This document shows positions 1 through 64,000 of a stretch of 64,000 nucleotides of DNA, in pieces. The notes beneath the pieces are model-generated. The model made no database searches and was not told the origin of the DNA. It saw nothing but the letters and a program-made list of their open reading frames with translations. How positions within the stretch are numbered: position 1 is the first letter of the stretch; each line of letters opens with the position of its first letter. The DNA comes from Candidatus Heimdallarchaeota archaeon. GTDB lineage: Archaea; Asgardarchaeota; Heimdallarchaeia; Heimdallarchaeales; Heimdallarchaeaceae. The translations under genes and the position numbers were made by a program. The stretch lies in assembly GCA_030603365.1 (NCBI GenBank), contig JAUVXV010000012.1:1-64000 (forward strand), in the 5' to 3' direction.

Positions 1-1988
1 ATCTCAGCTAAACAAGAATAGAAGTTACCCAAATCATTCTGAGTTTTAGCAAATAGAAGCGGTGAGTTCTTCAGTGTATATTTCTTTAGAGCTGCAGTAT
101 ACGATTTGATTGCTAATTTGATGAATTTAGTTCTCCATTCAATTAAAGAAGAATCTCCGATGAATGATTGAATATTCCAAAACTGTGAGGAATACAAACT
201 ATCTATGTTTCCTATGAAAAAAGCAGCATTACCTATTTTCACTATTTCCTCAGGAACGCTCTTGAATAAATTAACCAGCTTCTTGAAATTCGCTGGGATG
301 TCAGGTGCAAGGTTAGATCCAAAACCTAGAGCTTCGCGTAGATAAGGTTCTTCAACTGGCAATTCATAGTTTTCCATTACAAGCAATTTATCATTGTTTA
401 AAGCTCCTAACCATTCTTTCCACAAATACCTTCCCCCGAGGAAAGATTCGGTTTTATAAGCTGCTTTGATGTACCATTCTTTTGGAACTTTCTCTTCTTC
501 AGCTTCAGAATTTAAATCTACCATTTCTTTAAGTAGAGCTTCCTCAGCAGAGTAATTATCATAGTTTGTTTCAATAACAGTATCACCAACTTTTTGGATT
601 AAGACTCCTCTTTTCTTCATTGCGTGCGCAGCAACGAGCTGGTAATGACCTCCATAAACAGCGAAATCTAAAATTTGATGAATTCTTCCATCAGCTGTGT
701 GAAAAATATTTCTAACAGCTCTAACTGAAGTATTTCGAGCATATGCTATATCTATGAAAGTAAGATTGATTTCTTCTTTCAAATGCCAAACATACCACTG
801 GTTATCAGTGAGAATAAGCGGGTAGGGATTGTCCAAACGCATATAACCATATTTCAATAGGAAGCGATAAGCTTGACCAAATTGAACTATATCTCCCCCC
901 ATTATTAGATTATCAATTGAGATTGGATCTTTCTCATCGAGTAATTCAATTTTATTGAATTGGGTTTTTGGATTAATGGTAATTTTCAGTAAAGGTTTTT
1001 TCTCTTTCTCTTCCCAGAAATCCATTAATTTTGCAGAATCAGTCTTATCTGCTAGAAACTCCTTAATGTGTTGAAAATTCTTTATTTCGAAAATTTCAAC
1101 ATCACCGGGAATTGGTAATAGATCTCGTTTAATTTTCTCTCCTTCTTCCTTTATTGTTTCACCTAATGTAGCAGATGCTAAATTACGTGCATCATCTGGA
1201 ACCTTTTCTAAAGTAGCTTGTGAATCTTTCATTGCTGTTCTAACTTGCTTTATAGACATTTGTGGTCTTCGTACTTGCTCTAAAACAGGTTTAAGGCTAG
1301 CTTTTGCGTCACGAATTGTTGTTTTGAGGTCCTGTTTTGATAAAGAATGACGCTTTTCTTCAGCAGATAACTTTGTTAACCCCTTCTTAGTATCCCGAAT
1401 CTCTGTTTGTAAATCCTGTTTTGATAGAACATGCTTTATTTGATTATCCACTACAGGTCTTAAACTTGAAATAACATCTTTTATAGCTAGTTCTAAGTCT
1501 TGTTTTGATAACGAGCGCTTCTTAACACTATCAGAAACTGGACTTAAGCTATTAAGGGCATCCTGAACTGCTGTTTCAAGGTCTTTCTTCAAAACACGTT
1601 TCTTAGCAGTTTCTTCTGGAATTTCTGTTAAGCTAGCTTTTGCATCTCTAATCTCTGATTTCAAATCTTGCTTTACTAGAGCATAACTCATATCTTCAGA
1701 AGAGACTGGAATTAAATTGTCAATTACATCATGAATTGCTGATTCAATATCTTCCTTTAGAACTCGCTTATTACTCTGAACTTGATCTGACAAAGGCTTC
1801 AGTTTCCCAATTGCATCCTTTATCGCGATCTCAAGATCCTCTTTTGTTGTTTCTTCTTTTTCTATTTTCTCAACTTTTTTCAATTTAGATTTTAGTTCAT
1901 CTTTTGAGCTTTCCAGAAGCAAAGCTGTTGGAGACTTAGTTTTCTTACTAGTAGATTTTTTAGAGCGTTTATTTTTTTTCTTGGACAT
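1..1988 (-). CDS. Large protein, truncated by the window edge: Lys-rich N-terminus, nine tandem 28-aa WH2-like repeats, unknown middle domain, start of a TPR region
   Basis: Not in the ORF track. I translated it by hand from ATG at 1988 (AGGTGA SD just upstream); it stays open for 662 codons to the edge: MSKKKNKRSKKS...KEDLEIAIKDAIGKLKPL...IKLAIKSYTAALKKYTLKNSPLLFAKTQNDLGNFYSCLAE. The last segment resembles a TPR helix pair. Confidence 0.9.
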   Translation of the reverse strand, partial: MSKKKNKRSKKSTSKKTKSPTALLLESSKDELKSKLKKVEKIEKEETTKEDLEIAIKDAIGKLKPLSDQVQSNKRVLKEDIESAIHDVIDNLIPVSSEDMSYALVKQDLKSEIRDAKASLTEIPEETAKKRVLKKDLETAVQDALNSLSPVSDSVKKRSLSKQDLELAIKDVISSLRPVVDNQIKHVLSKQDLQTEIRDTKKGLTKLSAEEKRHSLSKQDLKTTIRDAKASLKPVLEQVRRPQMSIKQVRTAMKDSQATLEKVPDDARNLASATLGETIKEEGEKIKRDLLPIPGDVEIFEIKNFQHIKEFLADKTDSAKLMDFWEEKEKKPLLKITINPKTQFNKIELLDEKDPISIDNLIMGGDIVQFGQAYRFLLKYGYMRLDNPYPLILTDNQWYVWHLKEEINLTFIDIAYARNTSVRAVRNIFHTADGRIHQILDFAVYGGHYQLVAAHAMKKRGVLIQKVGDTVIETNYDNYSAEEALLKEMVDLNSEAEEEKVPKEWYIKAAYKTESFLGGRYLWKEWLGALNNDKLLVMENYELPVEEPYLREALGFGSNLAPDIPANFKKLVNLFKSVPEEIVKIGNAAFFIGNIDSLYSSQFWNIQSFIGDSSLIEWRTKFIKLAIKSYTAALKKYTLKNSPLLFAKTQNDLGNFYSCLAE
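1200..1931 (-). repeat. Intragenic tandem repeat, about 84 bp / 28 aa, nine units
   Basis: Conserved Leu at residues 36, 63, 92, 120, 148, 176, 204, 232 and 260 (LKKV, LKPL, LIPV, LTEI, LSPV, LRPV, LTKL, LKPV, LEKV). Units 2-8 are preceded by K[QEK]D[LI]xxx[IV]xD; units 1 and 9 are degenerate. Confidence 0.9.
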
Positions 1989-2072
1989 ACAATTCACCTG
2001 CTTTTTTGAAATGCCTTTTTAAAAGGTTTTATTGTCTAATTTTATCTGTAGTAACAATTGTTAATATAATTC

Positions 2073-2111
2073 TGAAAGAAAAGTGAAAAAATATGGAAAA
2101 ATATGGCAAAA
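2073..2111 (-). promoter_or_regulatory. Phased direct-repeat motif, copy A, upstream of the WH2-like repeat gene
   Basis: Minus strand reads TTTTGCCATATTTTTCCATATTTTTTCACTTTTCTTTCA and aligns without gaps to copies B-D; about 85 bp before the ATG at 1988. Confidence 0.75.
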
Positions 2112-2150
2112 ACAAAAGTATCAGATTAGAATCTATTAAATTGAACATTT

Positions 2151-3107
2151 TTATATTTTATACTCTTGAATTTCCTTATAATTACCATCTGGTATCTTGA
2201 AAGTTTGTATAATGAAATCTATCAATTCTTCCTTTGAATTGGATTCTCTTTTCTCAAGATGTTCATATATGATTTCAATCAACCTCTGTGCTTCTATATT
2301 AGAATCATTTGGTTCTGTAATCAGAGAAATTACAATTTCACCTCTTTCTTGAAAAGCAATTTGTCCATAATTCGAGACAACACTAGCAACTCTCTCATCT
2401 CTTAAAGAGTTGTTTTTATCATTTAGTACTTCAGATAACAAATCCAGAACTGAAATAAGATTATTTCTTACATCAGAGAAATCTAAGAACAATTTGATGT
2501 TACCAAAAATGGACGATATAATTAAACCTTTAGGAGATATCGTTTGTCCTACAGTGATTTCTTGCATTTTTCTAGTAAACCATCCCATTGCATTATCAAC
2601 ATTCATTGCTGTTTTAACGCTAATTTCAAAAATCTGAAAACTTATTTTTGGAAAATTACTGAGTTTTTGTAAATCTAGTACTTCAATAATCTCATCAAGC
2701 TCCATAGAAACTAAATCAGCTTTATTTGCGAGGAAAGCTAAAGCAATTCTGCGATCTACCTCTAAGTTATTAATGAGATACCAAAACCATTCTCTACCCT
2801 CTTCAGTTCGTTTTCTATTAGAAGCATCAAAAATAAAGAGAATGCCATAGCTATTAGCGGCATAGTTCAACCAAAATTGTCTTCTTAAGGTTTGATGGCC
2901 CCCCACGTCAAATAACTTTAGGAGACTATCACCAGCTCTATAGGTTTCAAAGTTTACTCCAATTGTTGGTGAAGTGTTATCTACCCATTTACCTGTAGCT
3001 AACCTTAATGCTAAGCATGTTTTACCTGCTTCATCTAATCCTAGTAAAGTAACTGGAATTCCTTTCTTACTGAAACTTAAACTTGTCATTTTCTCAACCT
3101 TTTTCAT
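2151..3107 (-). CDS. Arf/Sar-like small GTPase (His-type switch II) with C-terminal longin/roadblock-like domain
   Basis: G1 GLDEAGKT, G2 PTIG, G3 DVGGH, G4 NKAD, G5 SVK, plus a ~130-aa alpha/beta tail. Confidence 0.9.
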   Translation of the reverse strand: MKKVEKMTSLSFSKKGIPVTLLGLDEAGKTCLALRLATGKWVDNTSPTIGVNFETYRAGDSLLKLFDVGGHQTLRRQFWLNYAANSYGILFIFDASNRKRTEEGREWFWYLINNLEVDRRIALAFLANKADLVSMELDEIIEVLDLQKLSNFPKISFQIFEISVKTAMNVDNAMGWFTRKMQEITVGQTISPKGLIISSIFGNIKLFLDFSDVRNNLISVLDLLSEVLNDKNNSLRDERVASVVSNYGQIAFQERGEIVISLITEPNDSNIEAQRLIEIIYEHLEKRESNSKEELIDFIIQTFKIPDGNYKEIQEYKI

Positions 3108-3136
3108 TTTATTATCTTTTTCTATTTCCTTAATCC

Positions 3137-4453
3137 TTAATCGATAAATACGAGGTCTCTAAATTGTGAGAGTTCTTCTCTATTCATTCTATTTGGAAAC
3201 TCAAAATTACTCATCAAATTCTCAAAACTCTTTTCTATTTTCTTATTGGGTAAAAGAAATTCTATCTTTCTGTCGGGTAATATCACAGCAATAAGATAAT
3301 ACTGTCTTCCCTTCATTCGATGATCAAGTGGGATATCATCTTTCCCAAAGAAAGCATAAATGATAGTCCTATAATTTTCAAGTTTTGGTGCGGGAATGGG
3401 ACCAAAAACGCCAACTGGTTGTGAGTTTCCTTGTGCAATACTTGTATAGCACATGGTAGAAAAGTATTCAGAAGCAATGCTAATGCTGCGTAAATCCTCT
3501 CTAATCAATTCTCCTCCAAATGAAGCAAATCGGAAAATAGCTACTCCAATATTGTCTTCATTAGCCATTGATATTCTAAGATTTTTTATTTCTTCCTGTT
3601 GCTTGAGATAGTAACTGGCATCTTCTAAGGTAAGTATGAAGGTTTTTCTATCATCATCAGTTACTTGAGTTATAGCTACATGACATGGAAATTCTATCCC
3701 ATCTTTCCTTCGGATTTGATAGATTAATCCATCCATCACATTCCCTTCAAGTATAATAAATGTGAAATCTGGAAAGATGTTGTTGATAAGTGTTGAAGAT
3801 TCCTGTAATTCCTGTAAACTATATCCAATCATCATTTCAAACATTTGATTAGCAAAAAGAAACACTCCTTTTGAATCAATTGAGGCAATTCCTGAGGCGA
3901 TACTTTGAAGGATCTTTGTTGATTCCTTAGATTCAAGATTCCTCTTCTTTTGATGATTAGCATTCTTCAAACTAATATGGATCACTGGTAGAATTTCTAG
4001 AACTTCATCAATTATTTGTTGCGCATCAAAAGATGCTTGAATAAGAGGAATTTCTATCATGAATTCTAAAGAGCTCCTTAGAACATATGGGCAAAAGATT
4101 GTTGGTATGTTTTTTCTTAATGATATGGACCTTTTTCTTAAAGCAGGCTTAGTAATTGAATAGATTCTAGAAATGAGTTTTTCATCCAAAATAGCAATAG
4201 TTTCAAGTTTTTCAGAATTTCTATTATAAGCAGTTACTCTATCTCCTATTTTATTAGTAAAATAGAAAGAACAATTTTCACAATTGTAAATATCAAGCAA
4301 TAAATTGAATACTTTTTCTACTACATCAGAAATTGATGATACTTCTGCTAAGGTTTGAAAGAAGCTAAAGAATGATCTAGTTTTGTTGTCAGGGCTCTGG
4401 AAGTTTTTTTCCTTGTATTTGGTAATTTGAGCTGAGTTCGTCAAACTTATCAC
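3137..4453 (-). CDS. GAF-like + PAS sensor protein with an uncharacterised C-terminal domain, possibly longin/uDENN-like
   Basis: PAS signature ILQSIASGIASIDSKGVFLFANQMFEMMIGYS...RRKDGIEFPC; GAF-like N-terminus; tail with GVFGPIPAP...IYAF...DHR; no kinase or HTH domain. Confidence 0.75.
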   Translation of the reverse strand: MISLTNSAQITKYKEKNFQSPDNKTRSFFSFFQTLAEVSSISDVVEKVFNLLLDIYNCENCSFYFTNKIGDRVTAYNRNSEKLETIAILDEKLISRIYSITKPALRKRSISLRKNIPTIFCPYVLRSSLEFMIEIPLIQASFDAQQIIDEVLEILPVIHISLKNANHQKKRNLESKESTKILQSIASGIASIDSKGVFLFANQMFEMMIGYSLQELQESSTLINNIFPDFTFIILEGNVMDGLIYQIRRKDGIEFPCHVAITQVTDDDRKTFILTLEDASYYLKQQEEIKNLRISMANEDNIGVAIFRFASFGGELIREDLRSISIASEYFSTMCYTSIAQGNSQPVGVFGPIPAPKLENYRTIIYAFFGKDDIPLDHRMKGRQYYLIAVILPDRKIEFLLPNKKIEKSFENLMSNFEFPNRMNREELSQFRDLVFID

Positions 4454-4474
4454 TCTTTACATTCATATTATGAT

Positions 4475-5374
4475 CTAGAATTCCCACTTAACTGAGTCAA
4501 TTAGATTCTTTATTGTATCCTTATCTATTTTTAATTCTCTCTTCATTCGGGACAGAACTTCGAAAAACAATGTCAATCCAGTTTCTCTAGCTATGCTTTG
4601 TTCATCATCCTGATTAACATATAAGATTGCATAGTAATCCCCCTTCTTAAGCATATGAACCACATAATTGTCAATTTTTATAGATGGTAAGGAGTCAATC
4701 ATTTTCAGAGAGTGAGCTCGGAATACTTGCTTTACTTCTTGAATTTCAGTTTTCTTTTCATTTTCGATGAATATCTCATCAAATATAGGTTCAAGTCTGT
4801 CATCCAAAATCTCAAATGCATATACATTCACTGAAGGTTTAGCTTCCATTCTTCTCCTGATAGATTGAGATAACCATGTCCAACATTCCTTGATATTTTT
4901 TCCAGTTACGCTTGATGTTTCAAAGATTCTAAAACTTTTCAGCGGTGATTCACTGAATTTTGTAAGATCAAGTTCTTCAACTATATCTTCTAGACTGAGT
5001 GAGTCTTCTAGGTCAGATTTATTCGCAAAGAAAGCAAAGTTTGCGTCTTTAGGAATCCATTCTTCTACTTTCCACAACCACTCTTTCACCAGTTTCATTC
5101 TATTCTTATCAGTTCTGTCAAATACAAATATACAGCCTTGGCAAGAAGAAACGAAATTTTCCCAGAAAGTTGACCTGAAGGATTGTTGTCCTCCTAAATC
5201 TACAACATCAAAACGATAATCATTTTCTTTAATAATAGAAAGGTCATATCCAACAGTTGGTTGGAAATCATCTTTGAATTCTCCAGTTTTTAAACGATGA
5301 ATGAAGGTAGTTTTCCCAGCTTTTTCTAATCCAGTGATTGCAATCAATGGATGAATTTTCTTTTTAATACTCAT
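4475..5374 (-). CDS. Arf-like small GTPase (Gln-type switch II) with C-terminal longin-like domain
   Basis: GLEKAGKT, PTVG, DLGGQ, NKSD, ETSS; tail VYAFEILDD...YVVHMLKKGDYYAILYV. Confidence 0.9.
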   Translation of the reverse strand: MSIKKKIHPLIAITGLEKAGKTTFIHRLKTGEFKDDFQPTVGYDLSIIKENDYRFDVVDLGGQQSFRSTFWENFVSSCQGCIFVFDRTDKNRMKLVKEWLWKVEEWIPKDANFAFFANKSDLEDSLSLEDIVEELDLTKFSESPLKSFRIFETSSVTGKNIKECWTWLSQSIRRRMEAKPSVNVYAFEILDDRLEPIFDEIFIENEKKTEIQEVKQVFRAHSLKMIDSLPSIKIDNYVVHMLKKGDYYAILYVNQDDEQSIARETGLTLFFEVLSRMKRELKIDKDTIKNLIDSVKWEF

Positions 5375-5417
5375 ACATATCCCAATTAATTTACCGTAAA
5401 ATACATTAATTCTATAT

Positions 5418-5456
5418 TGAAAGAAAAGTGAAAAAACATGGAAAAATAGGGAAAAG
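5418..5456 (-). promoter_or_regulatory. Phased direct-repeat motif, copy B, in the divergent gap between the GTPase unit and the PAS-wHTH regulator
   Basis: Minus strand CTTTTCCCTATTTTTCCATGTTTTTTCACTTTTCTTTCA, about 44 bp before the ATG at 5374. Confidence 0.8.
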
Positions 5457-5536
5457 ACTTTTTTATCATAAAAACCACTGTTATAGTTAGTGCTTTGTAA
5501 TCACATAAGGGTTTAAACTTTATCGTTTTATAGCTA

Positions 5537-8500
5537 TTGAAGAAGGGGATAATGATGTGCATAGGTGTTATAAGCTCTCAATTACTGCTAGATACAGCAG
5601 ATTTTATTTATGTTGCAATTGATGTTGATCAGAAAGTCACTCTCATTAATAGAAAGGGATGTGAGATTCTTGGTTATTCAGAGGATGAAATTATTGGTAA
5701 GAACTGGTTCGATAATTTTCTTCCTAAAGAAGTTGCTGGGGATTTCAAATCTAATTTTGTTAGACGAATTACTGAAAACAAAGAGACCAAACTAGCTAAG
5801 AGCTATACTCTATTGACAAAAGAAGGAGAGGAGAGATTAATTTCTTGGCACAGCACTTTTTTCAATGATGAAGAGGGAAATTTAGTTGGTGCTTTATGTT
5901 CAGGAGAGGATATCACAGATTATACTAGAACGAAACAGATGCTCGAAGCAAATGAAAGAAAATTTAGCAAATGTTTTAATCATTCTAATGATGGCTATGC
6001 ATTAAGAAAGTTAGATGGAACTATTTTGGACGCAAATCTCAAATTTCTCGAATTATTTGGTTACAAGAAAGATGAAGTGATTTCTAAGAATATTAAAGAA
6101 ATCGAATTACTAGAAGATTCTAAAGAATTAAGTCGATTGATAAAAGAAATTGGTAAAGAAGGATTTCTTCAAGTGGAAACAACAGCAAGGAAAAAGGATG
6201 GAACAACATTCCCCATTGAACTAAACGGAATCACATTTGATTTAGAGGGAGAGAAAGTAGTCTTTAACATCATTCGAGATTTAACAGAAAGTAGGAAGAG
6301 AGAAACTGTTTTAAGGGAAAGTGAAGAGAGATTTCGAGGATTGTTCGAAACTGCTGCAATTGGTATGGCAATAGTAGATCTGGAGGGGAAGCCAGTCGCT
6401 AGTAATGAAGCTTTACAAAAAATGCTAGGATATACAAATGAGGAACTATGTAGTATGACTTTTACTGAGTTTACTCATCCTGACGATGCTACAGTTGATA
6501 TGGATCTTTATATGGAGTTAATTGCAGGTAAAAGGAAGTACTATCAGATAGAGAAAAGATACATTACAAAGAATAAAAAACTCATCTGGGGAAATCTAAC
6601 AGCTACTCTAATTCGAGATGAAAATGGTGAGCCACTTTACGGTATTGGTATGGTAGAAGAAATAACTCAGCTGAAAGAAACTATAATAGCTTTAGCAGAA
6701 AGTGAATCAAAATATAGGACATTACTCGAAAGTCTACCTCAGAAAATTTTCCATAAGGATGCTGATCTGAAATATGTTTCATGCAATGAGAATTTAGCTA
6801 ATGATCTAAATATTAAACCGTCTGAGATAAAGGGAAAAACTGATTTTGATTTCTTTACAAGTGAACTTGCAGAGAAATACAGAGCTGAAGATAAGAGAAT
6901 AATGAAAGAAAGAAAAGTTGAAACAATAGAAGAAAAAACCGTAAAAAATGGAAAGGAATATACAAGTGAAACTACTAAAATTCCATTATATGATGAAAAA
7001 GGAGAAAGTGTAGGAGTCATTGGAATTTATTATGATATTTCAGAAAGGGTAAAAACTGAACGAGAATTACAAGAGAGCGAGGAAAAATATCGCAGTTTTG
7101 TACAGAATTTCCAAGGAATTGCATTCAGGAGAACATTGGATTTCAAACCCATTTTCTTCCATGGAGCTGTAGAAGAAATCACTGGCTACACAGAGGAAGA
7201 GTTTGTATCTACCTCACTTACTTGGGATAAACTCATTCATCCAGAGGATATTGTAAAGATAAAAGAGCTATTAGAGAAATTAAGTAATGTTCCAGATTTA
7301 TTTAATGAAGGAGAATATAGAATTATCCATAAGAATGGAGAGATTAAATGGATTAATGAGATAGTTAGGAATATTTGTGATGAGAAAGGAAAACCAATAT
7401 ATGTACAGGGGTGTATACATGATCATACTGAAAGAAAAGTTATAGAAGAGAAAATTAAGGAAAACGAGGAAAAGTTTCGTACTCTTTTTACTGAAATGAA
7501 GCAAGCTTACTCCTTATATGAAGCTATATATGATAAAAGAGGAGACATTGAAGATGCAATATTAATAGAAGCTAATCCAGAATATGAAAAAATAGTAAAC
7601 AAGAAGAGAGAGGAAATAATTGGTAAGAAAATATCAGAAATCTATCCTAACTTAAAGAAACAAGAGGTTAATCCAATAGCAATACTAGGAAGAACCGCAA
7701 TAACAGGAGAAACTGTAATATCAGAATACTATAACAAAGATGTTGGTAAATGGCTTTTAGCTAAATCTTTTTCTCCAATGAAAGATCATGCTGCAATATT
7801 ATTTGAGGATATCACAGAAAAACGTAAAATGGAGAAAGAATTAGAGAAAGAAAGAAAAGCAACACAACAATATTTAGACATTGTAAATATCATCCTAACT
7901 GTAATCGATGCAAATGAAAATGTCATATTAGTCAACAAAAAAGGATGCGAGCTTTTAGGCTATGAACACGAAGAGATAATTGGGAAAAATTGGTTTGAAA
8001 ATTATCTGCCAAAAAGAGTTCGAGAAGAAACAAAAGAAATTTATCAAGACTTATTAGCTGGTAAACTAACCCACTCTGAGTCCCATGAGAACCTCATTCT
8101 CACTAAAGATGGTGAAGAGAGACTAATAGCATGGGATAATACCTATATTAGGGATGAGGAAGGAACAATTGTTAGTACTTTAAGTTCTGGAAGAGACATA
8201 ACTGAGATGAATAAAGCTCAAAAAGAACTTAAAGAAAACGAAGAAAAATTCAGAAGTATCTTCAACCATTCTAATGACGGATATATTTTAAGATCAGTTG
8301 AAGGTGTAGTTTTAGAAGCAAATCCTAGATTTCTTGAGATATTTGGGTACGAATCTACTGAAGTCATTTCTACTAATATAAGGTTAATCAACACATATGA
8401 AACTGAGGAAGATCATATAAGTAGAAAGCAAGAAATCGATGAGAAAGGGTATGCTCAGTTTGAAACTTTTGCTACCAGAAAAGACGGTTCTATTTTCCCA

Positions 8501-10780
8501 ATGGAAGTAAATGCAATTAAATTATTGCTTAGTAATGAGGAAGTGGTCTTTGTAATTGTTAGAGACATTACTGAAAGGAAAAAAGCAGAAACAAAGATCA
8601 AATCTTCAGAAGCATTATACAAAGCACTTTTTGACAATACAGGAACTGCGATGATGCTAGCAGAAGAAGACTTTACCATAACACTAGTCAATGAACTATT
8701 TTTGGAAAAGTCAGGTTTATCACAAGAAGAATTGTTAGGGAAAAAGTGGACAGATTTTATTCAAAAAGCAGAAAAAGAAAATATAATTAAAGCTATTAAA
8801 AGGATGGTTACAGATTTTATCCCACCAATAATTTTTGAAACCTCGGAATTTTGGATACTTGGAGAAAATAAGACTTTACTGGTATCTATAGGCATTAATC
8901 CTGAAACGAGACAACACATAGCTTCGCTTATTGATATAACTGAAAAGAAGAAACTTGAAAAAGAACTCTCTACAAGTGAAGAAAAATATAGAGAGCTATT
9001 CAACAATGTTCCTATTGCTCTGAGTCAAACCAAACCTAGCGGTGAGATAGTAGAATGCAACTCTGCTTTCATCAATATTTTTGGATACAAAAATGCTGAA
9101 GAACTAAAAAAGGTCAATGTAGAGGAATTATACTTTGATCGAAGTGAACGAAAAGCAGTTCTAGCTGCAAAAGATAAAGCAGGATACTCTGAGTTTTTAC
9201 TTCAAAAGATGAAAAAGAAGGATGAAACCCCTATATGGGTGGAAATGAACTCAAAAATATCCTACGACGACAACCAAAATGTTTCACATTATGATACATA
9301 CTTGAAAGATGTAACAGATAAAAAAGAGATAGAAGAGAGGTTGAAGCAAAGCGAAGAAAAATTCAGAAGCATTTTCAACCATTCAGTTGACGGATATATG
9401 CTCCGTGATGAATATGGAATAATTCTGGAACATAACCCAATGTTACTGGAAATTTTTGGTTATGATGAAGAAGATCTAGATGGTATGGATATTACAAAAT
9501 TCGAAATGAAAGAAAATACTGAAGATTTTATGAAAATAAGAGATATGCTTGCTTCAAAAGGTCATGCTTTTCTTGAAACAAGATTCATGAAAAAGGATAA
9601 GACATGGATTTCAACAGCAGTTTCAGCAATTAAGTTTGATCTAGCTGGAAGGGATGTCGTCTTCTCAATATTAAGAGATATTTCAAAACGGAAAGAAACA
9701 GAAGAATTGTTGAAAACAAGCGAAGAAAGACTCAGAACTTTGTTTGAAAACATCCCCATTGCGATTTCAATAAATTCCTCAGAAGGTGAAAAAATAGATA
9801 TTAATCCGGCTTATTGTAAGACTTTTGGATATGCTAATAAAGAAGAATGCTTATCAAAACCTTCAACTGAGCGCTGGTTTAATCCCCGAGATCGTGAAAG
9901 GCTTTATGATTCATTACGCCAGAGGAATTTTGTTAATAATTTTGAAGCAAAACGTTTCAAAAATGATGGAAGTGAATTTTGGGGGTCAGTCTCAGCTGTA
10001 GCACATTTAGATGCTAAAGGAGAAAAAGTATATTTTATGTCAATAAGAGACATCACTACAGAAAAACAAAGAGAGGAAGATCTGAAAAAACAAACCTTGA
10101 GATATTATTTGAAAGAATCGCAATTATATCTATCTGAAGAAGAGCGACCATATATCTCAAAAGAAGCCTTTATTGATTTATTGAAAGTAGGGTATAATGG
10201 TTTAGTTCTTTCAAGATTACCTGAAACTGAATGGAAGAAAGATACAAAATATGAATTCGATTTCTTAAGATTAGCTGAAAAAGGGCATTTGAAAACTATC
10301 TCTTCCGATCTAAGCAAGATAGAACAACTTATAGAAGAACTACCCAACAAACATGTAATTGTTATTGATAGACTAGATTATCTCATTTCTAAGAATGGGT
10401 TTGAAACCACTCTGTTCTTTATCTTCAGATTAATGGACATTGCCTACCTTTCTAATCACATAATTATTGTATCACTTGATCCTGCAACTCTAAATGAAAA
10501 AGAAAGGAAATCAATGAGAAAGGAGATGCGAATAATTGAATCCGTAGCTGAAGCTTCATTACCTGAAGAACTAATCGAAATTCTGGATTTTGTTCATAGG
10601 AGGAACAATGCTGGATACAAACCTTCCTATACAGATATTGTTGAAACTTTCAAAATAAGTAGACCTACTGCAAGGAAACGAATAAAGGATTTAATTAACG
10701 ATGAGTTCATATTTGAATTAACAAAAGGAAGAAGCAAAGTTCTAGGAATAACAACAAAAGGAAAAGCTATTTTTGATTAA
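5537..10780 (+). CDS. One-component regulator: 12 PAS/PAC domains + DUF835 + C-terminal winged HTH
   Basis: Twelve PAS units ending in DIT-like motifs; DUF835-like GLVLSR...IVIDRLDYLISKNGFE...SLDPATL; LexA-like wHTH ILDFV...PSYTDIVETFKISRPTARKRIKDL...GRSK. Exact start codon uncertain. Confidence 0.9.
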   Translation: MKKGIMMCIGVISSQLLLDTADFIYVAIDVDQKVTLINRKGCEILGYSEDEIIGKNWFDNFLPKEVAGDFKSNFVRRITENKETKLAKSYTLLTKEGEERLISWHSTFFNDEEGNLVGALCSGEDITDYTRTKQMLEANERKFSKCFNHSNDGYALRKLDGTILDANLKFLELFGYKKDEVISKNIKEIELLEDSKELSRLIKEIGKEGFLQVETTARKKDGTTFPIELNGITFDLEGEKVVFNIIRDLTESRKRETVLRESEERFRGLFETAAIGMAIVDLEGKPVASNEALQKMLGYTNEELCSMTFTEFTHPDDATVDMDLYMELIAGKRKYYQIEKRYITKNKKLIWGNLTATLIRDENGEPLYGIGMVEEITQLKETIIALAESESKYRTLLESLPQKIFHKDADLKYVSCNENLANDLNIKPSEIKGKTDFDFFTSELAEKYRAEDKRIMKERKVETIEEKTVKNGKEYTSETTKIPLYDEKGESVGVIGIYYDISERVKTERELQESEEKYRSFVQNFQGIAFRRTLDFKPIFFHGAVEEITGYTEEEFVSTSLTWDKLIHPEDIVKIKELLEKLSNVPDLFNEGEYRIIHKNGEIKWINEIVRNICDEKGKPIYVQGCIHDHTERKVIEEKIKENEEKFRTLFTEMKQAYSLYEAIYDKRGDIEDAILIEANPEYEKIVNKKREEIIGKKISEIYPNLKKQEVNPIAILGRTAITGETVISEYYNKDVGKWLLAKSFSPMKDHAAILFEDITEKRKMEKELEKERKATQQYLDIVNIILTVIDANENVILVNKKGCELLGYEHEEIIGKNWFENYLPKRVREETKEIYQDLLAGKLTHSESHENLILTKDGEERLIAWDNTYIRDEEGTIVSTLSSGRDITEMNKAQKELKENEEKFRSIFNHSNDGYILRSVEGVVLEANPRFLEIFGYESTEVISTNIRLINTYETEEDHISRKQEIDEKGYAQFETFATRKDGSIFPMEVNAIKLLLSNEEVVFVIVRDITERKKAETKIKSSEALYKALFDNTGTAMMLAEEDFTITLVNELFLEKSGLSQEELLGKKWTDFIQKAEKENIIKAIKRMVTDFIPPIIFETSEFWILGENKTLLVSIGINPETRQHIASLIDITEKKKLEKELSTSEEKYRELFNNVPIALSQTKPSGEIVECNSAFINIFGYKNAEELKKVNVEELYFDRSERKAVLAAKDKAGYSEFLLQKMKKKDETPIWVEMNSKISYDDNQNVSHYDTYLKDVTDKKEIEERLKQSEEKFRSIFNHSVDGYMLRDEYGIILEHNPMLLEIFGYDEEDLDGMDITKFEMKENTEDFMKIRDMLASKGHAFLETRFMKKDKTWISTAVSAIKFDLAGRDVVFSILRDISKRKETEELLKTSEERLRTLFENIPIAISINSSEGEKIDINPAYCKTFGYANKEECLSKPSTERWFNPRDRERLYDSLRQRNFVNNFEAKRFKNDGSEFWGSVSAVAHLDAKGEKVYFMSIRDITTEKQREEDLKKQTLRYYLKESQLYLSEEERPYISKEAFIDLLKVGYNGLVLSRLPETEWKKDTKYEFDFLRLAEKGHLKTISSDLSKIEQLIEELPNKHVIVIDRLDYLISKNGFETTLFFIFRLMDIAYLSNHIIIVSLDPATLNEKERKSMRKEMRIIESVAEASLPEELIEILDFVHRRNNAGYKPSYTDIVETFKISRPTARKRIKDLINDEFIFELTKGRSKVLGITTKGKAIFD

Positions 10781-10783
10781 CTT

Positions 10784-10822
10784 CTTTTCCCTATTTTTCC
10801 ACATTTTATCATTTATATTTCT
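10784..10822 (+). promoter_or_regulatory. Phased direct-repeat motif, copy C, upstream of the hybrid kinase
   Basis: CTTTTCCCTATTTTTCCACATTTTATCATTTATATTTCT; first 18 nt identical to copy B. It may also act as a T-rich terminator. Confidence 0.65.
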
Positions 10823-10907
10823 AAATTCAGTTATAAAGATAAGGGGTTGGTAAACTAAAACGAATATCTGATAAGATTAAAATCACTTTCAAAGGATTGG
10901 GATCAAA

Positions 10908-13900
10908 TTGCCTACTAAAACAGAAAATAAGAATGAAACTGAGACGAGTTCCAATGTATTATCCGATTTTTATGGAAGGTTTGATGACTTAGGAGAAGAC
11001 CTTATGAAACTATCTTCTCAAGAGCATATTTGTACTATTTATCGAAAAGATGAAGACAAGATAGATTCTATTATGGAATTCCTTAAAACAGGCATAGTAA
11101 AAAACGAGAGAAGTGTAATTATAGTTGACAAAAAATCAAAAGAAGATATTCTAAAAAAGATGAAGTCTATAGAAGATATTAAGAATCTTCTCAATACTTC
11201 AGCTATAGTGTTCGTAGGTTCAGAAGATATTTATGGTAACAAATCTGATTTTAATCTAGCTAGAACCATTGAATCAATTGAACCTTATTTGGAAGTTCCA
11301 CAAGAAGACAACTTCAATGGTTTAAGGATAATTGTTGAAATTTTACCTCTTAAAAACAAAGACACAACTGTGAATATGAGTTTGGAATTTCATTCAAGTA
11401 TCGACAAACTCATTTCAAACAGAAATATTAATTTTTTCTGTTTATACAACGAATATAGATTCGAATCCAAAACGTTATTAGATGTTATTTTCTCGCACTC
11501 TAAGTTAATTTTTAATGGTTTTTTATGTGAAAATTCTTTTTCAATGGATCCTCAGCAGCTTCAATTAAAACTAGAAGATAGGTTAGATGACGCACTCTAC
11601 AAAAAAACTGTCTATGAGATTGTTCAAGGTGAGGTAACTAAACAAAAGAGAGTAAAAACAGATTATTACTTTCAAAAAGAAACTCTCAAAGGCATTAATG
11701 ATTCTGTCTTTATTTTAGATTTTGAAGGCAATATACTTGAAGTAAACGAAGCTGCATACACAACAAGAGGATATACAGAAGAAGAGATACTAAGTCTGAA
11801 TATTTTAGACATAATGAGCTCAGAAAACAAAGACTTATTTGATTCGAGGATCGAAGAACTAAAGGAAAAGAGGGAGATAACATTTGAAACTACTCATTAT
11901 TGTAAAAATGGAACAATATTAGATGTGGAGTTTAAAACTAAAATAATCAGTTATGATGATCAACAGTATATTTTAAGTGCTGGAAGAGATATAACAGAAA
12001 GAAAAATAGTTGAAAAAGAAGCAAAAACTAGCGAAGAAAAATACAGAAGTATCTTCAACAATGCCAATGATGCCATTTTTTTATTAGAAGAATGTGAGGA
12101 TGGTAGATTTAACAAAATCGTTGAAGCAAACAAACAAGCTGTAAAAATGTATGGCTATTCAAAAGAAGAATTATTTAAAATGAGCCCCAATGATTTTAAT
12201 GCTACTGGGTATGTTGAAACTGAAGAAACCTTAAATGAATTCTTAAAAGAAAGAAGAATAAGATTTGAAAGAACACACAAAACAAAAAATGGTAAAATAA
12301 TTAATGTTGAAATTAGTTCTCAGTTGTTTGAATTAGATGGAGAAACAGTTAGTCATGCAATGGTACAAGATATTACAGATAGAAAGAAGGCTCAAAGAGA
12401 ACTTAAAGACAGCGAAGAAAAATTCAGGATGATTTTTAATAGTGTTAATGATGCAGTGTATCTTTTTAGTATTGAAGGGAATCTGTTGCCATCCAATTTT
12501 ATTGAAATCAATGATGTTGCTTGCAAGATGCTAGGTCACACTAAAGATGAATTTAGAAAGATGTCTCCAATCGATTTAGCATCAAAGGGAAATAAACAAA
12601 GAATTTCAGAGGTTTTGAGTAAACTTACAAAGGCAGGAAACATTACTTTTGAAAGTACTCATATTACAAAAGAAGGAAAACATATCCCAGTAGAAATCAG
12701 TTCTCATACCTTCCAATATCATAACAATCAAATGGTGCTTTCAATCGTTAGAGATATTACCGAAAGGAAAAAGAGTGAAGAAAAATTAAGAAGGTTGAAC
12801 GAAGAACTAGAAGAAAAAGTTGTTCAGAGAACTTACCAAATGGAGACATTGTACAATATTATTAAGGAAATATCTGAAACCTTCGATTTAAATGAAGCAA
12901 TGAGAATTATCACAAAATATATTTCAAAATTGGTTGATTATGACATTATTTTTCAGCTGATTACCCAAGAGGAGTTAAATCACATTCATATAGAAGCGCC
13001 CAAAGGGGATAAGGGAGTAATTGATGATTTTATAAAAAACGTCAAAGAAGAATTTGCAGAACTAAATCCTGATGCTTTGAATAATCGCGATGCAACAACT
13101 ATTATAACTTCAGATAAAAAGACAATTCAAAACATATTGTCACACATATCCATACCGCTTATTGCTGAGGATAAAGTAGTTGGATATGTTGTAATAGGCT
13201 CAGAACAAAAGGATGCTTATATTGAAGAAGAGATCTGGTTCTTGTATAAAATCGCAGACAACATTTCTCATACTCTTCAAAGATTAAAAGTAATTCTAAC
13301 TGCAAAGGATGAATTAGAAACAGTTCTTAATCATACATCCGATAGCGTCATACTCATTAATAATAATGATTCGGTAGTGATGACCAACAAAGCTGGAGGT
13401 AGATTTTTAGAGTTGATTAATTGTTCAGAGACGGATGGTATAGATAATGAAATATTAAACCTTGAAGAGCTTAAAGGGATTGACAAAAAAGAATTATCTC
13501 TGTATGGTAGAACCTACTATGTTTCCATGAATCCAATTAAGACTGATTTTGTTCATGGTTGGCTTCTAATTATTCATGACATAACTGAAGAAAGAGAGCT
13601 GCAGAAGAAGATACTGCATCAAGAGAGATTAGCTACATTAGGAAAGATAACTGGTGGTATCGCTCATGATTTTAACAATATTCTTGCCACTATTATCGGT
13701 GCAGCTGATTTCTCTTTGATGAATGCTGATAATATTGAATCGAAAGAGTTTCTGAATTTAATAATCAGACAAAGCGAGAAGGGAGCATCATTGATAAGAC
13801 AGATGTTAGATTTTACTAGACAGGCAGTGATAAGACCAAAACCTATTTCTTTACTTAATTTTATAACAGAATTTTCTAGGGTAATTAGATCTTCCTTACC

Positions 13901-14753
13901 AGAAAATATCTCTCTCTCGGTTAACACTAAAGATTGGACAGTTTTCATGGACCAGGTACAATTGCAGCAAGTTTTTTTGAATCTTATATTCAATTCAAGA
14001 GATGCCATCAGTAAAGAAGGAAACATCAAAATCTTTATCGAAGAAATTGAGCATTCAAACATCATAGATTTCGAAGGAATGGAAATTGATAAAAGTCAGG
14101 ATTACATTCATTTCATGGTTGAAGACAATGGGGAAGGAATGAATAAACAAACAAAAAAGATGATCTTTGAACCCTTTTTCACAACAAAAGATCCAGGAAA
14201 AGGAAGTGGGTTAGGATTAGCACAGGTTTATGGTATTGTAAGGCAGTCAAATGGATATATCGATGTAGAAAGTGAAATGAAGTTAGGAACAAAAGTCCAT
14301 TTTTATATTCCAAAGTATGAGGGTTTAGTAGAAGAAGAGATTGTAGAAACAGCAAGATCAGGAGAAGGAAGAATTTTACTAGTTGAAGACGATGAAGACG
14401 TAAGAGAGATTACCAAAATAATGTTAGAGAACTACGGATATATAGTAGTTACTGCAGAAAACGGGAAAATAGCTCTAGATTTATATAACGATTCTTTTGA
14501 TGTAGTCTTAACAGACATTATTATGCCTGTTATGGGAGGAGAAAAACTGATTGAGAAGTTGTTAGAAATAGATCCACAAATAAAATGCTTAGCTATGACA
14601 GGATATTCAGATACGAATGTTCCAAAAGGTGTCAAAGTTCTAAATAAACCAATAACAAGTTCAAAACTAGTCAACTACATTCAAAACGAGCTTGTACAAG
14701 AAAATAGTCAAGAAAAGATAGTTCAGTATAAGAAAAGAGAGGATGGTGGTTAA
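10908..14753 (+). CDS. Hybrid sensor histidine kinase: MEDS-PAS3-GAF-PAS-HisKA-HATPase-REC
   Basis: MEDS (HICTIY...GLRII...CLYN); H-box GGIAHDFNN; N-box NLIFNSRDA; DNGEGM, FEPFFTTK, GSGLGL; receiver LLVEDD...TDIIMP...KP. Confidence 0.93.
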   Translation: MPTKTENKNETETSSNVLSDFYGRFDDLGEDLMKLSSQEHICTIYRKDEDKIDSIMEFLKTGIVKNERSVIIVDKKSKEDILKKMKSIEDIKNLLNTSAIVFVGSEDIYGNKSDFNLARTIESIEPYLEVPQEDNFNGLRIIVEILPLKNKDTTVNMSLEFHSSIDKLISNRNINFFCLYNEYRFESKTLLDVIFSHSKLIFNGFLCENSFSMDPQQLQLKLEDRLDDALYKKTVYEIVQGEVTKQKRVKTDYYFQKETLKGINDSVFILDFEGNILEVNEAAYTTRGYTEEEILSLNILDIMSSENKDLFDSRIEELKEKREITFETTHYCKNGTILDVEFKTKIISYDDQQYILSAGRDITERKIVEKEAKTSEEKYRSIFNNANDAIFLLEECEDGRFNKIVEANKQAVKMYGYSKEELFKMSPNDFNATGYVETEETLNEFLKERRIRFERTHKTKNGKIINVEISSQLFELDGETVSHAMVQDITDRKKAQRELKDSEEKFRMIFNSVNDAVYLFSIEGNLLPSNFIEINDVACKMLGHTKDEFRKMSPIDLASKGNKQRISEVLSKLTKAGNITFESTHITKEGKHIPVEISSHTFQYHNNQMVLSIVRDITERKKSEEKLRRLNEELEEKVVQRTYQMETLYNIIKEISETFDLNEAMRIITKYISKLVDYDIIFQLITQEELNHIHIEAPKGDKGVIDDFIKNVKEEFAELNPDALNNRDATTIITSDKKTIQNILSHISIPLIAEDKVVGYVVIGSEQKDAYIEEEIWFLYKIADNISHTLQRLKVILTAKDELETVLNHTSDSVILINNNDSVVMTNKAGGRFLELINCSETDGIDNEILNLEELKGIDKKELSLYGRTYYVSMNPIKTDFVHGWLLIIHDITEERELQKKILHQERLATLGKITGGIAHDFNNILATIIGAADFSLMNADNIESKEFLNLIIRQSEKGASLIRQMLDFTRQAVIRPKPISLLNFITEFSRVIRSSLPENISLSVNTKDWTVFMDQVQLQQVFLNLIFNSRDAISKEGNIKIFIEEIEHSNIIDFEGMEIDKSQDYIHFMVEDNGEGMNKQTKKMIFEPFFTTKDPGKGSGLGLAQVYGIVRQSNGYIDVESEMKLGTKVHFYIPKYEGLVEEEIVETARSGEGRILLVEDDEDVREITKIMLENYGYIVVTAENGKIALDLYNDSFDVVLTDIIMPVMGGEKLIEKLLEIDPQIKCLAMTGYSDTNVPKGVKVLNKPITSSKLVNYIQNELVQENSQEKIVQYKKREDGG

Positions 14754-15144
14754 AATCTGTTTTTGCAGAAAGAGTGAAAATCTTATTGTTAAATATAAAG
14801 AAAAGAAAAGAATTCTACTAGTAGAGGATGATGATATGTTACGTGAGATAACTGCATTAATTCTTAGAAAATTCCAATTTGACGTTCTTGAAGCTGTTAA
14901 TGGTTTCGATGCATTGCAATTGTTTGATGAGACTATTGATCTGGTCTTAACAGATATTGTCATGCCGAAAATGGATGGTATTGAACTAATTCTAGAGTTG
15001 CAAAAAAAGGATCCAGATCTGAAATGTATTGCGATAACAGGTTTTTCCAATGTAAATGTTCCAGAAGATATTGAGGTTCTTCAGAAACCAGTAGGGGGCA
15101 AAAAGCTTGCTACAATCTTAAATGAAAGACTAGCAGCAGCATAA
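14743..15144 (+). CDS. Stand-alone CheY-like response regulator
   Basis: RILLVEDD, TDIVMP, ITG and KP receiver motifs. The true start is probably downstream of 14743. Confidence 0.88.
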   Translation: MVVKICFCRKSENLIVKYKEKKRILLVEDDDMLREITALILRKFQFDVLEAVNGFDALQLFDETIDLVLTDIVMPKMDGIELILELQKKDPDLKCIAITGFSNVNVPEDIEVLQKPVGGKKLATILNERLAAA

Positions 15145-15175
15145 GAAATATCAATATAACAATGAGGTAGAAGAA

Positions 15176-15595
15176 ATGGTAGCCAAAGTATCACTAGATG
15201 ATTATGATTTCAAAAAACATAAACATAATGATAAAATAGCTCGAATCCTTCTAGTTGAAGATGATATAGAATTAAATTTAATTATTAAAATAATACTAGG
15301 AAGATTAGGATTTGAAGTCATATCTACTTCAGATGGTAGAACTGCACTGAATTTATATAATAAATCATATGATCTAGTCATTACAGACATTGTGATGCCT
15401 GAAATGGGAGGAGTAGAACTAATCCAAAGGTTAAGGGATCAAAATCCAGAATTAAGATGTATAGCAATTACTGGATACACAAATCAAGCAGTTCCTGAAG
15501 AAATACCTGTTTTGAATAAACCATTTTCAACCACATTACTATTACAATACATAAATGAAGTCTTGAATATTCAAACGACTATAGAAACTCAATAA
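15176..15595 (+). CDS. Stand-alone CheY-like response regulator
   Basis: RILLVEDD, TDIVMP, ITG, KPF; GAGGT SD upstream. Confidence 0.9.
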   Translation: MVAKVSLDDYDFKKHKHNDKIARILLVEDDIELNLIIKIILGRLGFEVISTSDGRTALNLYNKSYDLVITDIVMPEMGGVELIQRLRDQNPELRCIAITGYTNQAVPEEIPVLNKPFSTTLLLQYINEVLNIQTTIETQ

Positions 15596-15675
15596 ATGGA
15601 AATTATTGCATAATAGGTTGTCTTAATTTACTAGGTAGAGAAGATAAAAAATCTAATTGAAAATGGGGTTGAAGT

Positions 15676-17199
15676 ATGGTAAACCAAAAGAAAATAGATT
15701 ATGGAAATCAATTGTTTTCTATAAGTGAAGATATTTTCAACGAGATTAGTAAAAATATTCAAGTTGGTATTTCAATTGTAGATCATGGACATTATATCTT
15801 TATGAATAAAAAATTCAAAGAAATTTTCAGTATTACTGTTAAAGAAGAAAACAGGTCTTTCTCCATATTAGACTACATTGCACCTGAAGATGCTAACAGA
15901 ATTTACAAAATTATTGATTCATCACTTAAAACAAACCAAATGCCTACAGAACTTCAATTTTGGATTATTAGGGGAGATGGAGAAAGAAGATTCATAAACA
16001 ATAAATATACAGTCTTTAAGGGGGGAGAAAAAACTAATACTCACTTAATATTAACAATAGATTGCACTAAGCTAAAATTAACATATGATGCGTTAAGTAC
16101 GAGTGAAAAGAAACTTAGGGAATTGTTCAATAATGCGAATGATGCGATTTTCTTTTCAAGAATAAGAGGAGACGAATTTCTAAGTAATTTCATAGAAGTG
16201 AATGATTTCGCTTGTAATTTGCTAGAGTATACAAAAGAGGAATTACTTGAATTGAGTTCACTAGATATATCAGCTCCAGAAATGAAAGAAGCTAATAAAG
16301 AGATCATTCAACAAATTATAAGAGAAGAGCAAGGAACTTTTGAAACAATACTAATAAGCAAAACAGGGAAAGAAGTACCCGTTGAAATCAGGTCTAACTT
16401 TTTCAATCTAGAAGGGGAAGGAGTCATTTTTACAGTTGCTAGAGATTTAACTGAGCGAAGAAAAGCTGAAAATGAAATCAGGAATCTTAATGAATCATTG
16501 AAGATAATAAATAGCATTTTACGTCATGATTTAAACAATAACCTTTCCGTTATTAAAGGAGCAATTTCCGCTTATAATGATGTTAAAGAACATTCATTTC
16601 TGGAGATGACACTGAAAGCAACTCACAAAAGTTCTGAACTTATACAGAAGATGGGAGAATTAGAGGACGCGCTTATACAAAAGGAAAATCTAACAATACT
16701 AGATTCTGAAGATTTTCTTAATAGAATTATTTCAAGCTATTCACTCTTTAAAGTCACTTTTGAGATAGAAGGTAACGGTAGTTTTTATGTTGATGCAGCT
16801 TTTACCTCAGTAATCGATAATATAATCAATAATGCTATAAAACATGGTCAAGCTGATAAAATTAAAATTTCGATCAAATCTAGTAATGGATTTTGTACGA
16901 TTCAGATAGCTGATAATGGTTCTGGAATATTAGATGAACATAAGAATCATGTATTTGAGCGTAGTTTTAAATATGGTAAAACCGCTGGAACTGGTCTTGG
17001 GTTATATATTGTTAAGAAAAACTTGGAGCGGTATGGGGGCGAGATTACAGTCAAGGATAATTTTCCTAAGGGTACAATTTTTGAGATTAAATTGAAGAAT
17101 AGAGAAGAAAAAGGATTTAAATATAAGTATTTTCCATGTTTTTCCATGTTTTTTCACATCACTTTCAATATAGTATTATTATTTTATAGGGCATTATAA
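15676..17199 (+). CDS. PAS-PAS sensor histidine kinase
   Basis: Two PAS domains; H-box ILRHDLNN; NIINNAIKHG, DNGSGI, GTGLGL. The last ~30 codons run across regulatory motif D. Confidence 0.92.
   Translation: MVNQKKIDYGNQLFSISEDIFNEISKNIQVGISIVDHGHYIFMNKKFKEIFSITVKEENRSFSILDYIAPEDANRIYKIIDSSLKTNQMPTELQFWIIRGDGERRFINNKYTVFKGGEKTNTHLILTIDCTKLKLTYDALSTSEKKLRELFNNANDAIFFSRIRGDEFLSNFIEVNDFACNLLEYTKEELLELSSLDISAPEMKEANKEIIQQIIREEQGTFETILISKTGKEVPVEIRSNFFNLEGEGVIFTVARDLTERRKAENEIRNLNESLKIINSILRHDLNNNLSVIKGAISAYNDVKEHSFLEMTLKATHKSSELIQKMGELEDALIQKENLTILDSEDFLNRIISSYSLFKVTFEIEGNGSFYVDAAFTSVIDNIINNAIKHGQADKIKISIKSSNGFCTIQIADNGSGILDEHKNHVFERSFKYGKTAGTGLGLYIVKKNLERYGGEITVKDNFPKGTIFEIKLKNREEKGFKYKYFPCFSMFFHITFNIVLLFYRAL
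17129..17167 (+). promoter_or_regulatory. Phased direct-repeat motif, copy D, upstream of the pseudo-receiver/GTPase unit
   Basis: ATTTTCCATGTTTTTCCATGTTTTTTCACATCACTTTCA, followed by ATATAG exactly as in copy B. Confidence 0.8.
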
Positions 17200-17238
17200 A
17201 TTGAGAAAAATAATTATAGAAAGAGATGTGAAGTTAAA

Positions 17239-17760
17239 TTGAAATCGAAAATCAAAGATACCAAAAAAGAAAGAGCAACTTCGAATAATAGCATAAAAAG
17301 TTATTTGGACCTAAATTCAGAAAAATCTAACTATAAAATAATAAAGCAATTAAATGAGTTTATAAAATCTGAACTTAAGTCATTAAGATTTCGAAACAGA
17401 AAAATAATCAGAAGTGTTCTAGTTGTTGCTGGAAAATTACAAACAAGATTTCTTTGCGATTTGATTATTAAACAATATGGTTTCTCAGTCTCCACTATTT
17501 CTAATGTAGATGAACTCTTAGATATAATTGCTAGCAATTACGTAGCAATTCTTTTTGATGAAACAGACTACAATTCGAGAGATTTGAAAATTATTGAAAT
17601 AATAAAAGTGACCAGTCCAGGAGTAAAACTATTGTCATTTTCAGCAAATCCAAAATTCAATCGTCAACAAAATATTTTTCCTTCTCATAAAATAGCTTCA
17701 AAAAATAGAGTAGTAAAAGGGAGAAGTGAATTGTTATCTGAGGTATCAACTACGTTATAG
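17239..17760 (+). CDS. Degenerate receiver-fold protein (pseudo-receiver) with basic N-terminal extension
   Basis: SVLVVAG...IIKQYGFSVST...AILFD...IKVTSPGVKLLSFS follows the receiver beta/alpha pattern; the acidic DD pair is missing. Confidence 0.55.
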   Translation: MKSKIKDTKKERATSNNSIKSYLDLNSEKSNYKIIKQLNEFIKSELKSLRFRNRKIIRSVLVVAGKLQTRFLCDLIIKQYGFSVSTISNVDELLDIIASNYVAILFDETDYNSRDLKIIEIIKVTSPGVKLLSFSANPKFNRQQNIFPSHKIASKNRVVKGRSELLSEVSTTL

Positions 17761-17792
17761 AAAAGGAAAATACTATTAATGAGAGTGCAAAG

Positions 17793-18695
17793 ATGGGAAC
17801 TAGAAAACAACCAGTTAATTTTGTGATACTAGGTTTAGAGAATGCAGGAAAAACCACTCTATTAAGAAATATCTCAGGCAAAGAATTTGCTGAGACTTTC
17901 ACCACCATTGGTATGAATATCGAGCAGTTAAGACACAAAGGACTGAATTTTCAAGCAATTGATATCGGAGGACAACTTCATTTTCGTGAAACACTGTGGC
18001 AATATTACACGACTTTAGCAAAAGGTGTTATTTTTGTATTTGATATTTTTGACAGGAAAAAATTCTTCGAAGCAAAACAATGGTTTGAATACATATCAGA
18101 AAGACTCGCCAAAAAAGCAGTTCTAATGTTTCTAGCTAACAAAGTAGATCTGAAAGATGAAGATGACACATATCTAACAACTGAAGAAATAATAACTATG
18201 TTTAAACTTGATAATGTCTCCAAATATCCTGAAAGATCCTTTAGAATATGGGAAACATCAGCTAAAACTGGTGAAAATGTAAATGATGCAATTTCATGGA
18301 TGTTCAATAAACTAGTGGAGTTTGTCAAAGAGGAGTCAAGAATCTCTTTTGTATTGATTTTAGATCAAAATAATAAAACCGTTTATAAGACATCTATTGC
18401 TGAAAAAACCGATGAATTTGAGAGAGTCATTAACAAAATCATCATTCAGATGAAAGTTCTTGGTGCAAATGAAAACATGATCTCAATACAAGATTATATC
18501 GCAAGTGTTAGAACAGAAAAAAATTACAGTGTAGTTGTTGGGGCTGAAAATGGAGTGTCCAAAGATGACCTTTCAACTGCAGCTCTATCTATAACTCAGC
18601 TAATAAAAAATAACTTTTATCCCCCTGAACAATTCAAAGAACAATTAGAAGAAGTTGTGAATATCGCTCTTCTTCAACAATTAAACAAGAAATAA
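17793..18695 (+). CDS. Arf-like small GTPase (Gln-type) with C-terminal longin-like domain
   Basis: GLENAGKT, TTIG, DIGGQ, NKVD, SAK; tail ISFVLILDQNNKTVY...YSVVVGAE...ITQLIKNNF. Confidence 0.92.
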   Translation: MGTRKQPVNFVILGLENAGKTTLLRNISGKEFAETFTTIGMNIEQLRHKGLNFQAIDIGGQLHFRETLWQYYTTLAKGVIFVFDIFDRKKFFEAKQWFEYISERLAKKAVLMFLANKVDLKDEDDTYLTTEEIITMFKLDNVSKYPERSFRIWETSAKTGENVNDAISWMFNKLVEFVKEESRISFVLILDQNNKTVYKTSIAEKTDEFERVINKIIIQMKVLGANENMISIQDYIASVRTEKNYSVVVGAENGVSKDDLSTAALSITQLIKNNFYPPEQFKEQLEEVVNIALLQQLNKK

Positions 18696-18708
18696 AGGTA
18701 TAGTTAAA

Positions 18709-19650
18709 ATGGAAAGAACAACTATAGCAATTACCGGGTTGCCGGGAGCAGGAAAAACATGTTTCACACAGAGACTTCTAACAGGAAATCACATTACATC
18801 CCAACCTACTTTTGGAGTGGATGTAGAATTTGCTTCTTATAAAGGTCTTCCTTTACAAATCTGGGATATGGGTGGACATTTGGCATTTAGAACACATATT
18901 TGGGAAAATTATATCAAAATGTCCTCTGGATTAATATATATTTTTGATGCTTCAGATTTATCCCAAATAGAAGAAAGTGCTGAATGGTTCTGGAAATGTT
19001 TCTCTTGGATAGAAGATAAGAAAGCCCCCATTTTGTTTTTAGCCAATAAATGGGATTTAGTTGAAGATGAAGAGAGAGTCATGAGTTCTATTGTTGAAGG
19101 ATTTAGATTAAATGAAATTGCGCTCAAATCACTTGATTCCCCTTTCAGATTTTTCTTTATATCAGTCAAAACAGGAGCATACTTCTCAGATGCTCTAAAT
19201 TGGTTAATTGTAAAACAATTTATCGAAAAACGAATAACCCATAACAAAATAATCTCATTGGATATTTTCGTAAAAATTGGAGACAGTTTAGCACATATTC
19301 ACGATAATTCTCAAGAAAGAAATGAAGTCCTGAATACTATTGACATATACAAAAAGAAATTTGAACAATCTGAAAGTGAGAAATTAAATCTACTGGAGGA
19401 GATTAGTTATGAAGGTTATAAAGTGCTTCATATATCTCATTCCTTTATGTCTCTTCTTGTAATATCCAAAGAGGATTTTATAGATAGAGCAGGATTTACA
19501 AACATTTTGGAAAAAATAGAAACAGAAAAATCATTTGAGGACATAAATGGGTTCTATACCCTATACGAAAGCGTAAAGAAATTAATCTCAAAGAATTTTC
19601 ACACAAAAATTTCATCCACACTCAGTTGTGACTTGTTAATTACTAATTAA
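18709..19650 (+). CDS. Arf/Sar-like small GTPase (His-type) with C-terminal alpha/beta domain
   Basis: GLPGAGKT, PTFG, DMGGH, NKWD, SVK. Confidence 0.9.
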   Translation: MERTTIAITGLPGAGKTCFTQRLLTGNHITSQPTFGVDVEFASYKGLPLQIWDMGGHLAFRTHIWENYIKMSSGLIYIFDASDLSQIEESAEWFWKCFSWIEDKKAPILFLANKWDLVEDEERVMSSIVEGFRLNEIALKSLDSPFRFFFISVKTGAYFSDALNWLIVKQFIEKRITHNKIISLDIFVKIGDSLAHIHDNSQERNEVLNTIDIYKKKFEQSESEKLNLLEEISYEGYKVLHISHSFMSLLVISKEDFIDRAGFTNILEKIETEKSFEDINGFYTLYESVKKLISKNFHTKISSTLSCDLLITN

Positions 19651-19685
19651 ATATGAGTTCAATTTGAAACTAAAAAGGATTTAAG

Positions 19686-19722
19686 TTTCGTTTTTTTTCT
19701 CTTTTTAAAGTATTTTTTTTTA
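19686..19722 (+). terminator. Poly-T archaeal terminator between convergent operons
   Basis: Two long T runs downstream of the stop at 19650. Confidence 0.5.
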
Positions 19723-19783
19723 GTAGGTTATATAGACACATATTTTGTAACTGACTATCAACGAGATTCATAATTAAGCTTTT

Positions 19784-20242
19784 TTATGATATTAAAGCAA
19801 TTACTTTTTTAACTGCTCCCTCTATCTCTTTAGAAGGGGCTTGCATAAATTCTACTGATTTAACCTGAGCTCCTATAAACAAGAACTCTTTTTTTTGAAT
19901 TTCAACTAACTCTTTTATCTGAGGTAAAGGAATTGAATGACTTGTTAAGGGTCTGATATAATCCGATATATCAGCTGTTACTAAAACTGAACCTGGTTTG
20001 GCACCATAATTTATAGCATCTATGATCACCACAGCATCATAGTTGTCCTTGCTTATTATGTCTACAAGAAAAATAGATATATCCTCACATTCTTCAGAAA
20101 AAACATTCTTTGGATATAACCTCACTAATTTATCTGAAACCATCAATCCAAAAGCATCATCTGCTCTATCTCTATTTCCAAAACAAAAGAAAGCAATTCT
20201 AGAAGGTTCAATTTTATGAAAAAAAGAGAGGGAAGGTGACAC
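19784..20242 (-). CDS. hycI: Hydrogenase maturation endopeptidase (HycI-like)
   Basis: GNRDRADDAFG, IIDA and TSHSIPL motifs; last gene of a hydrogenase operon. Confidence 0.85.
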   Translation of the reverse strand: MSPSLSFFHKIEPSRIAFFCFGNRDRADDAFGLMVSDKLVRLYPKNVFSEECEDISIFLVDIISKDNYDAVVIIDAINYGAKPGSVLVTADISDYIRPLTSHSIPLPQIKELVEIQKKEFLFIGAQVKSVEFMQAPSKEIEGAVKKVIALIS

Positions 20243-21532
20243 TTATTGTTTCACCAGTTTAACCATGTGACAGCTACAACTTATGCAAGGATCATATGCG
20301 CGTGCAATCATTTCTAATTGAAGTTCGGTATCAGGATGGTCTTCAGCAATCAGCTTCTCTGCTGCTTTCCAAATGAATTGTTCAACATCATCTAGGAATT
20401 GAGCAGTAGGAGTTATTATATCAGCTTTGACAATCTTTTCATCTTTGATTTCATAGGTGTGATATAAGGTGCCTCTTGGAGCTTCCACAGCAGCTGTGCC
20501 TTTTCCATCCATTTCGTAATCAGTTATTATTTCAGAATCTGGTAAAGCTTTGATTCGTTCTATCAATCCTGGTATTTGTTCAAAGCACCAGAGAGTTTCA
20601 ATTAATTGTGCCATATTGTTATAAATTGGATTAACTTTCCACTTATCATTGTAGTATTTGTCGAATTTCTCTTTTGCTTCTCCAGTAAGTCTGTCTCCAA
20701 TAAGGATTAATCTAGCTAATGCACCAACAGTAAATGGTTTATCGTTGTATTTTGATCTCTTAGCATAACTATGTTCTACAACTCTTTCATTTGTCAGTTT
20801 TTTATAATCCTCTACAGGATATTCTTCTCCTGTTGAGATAAGAATTGTTTCTCCTTCAAAACCAAATTTGCCATCAGCTGGATTGCAGCACATGAATTGA
20901 GTTTCTCTTTCACAATATTCTGGAATTGGTAATGTACCCCAAACATCAATGAAAGCAGAAACCTTTTCCTTAAATTCAACTGCTTTTTCCGCAAAATAAT
21001 CTAATTCTTCATCAGTTGGAACTCTTCCAAAACCGCCAATCAGAGCATTTTCTCCATGGATTTTTCTTCCATGAAGTAGTTTCATCAGTTCAGTTCCATA
21101 TTTCTTCATTACTACTGCTTCAACTACAGTGTCTGTATGAGTAGGAAGCATTGCAATAGCAGAAGCTTGTTTAAAGAAATCAGGTAGTGCAAGATAGTAA
21201 ACATGCAGTACATGGCTTTCTATATATTCTGCATAGTGCCAAAGGTGTCTAAGTAATTGGGTTTTTTCTGGAACTTTTACTTTGAGAGCTTTTTCAATCG
21301 CGCTAATTGAAGCATTTCTATGAGATACTGTACAAATTGCACAAATCCTAGCTACTAAAGAAATGTTTTCATGAATAGTTTTACCTCTAACAAGGGCTTC
21401 AATCATTCTTGGACCTTCGAAAATATCCACTAGAACTTTGTCTACTTTTCCATCTTTTGTATAGACTTGAATTCCCCCATCTCCTTCAACTCTAGCAAGC
21501 ACATCTACACTAATTGTTTTTTCACTCATCAT
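20243..21532 (-). CDS. hydA: Group 3b [NiFe] hydrogenase (sulfhydrogenase) large/alpha subunit
   Basis: ARVEG; L1 RICAIC; EAPRGTLYH; L2 DPCISCSCH with a short cleavable tail. Confidence 0.93.
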   Translation of the reverse strand: MMSEKTISVDVLARVEGDGGIQVYTKDGKVDKVLVDIFEGPRMIEALVRGKTIHENISLVARICAICTVSHRNASISAIEKALKVKVPEKTQLLRHLWHYAEYIESHVLHVYYLALPDFFKQASAIAMLPTHTDTVVEAVVMKKYGTELMKLLHGRKIHGENALIGGFGRVPTDEELDYFAEKAVEFKEKVSAFIDVWGTLPIPEYCERETQFMCCNPADGKFGFEGETILISTGEEYPVEDYKKLTNERVVEHSYAKRSKYNDKPFTVGALARLILIGDRLTGEAKEKFDKYYNDKWKVNPIYNNMAQLIETLWCFEQIPGLIERIKALPDSEIITDYEMDGKGTAAVEAPRGTLYHTYEIKDEKIVKADIITPTAQFLDDVEQFIWKAAEKLIAEDHPDTELQLEMIARAYDPCISCSCHMVKLVKQ

Positions 21533-22323
21533 TTTTCACCCTTTAAAGCTAGCTCTGTAGCTTCGCCTCCAAACATCATCAGCTTCCTTTTCGCATCTTC
21601 TTCAGTTAAACCGATTTCAATTAACTTCTCAATCATTGATTCGAAGTTCGCACCTTCGTATGCTCCAAAGCATCCAACACAAGGAACACCAAAGGTAGGA
21701 CAACAAGCATCACAACCTCCAGCTGTAACTGGACCTAAACAATATTCTCCGTGTAATAAGAAGCAATCATTCCCTTGGAATTTGCATTCAACGCACACAG
21801 GATAAGGATATTTAGAAGGTTTTAAGCCACTAATCAATTTAGTATATATTGGAATGAAATTTTCCTTAGCAACAGGACATCCTGGGATTGAAAAATCAAC
21901 TTCTATGAACTTATGAATAGGTTTTGCAGGAATTGGATTTCCTACTAATTCACTGAATTCAGGAATCTTTCCATCTTTACCATATACAAGCAGCATCCTT
22001 TCTTTGAATTCTTTTTCGTTATCACCAAGATATTGAATCCCGCCATGAGTTGCGCAGGTTCCAAGAGCTACCACAATGTCTGCCTTTTCTCTAATTTCTT
22101 TAAGTTCTGCAAGCTGTTTGTCAGTGTTAATACTACCCTCAACAAGAGCAATATCTACATGTTCAACCTCTTGATGGGATTGAGCCATATGGAAGAATTT
22201 TATATCAGCACTTGTAAAGAAATCAACCAATTCATCTTCCATGTGAAGTATAGCAAGTTGATCGCCAGCACAACCTGAAAATCCGAAAACACCTACAACA
22301 GGTTTCTTTTCTCTCTGCCACAT
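21529..22323 (-). CDS. hydD: Group 3b hydrogenase small/delta subunit
   Basis: GCAGDQ, VEGS, GTCA, PGCP, VCVEC, CLGPVT...CVGC. Confidence 0.9.
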   Translation of the reverse strand: MWQREKKPVVGVFGFSGCAGDQLAILHMEDELVDFFTSADIKFFHMAQSHQEVEHVDIALVEGSINTDKQLAELKEIREKADIVVALGTCATHGGIQYLGDNEKEFKERMLLVYGKDGKIPEFSELVGNPIPAKPIHKFIEVDFSIPGCPVAKENFIPIYTKLISGLKPSKYPYPVCVECKFQGNDCFLLHGEYCLGPVTAGGCDACCPTFGVPCVGCFGAYEGANFESMIEKLIEIGLTEEDAKRKLMMFGGEATELALKGEK

Positions 22324-22324
22324 C

Positions 22325-23179
22325 TTAGATCAGCTCCTTAATATGTTGAACATCATAATAGGTAAAAACTGGTCCTTCCAAACAGGTATATCTTCCACCT
22401 ATTGCACAATGTCCGCAATGCCCTTGTCCACATTTCATCCTTCTTTCTAAGGTCATCAAAATCTGGTCTTTTGGTATTTTCAGTTTAAGTAACTCTTGAA
22501 TAACATATTTATACATAATTGGTGGTCCGCAAATTATTGCAGTTGTTTTCTCGCTGACTATTCTATCTGCAATTTTAGGGAATAATGTAGTTACTACACC
22601 TTCATGGTAAGGCCATTCTCCAGTATCATCTTTATCAACAGATAAATGGGATTCTATGATCCCTCTTTGAGCCATAGCTATGATATCCTCTCTATATAAC
22701 ATATCAGCTGGACTTCTAGCGCCATTCAAGAAAAATACTTGATTAAATTCTTCTCTTCTGTCTTCTACGTAAAGAAGCACTGATCTTAATGGAATAGCTC
22801 CCAAACCACCCGAAACAATTATCAGATCCCTTTCCCTTAGACTCTCCATGTTAAATCCATCTCCATAAGGACCTCGTAAATGGACTGTATCACCTACTTT
22901 TAGTTTGAATAAAGCTTCTGTAAATGAACCTACCCTTCTCACTCCAAATTCAATGAAATCTGTTCTTGTTGGTGGCGAGGATATAGAGAATACTGCTTCA
23001 CCAACACCTGGTAAAGACATAATTGCAAATTGACCAGGTTTATAATCTTCTTCTATTATGCTTTCATCTAAGAATTTTACTTTGAAATATCTTGTATCTT
23101 CTGTTAAATCTTTCAAAGCAAGTATTTTTGCTGGTTGTGTTACGTAAGCATGATCTCCTTCTCTAGTTGTTATTGTCAT
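22325..23179 (-). CDS. hydG: Sulfhydrogenase gamma subunit (FAD/NAD(P)-binding, 2Fe-2S)
   Basis: PGQF, RGPYG, GGLG, CGPPIM, ERRMKCGQGHCGHC...C.EGPVF. Confidence 0.92.
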   Translation of the reverse strand: MTITTREGDHAYVTQPAKILALKDLTEDTRYFKVKFLDESIIEEDYKPGQFAIMSLPGVGEAVFSISSPPTRTDFIEFGVRRVGSFTEALFKLKVGDTVHLRGPYGDGFNMESLRERDLIIVSGGLGAIPLRSVLLYVEDRREEFNQVFFLNGARSPADMLYREDIIAMAQRGIIESHLSVDKDDTGEWPYHEGVVTTLFPKIADRIVSEKTTAIICGPPIMYKYVIQELLKLKIPKDQILMTLERRMKCGQGHCGHCAIGGRYTCLEGPVFTYYDVQHIKELI

Positions 23180-24222
23180 TATTCACAAACCTCCTGATTT
23201 TCACATACTTCTTCATACAGTGCTTCAGAAACTGTTATCACATTGATATTTACTGGACAATAGGTTACACATCTTCCACAACCAACACAGCTTGGTTGTC
23301 CCCATCTTCCGATGTATTCTTTCAATTTGTGAGTGTAATATAATTTCAAACGAGATGTTCTGTCTGGTCTGAAATCATGACCTCCCGCAACCATAGAATA
23401 ACAAGGAAGTGTACAACTATCTAGAATCCGCTCTCTAAATCCATCTTCTGTGTTCATACTTATTCTATCTTCAACATTGAAGCAATTACACGTTGGACAT
23501 ACTAGACTACATGTTCCACAAGATAGACATTTTTCGCCAAATTGATCCCATACTTTACTATCGTAATTCAGATGAATTATGTCTGCTAAGTATTTGAAAG
23601 AAGGTATTTCGCTCTTGAACATTTCTGACCTCTTTTGTTGCCATCTTACGTATTCTTGAATTTCTTCTTCTGAAATTTCTTCAGTTAGAAAATCTTCAGC
23701 TTCAATTGCAATACTTAGACCTTTGTCTGATCCTACCCACACAAGATAATGCCCTGCTAATTCTGTAAAGAACAAATCAAAACCGTCTTCTACCATATCA
23801 GTACCTGTTGATTTACAGATGCAATTATCATCAGGTAAGCATGAATGACCTATTATTATCAGATTATTTCTTCGTTTTTCGTAATATGGATCTTTTATGT
23901 TCCCTAGGAATAATCTATCCAGGATTTTAATTCCATGAATATCACAGGGATGTACTCCAATAACTATTTGAGGTTCATCACTGACAAATACATCAGCTTG
24001 ACCAGACTTATCATAACGAAGAGTAGGATATCTAGGTGGTGTAAGGAATTTTTTCGGACCTATTACAGTTCTTTGATAATCGAAATCAAGATCTTCAAAT
24101 TTCTCGATTTCTTCAAAGGAATATTTCCCGTTTCCCTTTACTGGTCCATAGAGCTGCCCTTTAGTTTTTATTAGCTCAATAAACTCTGGAAACCTATCCT
24201 TAGACATCTTATAAGTTTTCAT
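23179..24222 (-). CDS. hydB: Sulfhydrogenase beta subunit (AsrA-like 4Fe-4S protein)
   Basis: HPCD, CLSCGTCSLVCPTCNCF, CVGCGRCVTYCP. Start moved to ATG 24222, which lies about 28 bp after a TTATAA box. Confidence 0.88.
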   Translation of the reverse strand: MKTYKMSKDRFPEFIELIKTKGQLYGPVKGNGKYSFEEIEKFEDLDFDYQRTVIGPKKFLTPPRYPTLRYDKSGQADVFVSDEPQIVIGVHPCDIHGIKILDRLFLGNIKDPYYEKRRNNLIIIGHSCLPDDNCICKSTGTDMVEDGFDLFFTELAGHYLVWVGSDKGLSIAIEAEDFLTEEISEEEIQEYVRWQQKRSEMFKSEIPSFKYLADIIHLNYDSKVWDQFGEKCLSCGTCSLVCPTCNCFNVEDRISMNTEDGFRERILDSCTLPCYSMVAGGHDFRPDRTSRLKLYYTHKLKEYIGRWGQPSCVGCGRCVTYCPVNINVITVSEALYEEVCENQEVCE

Positions 24223-24533
24223 GTCAAGAGAATTTTTAACATAATACTTATAAGGTAATCTATAGGGATATCTGCTGAAAATGGAGAATTTTAGAGACAT
24301 GTAATCAAGCAATTTTGAGTTAAACTCCAAGATTTTTGACATTTACAAAATTTGCAAAAAAGTCTTATCTGTGTAAATTTTTGACACATAAATTAATACA
24401 AAACTGAGTTATTAATTGATTGAAATATGTATTAACAATACGTATGATACCTTGTACAATTGGTTTAAAACTTCCTTTAACAGCCTATATGTAGCGCCAA
24501 ATGTTTGTTTAATTATTCAAACATTTTATTTGT

Positions 24534-24719
24534 AAGAAAAACTTATAACACATTATATAGATGAACTTATTAATTAAACATCGATAGAATGCTTGAAAGA
24601 GCATCGAATATCCACTTTATGACACAAGTCACCTTTGTGTTATAAGCCCTGGAATTTCTTAGATTCCTTTGTTACTTCATTAGATTTACTAACCTCTATT
24701 ACTTCCTAAAGGTGAATAA
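24534..24719 (+). promoter_or_regulatory. BRE/TATA promoter and ~145-nt structured 5' leader of the mvh-flx-hdr operon
   Basis: AAGAAAAACTTATAA near 24534-24548; hairpins at 24589-24604 (GAAA loop), 24617-24645 and 24651-24667; AGGTGA SD before ATG 24720. Confidence 0.5.
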
Positions 24720-25733
24720 ATGAATAAAAAAGAAATTGAAGAGAAAAATAGTTCTGATAGTGATAGCAAGTTACAGCTAGCTTTTTATTGGGCTGCTAGC
24801 TGTGGTGGTTGCGAAATTGCTGTATTGGATATAAATGAAAAAATCTTGGATGTTGTTGCTATTGCTGACATTCTTTTTTGGCCTGTAGCGCTAGACTTCA
24901 AGTACAAAGATGTTGAAGCGATGGATGATAATCAAATAGATGTCTGTTTCTTTAATGGAGCTGTAAGAACTTCTGAACAAAAGCATCTAGCAGAATTGCT
25001 TAGAAAAAAATCGAAGACTATGGTAGCTTTTGGTGCTTGTGCAGTTAATGGAGGTATTCCAGGTTTAGCTAATTTAGCAAGTCGTGAGGAAATCTTTCAT
25101 GTCTCTTACCTTGAGAATCCTTCCACAGCTAATCCTCAAGGAACATTGCCTAAGACTGAAGTTGAAGTAAAAGAAGGAATTCTAACTCTTCCTGAATTTT
25201 ACGATGAAGTAAGGAGTCTCAACCAAGTTATTGATGTTGATTATTATTTGCCTGGTTGTCCTCCTCATCCTGATATGATCATGGCAACTATTGGTGCTAT
25301 TGCTGAAAATAATTTGCCTGAAAAAGGATCAGTAATAGGTCCATTAAAATCTGTTTGTGATGAGTGCAGATTTGAAAAAACAGACAAGAAAATTACTGAA
25401 ATTAAGAGAATCTATGAATTAGAAACAATTGAAGATAAATGCCTTTTAGAACAAGGTGTTATTTGTTTAGGTCCGGCTACTAGAGGTGGGTGTGGAGCTC
25501 AATGTATGGAAGCATTTATGCCTTGTACTGGTTGTGGAGGACCTACGCCAAATTCAATAGATCAAGGAGCAAGCATGATGTCAGCTTTAACTTCTATACT
25601 TGGTCTGGAAGGAGAGGAAGAGATGAAGGAAGAGGAAGTAGAGAAGCTAATTGAACAGATAGTAGACCCAGTTGGTACTTTTTACAAATATTGCTTACCA
25701 ACAGCTATAATCAATAGGAAGGCGAAAGAATGA
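24720..25733 (+). CDS. mvhG: Group 3c (F420-non-reducing) hydrogenase small subunit
   Basis: WAASCGGCE, GACA, PGCPP, VCDEC, CLGPATRGGC...CTGC. Confidence 0.93.
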   Translation: MNKKEIEEKNSSDSDSKLQLAFYWAASCGGCEIAVLDINEKILDVVAIADILFWPVALDFKYKDVEAMDDNQIDVCFFNGAVRTSEQKHLAELLRKKSKTMVAFGACAVNGGIPGLANLASREEIFHVSYLENPSTANPQGTLPKTEVEVKEGILTLPEFYDEVRSLNQVIDVDYYLPGCPPHPDMIMATIGAIAENNLPEKGSVIGPLKSVCDECRFEKTDKKITEIKRIYELETIEDKCLLEQGVICLGPATRGGCGAQCMEAFMPCTGCGGPTPNSIDQGASMMSALTSILGLEGEEEMKEEEVEKLIEQIVDPVGTFYKYCLPTAIINRKAKE

Positions 25734-27196
25734 AAAAAACTATTACAATTAATCCAATAACAAGATTAGAGGGACATGGAAAGATTGTCATCTTTCTTAA
25801 TGATGATGGGAATGTTGAAAACGTTTATCTCCAGATACCAGAATTGAGAGGGTTTGAACGCTTTGCTCAAGGTAGAAGAGCAGAAGATATGCCTCAAATA
25901 ACTTCTAGAATTTGTGGAGTATGTCCTGTAGCTCATCATTTTGCCTCGGCAAAAGCTTTAGACAGAGCATTTAATGTTGATCCCCCTCTGGTAGCTAAGA
26001 AATTAAGAGAGTTGATGTATTCTGGTTACTTTATTTATGATCACATTCTACACTTTTATTATCTAGGTGGTCCTGATTTTGTAGTTGGTCCAGATGCACC
26101 TGCTGCAAAAAGAAACATTCTTGGAGTAATTGAAAAAGCTGGTATAGAGATTGGAAAAGAGGTTATCAAACACCGAGCATATGGTCAGAAAATCACTGCT
26201 ATTTTAGGTGGAAAAGCAACTCACCCAGTTTGTGGATTACCTGGTGGAGTGTCTAAAGCTCTTTCCGCTGAAGAAGTTGATGAAATAAAAACGATGGTAG
26301 ACTCTTGTGTAGACTTTGCTCAATTCTCCTTAAAGCTCTTTGATGATATCGTTCTTCAAAATGAAGATTATGTTAATCTGATAGTAAGTGATCCTTATAC
26401 TCTGAAAACCTATAACATGGGTCTAGTAGATGAAAATAACCTTGTCAATTTCTATGACGGTCTTATCAGAGTTACTGATACAGTTGGAAAAGAGTTCCTC
26501 AAGTTTGATGTAAACGATTACTTTGAGCATATTGATGAACATGTTGAAGAATGGAGTTACATAAAATTCCCTTACCTAAAGAAAATTGGATGGAATGGTT
26601 TTGTTGATGGTCAAGATAACGGTGTATTTCGTGTAGGTCCATTGGGCAGATTAAACGCTGCTGATGGAATGGCTACACCTTTAGCTAATGATGAATACAA
26701 GAGAATGTATAAAACACTTGGAGGAAAACCTATTAATTCAACATTAGCTTTCCATTGGGCTAGATTAATAGAACTCTTGTATGCAACTGAGAGAGCTAAA
26801 GAACTAATCCATGAACCAGATATTACTTCTAAAGAAATTCGAAATCCAGTTGGTAAGCCAGGCGAAGGAATTGGTGTAACTGAAGCTGCTCGTGGAACAC
26901 TCATTCATCATTACAAACTTGATGAAAAGGGTTTGATAGAAAAAGCTAATCTGATTGTCGCTACAACCAACAATTCTGCTGCAATTAGTATGTCTATAAG
27001 AGAAGCAGCTAAGGGAGTCATTCGGAATGGTGAGATTAATGATGGAATACTCAACATGGTAGAAATGGCATTCCGAGCATATGACCCTTGTTTTGCTTGT
27101 GCAACTCATTCTTTACCAGGTAAGATGCCTTTAGAAGTGCAAGTATACTCGCATGATGCGAAACTAATCAAGACAATAAAAAGAGGAGGAGAGTAA
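25730..27196 (+). CDS. mvhA: Group 3c [NiFe] hydrogenase large subunit
   Basis: TRLEGHG; L1 RICGVCPVAH; L2 DPCFACATH with C-terminal extension; all ligands Cys. Confidence 0.95.
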   Translation: MKKTITINPITRLEGHGKIVIFLNDDGNVENVYLQIPELRGFERFAQGRRAEDMPQITSRICGVCPVAHHFASAKALDRAFNVDPPLVAKKLRELMYSGYFIYDHILHFYYLGGPDFVVGPDAPAAKRNILGVIEKAGIEIGKEVIKHRAYGQKITAILGGKATHPVCGLPGGVSKALSAEEVDEIKTMVDSCVDFAQFSLKLFDDIVLQNEDYVNLIVSDPYTLKTYNMGLVDENNLVNFYDGLIRVTDTVGKEFLKFDVNDYFEHIDEHVEEWSYIKFPYLKKIGWNGFVDGQDNGVFRVGPLGRLNAADGMATPLANDEYKRMYKTLGGKPINSTLAFHWARLIELLYATERAKELIHEPDITSKEIRNPVGKPGEGIGVTEAARGTLIHHYKLDEKGLIEKANLIVATTNNSAAISMSIREAAKGVIRNGEINDGILNMVEMAFRAYDPCFACATHSLPGKMPLEVQVYSHDAKLIKTIKRGGE

Positions 27197-27649
27197 TTGA
27201 CAACAACACAACCAAAAGCAGAAGTAAAAGAATTTGAACCAAACATAATAGGATTTTTGTGTAATTGGTGTAGCTATGCAGGAGCAGATTTAGCTGGTAC
27301 GAGCAGGATACAATATTCACCAAATATCAAGATTATCAAAGTCATGTGTTCTGGAAGAGTCAATCCAATGTTTGTTGTTAATGCACTTCAACAGGGTGCT
27401 GATGGTGTTCTTATAGGTGGATGCCATCCTGGAGATTGTCATTATCAACATGGCAACTATCTTGCAAGAAGACGTATTGGTGTATTAAAGAAAGTATTAG
27501 AATTCATGGGAATCGATGAAAGAAGGGTTCGCATGACATGGGTTTCTGCAGCAGAAGGAAGAAAGTTTGCTGAAGTAATTGAAGAGATTACTGATGATAT
27601 TAGAAAATTAGGACCCTTGAAACAGCTAAAGAGGGTGAATGAATGGTAG
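27197..27649 (+). CDS. mvhD: MvhD/FlxD 2Fe-2S subunit
   Basis: FLCNWCSYAGAD, MCSGRV, GCHPGDCHY. Confidence 0.93.
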   Translation: MTTTQPKAEVKEFEPNIIGFLCNWCSYAGADLAGTSRIQYSPNIKIIKVMCSGRVNPMFVVNALQQGADGVLIGGCHPGDCHYQHGNYLARRRIGVLKKVLEFMGIDERRVRMTWVSAAEGRKFAEVIEEITDDIRKLGPLKQLKRVNEW

Positions 27650-28626
27650 ATCAGAAACTATTGGTAGAAGAAGTTAAAAAGATAGTTTCACAGGAAGATG
27701 TGAAATATGTTATAGGTTATAAGAAAGGAACATATGGATTCGCAATAAGTCCAGCTTTTGCATATTCACCTGAGTATGTAGATAAATTTATTTTCAATCC
27801 CTTATGTAAGAAAAATTTAGCAGTTTATCCTATTCTAGAAGAGAAACTACCTCTTAAGAAAGGAGAAAAAGCAGATACTAGAAAAATAGGTGTCATAGTA
27901 AAGGGATGTGACTCTAGAGCTTTAAATCAAATAATTCAAGAAAAGGGACAAAAAAGAGAGAATTTAGTAATAATTGGCATTCCATGTACAGGAGTTATCG
28001 ATCAGAAAAAAATTATCTCTAAATTCCCTAATGTAACTGATTATACAGATATTGAAGAAAAAAATGGTAACTATAAAATCTCAATAAATGGAGAGGTTCA
28101 TAATATCCCGAAGGAGGAGTTATTAGCTGATTTTTGCACAAGTTGTGTTGCACCCAATCCTGTCATTTATGATATTCTAATAGGTGATGAAGTAGAACCT
28201 TGGGAACCTCAAGAACACAATAATCTAAAGGAATTAAATGAGAAAACTATTGAAGAAAAATGGGCATATTGGGAAGAACATTTCCAGCGATGTATTCGCT
28301 GTTATGCCTGTAGAGAAGCATGTCCATTATGTTATTGTAAAGAGTGTATGGCTGATATGTTGACACCTCAGTGGATTAGAAGATCTGTTAATCTTTCTGA
28401 AAACACTGCTTGGAATATAATGAGAGCTTACCACCTAGCTGGAAGATGCGTTGGATGTGGAGAATGTGAGAGTGTATGTCCTGTCAATATACCTCTAATG
28501 GAATTAAATAAACAGATAGAGAATGATGTGAAAGAGATGTTTAATTACACAGCTGGTATGGATGTAGATGAAAAACCATTATTTGGAATGTTCAGACCAG
28601 ACGACCCAGAGGAGTTTATTTTGTGA
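27643..28626 (+). CDS. flxC: FlxC/FdhB-like 4Fe-4S protein
   Basis: KGCDSR, CIRCYACREACPLCYC, HLAGRCVGCGECESVCP; position fits flxDCBA order. Confidence 0.75.
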   Translation: MVDQKLLVEEVKKIVSQEDVKYVIGYKKGTYGFAISPAFAYSPEYVDKFIFNPLCKKNLAVYPILEEKLPLKKGEKADTRKIGVIVKGCDSRALNQIIQEKGQKRENLVIIGIPCTGVIDQKKIISKFPNVTDYTDIEEKNGNYKISINGEVHNIPKEELLADFCTSCVAPNPVIYDILIGDEVEPWEPQEHNNLKELNEKTIEEKWAYWEEHFQRCIRCYACREACPLCYCKECMADMLTPQWIRRSVNLSENTAWNIMRAYHLAGRCVGCGECESVCPVNIPLMELNKQIENDVKEMFNYTAGMDVDEKPLFGMFRPDDPEEFIL

Positions 28627-28635
28627 GGTGATGAA

Positions 28636-29664
28636 ATGGAAAGCTTAGTATTGTCAAAGAACAAATTACCCGAATTGATTAATAAAATCTCTTCAGAACA
28701 CATTTTATATGGACCAACAGAAGAAAATAATTATTCTTCGTTCAAACAAATTCTGAATTTTGATGAAATGAACCTATCTTATTTGTTGTCTCGTGTATCA
28801 CCTAAATCTATCCTTTTCAAGCAAACAGAAACTTTGTTTAAATTCATACCTGGTAGGAAAGGATCAGTAAAATCCTCAGAAATTCCAGAAGAGAAGAGTG
28901 TTATCTTTGCAATTCGTCCCTGTGATGCAAGAAGTTTCTCAATTCTAGATGGTGTATTCAATGGTGATTACGAAGATCCTTTCTATATTTCAAAGAGAAA
29001 AAATACTGTGCTGATTGGATTAACATGTAACAAACCTGAACAAAACTGTTTTTGTACAACATTCGATGATAGTCCAGGTTCTTCAAAAAATCTAGATATT
29101 CTTCTAACTGAACTAAATAACAATTATCTAGTTGAAGTGGTTACAGAAAAAGGCAATAATTTACTCAAAAATATGCGTTCTTTACTAAAAGAAGCAAGTA
29201 AAGAAGAAATTCAAGAAAGAAAGGAAATAGAGGAACATGCTATAAGCACAATTAATCGTAAAATGAATTTAGAAGGTATCGTTCCTAAACTTGATAAAAT
29301 GTTCGATCACGAGCTTTGGCATAACACAGCTTTCAAGTGCATAGGATGTGGCATTTGTACTTTCTTATGTCCAACTTGCCATTGTTTTGACATGCAAGAT
29401 GAAGGTACATTAAAAGAAGGTGCTAGAATTCGGGTATGGGATTCTTGTATGTATCCAGAATACACTCATCATGCTTCAGGTCATAATCCACGACCTGCTA
29501 GAATGAATAGAGTAAGAAATAGAGTTTATCATAAGTTCAGTTACTTCCCTAAGAATGAAGATGTTACTGCTTGCACGGGTTGTGCGAGATGTATCGATTA
29601 TTGTCCTGTTAATATCGATATAATAGATGTTATTGATAAAGTGGGGGCTATATTAATTGAATAA
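28636..29664 (+). CDS. flxB: FlxB/AsrA-like 4Fe-4S protein
   Basis: RPCD, CFC, CIGCGICTFLCPTCHCF, WDSC, CTGCARCIDYCP. Confidence 0.78.
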   Translation: MESLVLSKNKLPELINKISSEHILYGPTEENNYSSFKQILNFDEMNLSYLLSRVSPKSILFKQTETLFKFIPGRKGSVKSSEIPEEKSVIFAIRPCDARSFSILDGVFNGDYEDPFYISKRKNTVLIGLTCNKPEQNCFCTTFDDSPGSSKNLDILLTELNNNYLVEVVTEKGNNLLKNMRSLLKEASKEEIQERKEIEEHAISTINRKMNLEGIVPKLDKMFDHELWHNTAFKCIGCGICTFLCPTCHCFDMQDEGTLKEGARIRVWDSCMYPEYTHHASGHNPRPARMNRVRNRVYHKFSYFPKNEDVTACTGCARCIDYCPVNIDIIDVIDKVGAILIE

Positions 29665-30496
29665 AAATCCGTATATGCCAATATTAGCTACGATTTCTTC
29701 AATAAAGCTAGAATCTACAGGTGAGAGACCAATAAAGACTTTCAAAATGGTTCTCCAAGATGAAAATGCTAGAAAGAACTTCTCTTTTCTCCCCGGTCAA
29801 TTTGTAATGGTAAGTATATTTGGTACAGGAGAAAGTACGTTCGCTATTTCATCTTCTCCTACACAGAAAGATTACATAGAAGTGAGTGTCTTAAAATATG
29901 GAAAAAACACACAAGCTCTGCACCAAGCTGATGTAGGTGATACCGTTGGTTTGAGAGGACCATATGGTAATAGTTTTGATGTTAAAGGATGGGAAGGGAA
30001 GAACATACTTTTTATCGGAGGAGGTATAGGGCAAGCTCCTCTTCGATCAGTTATTAATTATACTTTAGACAATAGAGACAAATACAAAAATATAGACATT
30101 ATTTATGGAGCTAGAACCACAAAAGATCTCTGTTATAAGGATGAGTTTGCAGAAATGAAACAAAGAGATGATGTCCAAACTCATCTCTCTATTGATGTAG
30201 AAGAAGAAGGATGGGATGAGTTTGTAGGATTTGTTCCAGCAAATCTAAAAAGGTTGAATCCTTCCCCTAAAAACACGATAGCTCTAACTTGTGGTCCTCC
30301 AATTATGATAAAATTTGTATTGCAAAATCTAGAAGAACTTGGATTCACTGAAGAGCAAATTTTCACAACGCTTGAGATGCGTATGAAGTGTGGAATTGGC
30401 ATTTGTGGTAGATGCAATATAGGCAATACGTATGTGTGTATAGATGGTCCTGTTTTTTCACTAAAGCAATTGAAGAAAATAGAAGGAGATATGTAA
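29657..30496 (+). CDS. flxA: FlxA/AsrB-like FAD/NAD-binding oxidoreductase subunit
   Basis: PGQF, RGPYGN, GGGIG, CGPPIM, EMRMKCGIGICGRC...C.DGPVF. Confidence 0.8.
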   Translation: MNKNPYMPILATISSIKLESTGERPIKTFKMVLQDENARKNFSFLPGQFVMVSIFGTGESTFAISSSPTQKDYIEVSVLKYGKNTQALHQADVGDTVGLRGPYGNSFDVKGWEGKNILFIGGGIGQAPLRSVINYTLDNRDKYKNIDIIYGARTTKDLCYKDEFAEMKQRDDVQTHLSIDVEEEGWDEFVGFVPANLKRLNPSPKNTIALTCGPPIMIKFVLQNLEELGFTEEQIFTTLEMRMKCGIGICGRCNIGNTYVCIDGPVFSLKQLKKIEGDM

Positions 30497-30507
30497 GAGG
30501 TGTTATG

Positions 30508-32454
30508 ATGAAAATAGGTGTATATGTCTGTGAATGTGGTATTAACATTGCTGCAACAGTCGATGTTCCTGAAGTTGTTGAAAAAGTTAAATCATTTCCA
30601 AATGTAGAGATTTGTCGTTATAATAAATACACTTGTTCAGATCCTGGACAAGAATCTATCAGAAAAGACATCAAAGAATTGAATCTCGACAGAGTTGTTG
30701 TTGCTTCCTGTTCACCTAGAATGCATGAACCAACCTTCAGAGCAGTTGTAGAAGAGACAGGTATTAACCCATATTGTTTCGAAATGGTAAACATTAGAGA
30801 GCATGTATCTTGGGTACATAAAGATAAGGAAAAAGCTACAGAAAAAGCTGTTGCTTTAATTGCTGGTGCAGTTGCTAGAGCACAATTTCTAGAACCTTTA
30901 GAACGAAAGGAAGTAAGTGTTATCCCTAAATCATTAGTTGTAGGGGGTGGAATAGCGGGTATTCAAGCAGCTCTTGAAATAGCTACTGATGGTTTCCAAG
31001 TATATCTTGTTGAACAAAGTCCAAGTCTAGGAGGAAGGATGGCACAGTTAGATAAAACATTTCCAACATTAGATTGTTCAGCATGTATTTTGACACCTAA
31101 AATGGTTGACGTTGCAAGACACCCAAACATAGAACTACTAACGTATTCCGAGATTGAAAAGGTTGATGGGTATATTGGTAATTTCAAAGTTACTGTTAAG
31201 AAAAAACCACGTTATGTTGATACAGACAAATGCGTTGGATGTGGACTATGTGCTGAAGCTTGTAGATTGAAAGGACGAGTTTTAAACGAATTTGATGAAA
31301 ATCTGAGTAAGAGAAGCGCTATTTATATCCCCTTCCCACAAGCAGTACCACTGAAGTATACCATAGATTCAAATCGATGCAATATGTTGAGATTTGGCAA
31401 ATGTGGTGATGAACTACTCTGTGTTGAGGCTTGTGAACAGAATGCTATAGATTTTGAACAAAAAGAGGAATTCGTAGAACTTGATGTAGGAACAATTGTT
31501 GTTGCTACAGGTTATGATAATTTTGATCCTTCAAATGAACCTAAGTATGGTTATAAGGAAAACCCAAATGTCATCACTGGAATGGAATTTGAGAGATTAG
31601 TAAATGCAGCAGGGCCAACTGAAGGGCATCTAGAAATTAACGGAAAGGAACCTGAAAATGTTGTCTTCATTCAATGTGTTGGTTCTAGAGACAAGGAAGG
31701 ACATGAATATTGTTCCAGGGTTTGTTGTATGTATACTGCAAAACAAGCTCATATGGTGAGAGATAAGTTTCCAGATGCAATAATTTCAGTTTATTTCACA
31801 GATGTTCGAGCATTTGGAAAGGGATTTGAGGAATTTTATAATCGTGTTCTGGATGAAGATATCAACTATCTCAGAAGAGAGTTGGATGACTCAATAGAGG
31901 TAGTTGGAAACGAAAAAGGAGTTATTGTAAAAGCTGAAGGTCATCCCGATATTCATGCAGATCTTGTTGTTTTAGCTACGGGTTTAGTACCTAAAAGTGA
32001 TAATAAGGAAATAGCTAGGAAACTCAATATTAGCTTAAGTGGTGATGGTTTCTTTATGGAAGCTCATCCTAAACTTCGACCATTAGATACTTTTACTGAT
32101 GGAGTCTTCTTAGCAGGATGTTGTCAAAGTCCAAAAGATATACCAGATGCAGTTGCTCAAGCAAGTGGTGCTGCGGTTAGAGCTGCTTCTCCTCTAGCTC
32201 AAGGCAAGGTGGTTGTTGAAGCAATTACTGCGATAATAGACGAAGATTTATGCAGTGGTTGTAGAATTTGTGAAAATCTTTGTGCATATACTGCATTAGA
32301 ATTTGTAAGTGATGACAAAATCATGAAGATAAATGATGTATTATGCAAAGGTTGTGGTTCATGTGCAGCTGCATGCCCAACAGGTGCAATAACAATGAAG
32401 CACTATAGTAATAAACAAGTGCTTGCACAAATTGGAGGTATTCTCAATCAATAG
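30508..32454 (+). CDS. hdrA: Heterodisulfide reductase subunit A
   Basis: KIGVYVCECG, GGGIAG, DKTFPTLDC, QCVGSRD, CSRVCC and terminal ferredoxin. Start moved to 30505/30508 after a GAGGTG SD. Confidence 0.93.
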   Translation: MKIGVYVCECGINIAATVDVPEVVEKVKSFPNVEICRYNKYTCSDPGQESIRKDIKELNLDRVVVASCSPRMHEPTFRAVVEETGINPYCFEMVNIREHVSWVHKDKEKATEKAVALIAGAVARAQFLEPLERKEVSVIPKSLVVGGGIAGIQAALEIATDGFQVYLVEQSPSLGGRMAQLDKTFPTLDCSACILTPKMVDVARHPNIELLTYSEIEKVDGYIGNFKVTVKKKPRYVDTDKCVGCGLCAEACRLKGRVLNEFDENLSKRSAIYIPFPQAVPLKYTIDSNRCNMLRFGKCGDELLCVEACEQNAIDFEQKEEFVELDVGTIVVATGYDNFDPSNEPKYGYKENPNVITGMEFERLVNAAGPTEGHLEINGKEPENVVFIQCVGSRDKEGHEYCSRVCCMYTAKQAHMVRDKFPDAIISVYFTDVRAFGKGFEEFYNRVLDEDINYLRRELDDSIEVVGNEKGVIVKAEGHPDIHADLVVLATGLVPKSDNKEIARKLNISLSGDGFFMEAHPKLRPLDTFTDGVFLAGCCQSPKDIPDAVAQASGAAVRAASPLAQGKVVVEAITAIIDEDLCSGCRICENLCAYTALEFVSDDKIMKINDVLCKGCGSCAAACPTGAITMKHYSNKQVLAQIGGILNQ

Positions 32455-32463
32455 GAGCTGATT

Positions 32464-35400
32464 ATGGTGAAAATAGGAGTATATGTCTGTGAATGTGGGA
32501 TCAATATTGGAGCTACTGTAAATGTAGAAGAAGTAGCAGAAAAAGCCAAAGATTTCCCTGATGTTGTAGTGAGTAGATATTACAAATACATGTGTTCTGA
32601 TCCAGGTCAAGAGCTGATAAAACAAGATATAGAAGATCTTAAGCTTGATCGTATTGTAGTTGCTTCCTGTTCTCCAAGAATGCATGAACCAACCTTTAGA
32701 GCTGTTGTTGAAGATAAAGGAATGAACCCATATTGTCTTGAGATGGTTAATATAAGAGAGCAAGTTTCATGGGTGCACAAAAATATTCCAGTAGGTACTG
32801 AAAAAGCAATAGCATTGGTAAGAAGTGCGGTTCTCAAAGCAGCTCTTCTCCAACCTTTACAAAAGAAGAAGGTTGATGTCACTCCAACTGCTATGGTTAT
32901 AGGTGGAGGTATTGCTGGAATTCAATCAGCTATAGACATTGGAAATATGGGATTCAAAACATATCTAGTTGAGAAGACACCTAGTATTGGTGGTACAATG
33001 GCACAATTGGATAAAACTTTCCCAACATTGGACTGTTCAGCTTGTATTCTGACGCCCAAGATGGTAGATATTGCAAGACATCCAAACATAGAACTAATGA
33101 CTTATTCAGAGATAGAAAGCGTTGAAGGTTTTATTGGTAACTTTAAGGTGACTGTGAAGCATAAAGCTAGATATATTGATGTTACCAAATGTACCGCTTG
33201 TGGCGATTGTACAGAAAATTGTCCAGTTGTAGAATTTGATGAATATAACATGAACATGACAAACCGTAAAGCTATATACATACCATTTCCTCAAGCTGTT
33301 CCTCAAAAATATACTATCGCAAAATTGGATGAATATTCACCCTGCAAAGTAACTTGTCCTGCAAACAACAATGCTCAGGGATACATTCAGCTTATTGGTG
33401 TGGGTAAATATAAAGAAGCACTTGAATTAATTAGAGACAAAAATCCTTTTCCATCAGTTTGTGGTCGTGTATGTCACCACCCTTGTGAGGAAGTTTGTAA
33501 AAGAGCTGACATTGATGAACCTCTCTCAATAATGCAATTGAAAAGATTCGCAGCTGATTATAATCGAATCAATAAAGAAGATCCTCCACTAGTAATTGAA
33601 CCCTCAAAAGATGAGAAAATTGCAATTATCGGTGCAGGCCCTTCAGGATTATCATGTGCAATAAGATTGCTGGAAGAAGGTTACTCTGTTACTGTTTATG
33701 ATGAAAGTGATGTTCCTGGTGGTATAATGACAAGTTGCCTTCCCTCATATCGTCTTCCAGTTGATTTAGCAATGTATGATATAAACAGATTGCTTGATCA
33801 GGGAATCAATCTAATAAAGAATACCAAAGTCGGAAAAGATATCTCTTTTGAGGAAATTCAAAATCAATACGATGCCGTATTTGTGGGAATTGGAGCACAA
33901 CTCCCAGCAGTATTAGAGGTTGAAGGATCAGATGTTTCGGGGATTTTACAAGGAATGACATTCCTAAAAGAAGCTAAAAAAGGAATAAAATCACCAGAAT
34001 TTGGAGAAAAAATAATCATTATAGGTGGAGGTAATGTTGCGATGGATTGTGCTAAAGTCGCATTGAGAATGGGAGGAAAAGAAGTTAGTGTTGTTTGTTT
34101 AGAAACTAGAGATCTTGCTCTGAAAGACAGAATGCCTGCAGATATATGGGAGATAGAAGAATCAGAAGAAGAAGGAATAATATTCTATAATGAACTTGGT
34201 CCAAGAAAGATAATCAGTTCAAAAGGTAAAGTTACTGGTTTAGAGACTATGATATGTACTTCGGTTTATGAAGAAGATGGAGCATTCAAACCTGAATTCC
34301 ATGATGACCCTGCTCCGGAAATTGCAGGTGATACAATTATTTTTGCTATAGGACAAAAATCTGACCTTACAGGTTTTGAAGCATTAGAAACAAATCCTGG
34401 TGGTAGAACTATATACATCGATACCATAACATTTCAAACAAGTATTCCAAGCGTTTTTGCTGGAGGGGACATAATACCAGGAATACCTTCAGTTGTAAAT
34501 GCTATTGGTACAGGTGCAGAAGCTGCAATATCCATCGATAGATATTTGCGTAAGGTAGACATCAAAGAAGGTAGAGTCAGAGACATAACAAAAATAGATG
34601 TTGTTAGATTAGATAAAGAAAAACGTCCTAGAATGAAAATGAATCGTGCTCCTGTTGAAGAGAGAATCAAAGATTTCCGTGAGATAGATTTAGGATACTC
34701 TGAAGAAGAAGCTGTCCAAGAAGCGTTACGTTGTATTTCATGTTCCATTTGTTCTGAATGTATGCAATGTGTTGAAACATGTGAAGCAGAAGCAATCGTA
34801 CATGATCAACAACATGAATTCGTGGAACTAGATATAGGTGCCATAATTGTTGCCACTGGATTTGATTCATTTGATCCTACAACTAAACCTGAATATGGTT
34901 ATGGTGAAACTCCGAATGTTATTTCTGCAATGGAGTTTGAGCGATTAGTTTCAGCATCAGGACCTACAACTGGGCATATTGAGATTAATGGAAAAGAACC
35001 AGAAAATGTTGTTTTCATTCAGTGTGTTGGTTCTAGGGACAAAGAAGGGCATGAATATTGTTCCAGAGTCTGTTGCATGTATACAGCAAAACAAGCTCAT
35101 ATGGTCAGAGACAAATTACCAAACTCAAATCTGACTGTATATAATACAGATGTTAGAGCATTTGGAAAAGGATTTGAAGAATTTTACAACAGAGTTCAAG
35201 CAGAGAATATTAACTACCTTAGACGAGAATTAGATGATCCTATCAGTGTAGTTGGTAACGAAGAAGGAGTAATTGTTAAAGCTGAAGGTCACCCTGATAT
35301 TCATGCAGATTTAGTTGTACTCGCAACTGGATTAGTTCCTCGAGAAGATTCGAAAGAACTCTCTAGATTGCTTAATATTAACATGAGTGCAGATGGATAT

Positions 35401-35820
35401 TTCTTAGAAGCTCACCCAAAATTACGTCCAGTTGACACTTTTACAGATGGTATCTTTCTTGCAGGATGTTGTCAGAGTCCTAAAGATATTCCTGACACTG
35501 TTGCTCAAGCAAGTAGTGCTGCATCTCGTGCATGTAACATTCTTTCTCAGAAGCAACTTGAGATCGAAGCAACAGTAGCTAAGGTAGACGAAAGCTTGTG
35601 TAGAGGATGTGCTTTCTGTGTTGAATCATGTCCTTATTCAGCTATAGAAATCAAAATAGTTGAACAATTTGGACATACATTTGAAGTAGCCCATGTAAAT
35701 GAAGCGCTTTGTAAAGGATGTGGTTCTTGTTCAGCAGCTTGTCTTAATGGAGCTATATATCACCAAGGCTATACTGATAATCAGATACTAGCACAAATTC
35801 AAGCATTAGGAGAAGAATAA
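32464..35820 (+). CDS. hdrL: HdrL-type large HdrA with an inserted GltD/NfnB-like pyridine-nucleotide oxidoreductase module
   Basis: HdrA halves flank PCKVTCP...CGRVCHHPCE...GAGPSG...GGGNVAMD...FAGGD...EALRC. Confidence 0.88.
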   Translation: MVKIGVYVCECGINIGATVNVEEVAEKAKDFPDVVVSRYYKYMCSDPGQELIKQDIEDLKLDRIVVASCSPRMHEPTFRAVVEDKGMNPYCLEMVNIREQVSWVHKNIPVGTEKAIALVRSAVLKAALLQPLQKKKVDVTPTAMVIGGGIAGIQSAIDIGNMGFKTYLVEKTPSIGGTMAQLDKTFPTLDCSACILTPKMVDIARHPNIELMTYSEIESVEGFIGNFKVTVKHKARYIDVTKCTACGDCTENCPVVEFDEYNMNMTNRKAIYIPFPQAVPQKYTIAKLDEYSPCKVTCPANNNAQGYIQLIGVGKYKEALELIRDKNPFPSVCGRVCHHPCEEVCKRADIDEPLSIMQLKRFAADYNRINKEDPPLVIEPSKDEKIAIIGAGPSGLSCAIRLLEEGYSVTVYDESDVPGGIMTSCLPSYRLPVDLAMYDINRLLDQGINLIKNTKVGKDISFEEIQNQYDAVFVGIGAQLPAVLEVEGSDVSGILQGMTFLKEAKKGIKSPEFGEKIIIIGGGNVAMDCAKVALRMGGKEVSVVCLETRDLALKDRMPADIWEIEESEEEGIIFYNELGPRKIISSKGKVTGLETMICTSVYEEDGAFKPEFHDDPAPEIAGDTIIFAIGQKSDLTGFEALETNPGGRTIYIDTITFQTSIPSVFAGGDIIPGIPSVVNAIGTGAEAAISIDRYLRKVDIKEGRVRDITKIDVVRLDKEKRPRMKMNRAPVEERIKDFREIDLGYSEEEAVQEALRCISCSICSECMQCVETCEAEAIVHDQQHEFVELDIGAIIVATGFDSFDPTTKPEYGYGETPNVISAMEFERLVSASGPTTGHIEINGKEPENVVFIQCVGSRDKEGHEYCSRVCCMYTAKQAHMVRDKLPNSNLTVYNTDVRAFGKGFEEFYNRVQAENINYLRRELDDPISVVGNEEGVIVKAEGHPDIHADLVVLATGLVPREDSKELSRLLNINMSADGYFLEAHPKLRPVDTFTDGIFLAGCCQSPKDIPDTVAQASSAASRACNILSQKQLEIEATVAKVDESLCRGCAFCVESCPYSAIEIKIVEQFGHTFEVAHVNEALCKGCGSCSAACLNGAIYHQGYTDNQILAQIQALGEE

Positions 35821-35823
35821 AAT

Positions 35824-36315
35824 TTGAAAACAGTAATCATAGGTTTGGGTAATCCCATAGTTGGGGATGATGCGATAGGTATCAAAGTAATGGAATACAT
35901 TAGGGATACCTTTACTCTTCCTATGAACACTGAGATTCTAGCCGATATTTCAATTGCAGGTTTAGGATTAGTTGAACTATTTAGAGGATATAACAAAGTG
36001 ATTCTAATTGATTCAATTCAGACCGGAAAACATCCCATAGGAACAGTGATTCTTCTCAGACATGAGGAATTTTCCTTAGCCTTACATACATATGATCATC
36101 ACAATATGGACATTTTTACCTCTTTAGAATTCAGTAATCAAATATTTGATGATATTCCTAAAGATATCGAGATTATCGGTATAGAGATAATCAATCCAAT
36201 GGAATTTAGTGATAAGTTATCTTTAGAATTACAAAATAAATTTGAAGAAATTGTTAATCAAGTTTACAAATTAATTCTTGAACAATTGAGAGAGGAGATT
36301 AAAGCAAATGCTTAG
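35824..36315 (+). CDS. Hydrogenase maturation protease (HyaD/HycI family)
   Basis: IIGLGNPIVGDDAIG, ILIDS, HN motif. Confidence 0.88.
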   Translation: MKTVIIGLGNPIVGDDAIGIKVMEYIRDTFTLPMNTEILADISIAGLGLVELFRGYNKVILIDSIQTGKHPIGTVILLRHEEFSLALHTYDHHNMDIFTSLEFSNQIFDDIPKDIEIIGIEIINPMEFSDKLSLELQNKFEEIVNQVYKLILEQLREEIKANA

Positions 36316-36374
36316 TAAATTATCAAATTCAAAAAACATATTAAACATAAATAAAGAAATTGGAGAAAACTAAA

Positions 36375-36791
36375 ATGGATGAATATGAACCTAATATAAT
36401 TGGATTTCTCTGTAATTGGTGTTCGTATGCAGGAGCAGATCTTGCAGGAACTAGTAGAATAAGCTATCCCACAAATATTAAGATAATTCGAGTGATGTGT
36501 TCTGGAAGGGTAGATCCTGCTTTCGTACTCGAAGCCCTCAAGAAAGGTGCAGATGGTGTACTAGTTTCAGGTTGCCATTTTGGAGAATGCCATTACAAAT
36601 CAGGAAATTATAAAGCTAATCGTCGAATTAAACTTACTAAGAAATTCCTTGAAGAAATGGGAATCAATCCAAATAGAGTCCGATTTGAGTTTATATCTGC
36701 TTCAGAAGGAAATAGATTTGCAGAAGTTGTAACGGAGTTTGTAGACGAATTAAAAGAACTTGGCCCCCTTTCTTTACAATTGATACAATAA
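36375..36791 (+). CDS. mvhD: Second MvhD 2Fe-2S subunit
   Basis: FLCNWCSYAGAD, MCSGRV, GCHFGECHY; ATG 36375 follows GGAG. Confidence 0.92.
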   Translation: MDEYEPNIIGFLCNWCSYAGADLAGTSRISYPTNIKIIRVMCSGRVDPAFVLEALKKGADGVLVSGCHFGECHYKSGNYKANRRIKLTKKFLEEMGINPNRVRFEFISASEGNRFAEVVTEFVDELKELGPLSLQLIQ

Positions 36792-36836
36792 CAATGAGGA
36801 AATGTTTTTTTACTAGTCATACTCTCTTCAAGTGAT

Positions 36837-37820
36837 ATGCCGAACATTTTAGTAACAGGGGCTTCTGGATGTACAGGTAGAGGAGTTTTGCTTTATCTTG
36901 CTGCTAAGGGGTACAAAGAAATTTTTGGCATGGTTAGAAAAGAATCTTTAGAAAAAGTACCAAACGTAAAATATGTTTTAGCTGATTTATCAGATAAACA
37001 GTCTCTTGATAAAATATTCAAAGAAAATAACATTGATACAATCTGGCATTTAGCAGCAGCCGTACATCGAAATGTAAAGAAGAAAGATTTCTTCAAGATT
37101 AATTATGAAGGAACAAAAAACATTATGCAATCAGCTATTGAAAACGAGATCAAGCATTTTGTTTTTGCCAGTACAACTGCTGTCTATGGTAAGATAGTTG
37201 ATTCACCAGCTACTGAAAAACATAGAATTAAACCTAATGGATTATATGCAAAATCTAAACTTGAAGCAGAACTAATGATAAAACAAACATGTAATAAAAA
37301 TGGTATAAAAGGAGGAAATCTCAGAATACCTTTAATCACAGGAAAATATGATAGACATTTTTATCCAATAGTGAGTAAATTAGTTAGAATTAATATCATG
37401 CCTATTATTGGGAATCCTAGGCATAAAGTTTCAGTCGTACATCCGTACGATATTGCAAAAGCAATGGAAGTAATAACTAAAAATCATTCAGAAGAATATG
37501 AAGATTATAACATTATATCATGTAATGAATCATTCAAGGAACTATTACTTGAAATGGAGAAACATCTTATTGGAAAAAGGAGGTTTAAGTACTTTATTCC
37601 ATATCCAATAGTCTATGCAGCTGTGTGGATGTTTGAGAAGATCCATTGGCTTTTCCATCCAAGGAAGCAAGCATTGATTAACAGAGAGTATGCAAGGATG
37701 ATGGGAAAAGAATGGATATTTGATTGTGAAAAACTTAACCAAATAGGGTACACCCCTAGCATGAATTTAGAAGACATAGTTAAAGACGCAGTTTTCGAAG
37801 AGCCAATTCCAGTACCTTAG
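36837..37820 (+). CDS. NAD-dependent epimerase/dehydratase (extended SDR)
   Basis: TGASGCTG, HLAA, catalytic YAKSK. Confidence 0.88.
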   Translation: MPNILVTGASGCTGRGVLLYLAAKGYKEIFGMVRKESLEKVPNVKYVLADLSDKQSLDKIFKENNIDTIWHLAAAVHRNVKKKDFFKINYEGTKNIMQSAIENEIKHFVFASTTAVYGKIVDSPATEKHRIKPNGLYAKSKLEAELMIKQTCNKNGIKGGNLRIPLITGKYDRHFYPIVSKLVRINIMPIIGNPRHKVSVVHPYDIAKAMEVITKNHSEEYEDYNIISCNESFKELLLEMEKHLIGKRRFKYFIPYPIVYAAVWMFEKIHWLFHPRKQALINREYARMMGKEWIFDCEKLNQIGYTPSMNLEDIVKDAVFEEPIPVP

Positions 37821-37876
37821 ATTGTTTCACTCGATTACTCACAAAACTTTTGAAGTAGTCCTTTAAACTTCTTGAT

Positions 37877-38761
37877 ATGAGTACTGAAATCATTACTATA
37901 ACAGATGATTGTATAGGATGTGGCAGCTGTTCGGATGTTTGTCCTCGATATATCTTTGATATTGTTGACAAGAAAGCTGTAACTAATCAGAATCTTTTCC
38001 GCTGTCATGACTGTGGTCATTGTGTTGCAGTATGTCCTGAAAATGCTATAATCCAACACAGAATGATAGAGAAATCTCTAGAAGAAGATTTCCCTATGAA
38101 AGGAAAAACATTATCCTACGAACAGGTTCTGGAAATTATTCGTCAAAGAAGATCCATACGCTATTTTTCAAAGAAAAAAGTCACAAAGGAACAGATTGAA
38201 CAGTTGATAGCATTAGGAAGATATGCTCCAACCGGTCACAATGATAGAAAAGTCTGTTATACTATAATAAATGATAGAGAAAAACTCGAATATCTTTTAG
38301 ATACAATGATAGAATTATTCAAGAAACTCAAGAAACAGCTGAATAGTACTTTATGGAATTTTCTTGCAGTATTAGCAGGTAAGAAGAAATTCTTTGATAA
38401 AGCTAAGAAAAGCCTGTATCGATTAGAGAGTCACATTGAGCATTGGGAAAAAGGTATAGACAAAGTACTGCATTATTCATCCACTCTAATTCTTATTCAT
38501 ACTGATAACGAAACTTCTGCACCAATTGAGGATTGCAATATAGCAGCTCAGAATATAGCTTTAGGAGCAACAACACTAGGATTAGCAGCGACCTTCATAG
38601 GATATGTTCAAAAGAGCTGGGAAAATTCTAAAGAAATAAGAGAGATCATTAATTTACCAGAGAATCATACACTCTTTGCATGTTTAGCTGTTGGATTTCC
38701 AAGAAATAATTACAAAAGATTAGTTCCAAGACCAGAACCTTCTGTAACCTACTCAAGCTAA
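37877..38761 (+). CDS. Nitroreductase family protein with N-terminal 2x4Fe-4S ferredoxin
   Basis: CIGCGSCSDVCP, CHDCGHCVAVCP, RRSIR, APTGHN. Confidence 0.9.
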   Translation: MSTEIITITDDCIGCGSCSDVCPRYIFDIVDKKAVTNQNLFRCHDCGHCVAVCPENAIIQHRMIEKSLEEDFPMKGKTLSYEQVLEIIRQRRSIRYFSKKKVTKEQIEQLIALGRYAPTGHNDRKVCYTIINDREKLEYLLDTMIELFKKLKKQLNSTLWNFLAVLAGKKKFFDKAKKSLYRLESHIEHWEKGIDKVLHYSSTLILIHTDNETSAPIEDCNIAAQNIALGATTLGLAATFIGYVQKSWENSKEIREIINLPENHTLFACLAVGFPRNNYKRLVPRPEPSVTYSS

Positions 38762-38834
38762 TCAAACCCTTATTCTAGAAAAGAATTTTATATGATATTC
38801 GCTTTGCTTATATGTTGGACCTCGGTGAACAGAA

Positions 38835-40770
38835 GTGTCTCATGAACAATCCAAGATAATTTTAGAATTGGAAGATTTGAAGATTAGAGGTAAATATGAC
38901 GAAATTTTAGATCAAGTCGATTTAGTACTTCAAAGGAAGGAAATAGCTGCAATCGAGAAGATCCGAGTTAAAATAATCAAGTGTGAGGTTATATCATTTT
39001 TAGGTCAAATAGAATTTGATTCAGAGAAACTAGATGAAAGTTATAGCTTATCAACAAATCTAATTACAGAAACTGAAAAACTTGGGGATATAGTTCTCAT
39101 CTTTGATGCTTATTACTGTAATACCAAGTGTCTGCTTGATAATGGAAAAAATGAGGAGTACTTAGAAGGTGTAAAAAAGCTTGAAGAGATTTTTGCTAAG
39201 CTAAAGGAAGAAAATGAGCTAATTGCAAATGAGAAAAGGGCTTCTCTTATGTTGGTATCTTCTTCTGTTGGTAAGGTAGAAGTAATTCTTGGTAAAAAGC
39301 AAACCTGGGATTTTAATGAAACAATTGCACTACTTGTAAAGGGGATAAAAGAGGCTAGAAAATCTGAAAATACAGAGATTCTATATAATTTATTATATTC
39401 ATTAGTAGATACTCATTTTCAAATCGGACAATATGATAAATCAATGGAAGTAGTGCATGAAGCAATGGAAATTGCTGAAGAAAATAATAATGAATATTTG
39501 ATAGCACACTCTTTGCGTGAAATCGGACTAATTTACTGGATGACAGGAAAATGGAATTCTTTTTTAAAGACTACTAAAAAAGCCTTAGAAATCAAAGAAA
39601 AGATTGGGAATCAAAGATTCTTAGCTCACTCAATTTATTTCTTAGGTTTTTTTTATGCGGAAACTGGTGATTGGAAAGAAGCTCTAAAGTGTTTTCAGAA
39701 AGCTTATGATATATGGTCTGAGAATGGTAAGAGAAGTGATGAAATACAAGGATTACATAACTTAGTTTTATGTTATAGACAGTTTGGAGAGCTGGATAAA
39801 GCGTTAGAGTACTTGAAGAATTTGTATGAAATTCAAAAGAAAAAAAAATGATATTAAGTCCTATTTTACACTCAACAGTATGGCAGATATATATCTTGAA
39901 AAGGGGGAGCTGGATAAAGCATTAGAACTGTCCGAAGAATCGCTTAAGTTCAACATGCAAATAGGTGCTAAAAGAGATATTGCAATAAATTGTGATTTAA
40001 TTAGTACGGTTTATGAGAGAAAAGGATCATTTAAGAAAGCTTTGAACTATCGGGAAAAAACAATCAAGATATATACTGAATTAGGAAATAAAACTCATCT
40101 CACAGATAGTTTATACAGGAACTTAATACTTGCTTCAAATTACAATAAAATGGATCTGGCAAAAGAATACTATAATAGAATTGAAATGATTGTTGAGGAA
40201 ATTGATCATAAAAATTACAAACAATTAACTCTGCTTGCTGAAGGTGTTATTTTAAAGGGTAGCAAAGAAACTCGAGATAGAGATCGCGCTGAATTAATAT
40301 TTGATCATCTCCTTCAAGAAGATGTAAAATATATGCTTAGAATTGAAATTCTTCTTCAATTATCTGATTTATTATTGTTTGAGCTCAAAGCAACCTCTAA
40401 TGAGAGATATCTATCTAAACTTCAGAAGAACATTAGTAACTTAGTTGACATTGGCATGGAGAACAATATTCCACTAATTGTTGTAGAAAGCTTATGGTTT
40501 AAATCACAATTATCTCTATTGAACCTTGATTTTGATAAAACTAGAGAGCTGTTAACACAAGCTCTTAACATCGCTGAAGATAAAGGACTAAATCATTTAG
40601 CATTAAAGGTAACTAGATCTAAGGAAGAACTCATTCGACGGATAATAGAACTGGAAAATCTTGAGCTAGCTTCTCCATCACTTTCTGAAAAGATGGAACT
40701 AATTGATATTGATAAGGGTTTTAAGGAAATTAAGAGTTCAGAAATGTTTCAGTTCAAACAAAATATTTAG
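38835..40770 (+). pseudogene. TPR protein, paralogue 1, split by a frameshift in an A9 run (or a sequencing error)
   Basis: ORFs 38835-39851 and 39826-40770 together are colinear with intact paralogue 49671-51644; the break is at A9, 39840-39848. Confidence 0.85.
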
Positions 40771-40848
40771 CATCATAGAAATAAAGATATTTTGGGAACA
40801 CTTTTAGTTCTTGAACACTATAGTATATTGTATTCACAAAGGTGACTA

Positions 40849-42816
40849 GTGATGGAAAAGAGCTTCACTTACAGACTAAATGATCTATATGAAGAACTAG
40901 TTGAAGGAAAATATCATGAGCTAATTGAAAAAACAGATGAGATTATACAAAATGAAGAAGCTCCTGTTGAAGAAAGAATTGAAGCAATGCTAGCTAGAAG
41001 CTGGAGTCTCTACTATCTTTCCATTTTTGAATTCAGAGAGGAGTATAATGAACAAGCATTGGAAACAATATCAGAAGCCTTTCAGAAGAGTTCAGAAGTT
41101 GGAAACACTTTACTTATGTTTGAAACAATTTATATGAAAATATGGTCCTTCTCTAAAAATTATAAACATGAAGAAGTATTAGAAAACATCGAAATAGCTG
41201 AAGAGATTTATGGGAAATTAAAAGCAGAATATCCTGATCTATTGAAAGAAAAGAAAGTGTTTCTACTCAGCCTATATGATTTAGGATTAATTCATAAAGA
41301 AGATGTTATTGAAAATTATAAATGGGATTTTCAGGAATCAATTGATTGTCTGGAAGAAGCTTTACAGTTAAATGCTGATTCAAGGGGAAAAGGAACTGTA
41401 TTGAGTAAAATATTAATTTTGATTTTATATCGTCAAATTAGCTTGTCACATGATAGAATAAGTGAGTATAATAAGGCAGTAGAATACAGAAAGAAAGCAC
41501 TAACAATCGCAGAAGAAAACAAGAATGAATATTGGATGAGCTTTATTCTTCAGTTAATAGGAAGGGCATACTGGAGGAAGGGAGAATATAATCTTTACTT
41601 AGAATATACATACAAAGCTCGAGAAATTTCAGAGAAACAAGGTAATATAAGAGGTATAGGATCATCTCACCATAATATTGGGATCTATTATGGAGAGATA
41701 GGTGAGTGGAAAAAATGTCTTGAACATTCACAAAAAGCTTATGATATACTGTCAGAGGATGGTAAAAGAGAAGGAAGTTATATTATTGCACAATTAACTA
41801 ACAACATTGCTGCTTGTAATGTTTGTATGGGAGACTTTGATAAAGCTCTGACACACTTTGATAAGGGTATTGAAATTAGTAAAAAAATAGGAAATGAAGA
41901 ACTAGTTTTGAATAATCTTGGAAACAAAGCGATTGTTCACAAAGAGATAGGAGAATTAGATGTTGCTTTGAAAATTCAAGAAGAAAGGTTAGAATATTAC
42001 GAAAGAAGAGGTTTCAAAAGTTTAGTATGTAATGCTCTATGGAACATAGCCTTAATTTATCAAGCTAAAGGATTATTCAATAAAGCACACGAACATTTTA
42101 AAGAAACATTGCAAATTTATGATGATTTAGGTAATAGAAGTCAAGGTGTTTCTATATTGTATAGTCTTGTTCTTCTAGGAGTGGAGTTTGACAAAATAGA
42201 ATTAGCAAAAGAATATTATCAAGAGCTAGAAAAAAGATCAGAGGATGTTGAGTACAAAATTACAAAAAATCAAATTCTTCAAGCAGAAGCTGCAATTTTG
42301 GCAAGAAGTTCAGTTGCTAGAGATAGAATTAGAGCAGAAGTAATCTATGAACAATTGCTAAATGAACAACTTGAATATCAGACTCATTTAGGGATAATTT
42401 TCCATCTTTGTGAACTTCTTTTATCAGAATTGAAAGCTAGTTCTGATGAAAGAATTCTAGCCAAACTTCAGAAATATGTAGACAAAATGATAGAATTGTC
42501 AACTAAGAATTATTTTACTCTGCTGATTGTTGAAAGTCTTTGGTTTAAAGCTCAACTTTCCTTGCTAAACCTAGATTTTGAAAAAGCTAAGGAGTTACTC
42601 ACTCAAGCTTTGAACATAGCTGAGGAGAAGGGGTTGAATCGTCTTACTTTGAAAATTATGAAAGCAAAAGAGCAATTAGTCCAACAATTAATGGAATTAG
42701 AAGACATGGAAAAAGAATCGCCAACTATTTCTAAAAGGATGGATACTATCAAAATCGAGAATGGTTTCAAAGAAATAACTAGTTCACAAATGTATCAGTT
42801 CAAACAAAATATCTGA
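40849..42816 (+). CDS. TPR protein, paralogue 2
   Basis: Repeated NIGxxY...GEW/ALxxxxKA units; family C-terminus ESLWFKAQLSLL...IAEEKGL. Confidence 0.9.
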   Translation: MMEKSFTYRLNDLYEELVEGKYHELIEKTDEIIQNEEAPVEERIEAMLARSWSLYYLSIFEFREEYNEQALETISEAFQKSSEVGNTLLMFETIYMKIWSFSKNYKHEEVLENIEIAEEIYGKLKAEYPDLLKEKKVFLLSLYDLGLIHKEDVIENYKWDFQESIDCLEEALQLNADSRGKGTVLSKILILILYRQISLSHDRISEYNKAVEYRKKALTIAEENKNEYWMSFILQLIGRAYWRKGEYNLYLEYTYKAREISEKQGNIRGIGSSHHNIGIYYGEIGEWKKCLEHSQKAYDILSEDGKREGSYIIAQLTNNIAACNVCMGDFDKALTHFDKGIEISKKIGNEELVLNNLGNKAIVHKEIGELDVALKIQEERLEYYERRGFKSLVCNALWNIALIYQAKGLFNKAHEHFKETLQIYDDLGNRSQGVSILYSLVLLGVEFDKIELAKEYYQELEKRSEDVEYKITKNQILQAEAAILARSSVARDRIRAEVIYEQLLNEQLEYQTHLGIIFHLCELLLSELKASSDERILAKLQKYVDKMIELSTKNYFTLLIVESLWFKAQLSLLNLDFEKAKELLTQALNIAEEKGLNRLTLKIMKAKEQLVQQLMELEDMEKESPTISKRMDTIKIENGFKEITSSQMYQFKQNI

Positions 42817-42903
42817 CATTAATACTATAATCAGGTAATTTTTAGGGGAAGAGTTTTATTTATTTGAAGAGTTAACGTTTATGTTTCATAAAGGGGAAAA
42901 ACA

Positions 42904-44907
42904 GTGGCCGAATCAATCTCTAAGGAATTAAAGGAAATAGAACACTTAACAATAATAGGAAAATACTATGAAGCTATAAAGAACACTGAGAATATTCTAG
43001 AGTTAAAAGAGCTTAGTGAAAAAGAAAGAGTTCGAGCATTGATTTTACAGAGTAAGAGTTTCTCTATGCTAGGGAAATTTGAATTTAGGGAGGAATATCT
43101 TCAGAGAAGCTTAGAATTATCATTGTTAGCTTTTAACAAAAGCAAGAAATTAAATGATCTAGTTTTTACAGCTGAAGCTCTTACTTGGAATGTATGGGTT
43201 TCCAGTTTTGGTCTGGAATCTATGGGGGTCCAAAAATTTGAACCTAATGATTTTTTAGAAAAAGAAAAGCAATTAAATGATATATACGAGGAAATGAAGA
43301 TAAAAGAGATCTCTGTTCCTAAAAAAACAGAAGCTCTGATTCTTTTAGTTTTGTCATTAGAATCTTATGGTAAAGCAGAAATTATTGAACAATACTCTTG
43401 GGACAGAAAAGAAGATCTAGAGTTATTAGAAAAAGGTTTGAAACTAATAAATGAAGTAGATAATAAAGAAAATAGAATGTTCTTGTACTGGTTCAAGGCT
43501 CAAATATTCAATGATATTGGTGACTACGATAATGCAAGAAATTCCTATGAATTTGGATTAAGTATTGCTGAGGAGTTAAGTAATGAATATTTTATCAGTT
43601 TTTTTCTTTATCAGATTGGAATGATTTATTGGCAGATGGGAGAACTTAACCTATTGTATGATTTCATGATTAAATCCCTGGAATTTAGAGATAAATTAGG
43701 GAATATTCGAGGAACTGGTCAGATATATTTTCGTCTAGGTGTTTTCTATGGAGAAACTGGAGAATGGAAAAGAGCTCTTGAGCATTTCCAAAAAGGATAT
43801 GATATTTTATCAGAAAAAGGTAAAATAGAGAGCTATAACTCCTTGCTGATGAATATCGGTGTATGTTTCTCTCTAATGGGAGACGTTGAGAAAGCTTTGA
43901 AATATTCTCAAATAGCTTACGAAACGAATAGAAAACTAGGTAAGACACGTTTTGCATATCAAAATCTCACAAATATAGGTTTGATACATGCTAGTAAAGG
44001 AGATTTGGATAAAGCTTTGGAGCTATATGAAGAGATTCTAGCCTATTATGAAAAAACAGGATATAAAATAGGAATATTTGGAACATTTAATAATATGGGA
44101 AGGTTGTATTTTCGTAAAGGAATGTTCTATAAAGCTATTGAATTTTGTGAAAAAGCTCTTGTTTTTTTTCAAGATATAGGAAACAAAACTGCTATAATTT
44201 CAACTCTGAATTATTTAGCTATAATATCATCAGAGCATAATAGAAGAGATTTAGCAGAAGTTTATCAAGAGAAACTAGTGGAAATTGCTGAAGATGTTGA
44301 GTACAAGAATATTAAACGATTATCTCTTGTATCAGAAGCTGTAATACTCAAAAATAGTACAAAATCAAGAGAGAGGATTAGAGCTGAAGTACTATTAGAT
44401 CAACTATTACAGGAAGATTTACATCTTGATTTACAAACAGAAGTTCTCTTTCATCTCTGTGATTTATTACTAAAAGAATTAAAAGCAACGTCTGATGAGA
44501 AGATTTTGGTTAAGCTTCAGAAATATGTCAGTAGATTAATAGAAATTGGAACCGCTGTAAACTTTCCCTACTTGACTTGTGAGATTTTGTGGTTTAAATC
44601 CCAATTATCTTTAATAGATGCAGATTTAGATACTGTAAAAGAATTATTAAACCAAGCTCAAGAAATTGCAGAGGAGAAAGGATTTAATCTGTTAGCACTT
44701 AAGATAATCAAAGCAAAAGAACAACTAATTAAGCAAACAATTGAACTAGAAGATCTGGGGATGGAAACATCATCAATCTCACAGAAAATGAATGTTATAA
44801 AGGTTGAAAACGGTTTCAAGAGGATTAAGAATGATGAGAGGTTTGCACTAAATATAGAAAAATTGGTAAGAGCAGATCAAGCGCATCAGTTGAAACATCA
44901 TGTTTAG
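42904..44907 (+). CDS. TPR protein, paralogue 3
   Basis: Same architecture and LWFKSQLS...IAEEKG tail. Confidence 0.9.
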   Translation: MAESISKELKEIEHLTIIGKYYEAIKNTENILELKELSEKERVRALILQSKSFSMLGKFEFREEYLQRSLELSLLAFNKSKKLNDLVFTAEALTWNVWVSSFGLESMGVQKFEPNDFLEKEKQLNDIYEEMKIKEISVPKKTEALILLVLSLESYGKAEIIEQYSWDRKEDLELLEKGLKLINEVDNKENRMFLYWFKAQIFNDIGDYDNARNSYEFGLSIAEELSNEYFISFFLYQIGMIYWQMGELNLLYDFMIKSLEFRDKLGNIRGTGQIYFRLGVFYGETGEWKRALEHFQKGYDILSEKGKIESYNSLLMNIGVCFSLMGDVEKALKYSQIAYETNRKLGKTRFAYQNLTNIGLIHASKGDLDKALELYEEILAYYEKTGYKIGIFGTFNNMGRLYFRKGMFYKAIEFCEKALVFFQDIGNKTAIISTLNYLAIISSEHNRRDLAEVYQEKLVEIAEDVEYKNIKRLSLVSEAVILKNSTKSRERIRAEVLLDQLLQEDLHLDLQTEVLFHLCDLLLKELKATSDEKILVKLQKYVSRLIEIGTAVNFPYLTCEILWFKSQLSLIDADLDTVKELLNQAQEIAEEKGFNLLALKIIKAKEQLIKQTIELEDLGMETSSISQKMNVIKVENGFKRIKNDERFALNIEKLVRADQAHQLKHHV

Positions 44908-44981
44908 AGAAATTTTAATTAAATACCACTAATACAGAAAAGAGTTTTATTCTAGTTTCACCTATAATATATATTCCATAG

Positions 44982-46955
44982 GTGAAAAAGCTGTCTTTAA
45001 CTATAATTGAAAAAATAGAAGGGCTCAAATCACTTTATCTTTGTGGAAAGTATCATGAAGTTCTAAATGATATTAAAGGTCTTGTAATGAAGGATTATGA
45101 AGAAAAAAATGTTGTTGATCTATTAATCTTACAGAGTAGATGTCTTTATCGATTAAGAGTATTCGAATGGGAACCGAAATATAATGATGAAGGTTACAAG
45201 AAAATTAATGAAGCTTATGTAAGAAGTAAAAAATTGAATGATATTGATCTCATTTTTGATTCTCTTTACACAAAGATATGGTATACCAGTCTCAAAGACA
45301 AACACGATGAAGTAATGATGTTATTTGACGAAGCAACATCCGTCCTTGATGAAATTGAAATCATGTTTCCTGAATCCTATGATTTCAGAAAAGCTATGTT
45401 GCTATCTTTAGCTGAGCTAAAACAATATAATATACAGAAATTGGATAAGAAAATCAATAGTGACTATAACCAGCTTGTTAAAATTTTCAATGAGGCTTTA
45501 TCACTTGCTACAAAAAATAAGATCCCAGAAGATCCACTTTCTAAAGAACTACCTCTATTTCTTTTAGGTAGTCTAGGAATTTTTCACAATATTAATAACG
45601 ATTATGAAAAAGCACTCTATTATTTCAATCAGGCTTTAGAGGTTGTTGATAAAATCGGTAATGAACATTGGAGAAGTGAGTTGTTCTATAGAATAGCAAT
45701 GATGTCTTGGATAAAAGGTGACTATGATTCTTTTCTAGATTATGCTACAAAATCAATGGAAATAAGAAAAGAAATTGGTAATGTGAGAGGTTATGGACGA
45801 TCTTGTGGAGATTTAGGAATATACTATTGTGAAATAGGTGAATACAAAAAAGCTCTTGAACAATTTCAGAAAGCCTATAACATCCTCTCAGAAGATGGTA
45901 AAAGAGAGGATGACTTCTACCATTTAGACAATATTGGAGTTGCATATTTCTATCTAGGAGAAGTTGATAAATCATTAGAATATTATCAAAAATCACACAA
46001 GATTCTTCTAAAAATAGGTAACGAGTATGGCGTTTATCACATTCTTGGAAACATAGCAGGAACATACCAACTTCAAGGGAAATTGGATAAATCCTTAAAG
46101 ATTCAAGAAGAAAGAGTAGATTATTATAAGAAAAAAGGATATAAAGTTGAGTTATCACAGGCTCTATATTGTATTCATCTGGTCTATAGAGATAAAGGCC
46201 AAGTCAATAAAGCTTTAGAGATACTCAAGAAATCATTGACTATTAGAAAAAAAATAGGTAATCCATTCCATATTGTATCTACTCTTTATGAATTGATCAA
46301 GTTTACCTCCAAAAATAATTGGAAAGAAATAGCTGAACAATACTTTGAGGAATTAAAAGTAGTTATGAAAGATATTAAACATGAAAAAACAAAGCGTTAT
46401 CTATTGCTTACTGAAGGTTTAATCCTGAAAAACAGTGCAGAAATAAGGGAAAGAATAAGAGCAGAGGTGCTCTTTGATACACTCCTGCAGGAAGATCTAA
46501 ATTATCATCTTCTTGTAGAGATTTTGTTTAATTTATGCGATTTATTATTATCTGATTTAAAGCGTACGGGGGATGAAAAAACCCTTAATAAGCTTCAAAA
46601 TCATATAGATACTCTAATTCAAACTAGTACTAAAAATAACATATATCAATTAAAAATTGAAAGTTTGTGGTTCAAAGCTCAGTTGTCAATACTAGATGGC
46701 AAATTTGAAGATGCACAACAACTCCTTTCACAATCTTTAGCTCTAGCAGAGGACAAGGGATATAACATGTTAATTGTGAAAATTAACAACTCTAAAGATG
46801 ATGCAATTAAGAGAATAATTGACCTTGAGAAAGAAGCTGTAAGTTTATCAATTCAGGATAAAATGGGAATTCTAAAGCTTGAGAACGGTTTTAAGGCTAT
46901 TAAGGAAGCAAAAGTTTTCGATGCTTCTGATCTTCAATTAAAACAGCATGTTTAA
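44982..46955 (+). CDS. TPR protein, paralogue 4
   Basis: Same architecture and LWFKAQLS...LAEDKG tail. Confidence 0.9.
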   Translation: MKKLSLTIIEKIEGLKSLYLCGKYHEVLNDIKGLVMKDYEEKNVVDLLILQSRCLYRLRVFEWEPKYNDEGYKKINEAYVRSKKLNDIDLIFDSLYTKIWYTSLKDKHDEVMMLFDEATSVLDEIEIMFPESYDFRKAMLLSLAELKQYNIQKLDKKINSDYNQLVKIFNEALSLATKNKIPEDPLSKELPLFLLGSLGIFHNINNDYEKALYYFNQALEVVDKIGNEHWRSELFYRIAMMSWIKGDYDSFLDYATKSMEIRKEIGNVRGYGRSCGDLGIYYCEIGEYKKALEQFQKAYNILSEDGKREDDFYHLDNIGVAYFYLGEVDKSLEYYQKSHKILLKIGNEYGVYHILGNIAGTYQLQGKLDKSLKIQEERVDYYKKKGYKVELSQALYCIHLVYRDKGQVNKALEILKKSLTIRKKIGNPFHIVSTLYELIKFTSKNNWKEIAEQYFEELKVVMKDIKHEKTKRYLLLTEGLILKNSAEIRERIRAEVLFDTLLQEDLNYHLLVEILFNLCDLLLSDLKRTGDEKTLNKLQNHIDTLIQTSTKNNIYQLKIESLWFKAQLSILDGKFEDAQQLLSQSLALAEDKGYNMLIVKINNSKDDAIKRIIDLEKEAVSLSIQDKMGILKLENGFKAIKEAKVFDASDLQLKQHV

Positions 46956-46980
46956 GATACAATAATTATGTTATTTCTTC

Positions 46981-47922
46981 TTATTTTTTGTTCTTCTTAA
47001 CATATTCCAATAGATTCAGGATAATTCGAGAGTCTGATTCTGGAAGAATAACTACTTTTTCAATTCCCTCACTACCTTTGACTGTTATTTCTAATCTTCC
47101 ATCAGGATGGATGATGGATGATTCAATCGCAGGAATAGGTCTAGCATAGGTTGTTCCTCCTGGAATTTTCACAAATAATCTCTTATTTGATATCCATAAT
47201 GTTCCATTTTGCCCTATAACAGGACCTACTACATCACGAACTGAATCAATGTAGAGTATCTTCTCTCCTTCTAACTCTTGAATATCATTCATTTCTGAAG
47301 TAAGAGATCTATTAATAGAAGATAATGCCATCAGCTGATCTATTGCTAATGAGAACAAGGGATCCTCTATAGAAACAAACTGTACTCTATCTCCTTTATC
47401 AATCAGAGCAATGAGTCTATGTCTTGCAAAAGCTACTAAGGCATCTGAATCTCCACCTGTGGCATAGAAATTAAATTTATTTCCTTGAAAGAATCTGTTA
47501 AACAGACTCTCATCACTAGAAAAAATGTAGATATAATCCTCTGCTCTGAGCTTTTCAGTAAAATTTCCTATTGAATGAAATCCATATTCGTGTGCTCCAC
47601 CAGCTGTTTCATATGATCTTTCTAAAGCATCTGATAGACTAGTAGATGCATCGCTGAATTGTTTAATAAAATCTTTGAATCTTTTAATAGGTTTATCAGC
47701 AAAGTAAATTACAGGTTTAGTATCTTCATCCTTTCCTACGAATCCTTTGTTATATAATTCTTCTAATACACCATATATCTTAGCTTGTGGTATCTTGGTT
47801 GCTTTGGCTAACTCAGGTGCACTTGCTTTTCCTAATTTTACTATTTCTAAGAAAGCTCTTGATCCGTACTCAGAGAATCCTAGTAGTTTTAGTTTGTCTA
47901 CTAAATCACTTTGCTTTGACAT
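46981..47922 (-). CDS. TrmB-family wHTH regulator with a C-terminal PH/GRAM-like segment
   Basis: LKLLGFSEYGSRAF...SAPELAKATKIPQAKIYGVLEELYNKGFV is a TrmB HTH; C-terminal GTLWISNKRLF. Confidence 0.8.
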   Translation of the reverse strand: MSKQSDLVDKLKLLGFSEYGSRAFLEIVKLGKASAPELAKATKIPQAKIYGVLEELYNKGFVGKDEDTKPVIYFADKPIKRFKDFIKQFSDASTSLSDALERSYETAGGAHEYGFHSIGNFTEKLRAEDYIYIFSSDESLFNRFFQGNKFNFYATGGDSDALVAFARHRLIALIDKGDRVQFVSIEDPLFSLAIDQLMALSSINRSLTSEMNDIQELEGEKILYIDSVRDVVGPVIGQNGTLWISNKRLFVKIPGGTTYARPIPAIESSIIHPDGRLEITVKGSEGIEKVVILPESDSRIILNLLEYVKKNKK

Positions 47923-48066
47923 TCTGGTATACCTTAACTACGTGTCTTTAAAAACATATCTGTTCATTTACTACTGCGGTAGTAAGTCGAATGACAATCC
48001 TTATATATGTCGGCACTTACTACTGGAGTAGTAACATAAAAAGTAACTACCGTGGTGTGAAAAAAA

Positions 48067-49470
48067 ATGTCAAAATCAAGAATGCGATACATGAACGGTC
48101 TGGTCGTTGTGGCTATAGTTTTCATTAGCTTAGCAATCGTACCAGTTGGTGTTTTATCTGGTGTGATCTTCAGTGAAGGTGGATATAATATGCATGAATT
48201 CACTGTTGGTCCCAATGACAATCAAACTGTACATATGCAGGTTATGGGAGATCTTATGTTCTATTATGACGTAGCATCTTATCCTATTAGTTCTGAAGAC
48301 ATAGAGATTTATCTCTTAACTGATGCTCAATATATTAGTTGGAGTGGTGACAATACAACTCCTACTGAGTATGTACTTTCTACTACTGGAGACCTCCCAT
48401 TCAGGTGGATAGAGGCAAAAGGTGAAGATCATTATCTAATCGTATACAATTACGATGGTGTGGAAACACTCGATGTTGAGCTTCATTATGTAACAGCTGA
48501 CAGAGCTAAAGTAATCGCCTTATTATCTGTAGGAATATTCTTCTCTCTATGGGTAACTATTCTAACACTTTATACTATAGCATATATTCTAAAAGTATTA
48601 ATTTTCATTCCTATTTTTGGATTAAGATATACTAATGGTGATAGCAGAAGGAAAGAAAGAAGCTATAGTTATGACTATAGAGTTTCTCGAGCTCCTGCAG
48701 CTCCCGCTACCCCAGCAGCGCCAGCAGCACCTGCTGCAAAAGGTATCCCTGCTGTCAAAGCAGCACCAGCTGCTAGACCTATATTACCTAAAGCTCCTCA
48801 AGCACCTATTCCTGTTGGACCAGCTGCTCAAAACATTTCTGCTAACTATATTATAGCAGGAACAGCAAGAGATTATCCTAAAGATGATTTCAAAAGATTC
48901 TGGATGAAAACTTGGGATGGATCAGGAATTGCTGAGAAAGTTCTAGTAGTTATAGCACTATTCTTCTTACTAACTGGTGCAGTAACTACCACATGGTATA
49001 TTTTAGCTGTCTTCCCCTTAACTCTGCTTGGTATAGCAACAATAGTATTCTTCACAAATCGTAACCGACGTGAAAAACTGGTCAGATTAGTCGAAAGTCA
49101 TGGCGCAATCTACATCAGTGATGCTGCAAGAATACTTCGAACATCTACTGAGTTCATCAGAATGGATGCATGGAAGATAGTAAACCTTGGATTAGGCCCA
49201 ATAGCATTTGATACTCAAAACCATATCCTCTTTGACGTCACTAAAGTCGATCCATCCAAGGCTGGTAAAATGTCTCCAGAAGCTAAGAAAGTTCATGATG
49301 AGTTAGTATCTGAAGTCGCTGAGAAAGAAACAAAGGACAAAACAGAAGAAAAGAAAGTAGTTGAAGTTGTTTCAGGCGAAGAGGTTAAGTGCCCCTTCTG
49401 TGACAGTAATAACCCCCCTGACTCTTCATTCTGCATAAAATGCGGTGCAAGCCTAAAGCCTGCAAAATAA
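48067..49470 (+). CDS. Multi-pass membrane protein with extracellular beta domain, Pro/Ala linker, wHTH/PCI-like domain and zinc ribbon
   Basis: About four hydrophobic segments; APAAPATPAAPAAPAAK; CPFC...CIKC at the C-terminus. Confidence 0.75.
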   Translation: MSKSRMRYMNGLVVVAIVFISLAIVPVGVLSGVIFSEGGYNMHEFTVGPNDNQTVHMQVMGDLMFYYDVASYPISSEDIEIYLLTDAQYISWSGDNTTPTEYVLSTTGDLPFRWIEAKGEDHYLIVYNYDGVETLDVELHYVTADRAKVIALLSVGIFFSLWVTILTLYTIAYILKVLIFIPIFGLRYTNGDSRRKERSYSYDYRVSRAPAAPATPAAPAAPAAKGIPAVKAAPAARPILPKAPQAPIPVGPAAQNISANYIIAGTARDYPKDDFKRFWMKTWDGSGIAEKVLVVIALFFLLTGAVTTTWYILAVFPLTLLGIATIVFFTNRNRREKLVRLVESHGAIYISDAARILRTSTEFIRMDAWKIVNLGLGPIAFDTQNHILFDVTKVDPSKAGKMSPEAKKVHDELVSEVAEKETKDKTEEKKVVEVVSGEEVKCPFCDSNNPPDSSFCIKCGASLKPAK

Positions 49471-49471
49471 C

Positions 49472-49504
49472 TTTCTTCTACTTTTTTCTTCCTCTTTTCA
49501 TTTT
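49472..49504 (+). repeat. 33-bp T-rich terminator, copy 1
   Basis: TTTCTTCTACTTTTTTCTTCCTCTTTTCATTTT; 32/33 identical to 51651-51683. Confidence 0.8.
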
Positions 49505-49521
49505 ATTTTTCTTTTTTTCTT

Positions 49522-49593
49522 CTACCTAATATGTTGATTGGGACATGTTATGAACCTTTCATCTCTTATTTCTCTATCTATAGATTCTACAAA
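49522..49593 (-). pseudogene. Relic of the 3' end of a metallophosphoesterase gene
   Basis: Translates FVESIDREIRDERFITCPNQHIR*, versus FMEPVEREIRDESFITCPNQHIR* at the end of 52376-54178. Confidence 0.88.
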
Positions 49594-49670
49594 AACTAAC
49601 TAAATTCATTTCTACAAAAAGTTTTAATTGATAATTGTGTTGTTTATATGTTAGACTTCGGTGAGAATAT

Positions 49671-51644
49671 TTGGCAATAACAAAGTCGCAGGAAATTAAA
49701 GAAATAGAAGAATTAAAGATTAGTGGTAAATGCTACGAAGCTTTAGAGAGAATAGAAGAAATTCTGAAGAAGAAAGAAACATCTAAAGTTGAGAAAATCC
49801 AAATTAAAATATTAAAAAGTGAGATTCTCAATTTATTAGGTCTATTTGAAGCATATAGAGAAAAACATGAAGAAAGCTTAAAAATATCCTCTGAAGCATT
49901 AGTAGAAAGTGAAAAACTGGGGGAGATGGTTCTTGTCTTTGATTCTCTTCTATGGAAAAACGTGAATTTATTTATTTTAGGTAGATATAAGGAATTTGTG
50001 GAAGGAGTAAACAGACTTGAAGAAATCATCCTAAAATTAGAAGGGGAAAAATATTCGGTTTTAAGTGAAAAAAAAGCATACTTGTTATGGATAAAATCGC
50101 TTGTTGGACTTGGAAAATCAATGTATGTGGAAAATTATAAATGGAATATCCAAGAATCAATAGAAATTTTAGAAAAAGGAGTAAAAGAAGCTAAAAACAC
50201 TGAAAATATAGAAATTCTGGTGCGCTTGTTTTTTTGTTCATCATGGATGTATGAATTGGCAGGCAACTTTGATAAAGCTATAGAATTTAGTAATAAAGCA
50301 TTAGAGGTAGTAGAAGAATTAGGCAATGACTATTGGAAAGGTTATTTATTAGCACTAATTGCGATGAACTACTGTCGAAAAGGAGAATATGGTTCACTTT
50401 TGGAATACGCTAAGAAATCCCTAGAAGTAAGAGAAAAAGTCGGAAATGAAAGATTTCTAGCTGAATCCTATGCTCAAATAGGTGTTTATTACGGAGAGAC
50501 AGGCGAATGGAAAGAATGTTTAGAATACACACAAAAAGCTCATAATATTCTTACTGAGAACGGGAAGAGAGATAACGAACCAGGAATGTTGAATAATATT
50601 GCTGTTTGTTATAATCTATTAGGTGAAATAGACAAAGCGTTAGAATATCACGAGAAATTATATGAGATTCAAAAGAAAAACGAAAATATATCAGGATCTT
50701 ATTTTACTCTTGGAAATATTGCTGGAATATATTTTCACAAAGGTGAAATAGACAAAGCGTTAGAATTAACAGAACAAGTCCTTGATTTTTATGAGCGAAC
50801 AGGAGCAAAATTTTCGATAGCTGTACATCTAAATTTCATAAGTTTGATTTATAGTAGAAAAGGAGCATTCAACAAATCCTTAGAATATCTAGAGAAAGCT
50901 CTAGAGATTTATTTAGAACTCGGTAATAAAAGAAAGCTAGCTGATACTTTCTATAATTTCATAGTACTTGCTACAAAATATGATAAAATGGATTTAGCGA
51001 AGGAATACTATAAGAAACTTGAAGGAATAATTGAAGAGATTGAACACAAAAATGTCAAACGATTAGTTCTCATTGCTGAAGGGATAATATTAAAGAGCAG
51101 CAACGAATCTCGAGATAGAGACAGAGCAGAAGTATTGTTTGATCAGCTTCTTCAGGAAGATATAAATCCCTATCTTACAATGGAAGTTCTTTTACAACTA
51201 AGTGAACTACTATTAACTGAATTAAAAGAAACCTCAAATGAAAGATATCTAACTAAACTGCAAAGGAATATCAGCACATTAATTGAGATAGGAACTGAGA
51301 ACAATTTTCCACTAATTATTATTGAAAGCTTATGGTTTAAATCTCAGTTATCTTTGTTAAATTTGAATGTAGATAAGGCACGAGAATTACTTTCACAAGC
51401 GCTTGACATTGCTGAAAGAAAGGGACTAAACAGATTAGCCTTGAAAATAACTAATTCTAAGGAACAGTTGATCAGGCAAAAGATTGAACTTGAAGAGCTA
51501 GAAAAAGAATCTCCTACCATTTCCCAAAGAATGGAACTAGTTAAAGTTGAAAATGGTTTCAAAGAATTAAAACAAAAGGAAATATTCAAGTTCAAAATCG
51601 ATAAGGTCGAATCATCCAAGAAATTGCTTTCTTTGCAAATTTAG
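49671..51644 (+). CDS. TPR protein, paralogue 5
   Basis: Same family; closest to paralogue 1 in both coding and upstream sequence. Confidence 0.9.
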   Translation: MAITKSQEIKEIEELKISGKCYEALERIEEILKKKETSKVEKIQIKILKSEILNLLGLFEAYREKHEESLKISSEALVESEKLGEMVLVFDSLLWKNVNLFILGRYKEFVEGVNRLEEIILKLEGEKYSVLSEKKAYLLWIKSLVGLGKSMYVENYKWNIQESIEILEKGVKEAKNTENIEILVRLFFCSSWMYELAGNFDKAIEFSNKALEVVEELGNDYWKGYLLALIAMNYCRKGEYGSLLEYAKKSLEVREKVGNERFLAESYAQIGVYYGETGEWKECLEYTQKAHNILTENGKRDNEPGMLNNIAVCYNLLGEIDKALEYHEKLYEIQKKNENISGSYFTLGNIAGIYFHKGEIDKALELTEQVLDFYERTGAKFSIAVHLNFISLIYSRKGAFNKSLEYLEKALEIYLELGNKRKLADTFYNFIVLATKYDKMDLAKEYYKKLEGIIEEIEHKNVKRLVLIAEGIILKSSNESRDRDRAEVLFDQLLQEDINPYLTMEVLLQLSELLLTELKETSNERYLTKLQRNISTLIEIGTENNFPLIIIESLWFKSQLSLLNLNVDKARELLSQALDIAERKGLNRLALKITNSKEQLIRQKIELEELEKESPTISQRMELVKVENGFKELKQKEIFKFKIDKVESSKKLLSLQI

Positions 51645-51650
51645 AAAGAT

Positions 51651-51683
51651 TTTCTTCTACTTTTTTCTTCCCCTTTTCATTTT
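51651..51683 (+). repeat. 33-bp T-rich terminator, copy 2
   Basis: TTTCTTCTACTTTTTTCTTCCCCTTTTCATTTT. Confidence 0.8.
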
Positions 51684-51720
51684 TTTTATTATTTCTTCTT
51701 GGAATAATATTTAGTTTGAT

Positions 51721-52284
51721 TCAAATCAGAATTGGATCAACATATTTCCAATTTTTATCTGATTCTTTGAAGTTTTTACGCTCCTTTTCAGTTGTTATTT
51801 CTGTTTTAATTTGACAATAAGAGTCTCCACACAGAATATTTTTGGTATGAATAGCTTTGTTAGAAGAATCATTTGCCATAGAATGTGCTGCGTCGATATA
51901 ACAATAGAGTTTCCCTAATTCTTCTTCTTTCAACAAATTAAACACCTTAGCTAGACTACAATCATGAATCTCTAAAGAAGAGAAATCTATCTCCTCCTCC
52001 TCACTAAAGATATCCCGAGTATCTAAGAATTCTTCTCCTTTGTATACATATTTGTCATGAATACCATAAAATGGATGATCTTGATCTGTATGTTTAGAAT
52101 ATTCTTCTATTAATCTTCCATATTCCATTATACTTCTGACTATTAGCTCTTTTCCTTGTTCTTCACCAAATTGATCCACTAATACTTTTGAAAAGCCTAG
52201 ATGTAGAAGAGCTAAACGTGAAAATGAGACTTGAACTTGTTGAAATGCTTCCTCAAATGGAACAACTTCTTGTTTTTCTTTCAT
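51721..52284 (-). CDS. L-2-amino-thiazoline-4-carboxylic acid hydrolase-like (V4R-related) protein
   Basis: FGEEQGKELI...YG; CSLAKVF...LGKLYCYIDAA...CGDSYC. ATG 52284 preferred as start. Confidence 0.7.
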   Translation of the reverse strand: MKEKQEVVPFEEAFQQVQVSFSRLALLHLGFSKVLVDQFGEEQGKELIVRSIMEYGRLIEEYSKHTDQDHPFYGIHDKYVYKGEEFLDTRDIFSEEEEIDFSSLEIHDCSLAKVFNLLKEEELGKLYCYIDAAHSMANDSSNKAIHTKNILCGDSYCQIKTEITTEKERKNFKESDKNWKYVDPILI

Positions 52285-52375
52285 TGCTATACCATTTATT
52301 AATTGTAAAAACACTATAAATTGTTTTTCTATTGATTTTAGAGAAAAAAAAATGAGAGAGAATAATCTCTTTGAA

Positions 52376-54178
52376 TTATCTTATATGTTGGTTAGGACAT
52401 GTTATGAAACTTTCATCTCTAATTTCTCTTTCAACAGGTTCCATAAATGATTGATCAACTAGTTTACCTTTTGTATTGTAGAATCTCCACCAAATGGAGG
52501 TTTTCAGTTTGGCAATAATTTTTTCATCAATAAACTGCTCTTTTTCTTCTAGATCCACCATTATTTCTTTGTAATCTTCTTGATCTTCTTCAGTAAGGAA
52601 TAGATAGTAGTTCTTGATATCACTATTGAGTATCTGTTGTTTAACGGTATACAACCACTCGTCGAATCTTATTTTTTCATCTTCAGACATTATTCTATGG
52701 TTTGGTGGTACATAGGTTACCCCATACCCTCTAGCCTCTTCTCCTTCTTCATCTTTCATAATTTTGTAATCGGTTTTGTTTCTTAGACTATCAAAATAGT
52801 TGATAGGACCTTTACCTGAAACTCCTATGCACATATATTCAGTGCTTTTCCAAAGAGAACGTTGATACATATGGTCATGACCAAAGACTGCAGCACTTAC
52901 ACCATATTCATCAAACAGAGGTGTCAAACAACTTTGAGCTATTGTATCTGAATTATTAGTTGCTCTCCCAAAATAACCAATTGTAAAAATAGCTGAGTGC
53001 AAGAAGACATAACAGAATTGAGGAGCTATACCTTCATTTGCTCTTCTTCTCCATTTGCTTAGTTCATTATTCAGCCATTCCCATTGACGACTATCACAAG
53101 TTATGCTTTCATTACCCCAGGTTAATCCAACTGAATCTAGATGTATCATGAAAACATTACCTTCAGTATGAGAATAGAAAGCTCCTCCGTGTTTTCTTGG
53201 AGTTTGAATATACATGTGGAAATATTTCTGTGTTCTATTTGCTCCTCCAAACCATGAGCCTCTGCAAAATCCTCCGTTGAAATAATCATGATTTCCAATT
53301 GTAGGAGCAAAGGGTATGCGTGCAAGATTGGGGGATGCACAGGAGAATAGATCAGCCCAGTATTGGTGATAAGAACCATTATCTACATTATCACCACTTG
53401 TTGTAAAGACTTGATATCCTTTGTTGAAAGTATATTCCATTTCTTTGATATGAATATCTTTCATTAATTTCACTAGAGTTGGATTATTTCTAACTCCACA
53501 ACCTTTTCCTTTTCCACGCTTAAATCTAGCTTTAGAACCCCCATGAAGATCAGAGGTTGAAACAAAGAATACTGGTTGTTTAGTATCTTCTACAGCTGCT
53601 ACAAACTCAATTACTTTCGAAGCACCAATTAAGATCTCATTTTCATCATAACACTCTATTCTGTAATAGTAATCTTTCTTTTGTTCTAGATTCTCAATCA
53701 ATCCTAGGAACAGCTGAGGAGCTGATGAAACTGGATGATATGTAAATGATGAAGAATGCTTCATAGGTATAATGGCTAGCTCACATAAATCATCATTAAA
53801 CAGACGAATTAGGCATTTTCCCTTGAGTTTACTTAGGAAAGGCTTCTTCTTATTAATCTCAACAATTTCTTTTACTCTGTTAGGTTTTAGAAAACCATAA
53901 TCAAGATACAAAGTAACAAGAATTTTTGAAGGATCATCTTTAATTCTTAACTGATAATATTTGTCAATTACAAACTTAACAGGAGGAAGTTTCTCATCCT
54001 CTATTTCTTTAATAGAATAAGGTTTATACTCCACTTCTTCGAAATCTTCTAGCTCTATAGGATAGAAATTTTCTTCTTCCGCTAACCTTCTTCTAATAGA
54101 TTCTTTAATTTTTAGTCTATAACTTCTTGAAGGAATTTTATCTTCTGGAGGAATAATGTTAGATCTCTCTTTAGTCAT
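52376..54178 (-). CDS. Calcineurin-like / purple-acid-phosphatase-like metallophosphoesterase
   Basis: DLH, GDNVD, GNHD, H and GHDHMY motifs. Confidence 0.88.
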   Translation of the reverse strand: MTKERSNIIPPEDKIPSRSYRLKIKESIRRRLAEEENFYPIELEDFEEVEYKPYSIKEIEDEKLPPVKFVIDKYYQLRIKDDPSKILVTLYLDYGFLKPNRVKEIVEINKKKPFLSKLKGKCLIRLFNDDLCELAIIPMKHSSSFTYHPVSSAPQLFLGLIENLEQKKDYYYRIECYDENEILIGASKVIEFVAAVEDTKQPVFFVSTSDLHGGSKARFKRGKGKGCGVRNNPTLVKLMKDIHIKEMEYTFNKGYQVFTTSGDNVDNGSYHQYWADLFSCASPNLARIPFAPTIGNHDYFNGGFCRGSWFGGANRTQKYFHMYIQTPRKHGGAFYSHTEGNVFMIHLDSVGLTWGNESITCDSRQWEWLNNELSKWRRRANEGIAPQFCYVFLHSAIFTIGYFGRATNNSDTIAQSCLTPLFDEYGVSAAVFGHDHMYQRSLWKSTEYMCIGVSGKGPINYFDSLRNKTDYKIMKDEEGEEARGYGVTYVPPNHRIMSEDEKIRFDEWLYTVKQQILNSDIKNYYLFLTEEDQEDYKEIMVDLEEKEQFIDEKIIAKLKTSIWWRFYNTKGKLVDQSFMEPVEREIRDESFITCPNQHIR

Positions 54179-54232
54179 CTCATGTAGGACTATTGAAATC
54201 GTTCTTTAAAATTTTACTACAAAGGAATGTGT

Positions 54233-54841
54233 TTATCTCTTGAAATGACACATATCATTAACTGTTTCAATAAGAAAATCACTTTTATTGTCCTTTTTGG
54301 TGTATATAATCTCATTAATACAGCAGTTATCTTGCTTCAAATTGTCGAAAATAATCTCAGAAGCATCAAGAATCTTAGCAATGATGGATCTTATACATCC
54401 TCCATGTGTCATAATAAGTATGTTATCTTTATCTGCATTCATTTCTGCTATCTTTCTGAAAATATCCCAAACTCTGTTTACAAAAATATTTGTTATTTCT
54501 CCACTAGATTCAACCATCAGCTTATCGAATTCTTCAACTGTATCTAATTTATCCAAAAACTCTGAAACTCCCATACCATCGTACTCACCTAAAGTGTGTT
54601 CTCTGAGTTCCTCAAAGTAGATCACAGGAACATTAAGTGTAGATTTGATTATCTCTGTTGTTTCTTCAGTGCGCTTCAAATCTGAACTATAGATTATTTC
54701 AATCTGTTTAGATTCTAATATATTAGCAAGAACTTCTGCTTGCTGTTGGCCTGTTTTGTTTAGGGGTATAGGTAGATGACCCATTATCAGTCTATTCTTG
54801 TTATAATCGGTTTCCCCATGTCTACAAAGATAAATTTTCAT
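54233..54841 (-). CDS. Histidine phosphatase (phosphoglycerate-mutase-like)
   Basis: RHGET, SSDLKRT, LRE, THGG. Confidence 0.93.
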   Translation of the reverse strand: MKIYLCRHGETDYNKNRLIMGHLPIPLNKTGQQQAEVLANILESKQIEIIYSSDLKRTEETTEIIKSTLNVPVIYFEELREHTLGEYDGMGVSEFLDKLDTVEEFDKLMVESSGEITNIFVNRVWDIFRKIAEMNADKDNILIMTHGGCIRSIIAKILDASEIIFDNLKQDNCCINEIIYTKKDNKSDFLIETVNDMCHFKR

Positions 54842-54905
54842 TAGATTAGCAAAAACTGAATGGATTAAAAAGATTAGGGAAGGGAAGAGAACCTTTTAGG
54901 ATTCC

Positions 54906-55925
54906 CTATCTAACAACTCTTGTTAGTTTAGCTCCACATCTAGGACATGAATAACTTCCCTTTGGGATCTCAACACCACATGTTGTACAATTCTTGATTT
55001 TTCTTTCTCTTTTTTCATCTGTTTTACCAAATGGTTTGAGTATTAATCCTTCCTCAATAATATCCCAAGTATATAGTAAGGTACCTTGAAGCTGTTTTAG
55101 AGCGTTTTCAGGTAAAGTAATTCTATTCTGATTATCCAACACTAAAAATCTTGAACTATCAAGGTTAGTTAGATCTATACCCTCAAGATGTTCACCAATG
55201 AGAATACCATCACGAATTTCCAATGTTCTGTCTGAGAAATCTCCTACAATGGGATCATGAGAACAAATGAGAAAAGAAGTCTCTGTTTCTTCTTTAAGAT
55301 CATTGAATAATTCTAGAATTTGAGTTGAGGTTTCAATATCCACATTTCCTGTTGGTTCATCAGCAAAAATCAAGCTAGGATTATTAGCAAGAGCTCTTGC
55401 GATAGCAACTCTTTGCTGCTCACCTCCTGAGATTCTTTTGGGAGTATGTGCCCTTCTATGCCATATTCCTAAAGTCTCCATTAGTTCTTTAACTCTTTGT
55501 TTTCTTTTAGCAAAGGGAGTATTTACAAGTTTCATTGGCATCTCTATATTCTTTTCAATTGTCAAGTAGGGTATGAGATTTTGCTCCTGGAAGATATAAC
55601 CAATATTATGTCTTCTGAACTCAAATTGATCTTCTTCAGGAAGTTTAGTAATATCTGTTCCATCTGAATAAAAGATTTGACCTGCTATAGGTTTAAGCAT
55701 ACCACCTAAAGCTAGAAGGAGGGTGCTCTTTCCTGAACCTGAAGGACCAATGATTCCAAGTATTTCGCTCTTATTTATGTCAAAACTAACTCCTTTAAGT
55801 GCTACTACTTTATTCTGATGTTCCAGCCCATATACATGATAAATATCAATTACTTGTAACGCTAGACTTTCTGGTAAGGGTTCGATCTGAACTTTTCTTT
55901 TTACATCTCCGTACATCATAATCAC
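54906..55925 (-). CDS. LolD/MacB-type ABC ATPase with C-terminal AbrB-like segment and zinc ribbon
   Basis: GPSGSGKS, ISGGEQQR, DEPTGN; tail LDNQNRITLP...LILKP, CTTC...CPRC. Confidence 0.9.
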   Translation of the reverse strand: MIMMYGDVKRKVQIEPLPESLALQVIDIYHVYGLEHQNKVVALKGVSFDINKSEILGIIGPSGSGKSTLLLALGGMLKPIAGQIFYSDGTDITKLPEEDQFEFRRHNIGYIFQEQNLIPYLTIEKNIEMPMKLVNTPFAKRKQRVKELMETLGIWHRRAHTPKRISGGEQQRVAIARALANNPSLIFADEPTGNVDIETSTQILELFNDLKEETETSFLICSHDPIVGDFSDRTLEIRDGILIGEHLEGIDLTNLDSSRFLVLDNQNRITLPENALKQLQGTLLYTWDIIEEGLILKPFGKTDEKRERKIKNCTTCGVEIPKGSYSCPRCGAKLTRVVR

Positions 55926-55926
55926 C

Positions 55927-58737
55927 TCAGAATGTTCTCATTTCCTCCACTACATTGGTTCTTGAAGCAATAATTGCAGGCAGCAAGGTAGATAATAGAA
56001 TAATTACAAACGAACCAAGAATTGTTGCAATTAATATAAATGGTGGATAAACCAATTGTCTGTTAAATGACGTAATGCTGAAACTATCAAAGAATCCATT
56101 GAACTGATAGCCTAGTATGAAACCTATTAAAGTCCCTGATAATGTAGCAAGAATTGACATTGAAATTACTTCAGTTAATACTAGTTTAATCAGCTGATTC
56201 CGTGAAGCTCCTTCTGAAATTAATATTGCGAATTCCTTCTTTCTCTGGTTTATAATCATAAACATAAATAGAGAAACACCAATAACTATTGCAATCATGG
56301 AAATAAGGAAATTAATAGTTAAAAGCCCAGGAAAACCGAATCTCAATCCTTCTCGTTTTTTAACTAATTCGATTTCTTCCTCATGAGTTTGTGCATATAC
56401 AATCCATTCAAATTGTGAATTGAATTTCGCTGAAAGATTTTCTTCTACAGGATCTACTTCAGGTTTAAAATTTATTATTGCTCTTACAACTTCAAAAGTA
56501 AAGGGAGCATATGCAAAAATGAATTCTTCATCAACCAGCATAGTATAAAGAATATCTGTTTCGATAAAATCGATAATACCTCCAAATGCTCCAAAAGTAT
56601 AATCCATTATCTCACAAGGAGCATGATCTATGGTTATAGTAGCTTCAGCTTCATACACTGATTCATTATATATTGTGAAGTTAAATCTTGGATCTGCTTG
56701 AGTTTCCAGATATCTTGCAGTTTCTACTCCAACTCCAACATTTCTTAAAGGATCATCTTGAAGGGTTTGCAATCCTTCTTTCCAGTTTGAATATTCTACA
56801 ATAGAATCTGTATGCCATATTGCATGGTTTGCATATGTTGCTAAATTCGTTCCAAAACAGAGTACAGGTGTTGCACCTATATAGAAAACAGTCATGTAAA
56901 TTGGAATAACTGTTTCAATTTTGTCCTCATAACCAATAAAATCAGCTGCAGAGAGAGTTTTATACCCACCTAGAATATCAACCCTCATATCTCCACCAAT
57001 AGCGAAATCTGCATGTCTGATTATTTCTGCTGCTCCTGTTTCACCCTGTATAGCTCCAAAAACACATAAGGAAACAGATAAGCAAAGTAACACTGTCATT
57101 CTGGGAAAATTCTGATGTCTTCTCGATAGACTTCCTTTAAGCAGAACTCCTATATCTTTGAATATTTTAACCAAAGTCTTATCTAGTTTTTCGGGAATTT
57201 TAGTTGATAAACGACTAACTATCGAAGCTGCTCCGAACCAGAGTAATATTGGTGTAAAAGCTTGTAAAAGTTGTACTGTAAACCCAAATGCAACATTTGG
57301 ATTTGTATCTTCGATAACGGTAAAGAGGACACCAACTAATCCAATTAAGAAGAAAATAACGTCTCCGTAAATCTTCTTGAACCAGCTAATTTTCTCCTTT
57401 TCTACTGATGTAGCTACAGCAACCTCTTGTTGGATAAATGCATTGGTTTTCTTTCTCGTAGCTATGAAAAGAATCAATAGAGTTACAATTACCGTAGTAA
57501 TAATACTCCAAGCTTCAATGTTCAATGAAGAATAAGCAGTAGATAAAGTTGAGGTGTCTATGGCCATGAACCTATAGGTTGATAACACCATAGCTGCACC
57601 GAAAGTCCCTAAAAATATCCCTATAGCTTCTCCTAAAATTGCAATAAGAAACACTTCGAGATAAATCATACTCCGTATCTGTTTTGGGCTAGCTCCTTGA
57701 GCTTTGAGAACCGATATTTCGAATTTTCTTTCTCTTAAAGCTAACTCAGCACCTAAATTTATTAAAATAACCGATAGAATTATTGCTGGAATATAAAGGA
57801 CCGAATCAATAATTTGCATTATGATAATTAGTCCTTGATAAGCAAAAAGAGCTCCAGAAATCAGGTTTCTTCCCTCCAAAGGAATTTTCTGTTCCATTCT
57901 CTTAAGAACAATAGTAATATGTTCATTGAATTTTATCAAATTGCTTAATGGAAATTTAGTAAGGTCCAGTTTAGTGGGAAGATGGTACATATTAAACGCA
58001 GTTAGGTTACCAATAATACTGGAATTGAAACTTTCACTCTGAATCAATAAATAATCAGAATCTAGAAGTAATCCAGGATTGAAAAATCCTTTAACTGTAA
58101 GATTAAAAGAATAAGATAATACGCCCACATCATCATAAGTAAGACCATTGAATACGGTTTTATTTATGTAGAAAGAATATGGAAGTGTATCATTAATCTG
58201 AATTCCTAGATTCTTATACTGGTTTATTGATAGTAAAATACCATTATCCTCTAGATTATTCTCACCAGCGACCATATTTATTCGATCTATAATGGTACTG
58301 TTTTCAAACTCTGCATCAACAATCACAGGTTCAAAGAATGGTTGGTCAACATCAAAACCTATTGATGCTGAGAAATTAAAATCTGGTGTTACATATGAAT
58401 AGTAAATATTCCCTCTAGTTGTCTTATCATAATGAGAATGACGCCCATAAACAACTACACTATCAAGAAACTCTTCCTCTTGAATGATTAGATTAGCAAT
58501 TTCAGCTGGTGTTGCGTTGAAATCAGTATCAAATGGATGAAAAGTCACCTCAGCTTCAACATTATCAATCATATCTTGAACTGTAATTGAATTGATTATA
58601 GAACCATAGAAGAAAATACTTGAAAAAATTGCAGCACCAAGTACCATTCCTGCTCCAATTGATACACTTCTACGTTTATTGGAAAACATGGATCTAAAAG
58701 ATAGTCCAATGAAAGAAAAGAACCTTGGACGTTTCAT
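55927..58737 (-). CDS. FtsX/MacB-like ABC permease with two FtsX halves
   Basis: ERKFEISVLKAQGAS and QRKKEFAILISEGAS coupling motifs; many TM helices. Confidence 0.9.
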   Translation of the reverse strand: MKRPRFFSFIGLSFRSMFSNKRRSVSIGAGMVLGAAIFSSIFFYGSIINSITVQDMIDNVEAEVTFHPFDTDFNATPAEIANLIIQEEEFLDSVVVYGRHSHYDKTTRGNIYYSYVTPDFNFSASIGFDVDQPFFEPVIVDAEFENSTIIDRINMVAGENNLEDNGILLSINQYKNLGIQINDTLPYSFYINKTVFNGLTYDDVGVLSYSFNLTVKGFFNPGLLLDSDYLLIQSESFNSSIIGNLTAFNMYHLPTKLDLTKFPLSNLIKFNEHITIVLKRMEQKIPLEGRNLISGALFAYQGLIIIMQIIDSVLYIPAIILSVILINLGAELALRERKFEISVLKAQGASPKQIRSMIYLEVFLIAILGEAIGIFLGTFGAAMVLSTYRFMAIDTSTLSTAYSSLNIEAWSIITTVIVTLLILFIATRKKTNAFIQQEVAVATSVEKEKISWFKKIYGDVIFFLIGLVGVLFTVIEDTNPNVAFGFTVQLLQAFTPILLWFGAASIVSRLSTKIPEKLDKTLVKIFKDIGVLLKGSLSRRHQNFPRMTVLLCLSVSLCVFGAIQGETGAAEIIRHADFAIGGDMRVDILGGYKTLSAADFIGYEDKIETVIPIYMTVFYIGATPVLCFGTNLATYANHAIWHTDSIVEYSNWKEGLQTLQDDPLRNVGVGVETARYLETQADPRFNFTIYNESVYEAEATITIDHAPCEIMDYTFGAFGGIIDFIETDILYTMLVDEEFIFAYAPFTFEVVRAIINFKPEVDPVEENLSAKFNSQFEWIVYAQTHEEEIELVKKREGLRFGFPGLLTINFLISMIAIVIGVSLFMFMIINQRKKEFAILISEGASRNQLIKLVLTEVISMSILATLSGTLIGFILGYQFNGFFDSFSITSFNRQLVYPPFILIATILGSFVIILLSTLLPAIIASRTNVVEEMRTF

Positions 58738-59480
58738 TATTGTTTCTCCTCCTTTTTACTATCTTTCTCTACTAATGATTGAGTTTGTTCTTGTAACACT
58801 TTTCCTTTCTGTAGGATGTATAATCGATCTGTTTCACGAGCACTAAGAGTGTCGTGTGTAACCATGATTATTGTTATTTTCTTTTCTTTAGTTAATTTCT
58901 TAAAAAGTTGGATTATTTCTTTACCTGTATGAGTATCAAGATTTCCTGTTGGTTCATCTGCATAGATGATATCAGGATCATGAGCTAAAGCTCGAGCAAC
59001 TGCAACTCGTTGTTGTTCGCCACCACTTAATTCCTCAGGTAAGTGATCAACTCTTGCATATAGTCCTACTATTTCCAGAAAATCTATTGACTTCTTTTCA
59101 GCTTCTTTTTCAGTTATTCCTCTTAATTTCATTGGAAGTTTGACGTTTTCTTTTGCAGTAAGATAAGGAATTAAAGCAAAATTCTGAAAAACAACAGAAG
59201 ATTTAGTTCTTCTGATTCGTAATCTATCTTTGTATTTTGTATTTTTAAGATCTACTCCAGCGACTTTTACCTCACCATCAGTAATAAGCTCCAAAGTTGC
59301 TAAAATGTTTAACAGAGTTGATTTTCCACTACCAGAGGGGCCCATAATACCTATGAATTCTCCCCTTTTTATTTTCATATCCACTCCAGTTAGAACATTA
59401 ACTAATTCTCCTCCAGGGAGCTGAAAATCTTTTATCAAAGCTGAAGTCTCTATAGAAACACTTCTAGATTTCTTAACCAT
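58737..59480 (-). CDS. LolD/MacB-type ABC ATPase
   Basis: GPSGSGKS, LSGGEQQR, DEPTGN, VTHD. Confidence 0.93.
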   Translation of the reverse strand: MVKKSRSVSIETSALIKDFQLPGGELVNVLTGVDMKIKRGEFIGIMGPSGSGKSTLLNILATLELITDGEVKVAGVDLKNTKYKDRLRIRRTKSSVVFQNFALIPYLTAKENVKLPMKLRGITEKEAEKKSIDFLEIVGLYARVDHLPEELSGGEQQRVAVARALAHDPDIIYADEPTGNLDTHTGKEIIQLFKKLTKEKKITIIMVTHDTLSARETDRLYILQKGKVLQEQTQSLVEKDSKKEEKQ

Positions 59481-59545
59481 TTCAATTTACATTTGCAGAA
59501 GTATAAATAAATATAGCTGAAAAAAAAGAGTAAAGAAAAATAAGT

Positions 59546-61294
59546 TTAGTCCAATAGAACTCCACTTAATTTCATATCATTTAAAATTCTATCAATCATT
59601 TGCTTCTGATCTGTTTCCACCTCGCTAGTTTCTACTTCAATTCCTAGTAATAACGAGTTAGTTTCATTATAAGTGATACTTACATGATCAATGTCAAGAT
59701 CTTTTAAATCAGGATCTACACCTATATCCCATACAAAAGTCACTATTGTATTATCTTTATTAAATTCGACATGTTTGGTAAGTATCTCTTTGTCTTCTAT
59801 ATAGTTTGCCAGTTTATCAACATTAATGCTTCTATTCAAAGTCATATTGATAACGAAATCTTTGAGAGCTTTTCTCTCCATTTTCCTTTTGCTCCATCGT
59901 AGATAAAAGACAATTCCTATCCAACATACAAGACTAATGATGAACATTATTAGAGTCCCGTATTTGGACATTAAACCCCCGAAAACAGTATCAGATGATC
60001 CGTATTCACCAACAGCAAAAGCAAAAACTTCTAGTATTATACTTCCTGCTAATATCAATTCAATCATGTCAATAGCTTCACCAGTTCTTGTATTTGCCTG
60101 AAGAACTTGATTCATACTCTTAGTATTTCTTGTCATTGCTTTGTTCATATTTCTCATTTGCATTTCAGATAGTGTTGAGATGTAATTTCTAATTCCTTCA
60201 AGTTCAGTTAGTAAACCATTGATTATCTTGTCTGCTTCCTTTACTCTTTCCCTTGAAATATTCAATCCTTTTTCAACGTCATATAAATCATTCAAATCAG
60301 AAATATTGTTTTCTTTATAAATTTGCATCAGTTCGAATGTCGAATCTTTTAGAAATTCTTGTATCTGACCTACCAAGCTGATTGTACTTGTAAGAAGAGT
60401 AATTTGCTCTTGAACTTTATTTAAAGCATCTGTATTACCTCTTACAGCTTCATCAACAAGATATTTGATATTATTTGCTTGGTCATAAAGTTCCCAGATT
60501 CTTGACATGAAACAATCAACAAAAGTACTAATAGCATGTTGAATGCCCCAGAGGGTTATTTGGTATTCATTTTCTTCTGTAAAATTATCTAATATAGCTA
60601 AAGTTCCTCTTGTACCCTTGAAGAAAAGATTTGAACCCTTTTGGTAAGGTTTGTGCCCTTCACCAATTAATTGACTAATTTCTATTTCGCAGTCTTCCCC
60701 ATCACAATATTCTTTCACATCATCATGTCTAATATTGATATCTTCACCTATATAGCAAATTGTTTTTGGTCTGTGCATTGGATTACCAAAAATTATTTCA
60801 ATGAAATTTCTTTGAAACTCAGTTAGAAGACTGTCTATAACCATAGAACTGTCTTGCGATATATCTGCTACAACTCGTGAAAGCTTATCCAGAGACATAA
60901 AACTATTTTGTCCTTCTATCTCACGTAGATTTAGAGAGTAGACTACAAAACCAGTTTTTGAGATGAAAATGGCCATTTCTTCTATTTGGACAATTCCTTC
61001 CTCCTCAGTTAGATCAATTACTGCTTCAAGATTAACGAAACTATCTAGAATATAATCTTGAACGAGTACTTTTGTATGTTTGCCAGTAGAGTAGAATATT
61101 GGTACATTTGGTGATTTATCAATTAGACCTGTTAGAAGGGTTTTATGGGCACCTTTTTCTATATCGAGTTTTTTATTAAGTTCTCTCATTTGATTTGAAT
61201 CAAAGGGTAGCCATTCTATTACAAATATCTTGGGATTTTTAATATAAAGAATTTCAGATAATTCATCTTTTATAGTGTGCGATGTATCTTCCAT
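59546..61294 (-). CDS. Uncharacterised membrane protein with CorA-like layout (soluble domain, long helices, two TM segments)
   Basis: Long coiled-coil followed by two hydrophobic helices; no GMN motif. Confidence 0.6.
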   Translation of the reverse strand: MEDTSHTIKDELSEILYIKNPKIFVIEWLPFDSNQMRELNKKLDIEKGAHKTLLTGLIDKSPNVPIFYSTGKHTKVLVQDYILDSFVNLEAVIDLTEEEGIVQIEEMAIFISKTGFVVYSLNLREIEGQNSFMSLDKLSRVVADISQDSSMVIDSLLTEFQRNFIEIIFGNPMHRPKTICYIGEDINIRHDDVKEYCDGEDCEIEISQLIGEGHKPYQKGSNLFFKGTRGTLAILDNFTEENEYQITLWGIQHAISTFVDCFMSRIWELYDQANNIKYLVDEAVRGNTDALNKVQEQITLLTSTISLVGQIQEFLKDSTFELMQIYKENNISDLNDLYDVEKGLNISRERVKEADKIINGLLTELEGIRNYISTLSEMQMRNMNKAMTRNTKSMNQVLQANTRTGEAIDMIELILAGSIILEVFAFAVGEYGSSDTVFGGLMSKYGTLIMFIISLVCWIGIVFYLRWSKRKMERKALKDFVINMTLNRSINVDKLANYIEDKEILTKHVEFNKDNTIVTFVWDIGVDPDLKDLDIDHVSITYNETNSLLLGIEVETSEVETDQKQMIDRILNDMKLSGVLLD

Positions 61295-61295
61295 T

Positions 61296-61925
61296 TTATC
61301 TCCTCACAAGTTTATCTGCAATCCTAAGAAAGTAAGGTTTAGAAACATAACTTACATCCTCACTTTCCAAAAAGTCCAATTGAAAGTCAGAAACGTCACA
61401 TTCGGGACAATCAATTTTGATGTCCGGATCATCTCCCATATTCATATAGAAATCTAAGTGGGTTTTACAGTGTTCACAATAAAATAGGTTATGTACTTCA
61501 TCTTGAACATCTTGAGGAATAAGTTTCAGATATTTGAATCCTAAAACTGTGATTCGATAAGCAGTAACAAAGCCATGTTGTGATGTGCTTAAGCGTATTT
61601 TTTCTAGAAAATCTAATTCTCTTAAATCCTCAATATCATCTACACCTTCATAAGAGAGATTAACAGTAAAACTACTGCGTCCAAAGAGTTGTATTGAAGT
61701 TGGAGCATAGTCATATGTCTCATATGTTCCCTTCACAATCTGATAATAAATCACTGCCCACAGAGGGAGCTCTTTTACCCAAATTCTCTCATTATTTGTT
61801 TCCAGATAATGATCCCCGCCTTTTACCCATTTTGTGAGATAGTCAATTGTATAAAGCAAGATTTGTTGGTCTCTAGTTAGTCTTGCCATATCTAAGTTAT
61901 CCCCCATTGGTTGCTCGAAAGTCAT
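61296..61925 (-). CDS. Uncharacterised protein with wHTH-like core and CxxC...CxxC zinc site
   Basis: YDYAP, DDIEDLRE...AYRIT..G, CEHC...CPEC; only 1 bp from the next gene. Confidence 0.65.
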   Translation of the reverse strand: MTFEQPMGDNLDMARLTRDQQILLYTIDYLTKWVKGGDHYLETNNERIWVKELPLWAVIYYQIVKGTYETYDYAPTSIQLFGRSSFTVNLSYEGVDDIEDLRELDFLEKIRLSTSQHGFVTAYRITVLGFKYLKLIPQDVQDEVHNLFYCEHCKTHLDFYMNMGDDPDIKIDCPECDVSDFQLDFLESEDVSYVSKPYFLRIADKLVRR

Positions 61926-62011
61926 ACTTCAAAAACAAACCTTTAAGATATTTTAATCTTTCTGGAAAAACTTTTTTAATAAAGTAAAAAAAGAATTGAA
62001 AGATAAAATAA

Positions 62012-62656
62012 TCATCTTTTCTTCTCTAATTCTTTATCTTTTTTTGCGATTCTTTCAACTAAATCTTTGAAACCACGAGGTTCTTGATCTGAGTCAAATG
62101 TGAAAACAACAGGACGACGTTTACGTTCGACATCAAGTGCTCTAGCAATCTTTCCTGCTTCATATTTCTCTCTTACCTGGGATTTCTTTCCAATCCAGAC
62201 ATATATTTCGTCATAAGCATCTAAAACAAAGGAATCATTTGATTTTAGGTTCTTATATTTTATTGGAACCTCTTTAGTTTGAATTGTGCCATCGTCTTTT
62301 TGGATTATCTGAAGTAATTTATAATCAATATCCGCTTTCAATTCAAAGTGTTTTAAGAATCCAGGGGTATCACCTTCAATAACCTGAAAATCAAGTAATT
62401 CTTTGAATTCTTCAGGTTCATCTCCTTCCATAATTGTTTTGATAAGTAGATCTTTGTTTTCTTCTTCGACAACCTTAGCTGTCCAAGCACCTACAGCTTT
62501 ATCATCACAATAAGATTTAGACCCTAACCAAATCCAAATATGAGTGGATGTTGTAATAAGATAAACATCACCATTTAGAAATTTATAAGGTTCTTTTACT
62601 GGATTTAGCCTTTTTCTAACTACGTGATAAACATTCATGTTAACACTTATTTTCAT
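62012..62656 (-). CDS. Two-domain gelsolin-family actin regulator (Asgard 2DGel-type)
   Basis: FLNGDVYLI...IWIWLGSKS...EGDEPEEF and LKSNDSFVLD...IYVWIGKKS...EK...EPRGF gelsolin repeats; LKHF in the linker. Confidence 0.9.
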   Translation of the reverse strand: MKISVNMNVYHVVRKRLNPVKEPYKFLNGDVYLITTSTHIWIWLGSKSYCDDKAVGAWTAKVVEEENKDLLIKTIMEGDEPEEFKELLDFQVIEGDTPGFLKHFELKADIDYKLLQIIQKDDGTIQTKEVPIKYKNLKSNDSFVLDAYDEIYVWIGKKSQVREKYEAGKIARALDVERKRRPVVFTFDSDQEPRGFKDLVERIAKKDKELEKKR

Positions 62657-62753
62657 CAGAGCATAAAAGATTTATGAAAAAAGCAATCGTATAACTTATT
62701 TTTTGATTGCTTAACTCGTAAGATTTTAATAGTTTTAAGAAGATAAAATCCTT

Positions 62754-63422
62754 ATGAGTAATCTAGGCAACGAAGAATCACTTTTTGCTGATGAAGAAGA
62801 TGAACCTTTGTGGAAACAGATAACAGAGAAAATTAAACCTTTTCTTACTCAAGAAGATATTGTTAACATGGATTTGGATAGTTTTTCTGCTCTAGTTAAA
62901 AGATTACATGGAATCAAAGAGCTTACAGAGCATGAGATGTCCTATGCAAAAAAGAATAGAGATTTGATTTTGATTAGAATGGGTCTTTTCCATAATATTC
63001 CAGATCTAACTGAAGATGATTTAGAGGTAGCGCTGAAGCAAATATCTGTCAGATTAGCAACCTACTATTATAGTAATAATGTAGCTAACTCGTTAGAAGA
63101 AGCTCAAAATATTGTTTTAGAAGTTATGCGACAAGGTTTTACAACCAGTGTAACCGTCAGCTTAAATCCTGAAGAAGAGATAATTAAACTTAGAGAGAAA
63201 CTAAGTATCATTTCAAGGGTTAATCTTGAAAATGCAAAAGACATTGCATCTTTACTAACCAAAACTAAGGATAAACTGATGAACATAGGAATATCAGGCT
63301 CTGTTTTTTATGAGATAGAAAAATTCTGTCAAATGCTTAAAAGGCAAAGAGAAGAAGATCTACCAACTAAAACTGAAATACTAGATGCCTCCTTTGAATG
63401 GCAAGTCAAAATTCAAAAGTGA
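62754..63422 (+). CDS. Hypothetical alpha-helical protein
   Basis: 222-codon ORF with normal composition, divergent from gelsolin; no motif recognised. Confidence 0.7.
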   Translation: MSNLGNEESLFADEEDEPLWKQITEKIKPFLTQEDIVNMDLDSFSALVKRLHGIKELTEHEMSYAKKNRDLILIRMGLFHNIPDLTEDDLEVALKQISVRLATYYYSNNVANSLEEAQNIVLEVMRQGFTTSVTVSLNPEEEIIKLREKLSIISRVNLENAKDIASLLTKTKDKLMNIGISGSVFYEIEKFCQMLKRQREEDLPTKTEILDASFEWQVKIQK

Positions 63423-63427
63423 GTGTA

Positions 63428-64000
63428 ATGAAAGAAGATGCAGATATACCCAAAATACCTACAATAGAAAGTCAGGAAGATGAAATTGGTACTAATGACA
63501 AATCCGACCAAGAGACACCTGGACCTATGCACAATATATCTACAAAAATCAAAGAAACGGTAAATATAGATTTATTTCTACCTCAAATACACAAATGGAT
63601 TTCTGATAAAATCAAACCAGGACCAACACTAATAATTGGAGAAAAAATCGGTGAGTTTGCTGTAAATATTTCTGAAAAAGTCCCTAGTGTTATTGCAAGA
63701 GAAAGTACTTCTTCATATGTTAGTCCAAAAGCTGAAGTGAAAGACGAATCTGATTTAGGTAAAATAGATTTGAAACCTTTTGATTTAGAAAAATTATCAT
63801 CAATTCAAGATATTTTTATCAATATTATAGTAATTTTTACTTTACGTAAAATTGATAGAGAGCATCAACAACTTCTCTTGGCTCAATGTAAAAGAATGCT
63901 TGCTAGAGATGGGCAACTCATAGTTGTAGGAGAATTCTACCCTAAATCTGTGTTCCTCTTGCCTATTGCATTTACTAAAGAAAGTATCAGAATTTTCAAA
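63428..64000 (+). CDS. Class I SAM-methyltransferase-like protein, degenerate motif I, truncated by the window edge
   Basis: Not in the ORF track. Open from ATG 63428 to the edge: TLIIGEKIGEFA...FINIIVIFTLRKI...CKRMLARDGQLIVVGEF. Confidence 0.6.
   Translation, partial: MKEDADIPKIPTIESQEDEIGTNDKSDQETPGPMHNISTKIKETVNIDLFLPQIHKWISDKIKPGPTLIIGEKIGEFAVNISEKVPSVIARESTSSYVSPKAEVKDESDLGKIDLKPFDLEKLSSIQDIFINIIVIFTLRKIDREHQQLLLAQCKRMLARDGQLIVVGEFYPKSVFLLPIAFTKESIRIFK

Follow-up and report, generated by a model that had tools for sequence, protein, structure and literature searches.

The first 19,650 nucleotides of the window (the whole 64,000-nucleotide stretch of DNA analysed) probably, at about 60%, hold a lineage-specific signalling island of the Heimdallarchaeaceae, made up of a core of GTPases and a PAS protein with a C-terminal domain that we call X (PAS-X), to which a regulatory cassette has been added under shared promoters. 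Pfam searches of positions 1-19650 found four Arf-family GTPases with C-terminal domains of ~125 aa, the PAS protein, a 12-PAS-DUF835-winged-helix protein and two histidine kinases; the same region encodes two stand-alone receivers, one pseudo-receiver and one protein with eight regular 28-aa repeats. An initial annotation had described these sensory genes, GTPases and repeat gene, and Pfam and profile comparison confirmed them, except that of its three receivers without output domains two are Pfam receivers and the third is a pseudo-receiver that lacks the acidic pair. It had also placed paired small GTPases in two divergent units, and two do lie on the minus strand (2151-3107 and 4475-5374) and two on the plus strand (17793-18695 and 18709-19650).

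Four Arf-family GTPases with C-terminal tails

All four GTPases are members of the Arf family with an Arf-like G-domain fold. The G domain spans ~175 of the ~300 residues of each protein and scores 95-120 bits against the Pfam Arf model (cut-off 22.3), and the motifs G1 (GxxxAGKT), G3 (DxGG[QH]) and G4 (NKxD) are present in all four orthogroups, G3 reading DVGGH in the protein encoded at 2151-3107, DLGGQ at 4475-5374 (DLGGH in two orthologues), DIGGQ at 17793-18695 and DMGGH at 18709-19650. Each orthogroup is strongly supported, and identity between groups is only 32-36%. By profile, the closest G domains are those of Asgard ArfR/AArf (E 1e-42 to 1e-44), and a structure model of the GTPase at 4475-5374 had HodArfR1 (8ouk) as its best Foldseek match (E 1e-15, TM 0.88 by target, rmsd 1.9) and gave Z scores of 24.8-24.9 against Arf6 chains in VIA-align. 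The Gtr1_RagA profile produced a single match, to one of the four GTPases, at 20.4 bits and below its cut-off of 22. As read from the sequences, the N-termini ahead of the first strand are short (9-19 residues).

The model comprises two domains, of which the tail was predicted with moderate confidence (pLDDT 51-83) as beta-beta-alpha-beta-beta-beta-alpha-alpha. No sequence similarity of the four tails to each other or to known families was found. Foldseek also aligned the full length of the model, over 296 columns, to the RagA-like LokiRagO (8yl2), but with an rmsd of ~18; structure searches with this model were dominated by the G domain, and the wide search took in the G domain only.

The PAS protein and domain X

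Between the two minus-strand GTPase genes lies the gene for the PAS protein (3137-4453, minus strand), which by Pfam and profile searches consists of an N-terminal region without a family match, one PAS domain and, at the C-terminus, domain X (residues 290-438, nt 3140-3586). Domain X matched no Pfam family, its profile found no solved structure in the PDB, longin proteins included, and it has no detectable similarity to the GTPase tails. It is represented by 184 sequences among 1.84 billion proteins and has matches in 73 of 301 Asgard genomes; judged by these matches, it is an Asgard-only output module. The architectures in which it occurs are X alone, PAS-X, REC-X, GTPase-X, TPR-X and PAS-X-GAF, the GTPases to which it is fused elsewhere being Ras/Rag-like, and orthologous PAS-X genes adjoin GTPase genes in two genera. 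Because it is fused elsewhere to REC, GAF, TPR and Ras/Rag-like GTPases, we regard domain X as a candidate GTPase regulator. It has a conserved Asp-Pro-Arg loop whose Arg is nearly invariant, and a language-model comparison gave a weak lead, a cluster with NPR2 in 19% of members (score 0.84).

A conserved core and an accessory kinase module

Two other species have all 12 genes in the same order. In the closest relative the kinase/receiver module is down to remnants, and it is missing from the divergent junction in two further species, G001 and G014 (the G014 contig is only 3.6 kb). In a second genus, g10, the four GTPases and the PAS protein are clustered, and kinases, regulator, motif and repeat protein are all absent from that locus. 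The four GTPases and the PAS protein stay together in each of these loci that lack the full kinase/receiver core (the closest relative, g10 and the G001/G014 junction); on this gene-neighbourhood evidence they are the conserved core, and the kinase module appears as an accessory. The neighbourhood comparison that the initial annotation had suggested thus found the linkage kept, with GTPases and PAS protein clustered in two genera. The annotation's larger claim, of one integrated sensor-GTPase circuit, stands as far as the shared unique motif, the sensor-GTPase linkage and the gene order kept in two species are concerned, but its kinase/receiver core is not integral, being reduced to remnants or absent in relatives.

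The sensory cassette

The regulator gene (5537-10780, plus strand) encodes a protein of 1747 aa with twelve back-to-back PAS units, a count that agrees with the original one, followed by DUF835, a KaiC-like domain that has been inactivated, and by a winged helix; for its orthologues, 6 to ~8 PAS units were inferred from their lengths and Pfam. DUF835 scores 67-71 bits (Pfam cut-off 33.1), and this is the only DUF835 protein above the cut-off in the genome. Several winged-helix families matched the last 93 residues, but all below threshold (E 5e-5 to 0.03).

Downstream on the same strand follow a hybrid histidine kinase (10908-14753; MEDS, three PAS, GAF, HisKA, HATPase and REC), two stand-alone receivers (14743-15144 and 15176-15595) and a PAS-PAS-HATPase kinase (15676-17199). 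HisKA, HATPase_c and Response_reg were each found above the Pfam cut-off in these two-component parts, and the second kinase has HATPase_c and no HisKA match above the cut-off. MEDS is listed as an inactivated KaiC-type domain (PMC5847659). The 173-aa ORF at 17239-17760 (plus strand) has no Pfam match, and profile comparison identified it as a receiver fold in which the acidic pair is replaced (hhalign 96%, E 3e-9). This pseudo-receiver gene stands first in the right-hand GTPase operon.

A shared promoter block

Within 15 kb lie four copies of a 54-nt block, each a TATA-like box with four helically phased 10-bp units of the type TGGAAAAA directly upstream of it. Copy 1 (2061-2114, plus strand) is upstream of the repeat gene; copy 2 (5406-5459, plus) lies in the divergent intergenic region, points to the minus-strand GTPase operon and is ~80 nt upstream of the regulator gene; copy 3 (10781-10834, minus) is upstream of the hybrid kinase gene; and copy 4 (17126-17179, minus) sits inside the 3' end of the second kinase gene, upstream of the pseudo-receiver/GTPase operon. 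From its position upstream of each, the block would drive the repeat gene as well as the kinase operon and the two GTPase operons, and all four copies share one orientation relative to their downstream gene.

The motif is specific to the locus, where four matches were observed and 0.07 expected. A PWM scan of 7.3 million positions scored the four sites at 57-74 bits and the next best at 19, and no further copy of the 30-nt core was found in the 3.65-Mb genome at up to 6 mismatches. The motif that the initial annotation had seen ahead of four transcription units is therefore there as four 54-nt copies in the same relative orientation, and the genome-wide scatter that it had named as counting against a link to these genes was absent, with none outside the locus in the 3.65 Mb. 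With four promoters carrying one unique motif, the genes form a locus-specific and probably co-regulated unit, and the four blocks could in part reflect duplication history instead of a common factor.

Species with flanking proteins of 65-90% identity have block copies conserved in corresponding places. Only genomes with a DUF835 regulator gene carry strong or variant copies; the loci of G001, G041 and G180 have none, and all three genomes lack a DUF835 gene above the cut-off. In two species whose regulator is only ~30% identical, the units read TAGAAAAA. Because strong and variant copies track the presence of the DUF835 gene, the multi-PAS regulator probably binds the block, with the proviso that this co-occurrence is among close, non-independent relatives. 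That the block is not the regulator's site at all, being either a copied promoter cassette kept as a strong bent promoter or the site of another factor, such as the repeat protein with its helix-turn-helix-like middle domain, seems to us unlikely. It is true that the TATA-like box lies inside the block, so that part of the similarity is core promoter, that phased A/T tracts bend DNA intrinsically, and that the middle domain of the repeat protein has three helices in a pattern recalling sigma-70 region 4; but this helix-turn-helix has no family or PDB match, the motif tracks the DUF835 gene rather than the repeat protein (present in G001 without the motif), and the units vary in step with regulator divergence.

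A second possibility concerns the cassette as a whole. It is missing or has decayed in several relatives in which the GTPases persist, and receivers without output domains provide no direct tie to GTPases, as would be expected if the two-component/multi-PAS cassette had been inserted into a permissive divergent intergenic region, had other targets, and were functionally separate from the neighbouring GTPase module. We consider such independence improbable: one unique block precedes the kinase operon, the two GTPase operons and the repeat gene, with no copy elsewhere in the genome, the right GTPase operon opens with a pseudo-receiver, and REC-X fusions elsewhere link receivers with the GTPase-associated domain X. 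Because these fusions exist, receivers and domain X may well work together.

The repeat protein

The repeat gene (1-1997, ORF 3-1997, minus strand) loses its 3' end at the contig start, the remainder being on contig C11, and probably begins at the ATG at 1988. Self-comparison, with peaks at lags of 28 and 56, delimited eight regular 28-aa units (residues 46-270, nt 1188-1862, minus strand) and one degenerate N-terminal unit; for each regular unit, structure prediction gives a short amphipathic helix standing alone, with a linker containing Pro after it. Full-length orthologues (898-940 aa) have a Lys-rich N-terminus, 7-10 such repeats, a conserved middle domain and a C-terminal TPR_12. In eight genomes, without exception, the gene comes immediately after one particular GTPase orthologue. 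Only one genus has the protein, and in genus g10 there is no linkage to GTPases; by this distribution it is a TPR protein restricted to a single genus, and its likeliest role in the GTPase module is that of a TPR scaffold or an effector.

The initial annotation had counted nine WH2-like repeats here and drawn a link to actin. The nine repeats stand, as eight regular units and a degenerate one, but the WH2 resemblance is a loose pattern only. The Pfam WH2 profile (PF02205) had no match at E<=10 in the repeat protein or in the six-frame genome, whereas 8 of 14 control genomes gave weak matches, and in the reverse direction a profile of 38 repeats drew from 177,635 PDB sequences six chance matches (E 0.9-5.8), none to WH2, thymosin or actin-binding proteins. 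After the helix, LRPV or LKPV occurs in two units only, the others reading LIPV, LSPV, LTEI, LTKL and LEKV. The hydrophobic spacing of the repeats (i, i+4, i+7/8, i+11) also differs from that of the WH2 helix, which counts against this identity. It is thus very improbable that the protein is an actin nucleator or sequestering factor with tandem WH2 domains, and the island a sensor-to-actin pathway, even though some units have an amphipathic helix followed by a Leu-basic-Pro-Val-type motif, the 28-aa spacing is like that of tandem WH2 arrays, the genome has genes for two actins and one ARP, and a 2025 preprint reports co-precipitation of an Arf GTPase with Lokiactin: neither profile search turned up a WH2 match, a basic residue follows Leu in 2 of 8 units (3 counting LEKV), the protein is limited to one genus and unlinked to GTPases in g10, and the sole published Asgard WH2-like motifs are four-residue motifs within gelsolins.

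A working model of the island

We return to the GTPase/PAS-X island with its added cassette. The core consists of four anciently diverged Arf/Sar1-like GTPases, each with a C-terminal alpha/beta domain in a Rag-like two-domain architecture, and PAS-X may sense a ligand and in response regulate the GTPases on either side, through their nucleotide state or their pairing. Some members of one genus have, between the two divergent GTPase operons, a sensory-transcriptional cassette made up of the multi-PAS-DUF835-winged-helix regulator and the pseudo-receiver, joined in certain species by a kinase-receiver-receiver-kinase module. The regulator is envisaged to bind the 10-bp units with its winged helix, probably as an oligomer formed through the KaiC-like domain, and with four units on one helical face its binding could switch the whole island on or off; where present, kinases and receivers would contribute a phosphorylation input.

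Comparison with known systems

The whole architecture, which the initial annotation could not match to any description, is indeed undescribed in the literature searched, but its themes are already published (PMC10933270, PMC4316618).

The PAS-DUF835 architecture is shared with archaeal DUF835 sensors and regulators (Galperin 2018, PMC5847659), but the regulator here adds a C-terminal winged helix and a candidate cognate DNA site, and it comes from Heimdallarchaeaceae, whereas the DUF835 architectures tabulated in that census are from Methanomicrobia and Thermoplasmata. Small GTPases wired to two-component proteins are known from bacteria (PMC4316618): in conservons (CvnA-D), MglA/MglB/RomR and Rup group 1, GTPases are encoded with kinases, receivers or roadblock proteins, and, as here, a prokaryotic sensor is proposed to have the GTPase as its output. 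Those GTPases are of the MglA/Rup family and single, however, and ours are Arf-like and four; there is no DUF742 here, the putative roadblock/longin-class domain forms part of the GTPase protein itself, and the locus can do without the kinases. A Pfam test for a Streptomyces-type conservon likewise found no DUF742 and no stand-alone roadblock match, and the GTPases were Arf-type.

Asgard ArfR/AArf proteins (8ouk, 8oul, 8oum; PMC11914678) have the closest G domains by profile and structure, but the ArfRs with known structures consist of one domain (175-190 aa), whereas the GTPases here add a 125-aa C-terminal domain and, as read from their sequences, are without a long N-terminal amphipathic helix. 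The Asgard GTPase-roadblock "Rag-like" proteins (Tran et al. 2024, PMC10933270; LokiRagO, 8yl2) resemble ours in having a small GTPase domain followed by a ~120-aa C-terminal alpha/beta domain and in being encoded by adjacent gene pairs, one operon pair of MK-D1 being predicted to heterodimerise via the C-terminal domains. They differ in that the G domains here are Arf/Sar1-type (NKxD G4, best structure HodArfR1) and not Rag-type, and in that the four paralogues here, spread over two divergent operons, come with a PAS-X sensor and have a promoter motif of their own.

In logic, the island resembles eukaryotic Rag/Gtr GTPases and their longin GAPs (GATOR1 NPRL2/3, FLCN-FNIP), in which paired GTPases with C-terminal dimerisation-type domains are likewise accompanied by a further regulator that is linked to sensing and has an alpha/beta domain (here putatively X), and the Asp-Pro-Arg loop of domain X could supply an arginine finger; unlike that system, X has no sequence or profile match to solved longin proteins, and there is no TOR pathway context here. 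A bolder version of our model, which we offer tentatively and think doubtful, would make PAS-X a ligand-gated longin-type GAP/GEF, acting through the Asp-Pro-Arg loop on tail-paired Arf-like heterodimers, with the 12-PAS KaiC-like factor switching the module on and the TPR/repeat protein as a membrane- or cytoskeleton-facing effector. If true, the island would be a compact archaeal counterpart, with Arf-type G domains, of the nutrient-sensing logic of eukaryotic Rag-GATOR/folliculin.

Gene content and borders of the island

The genome carrying the island (window 1-19650), here G000, comprises 3.65 Mb on 17 contigs at 33% GC; the window covers the initial 64 kb of its contig C4. The database homologues of the window's proteins were all labelled Heimdallarchaeota or Heimdallarchaeaceae. 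The sequencing runs listed as containing the locus are DNA runs from marine sediment and cold seep metagenomes (shares up to 0.39), with no RNA run among them.

The domain list of the initial annotation was borne out by Pfam. On the minus strand the island encodes a 299-aa GTPase, a PAS protein of 438 aa (3137-4453), a 318-aa GTPase and a protein with 28-aa repeats and TPRs (1-1997; the repeat protein). The plus strand carries a 1747-aa regulator (5537-10780) with 12 PAS units in a row, then DUF835 and a winged helix at the C-terminus, a hybrid kinase (MEDS, three PAS, GAF, HisKA, HATPase and REC), two single-domain receivers, a PAS-PAS-HATPase kinase, a 173-aa protein and two further GTPases of 300 and 313 aa. 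The winged helix gave sub-threshold matches only, to several winged-helix families. The 173-aa protein had no Pfam match, and given that it aligned with the island receivers (96% hhalign probability) while the acidic pair is gone, we assigned it as a pseudo-receiver.

DNA-level repeats connect PAS-coding segments of the regulator gene with one another and with those of the hybrid kinase gene (5890-12464), as in the 76% identity between 8176-8290 and 11969-12083. Orthologues of the regulator range from 984 to 1747 aa, with six PAS stretches in the two that were scanned as against 12 units in G000, and together these features suggest that PAS modules have recently been duplicated internally and exchanged.

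The flanks are unrelated to the island. Genes for a HycI-like hydrogenase maturation protease and the large and small subunits of a NiFe hydrogenase (19784-22323) lie on the strand opposite to the adjoining island, and because they are kept beside it in the closest relative, G024, we took them as its right border. At the other end, the start of the window's contig C4 (1-139) overlaps the start of contig C11 (C11:2-139, L022) by about 138 nt in reversed orientation, and therefore the two contigs join. A second HycI-like maturation protease, 60% identical to that at 19784-20242, follows the repeat gene on C11.

Conservation of the locus

The full 12-gene order was found again in two relatives, G004 and G007, with proteins 65-85% identical. 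In G024 all four copies of the promoter block described below are retained, the regulator has six PAS units, and the kinase module, which in G000 holds two kinases and two receivers, is down to a 264-aa MEDS-only ORF and a 110-aa HATPase fragment (L012:14527-15757). In G001 and G014 the two GTPase operons lie directly back to back. G041 and G180, from a different genus of the family, have the PAS protein clustered with orthologues of all four GTPases (48-63% identity); no regulator, kinases or repeat protein were found in that cluster.

Because these clusters persist without the sensory-transcriptional cassette, the conserved core, judged by gene content, is the four GTPases and the PAS protein, and the cassette and its motif look like later additions. 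The proposal that the whole island forms one joint circuit was thus upheld in part: the 12-gene order in G004 and G007 speaks for it, but on the same comparison the kinase part is dispensable, being reduced to remnants in G024 and absent from the GTPase cluster of G041 and G180.

A promoter block confined to the island

The proposal that one motif precedes four transcription units held. The window has four occurrences of the 19-nt core of the motif, where 0.07 would be expected, and a 30-nt version has four sites in the whole G000 genome, all in the island, with no further copy in the rest of the genome at up to six mismatches. The complete 54-nt block was scored with a matrix built from 15 instances in five genomes, four of them from G000, so that the scores are partly circular; the island sites reached 57-74 bits and the best other among 7.3 million positions 19 bits, and despite the circularity the four sites are clearly separated from background.

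The copy at 2061-2114 serves the repeat gene, that at 5406-5459 the left GTPase operon, that at 10781-10834 the hybrid kinase operon and that at 17126-17179 the pseudo-receiver/GTPase operon. Every copy is oriented alike with respect to the gene it serves: in the direction of that gene, four 10-bp T-rich units are followed by a TATA-like box, and the gene lies 45-85 nt beyond. The left-operon copy is, in addition, some 80 nt upstream of the regulator gene. With their 10-bp period the units lie on one face of the helix, and their placement just upstream of the TATA-like box would fit an activator site.

No protein of the genome other than the regulator scores above the DUF835 cut-off. Strong copies of the block occupy the same positions in G024, G004, G007 and G006. 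G016 and G020 have variant copies reading TAGAAAAA, and their regulators are about 30% identical. G014 carries its DUF835 gene on another contig and has a degenerate block copy only, and G001, G041 and G180 have no DUF835 gene above cut-off, with no motif in their GTPase loci. The motif and the multi-PAS DUF835 gene thus occur together in a consistent pattern, which among genomes that are kin is a pattern and not a statistical test; the regulator is the probable binding factor. We also considered the repeat protein as the factor binding the motif; the presence of this protein in G001, where the motif is lacking, argues against it.

Four GTPase orthogroups

All four GTPases have canonical G1, G3 and G4 motifs and fall into four strongly supported and deeply diverged orthogroups, between which identity is 32-36% for the G domain and 9-14% for the tail. 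The tree gave no resolved order among the four groups and no clear signal for or against an origin of the two pairs by duplication of one pair (support 54/36).

The residue after DxGG, a position at which Sar1 and SR-beta have His, is His in two orthogroups, Gln in one and mixed in the fourth (4475-5374), where G000 and G024 have Gln and G004 and G016 have His. An arrangement of one Gln and one His per pair therefore fails as a conserved feature, the left-pair residue varying among orthologues.

A model of the 299-aa GTPase (mean pLDDT 76.6) has an Arf-like G domain followed by a beta-beta-alpha-beta-beta-beta-alpha-alpha tail. Foldseek ranked the Asgard HodArfR1 first, and also aligned the model over its full length with LokiRagO, an Asgard RagA-like GTPase of solved structure; the rmsd is large, which points to a different domain arrangement. 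No independent structural match to the tail fold emerged from these whole-model searches, which the G domain dominates. Profile-profile comparison of the four tails, the C-terminal domain of the PAS protein and its N-terminal part gave no similarity, from shallow alignments that make the result uninformative.

Domain X, an output domain of the PAS protein

Domain X, as we call the C-terminal 149 residues (290-438) of the PAS protein, is the best conserved part of that protein (85% mean column identity) and matches no Pfam family. Against the PDB the profile gave chance matches only and no solved structure, a word search for shorter homologues returned fragments of orthologues only, and a language-model search pointed only weakly to longin proteins of the NPR2 type. 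An exhaustive profile search found 184 representatives, and the 150 listed included X alone, PAS-X, REC-X, REC-PAS-X, GTPase-X, TPR-X and PAS-X-GAF-GAF. Domain X is present in 73 of 301 sampled Asgard genomes, including nearly all Heimdallarchaeaceae. G000 also encodes a receiver-X protein (C15:347791-348672, minus), a second, Cys-rich sensor-X protein (C2:74372-75268, plus) and an N-terminal-X protein (C13:298493-299557, plus); the TPR array at 38.8-51.6 kb of the window lacks the domain.

X follows sensor domains as an output domain, occurs in fusions with Ras/Rag-like GTPases and adjoins GTPase genes in two genera; the most economical reading of these arrangements is that it would regulate GTPases. 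Nearly invariant in the family alignment are a Gly-Gln-Gly, a Gly-Leu-Phe-Gly-Pro-Leu-Pro stretch and an Asp-Pro-Arg loop, the Arg of which is a candidate arginine finger.

The repeat protein and actin

The repeat gene runs off C4, and a further ~280 codons of it lie on C11; orthologues of full length have 898-940 aa. The protein has 22 database homologues and was found in this genus only, in 10 of 24 genomes, and in none of 16 from other families of the order, and its gene directly follows the same GTPase orthologue in all eight loci examined.

The island had been read as a circuit in which sensors drive GTPases and possibly actin assembly, with WH2-like repeats. Searches in both directions found no WH2 identity, the resemblance amounting to a short amphipathic helix with Leu-x-Pro-Val after it, and gave no support to an actin link. 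Elsewhere in G000 there are two actin paralogues, 83% identical to each other (C1:309232-310374 and C13:60834-61961; L023 and L024), the first of which is 97-99% identical across the genus, and a more distant actin-related gene on C2.

In the structural model the repeats are isolated low-confidence helices, followed by a confident alpha/beta-plus-helical middle domain, for which Pfam, PDB and ESM Atlas gave nothing usable, and a confident TPR domain, the sole part matched (to LGN, KLC and OGT). Residues ~395-445 of an orthologue, P0011 (window ~660-810, minus), form three predicted helices with Leu-Thr-Phe-x-Asp-Ile-Ala ... Ser-Val-Arg-x-Val-Arg, a pattern reminiscent of sigma-70 region 4 or a LuxR-type helix-turn-helix; no family or PDB match to a helix-turn-helix was found in the protein.

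Since TPR-X fusions recur in other Asgard proteins, we prefer to read the repeat protein as a putative scaffold or effector of the GTPase/X module. An equally possible role is membrane binding by its Lys-rich N-terminus and amphipathic repeats.

Comparison with known systems

We found no description of four tail-bearing Arf-like GTPases that form a fixed set with a PAS-X sensor, of domain X, or of a genome-unique promoter block tying such a set to a single multi-PAS regulator. Asgard genomes encode dozens of small GTPases, and the pairing of regulator and GTPase can rarely be assigned. The island offers a closed, testable set of four GTPases, one X sensor, one TPR protein and one transcription factor whose candidate DNA site is unique in the genome, and this motif-regulator pair could yield the first defined regulon of an Asgard DUF835 regulator. 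Domain X recurs in Asgard proteins alongside REC, PAS, GAF, TPR and GTPase domains as a signalling module that has gone unannotated, and its activity, once defined, would help to annotate the ~180 representative clusters detected.

The individual themes of the island are already known. Arf-related GTPases of Asgard archaea are represented by PDB 8ouk and its relatives; Asgard GTPase-roadblock 'Rag-like' proteins have been published, with one operon pair predicted to heterodimerise (PMC10933270); bacterial GTPases are wired to kinases and receivers (PMC4316618); and DUF835 is an inactivated KaiC-type signalling domain (PMC5847659).

Follow-up and report, generated by a model that had tools for sequence, protein, structure and literature searches.

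Four copies of a 39-bp array of T-tract units, each unit one helical turn from the next, stand on the promoter side of four transcription units in a signalling island of a Heimdall-group Asgard archaeon. Comparative evidence supports the proposal, made in an earlier note on this DNA, that they are one cis element common to the four units, oriented with the gene and lying on its promoter side. We lean towards reading the array as a predicted upstream binding-site array for the island's own PAS-iKaiC(DUF835)-winged-helix regulator, likeliest activating weak promoters, and class it as a putative archaeal upstream activating site of a small regulon. The window, that is, the whole stretch of DNA that was analysed, comprises 64,000 nucleotides.

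Architecture and rarity of the arrays

The arrays and the units that they precede are as follows, with distances to start codons taken from the array end and match scores from a 38-nt position weight matrix (PWM).

2073..2111, minus strand: array A, 53.9 bits; 40 bp past the stop of the GTPase gene 2151-3107 and 76 bp ahead of the start codon for the TPR protein
5418..5456, minus strand: array B, 59.1 bits; in the divergent gap between the GTPase gene 4475-5374 (minus), 44 bp from its start, and the PAS-DUF835-wHTH regulator gene (plus), ~97 bp from its ATG
10784..10822, plus strand: array C, 46.6 bits; begins 3-5 nt past the PAS-DUF835-wHTH stop, 86 bp ahead of the MEDS-PAS-GAF-kinase-REC gene
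17129..17167, plus strand: array D, 54.0 bits; at or just past the end of the PAS-kinase gene, 72 bp ahead of the REC-like gene leading the second GTPase pair
3..1997, minus strand: unit A, the N-terminal 665 aa of a helix-repeat/HTH-like/TPR protein of ~910 aa, cut by the contig end
2151..5374, minus strand: unit B, Arf-like GTPase (4475-5374), PAS sensor (3137-4453) and Arf-like GTPase (2151-3107), by Pfam
10908..17199, plus strand: unit C, a MEDS-PAS-GAF-HisKA-HATPase-REC kinase, two REC-only proteins and a PAS-kinase, by Pfam
17239..19650, plus strand: unit D, a 173-aa REC-like protein and two Arf-like GTPases (17793-18695 and 18709-19650)

The basic description in the earlier note holds: all four 39-bp copies are in place and align without gaps, they flip strand with the gene, and they lie 44-86 bp upstream of it. 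The claimed phasing of 10, 11 and 11 bp is recovered from the first C past each T-run, at offsets 4, 14, 25 and 36, and the unit string of array A reads TTTGCCATA-TTTTTCCATA-TTTTTTCAC-TTTTCTTTC. The shared motif amounts to 42 bits, and the highest information in the 38-nt PWM falls at non-T positions (CC, CCAY, CAC), all of which are conserved. The PAS-kinase ORF, 15676-17199, reads through array D in this genome.

The element is confined to these places. The 27-nt core TTTTCCNTNTTTTTCCAYRTTTTNTCA matches only A-D in the window with up to three mismatches, where 100 shuffles gave an expectation of 0, so that the assertion that the window holds no further copy stands. Across the whole genome (3.65 Mb, 17 contigs) A-D are again the only matches, here with up to two mismatches. 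The genome-wide motif scan that had been called for gives 46.6-59.1 bits to A-D and 18.8 bits to the next site, with no equally good matches elsewhere. At up to two mismatches, every match in four relatives (G004, G006, G007 and G024) lies on the island contig. A metagenome scan with a loosened pattern returned mostly chance matches and a repeat family from termite gut with no relation to the arrays; only one locus (L114) was similar, and its context is unrelated. The element belongs to one particular set of promoters, is kept at their orthologues and hardly occurs in the rest of the genome, as befits a cis element that defines a regulon.

Conservation and placement in relatives

In four congeners the arrays recur at the corresponding syntenic positions, and gene order in the island is identical in all genomes compared. 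No other non-coding block is as well conserved: identity within the arrays is 0.89-0.92, as against 0.60-0.72 in the rest of the gaps (B: 0.92 inside, 0.60 outside; C: 0.89 inside, 0.72 outside). Array B is conserved in five genomes, with a core-to-start distance of 81 bp in four of the five; C is placed identically in five genomes, and D is conserved in seven. Array A is conserved in G024, degenerate in G007, of a variant form in G016 and G020, and absent from G004 and G001. Each of A, B, C and D retains its own subtype across species, and orientation always tracks the downstream gene, even where the units are dispersed.

In a second clade (G016, G020 and G022) the unit itself is changed, from TTTTTCCAT to TTTTTCTAT, at the same positions, and the regulator tail is 51-55% identical. 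The three best genome-wide matches to the variant in G020 are position C and two sites on other contigs, one preceding a paralogous Arf-GTPase pair with unrelated neighbours and one preceding the gene of the TPR protein.

Placement bears directly on a rival reading in which the copies are intrinsic oligo-T terminators of the upstream genes and nothing more. Arrays A, C and D do present three T5-6 runs on the sense strand right past stop codons, at the 3' end of a co-oriented gene. Array B, in contrast, has no gene of its own orientation upstream in five genomes, in G018 array D sits in a divergent gap beside an unrelated molybdopterin oxidoreductase gene, and a dispersed copy in G020 follows unrelated or divergent genes. 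Generic terminators, moreover, have no 42-bit motif in common. A pure terminator reading is scarcely credible on these grounds and was rejected; as the earlier note had argued from array B, the element is not just a terminator, because B and the G018 copy of D occupy divergent gaps. Since three of the four copies sit where archaeal oligo-T terminators are found, A, C and D probably have a dual role, as terminator besides putative operator.

A factor-free array is a second rival. Phased T-tracts would bend DNA on their own, and those of the arrays are phased at 10-11 bp; intrinsically curved DNA could boost or insulate the neighbouring promoters while the T-runs end transcription of the genes that A, C and D directly follow. 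T5+ runs are indeed over-represented behind the stop codons of this genome (42% vs 25%), as are groups of at least three runs (3.5% vs 0.8%). Against this reading, it is the non-T positions that are most informative and conserved, and although T-rich gene ends are common there are only four arrays in 3.65 Mb. The units have also been altered in concert in the second clade, and one relative (G001) has the same promoters with the arrays absent. We regard curvature without a factor as improbable.

Less credible still is an origin of the copies as recombination sites, replication-origin (ORB-like) sites or mobile-element relics. The arrays form mirror-image pairs (A and B on the minus strand, C and D on the plus strand) around a gene for an ATPase-like domain and a winged helix, and a Foldseek search with this two-domain tail lists ORC subunits, but those matches are poor (TM 0.27, rmsd 16-20 Å). 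The island encodes neither a recombinase nor Orc1/Cdc6, and nine genomes contain no inversion variants; these readings were rejected. Whole genes separate the copies, at intervals of 3-6 kb that hold no unwinding element, and the orientation of the copies follows the downstream gene even with dispersed units, which also speaks against recombination or an origin.

The candidate reader

The gene that the arrays surround encodes a large sensor with a putative DNA-binding tail.

5537..10780, plus strand: candidate reader, ~11-12 PAS domains, then DUF835 (an inactivated KaiC-like domain) and a C-terminal winged helix, by Pfam
5552, plus strand: likely ATG of the candidate reader
~10124-10550, plus strand: DUF835 domain, PF05763, 67 bits, above the cut-off
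10553-10777, plus strand: winged helix (wHTH), from sub-threshold but consistent weak wHTH Pfam matches

With PF05763 followed by a C-terminal winged helix, the protein belongs to the DUF835-winged helix family, whose DUF835 domain has been named iKaiC (PMC5847659). The family is large (at least 395 clusters at E<=1e-30), and the module is always C-terminal. The AF2 model of the 218-aa regulator tail (pLDDT 84) consists of a FlaH/ArlH-like domain (FlaH-like TM 0.47) and a MarR/SmtB-like winged helix, and the modelled winged helix matches DNA-bound MepR. The REC proteins of the island have no DNA-binding output domain.

Arrays and regulator gene occur together. Arrays were found in nine of nine family genomes with the DUF835-wHTH gene, a co-occurrence that draws on few, related genomes and one clean natural deletion. 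In every genome the arrays flank the PAS-DUF835-wHTH gene and not the TPR gene. The kinase block of unit C is optional in relatives: it is degenerate or lost in G024 and absent from G016 and G001, and the arrays are kept in the first two. The natural deletion is in G001, which keeps the target genes, namely the TPR, GTPase, sensor and GTPase genes and a divergent GTPase gene (85% and 60% identical to those of the window); the regulator gene, the kinase block and the arrays are all missing from it. The D copy is present in G011, G017 and G018 with no detectable regulator gene, but these genomes are fragmentary (80-84% complete, short contigs), so the absence is not contradictory. Arrays are otherwise kept in relatives only alongside the neighbouring sensor with its DNA-binding tail, and they therefore look like its docking sites. 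The choice of the PAS-DUF835-wHTH protein as the best candidate reader is upheld by the flanking position, the nine genomes and G001.

The further claim that it is the only evident DNA-binding protein of the island is weakened by an HTH-like segment in the TPR protein. In another reading the array is a genuine transcription-factor site for a different protein, either the helix-repeat/HTH-like/TPR protein whose gene follows copy A or a factor from some other part of the genome. The segment in question, LTFIDIAYARNTSVRxVRxIF, is conserved and resembles a helix-turn-helix of the GerE/sigma-70 region-4 type; there is a weak match to HTH_Tnp_ISL3, and weak, sub-threshold ESM Atlas leads point to GerE/HTH_23 clusters (ESM 0.78). 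Structure does not confirm the segment: the AF2 model of the middle region is unusable (pLDDT 36), and a PDB profile search gave no match. The protein is, furthermore, present where arrays are missing, as a 926-aa protein in G001, which has no array, and in G004, which has no A copy. The CCAT and CTAT clades have one and the same recognition helix, ISRPTARKRI, in the regulator's winged helix; as it stays unchanged despite the change of unit, it offers no co-variation between protein and DNA in support of the regulator, a point in favour of another reader. MarR/ArsR-type winged helices usually bind palindromes as dimers, and not direct repeats. On balance we consider a different reader unlikely.

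A wider reading takes the array as the operator of a whole archaeal one-component family (sensor, iKaiC/DUF835, winged helix), in which a KaiC-like oligomer would set head-to-tail winged helices on phased TTTTCC-type units, with environmental (multi-PAS) control over transcription of eukaryote-like Arf-family GTPase pairs and a longin-type sensor in Heimdall-group Asgard archaea, and with a terminator-insulator between units. A second lineage speaks for the regulator as reader: in genus g14, TTTTCC-type arrays follow 5 of 20 DUF835-wHTH genes, compared with 0.9% of ordinary gene tails, for a pattern chosen post hoc; the complexity of the pattern shared by the g14 arrays is too low for a genome-wide search with it to be informative. 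A family-wide operator of this kind is possible, if rather doubtful.

Promoter context, proposed action and known systems

Two of the arrays run into the same TATA-like block.

5412..5419, minus strand: CAATATAG after the fourth unit of array B; conserved TATA-like block and candidate TATA box, with the pyrimidine CTTTC at the BRE position
17166..17173, plus strand: CAATATAG directly after array D; invariant in seven genomes

The shared flank of B and D that had been pointed out is thus present at both, and the block of array B, a putative TATA box, aligns with CTATAAAAG in G007. The pyrimidine CTTTC that follows the array takes the place of the consensus RAAAG at the BRE position. A BRE/TATA PWM derived from the tRNA promoters of the same genome found no strong site in the island gaps, which reach at most 8.3 bits (mostly up to 6) as against 7-13 bits at the tRNA promoters. 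The highest-scoring of these, AAAAATAATTATAG at 8.3 bits, is a better BRE/TATA-like match for array D, ~45 bp further downstream and ~23 nt before the start codon. Because the PWM yields no strong site, the geometry from array to TATA box is given here as a prediction. The typical binding place of archaeal activators is immediately ahead of a weak BRE/TATA element (PMC5512572).

The mechanism that we infer, from regulator binding and oligomeric mode to activation over repression, promoter positions and terminator activity, would run as follows. Each array would be a protein-binding array of three to four head-to-tail units, T4-6 then C(C)AY(R), one helical turn apart, and would mark the upstream side of one of four promoters in the island. 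The predicted reader is a one-component protein, with a string of PAS domains, the inactivated KaiC-like (DUF835) domain for oligomerisation and the C-terminal MarR/ArsR-type winged helix; in the oligomer, the winged helices would occupy consecutive units along a single face of the helix. Each array is predicted to stand immediately ahead of a weak, non-consensus BRE/TATA region, and activation is therefore the likeliest outcome, presumably through help to the recruitment of TBP and TFB, as with EarA, Ptr2 and TFB-RF1. Two Arf-like GTPase pairs, the PAS-longin-type sensor, the TPR protein and the phosphorelay block would then be switched on jointly. Array B could, in addition, let the regulator act back on the divergent promoter of its own gene, and the T-runs of A, C and D probably terminate the upstream gene.

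To our knowledge, nothing is known experimentally about the regulation of eukaryote-like small GTPases in Asgard archaea, and a literature search found no cis-regulatory motif or regulon for the group. The present analysis supplies a defined 39-bp element, a named candidate reader with a well-modelled 218-aa tail and a short list of targets, made up of the units just named. If the arrays are the regulator's docking sites, they outline a control circuit for eukaryote-like GTPases that can be tested in vitro without growing the organism, and would give the DUF835-wHTH family its first predicted operator. Should the family-wide reading hold, this would be the first defined regulon for the Asgard 'eukaryotic signature' GTPases.

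Compared with known systems, the arrays share with archaeal oligo-T terminators the five or more Ts on the sense strand shortly past the stop at A, C and D, but such terminators have no 42-bit sequence in common, do not take their orientation from the gene downstream and are not placed in divergent gaps. OmpR/PhoB-type operators are direct repeats bound head to tail by winged helices. The island arrays resemble them as direct repeats one helical turn apart, upstream of a promoter, with a winged-helix candidate reader; however, the island has no receiver-wHTH fusion, its sole clear winged helix, which follows DUF835, has a MarR/SmtB-type fold, and the transcription apparatus is archaeal, so that the arrays do not belong to this class. 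In the bop regulon of Halobacterium, Bat (GAF-PAS-HTH) is a cytoplasmic PAS/GAF one-component regulator encoded beside its targets, and a few promoters share one upstream activating sequence, which is not a phased direct-repeat array. The likeness lies in a candidate PAS regulator encoded beside a handful of promoters with a common upstream element; the DNA-binding domain is HTH_10 in Bat and, in the island protein, a winged helix of MarR/ArsR-like type preceded by an iKaiC domain, and motif and lineage also differ. At the fla promoter of Methanococcus maripaludis, EarA binds several short consensus copies immediately upstream of a non-consensus BRE/TATA, and the activator offsets weak binding of TFB and TBP (PMC5512572). 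The island promoters are similarly weak by the genome's own tRNA-derived BRE/TATA model; Ptr2, TFB-RF1 and the Sulfolobus ara-box are further systems of the EarA type. The island differs from this type in that the units, of 10-11 bp, are built on T-tracts and keep strict helical phase, that one array type serves four promoters, and that activation, which here we infer, would be due to an unrelated sensor-iKaiC-wHTH protein as candidate reader.

Four arrays and the genes that they head

In this genome of 33% GC, Asgard-type by its gene content, the 39-bp arrays A–D head four units: a TPR protein (A), a GTPase–sensor–GTPase group (B), a kinase block (C), and a REC-like gene with a GTPase pair (D). 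Beyond unit D lies a hydrogenase cluster on the opposite strand. Gene order along the window was assigned with Pfam, which returned no match for the 173-aa protein of unit D; its sequence resembles a receiver (REC-like) domain that has degenerated.

Features of the island (coordinates, strand, description; array sequences oriented with the downstream gene)
3-1997, minus, helix-repeat/TPR protein, truncated by the contig end (Pfam)
2073-2111, minus, array A, TTTGCCATATTTTTCCATATTTTTTCACTTTTCTTTC
2151-3107, minus, Arf-like GTPase (Pfam)
3137-4453, minus, PAS sensor, 438 aa (Pfam)
4475-5374, minus, Arf-like GTPase (Pfam)
5418-5456, minus, array B, TTTTCCCTATTTTTCCATGTTTTTTCACTTTTCTTTC
5537-10780, plus, regulator, 1747 aa: ∼11-12 PAS domains, DUF835 and a C-terminal winged helix
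10784-10822, plus, array C, TTTTCCCTATTTTTCCACATTTTATCATTTATATTTC
10908-14753, plus, MEDS-PAS-GAF-HisKA-HATPase-REC kinase (Pfam)
downstream of 14753, two REC-only proteins and a PAS-kinase, the last one ending at 17199
17129-17167, plus, array D, TTTTCCATGTTTTTCCATGTTTTTTCACATCACTTTC
17239-17760, plus, REC-like protein, 173 aa, heading unit D
17793-18695, plus, Arf-like GTPase
18709-19650, plus, Arf-like GTPase

As the earlier note described, the copies lie at these coordinates, align without gaps once oriented by the downstream gene, and flip strand with the gene, each array being on the strand of its own downstream unit. The claimed 10, 11 and 11 bp spacing is borne out by the first C behind each T-run, which falls at offsets 4, 14, 25 and 36. 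A search of the window with a 27-nt core of the array, allowing up to 3 mismatches, returns these four copies only, where shuffles expect 0; the note, too, had seen no further copy in the window. Across the 3.65-Mb assembly the core at up to 2 mismatches again matches A–D only, and a 38-nt position weight matrix (built on 19 copies from seven genomes; information content 42 bits) scores A–D at 46.6–59.1 bits vs 18.8 for the runner-up site genome-wide. Comparable matches at gene ends or random AT-rich sites, on whose rarity the note had staked its proposal, are not frequent on the genome scan.

The PAS-kinase ORF (15676-17199) continues 26 codons across array D in this genome. Its orthologues end at a TAA just ahead of the array, which is out of frame here because of a 5-nt length difference near 17118-17125.

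Conservation and concerted change

Among 61 relatives searched, the motif pattern is matched in seven other genomes, all of the same genus. One contig per genome holds all the matches, with the same strand order wherever several copies are assembled; these contigs share the island, and its arrays keep to the four positions. Array B always occupies the divergent gap, array C always begins 3–5 nt past the regulator stop codon and array D always stands ahead of the REC-like/GTPase unit. G024 has array A, G007 a degenerate form of it, and G004, with a gap of just 40 bp, none. The copy D of G018 lies within a divergent gap, with the GTPase pair on one side and a molybdopterin oxidoreductase gene on the other. 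When orthologous gaps are aligned, the array is the top conserved non-coding block, with mean pairwise identities inside vs outside of 0.92 vs 0.60 (B), 0.89 vs 0.72 (C) and 0.92 vs 0.62 (D). Position-specific subtypes are retained from species to species, as with CCACA...TCATTTATATTTCT at C; this points to conservation among orthologous sites and not to recent copying from one site to another.

Close orthologues of the regulator tail (84-91% identity) occur in exactly those genomes having B and C. Remoter tail homologues (43-55%) are found in G020, G022, G016 and G014, in which the original motif has zero matches. A variant array with units TTTTTCTAT occupies the same syntenic positions in a second clade; G016 has it at all four, G020 and G022 at B and C. 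Three sites match the variant best across the G020 genome (0-1 mismatch): position C itself, one ahead of an Arf-like GTPase pair within an unrelated metabolic neighbourhood, and one ahead of a 940-aa TPR protein encoded on a third contig. The GTPase behind the dispersed array is a paralogue that shares 32% identity with the window's. Judged from sequence, the arrays change in concert per genome and stay with their downstream genes, which would be the behaviour expected of sites read by one trans-acting factor.

A loosened motif recovers an unrelated, abundant repeat family of termite-gut metagenomes (...GGCTGTACCATATTTTTCCACATTTTCTCATAAACGGCACGATTTTCGG..., loci L072-L190, e.g. L163:4155-4448), sometimes tandem on a single contig. 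One metagenomic contig with 32% GC and small ORFs holds a seven-unit helically phased array (L114:6490-6560, JFJP01028768.1; units TTTTTCCTTA / TTTTTTCACTA / TTTTTTCAATA).

The regulator as candidate reader

The regulator tail is modelled (pLDDT 84) as two domains, the first FlaH/ArlH-like (KaiC/RecA-type) and the second a MarR/SmtB-like winged helix. DNA-bound MepR is among the fold matches, and Pfam gives a consistent group of winged-helix matches, all sub-threshold. DUF835 is described as an inactivated KaiC-like domain (Galperin et al., PMC5847659). The recognition helix, ISRPTARKRI, shows no difference between the two clades.

The family was searched for natural deletions using the 438-aa sensor as probe. 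G001, whose distance from this genome is about that of G004 and G007 (sensor 65% identical), keeps the TPR, GTPase, sensor and GTPase genes, the divergent gap and a further GTPase, the two GTPases facing across the gap sharing 85% and 60% identity with those of the window. The PAS-DUF835-wHTH gene and kinase block are absent there, neither gap holds an array, and a whole-genome motif search gives no match. Phased T-tracts such as these would bend DNA, but bending alone leaves this loss unexplained, as it does the conserved C/A positions and the uniqueness of the motif. No array was seen in three more distant genomes with the sensor and without the regulator (G025, G029, G026). Arrays are retained in G024, with its decayed kinase block, and in G016, which has no such block; the arrays therefore follow the regulator gene and not the kinases or the TPR protein. 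Three genomes (G011, G017, G018) have a D copy with the regulator undetected in fragmentary assemblies (80-84% complete, short contigs).

The reader could instead be a factor from another locus of the genome. The middle region of the TPR protein (390-1073, minus) is conserved and contains an HTH-like segment, LTFIDIAYARNTSVRAVRNIF, for which Pfam, a PDB profile search, ESM Atlas and AF2 neither confirm an HTH nor speak against one. The array is, with high probability, a functional cis element that binds protein, and the composite explanation that includes the PAS-DUF835-wHTH protein as its reader is modestly favoured.

DUF835-wHTH proteins are a large, uncharacterised family of one-component regulators: a profile of the tail (10124-10777) retrieves 2474 cluster representatives at E ≤ 0.001, of which 395 reach E ≤ 1e-30, and in the 150 best matches listed (P0004-P0153) the module is C-terminal, behind regions of ∼10 to 2300 residues. 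PAS domains differ widely in number, close orthologues included (984 to 2004 aa). Within the class, the proteins also occur in a second genus, g14 (17/22 genomes), where two adjacent T4+CC units lie within 200 nt behind the gene in 5/20 cases vs 0.9% of ordinary gene tails in genome G000; with a pattern picked post hoc, a background from another genome and related genomes, this enrichment counts as a lead and not as a result, and a further pattern search in g14 was uninformative. TTTTCC-type phased arrays often stand behind the g14 genes (L198, L199, L201, L209, L213, L214), some directly ahead of a TATA-like run. Recognition of TTTTCC-type phased sites may extend to the whole family, and the array is proposed as its first operator.

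Promoter context and comparison with known systems

The basal promoter model of this genome, derived from 29 tRNA genes, consists of a purine-rich BRE (RAAAG; C/A-R-AAA-G/T) adjoining a TTTAAAA-type TATA box that starts ∼30-50 nt ahead of the mature tRNA 5′ end. It scores 7-13 bits at tRNA promoters and has no strong match in the island gaps. In arrays B and D, unit four (CTTTC) takes the BRE position immediately ahead of a conserved CAATATAG, the G007 counterpart of which is CTATAAAAG; array D has an alternative BRE/TATA ∼45 bp further downstream. Archaeal activators typically bind repeated sites just upstream of a weak BRE/TATA, aiding TFB/TBP recruitment (PMC5512572), and for this reason the preferred mode is that the array's reader would activate rather than repress. 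T5+ runs are enriched behind the stop codons of this genome (42% vs 25% in the control; at least three runs, 3.5% vs 0.8%), so arrays A, C and D plausibly also terminate the upstream genes.

The array resembles OmpR/PhoB operators in having direct repeats one helical turn apart and a candidate winged-helix reader, but the receiver-wHTH fusion that defines those systems is missing here, and identity with an OmpR/PhoB-type operator was rejected on that ground. The array is outside every described motif family, and the literature searched describes neither a promoter motif nor a regulon for Asgard archaea; the array opens the transcriptional control of Asgard Arf-like GTPases to direct tests in vitro. 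By kind, it is predicted to be an archaeal upstream binding-site array defining a small local regulon, whose working would be like that of the EarA, Ptr2 and TFB-RF1 sites and of the Bat regulon of Halobacterium.
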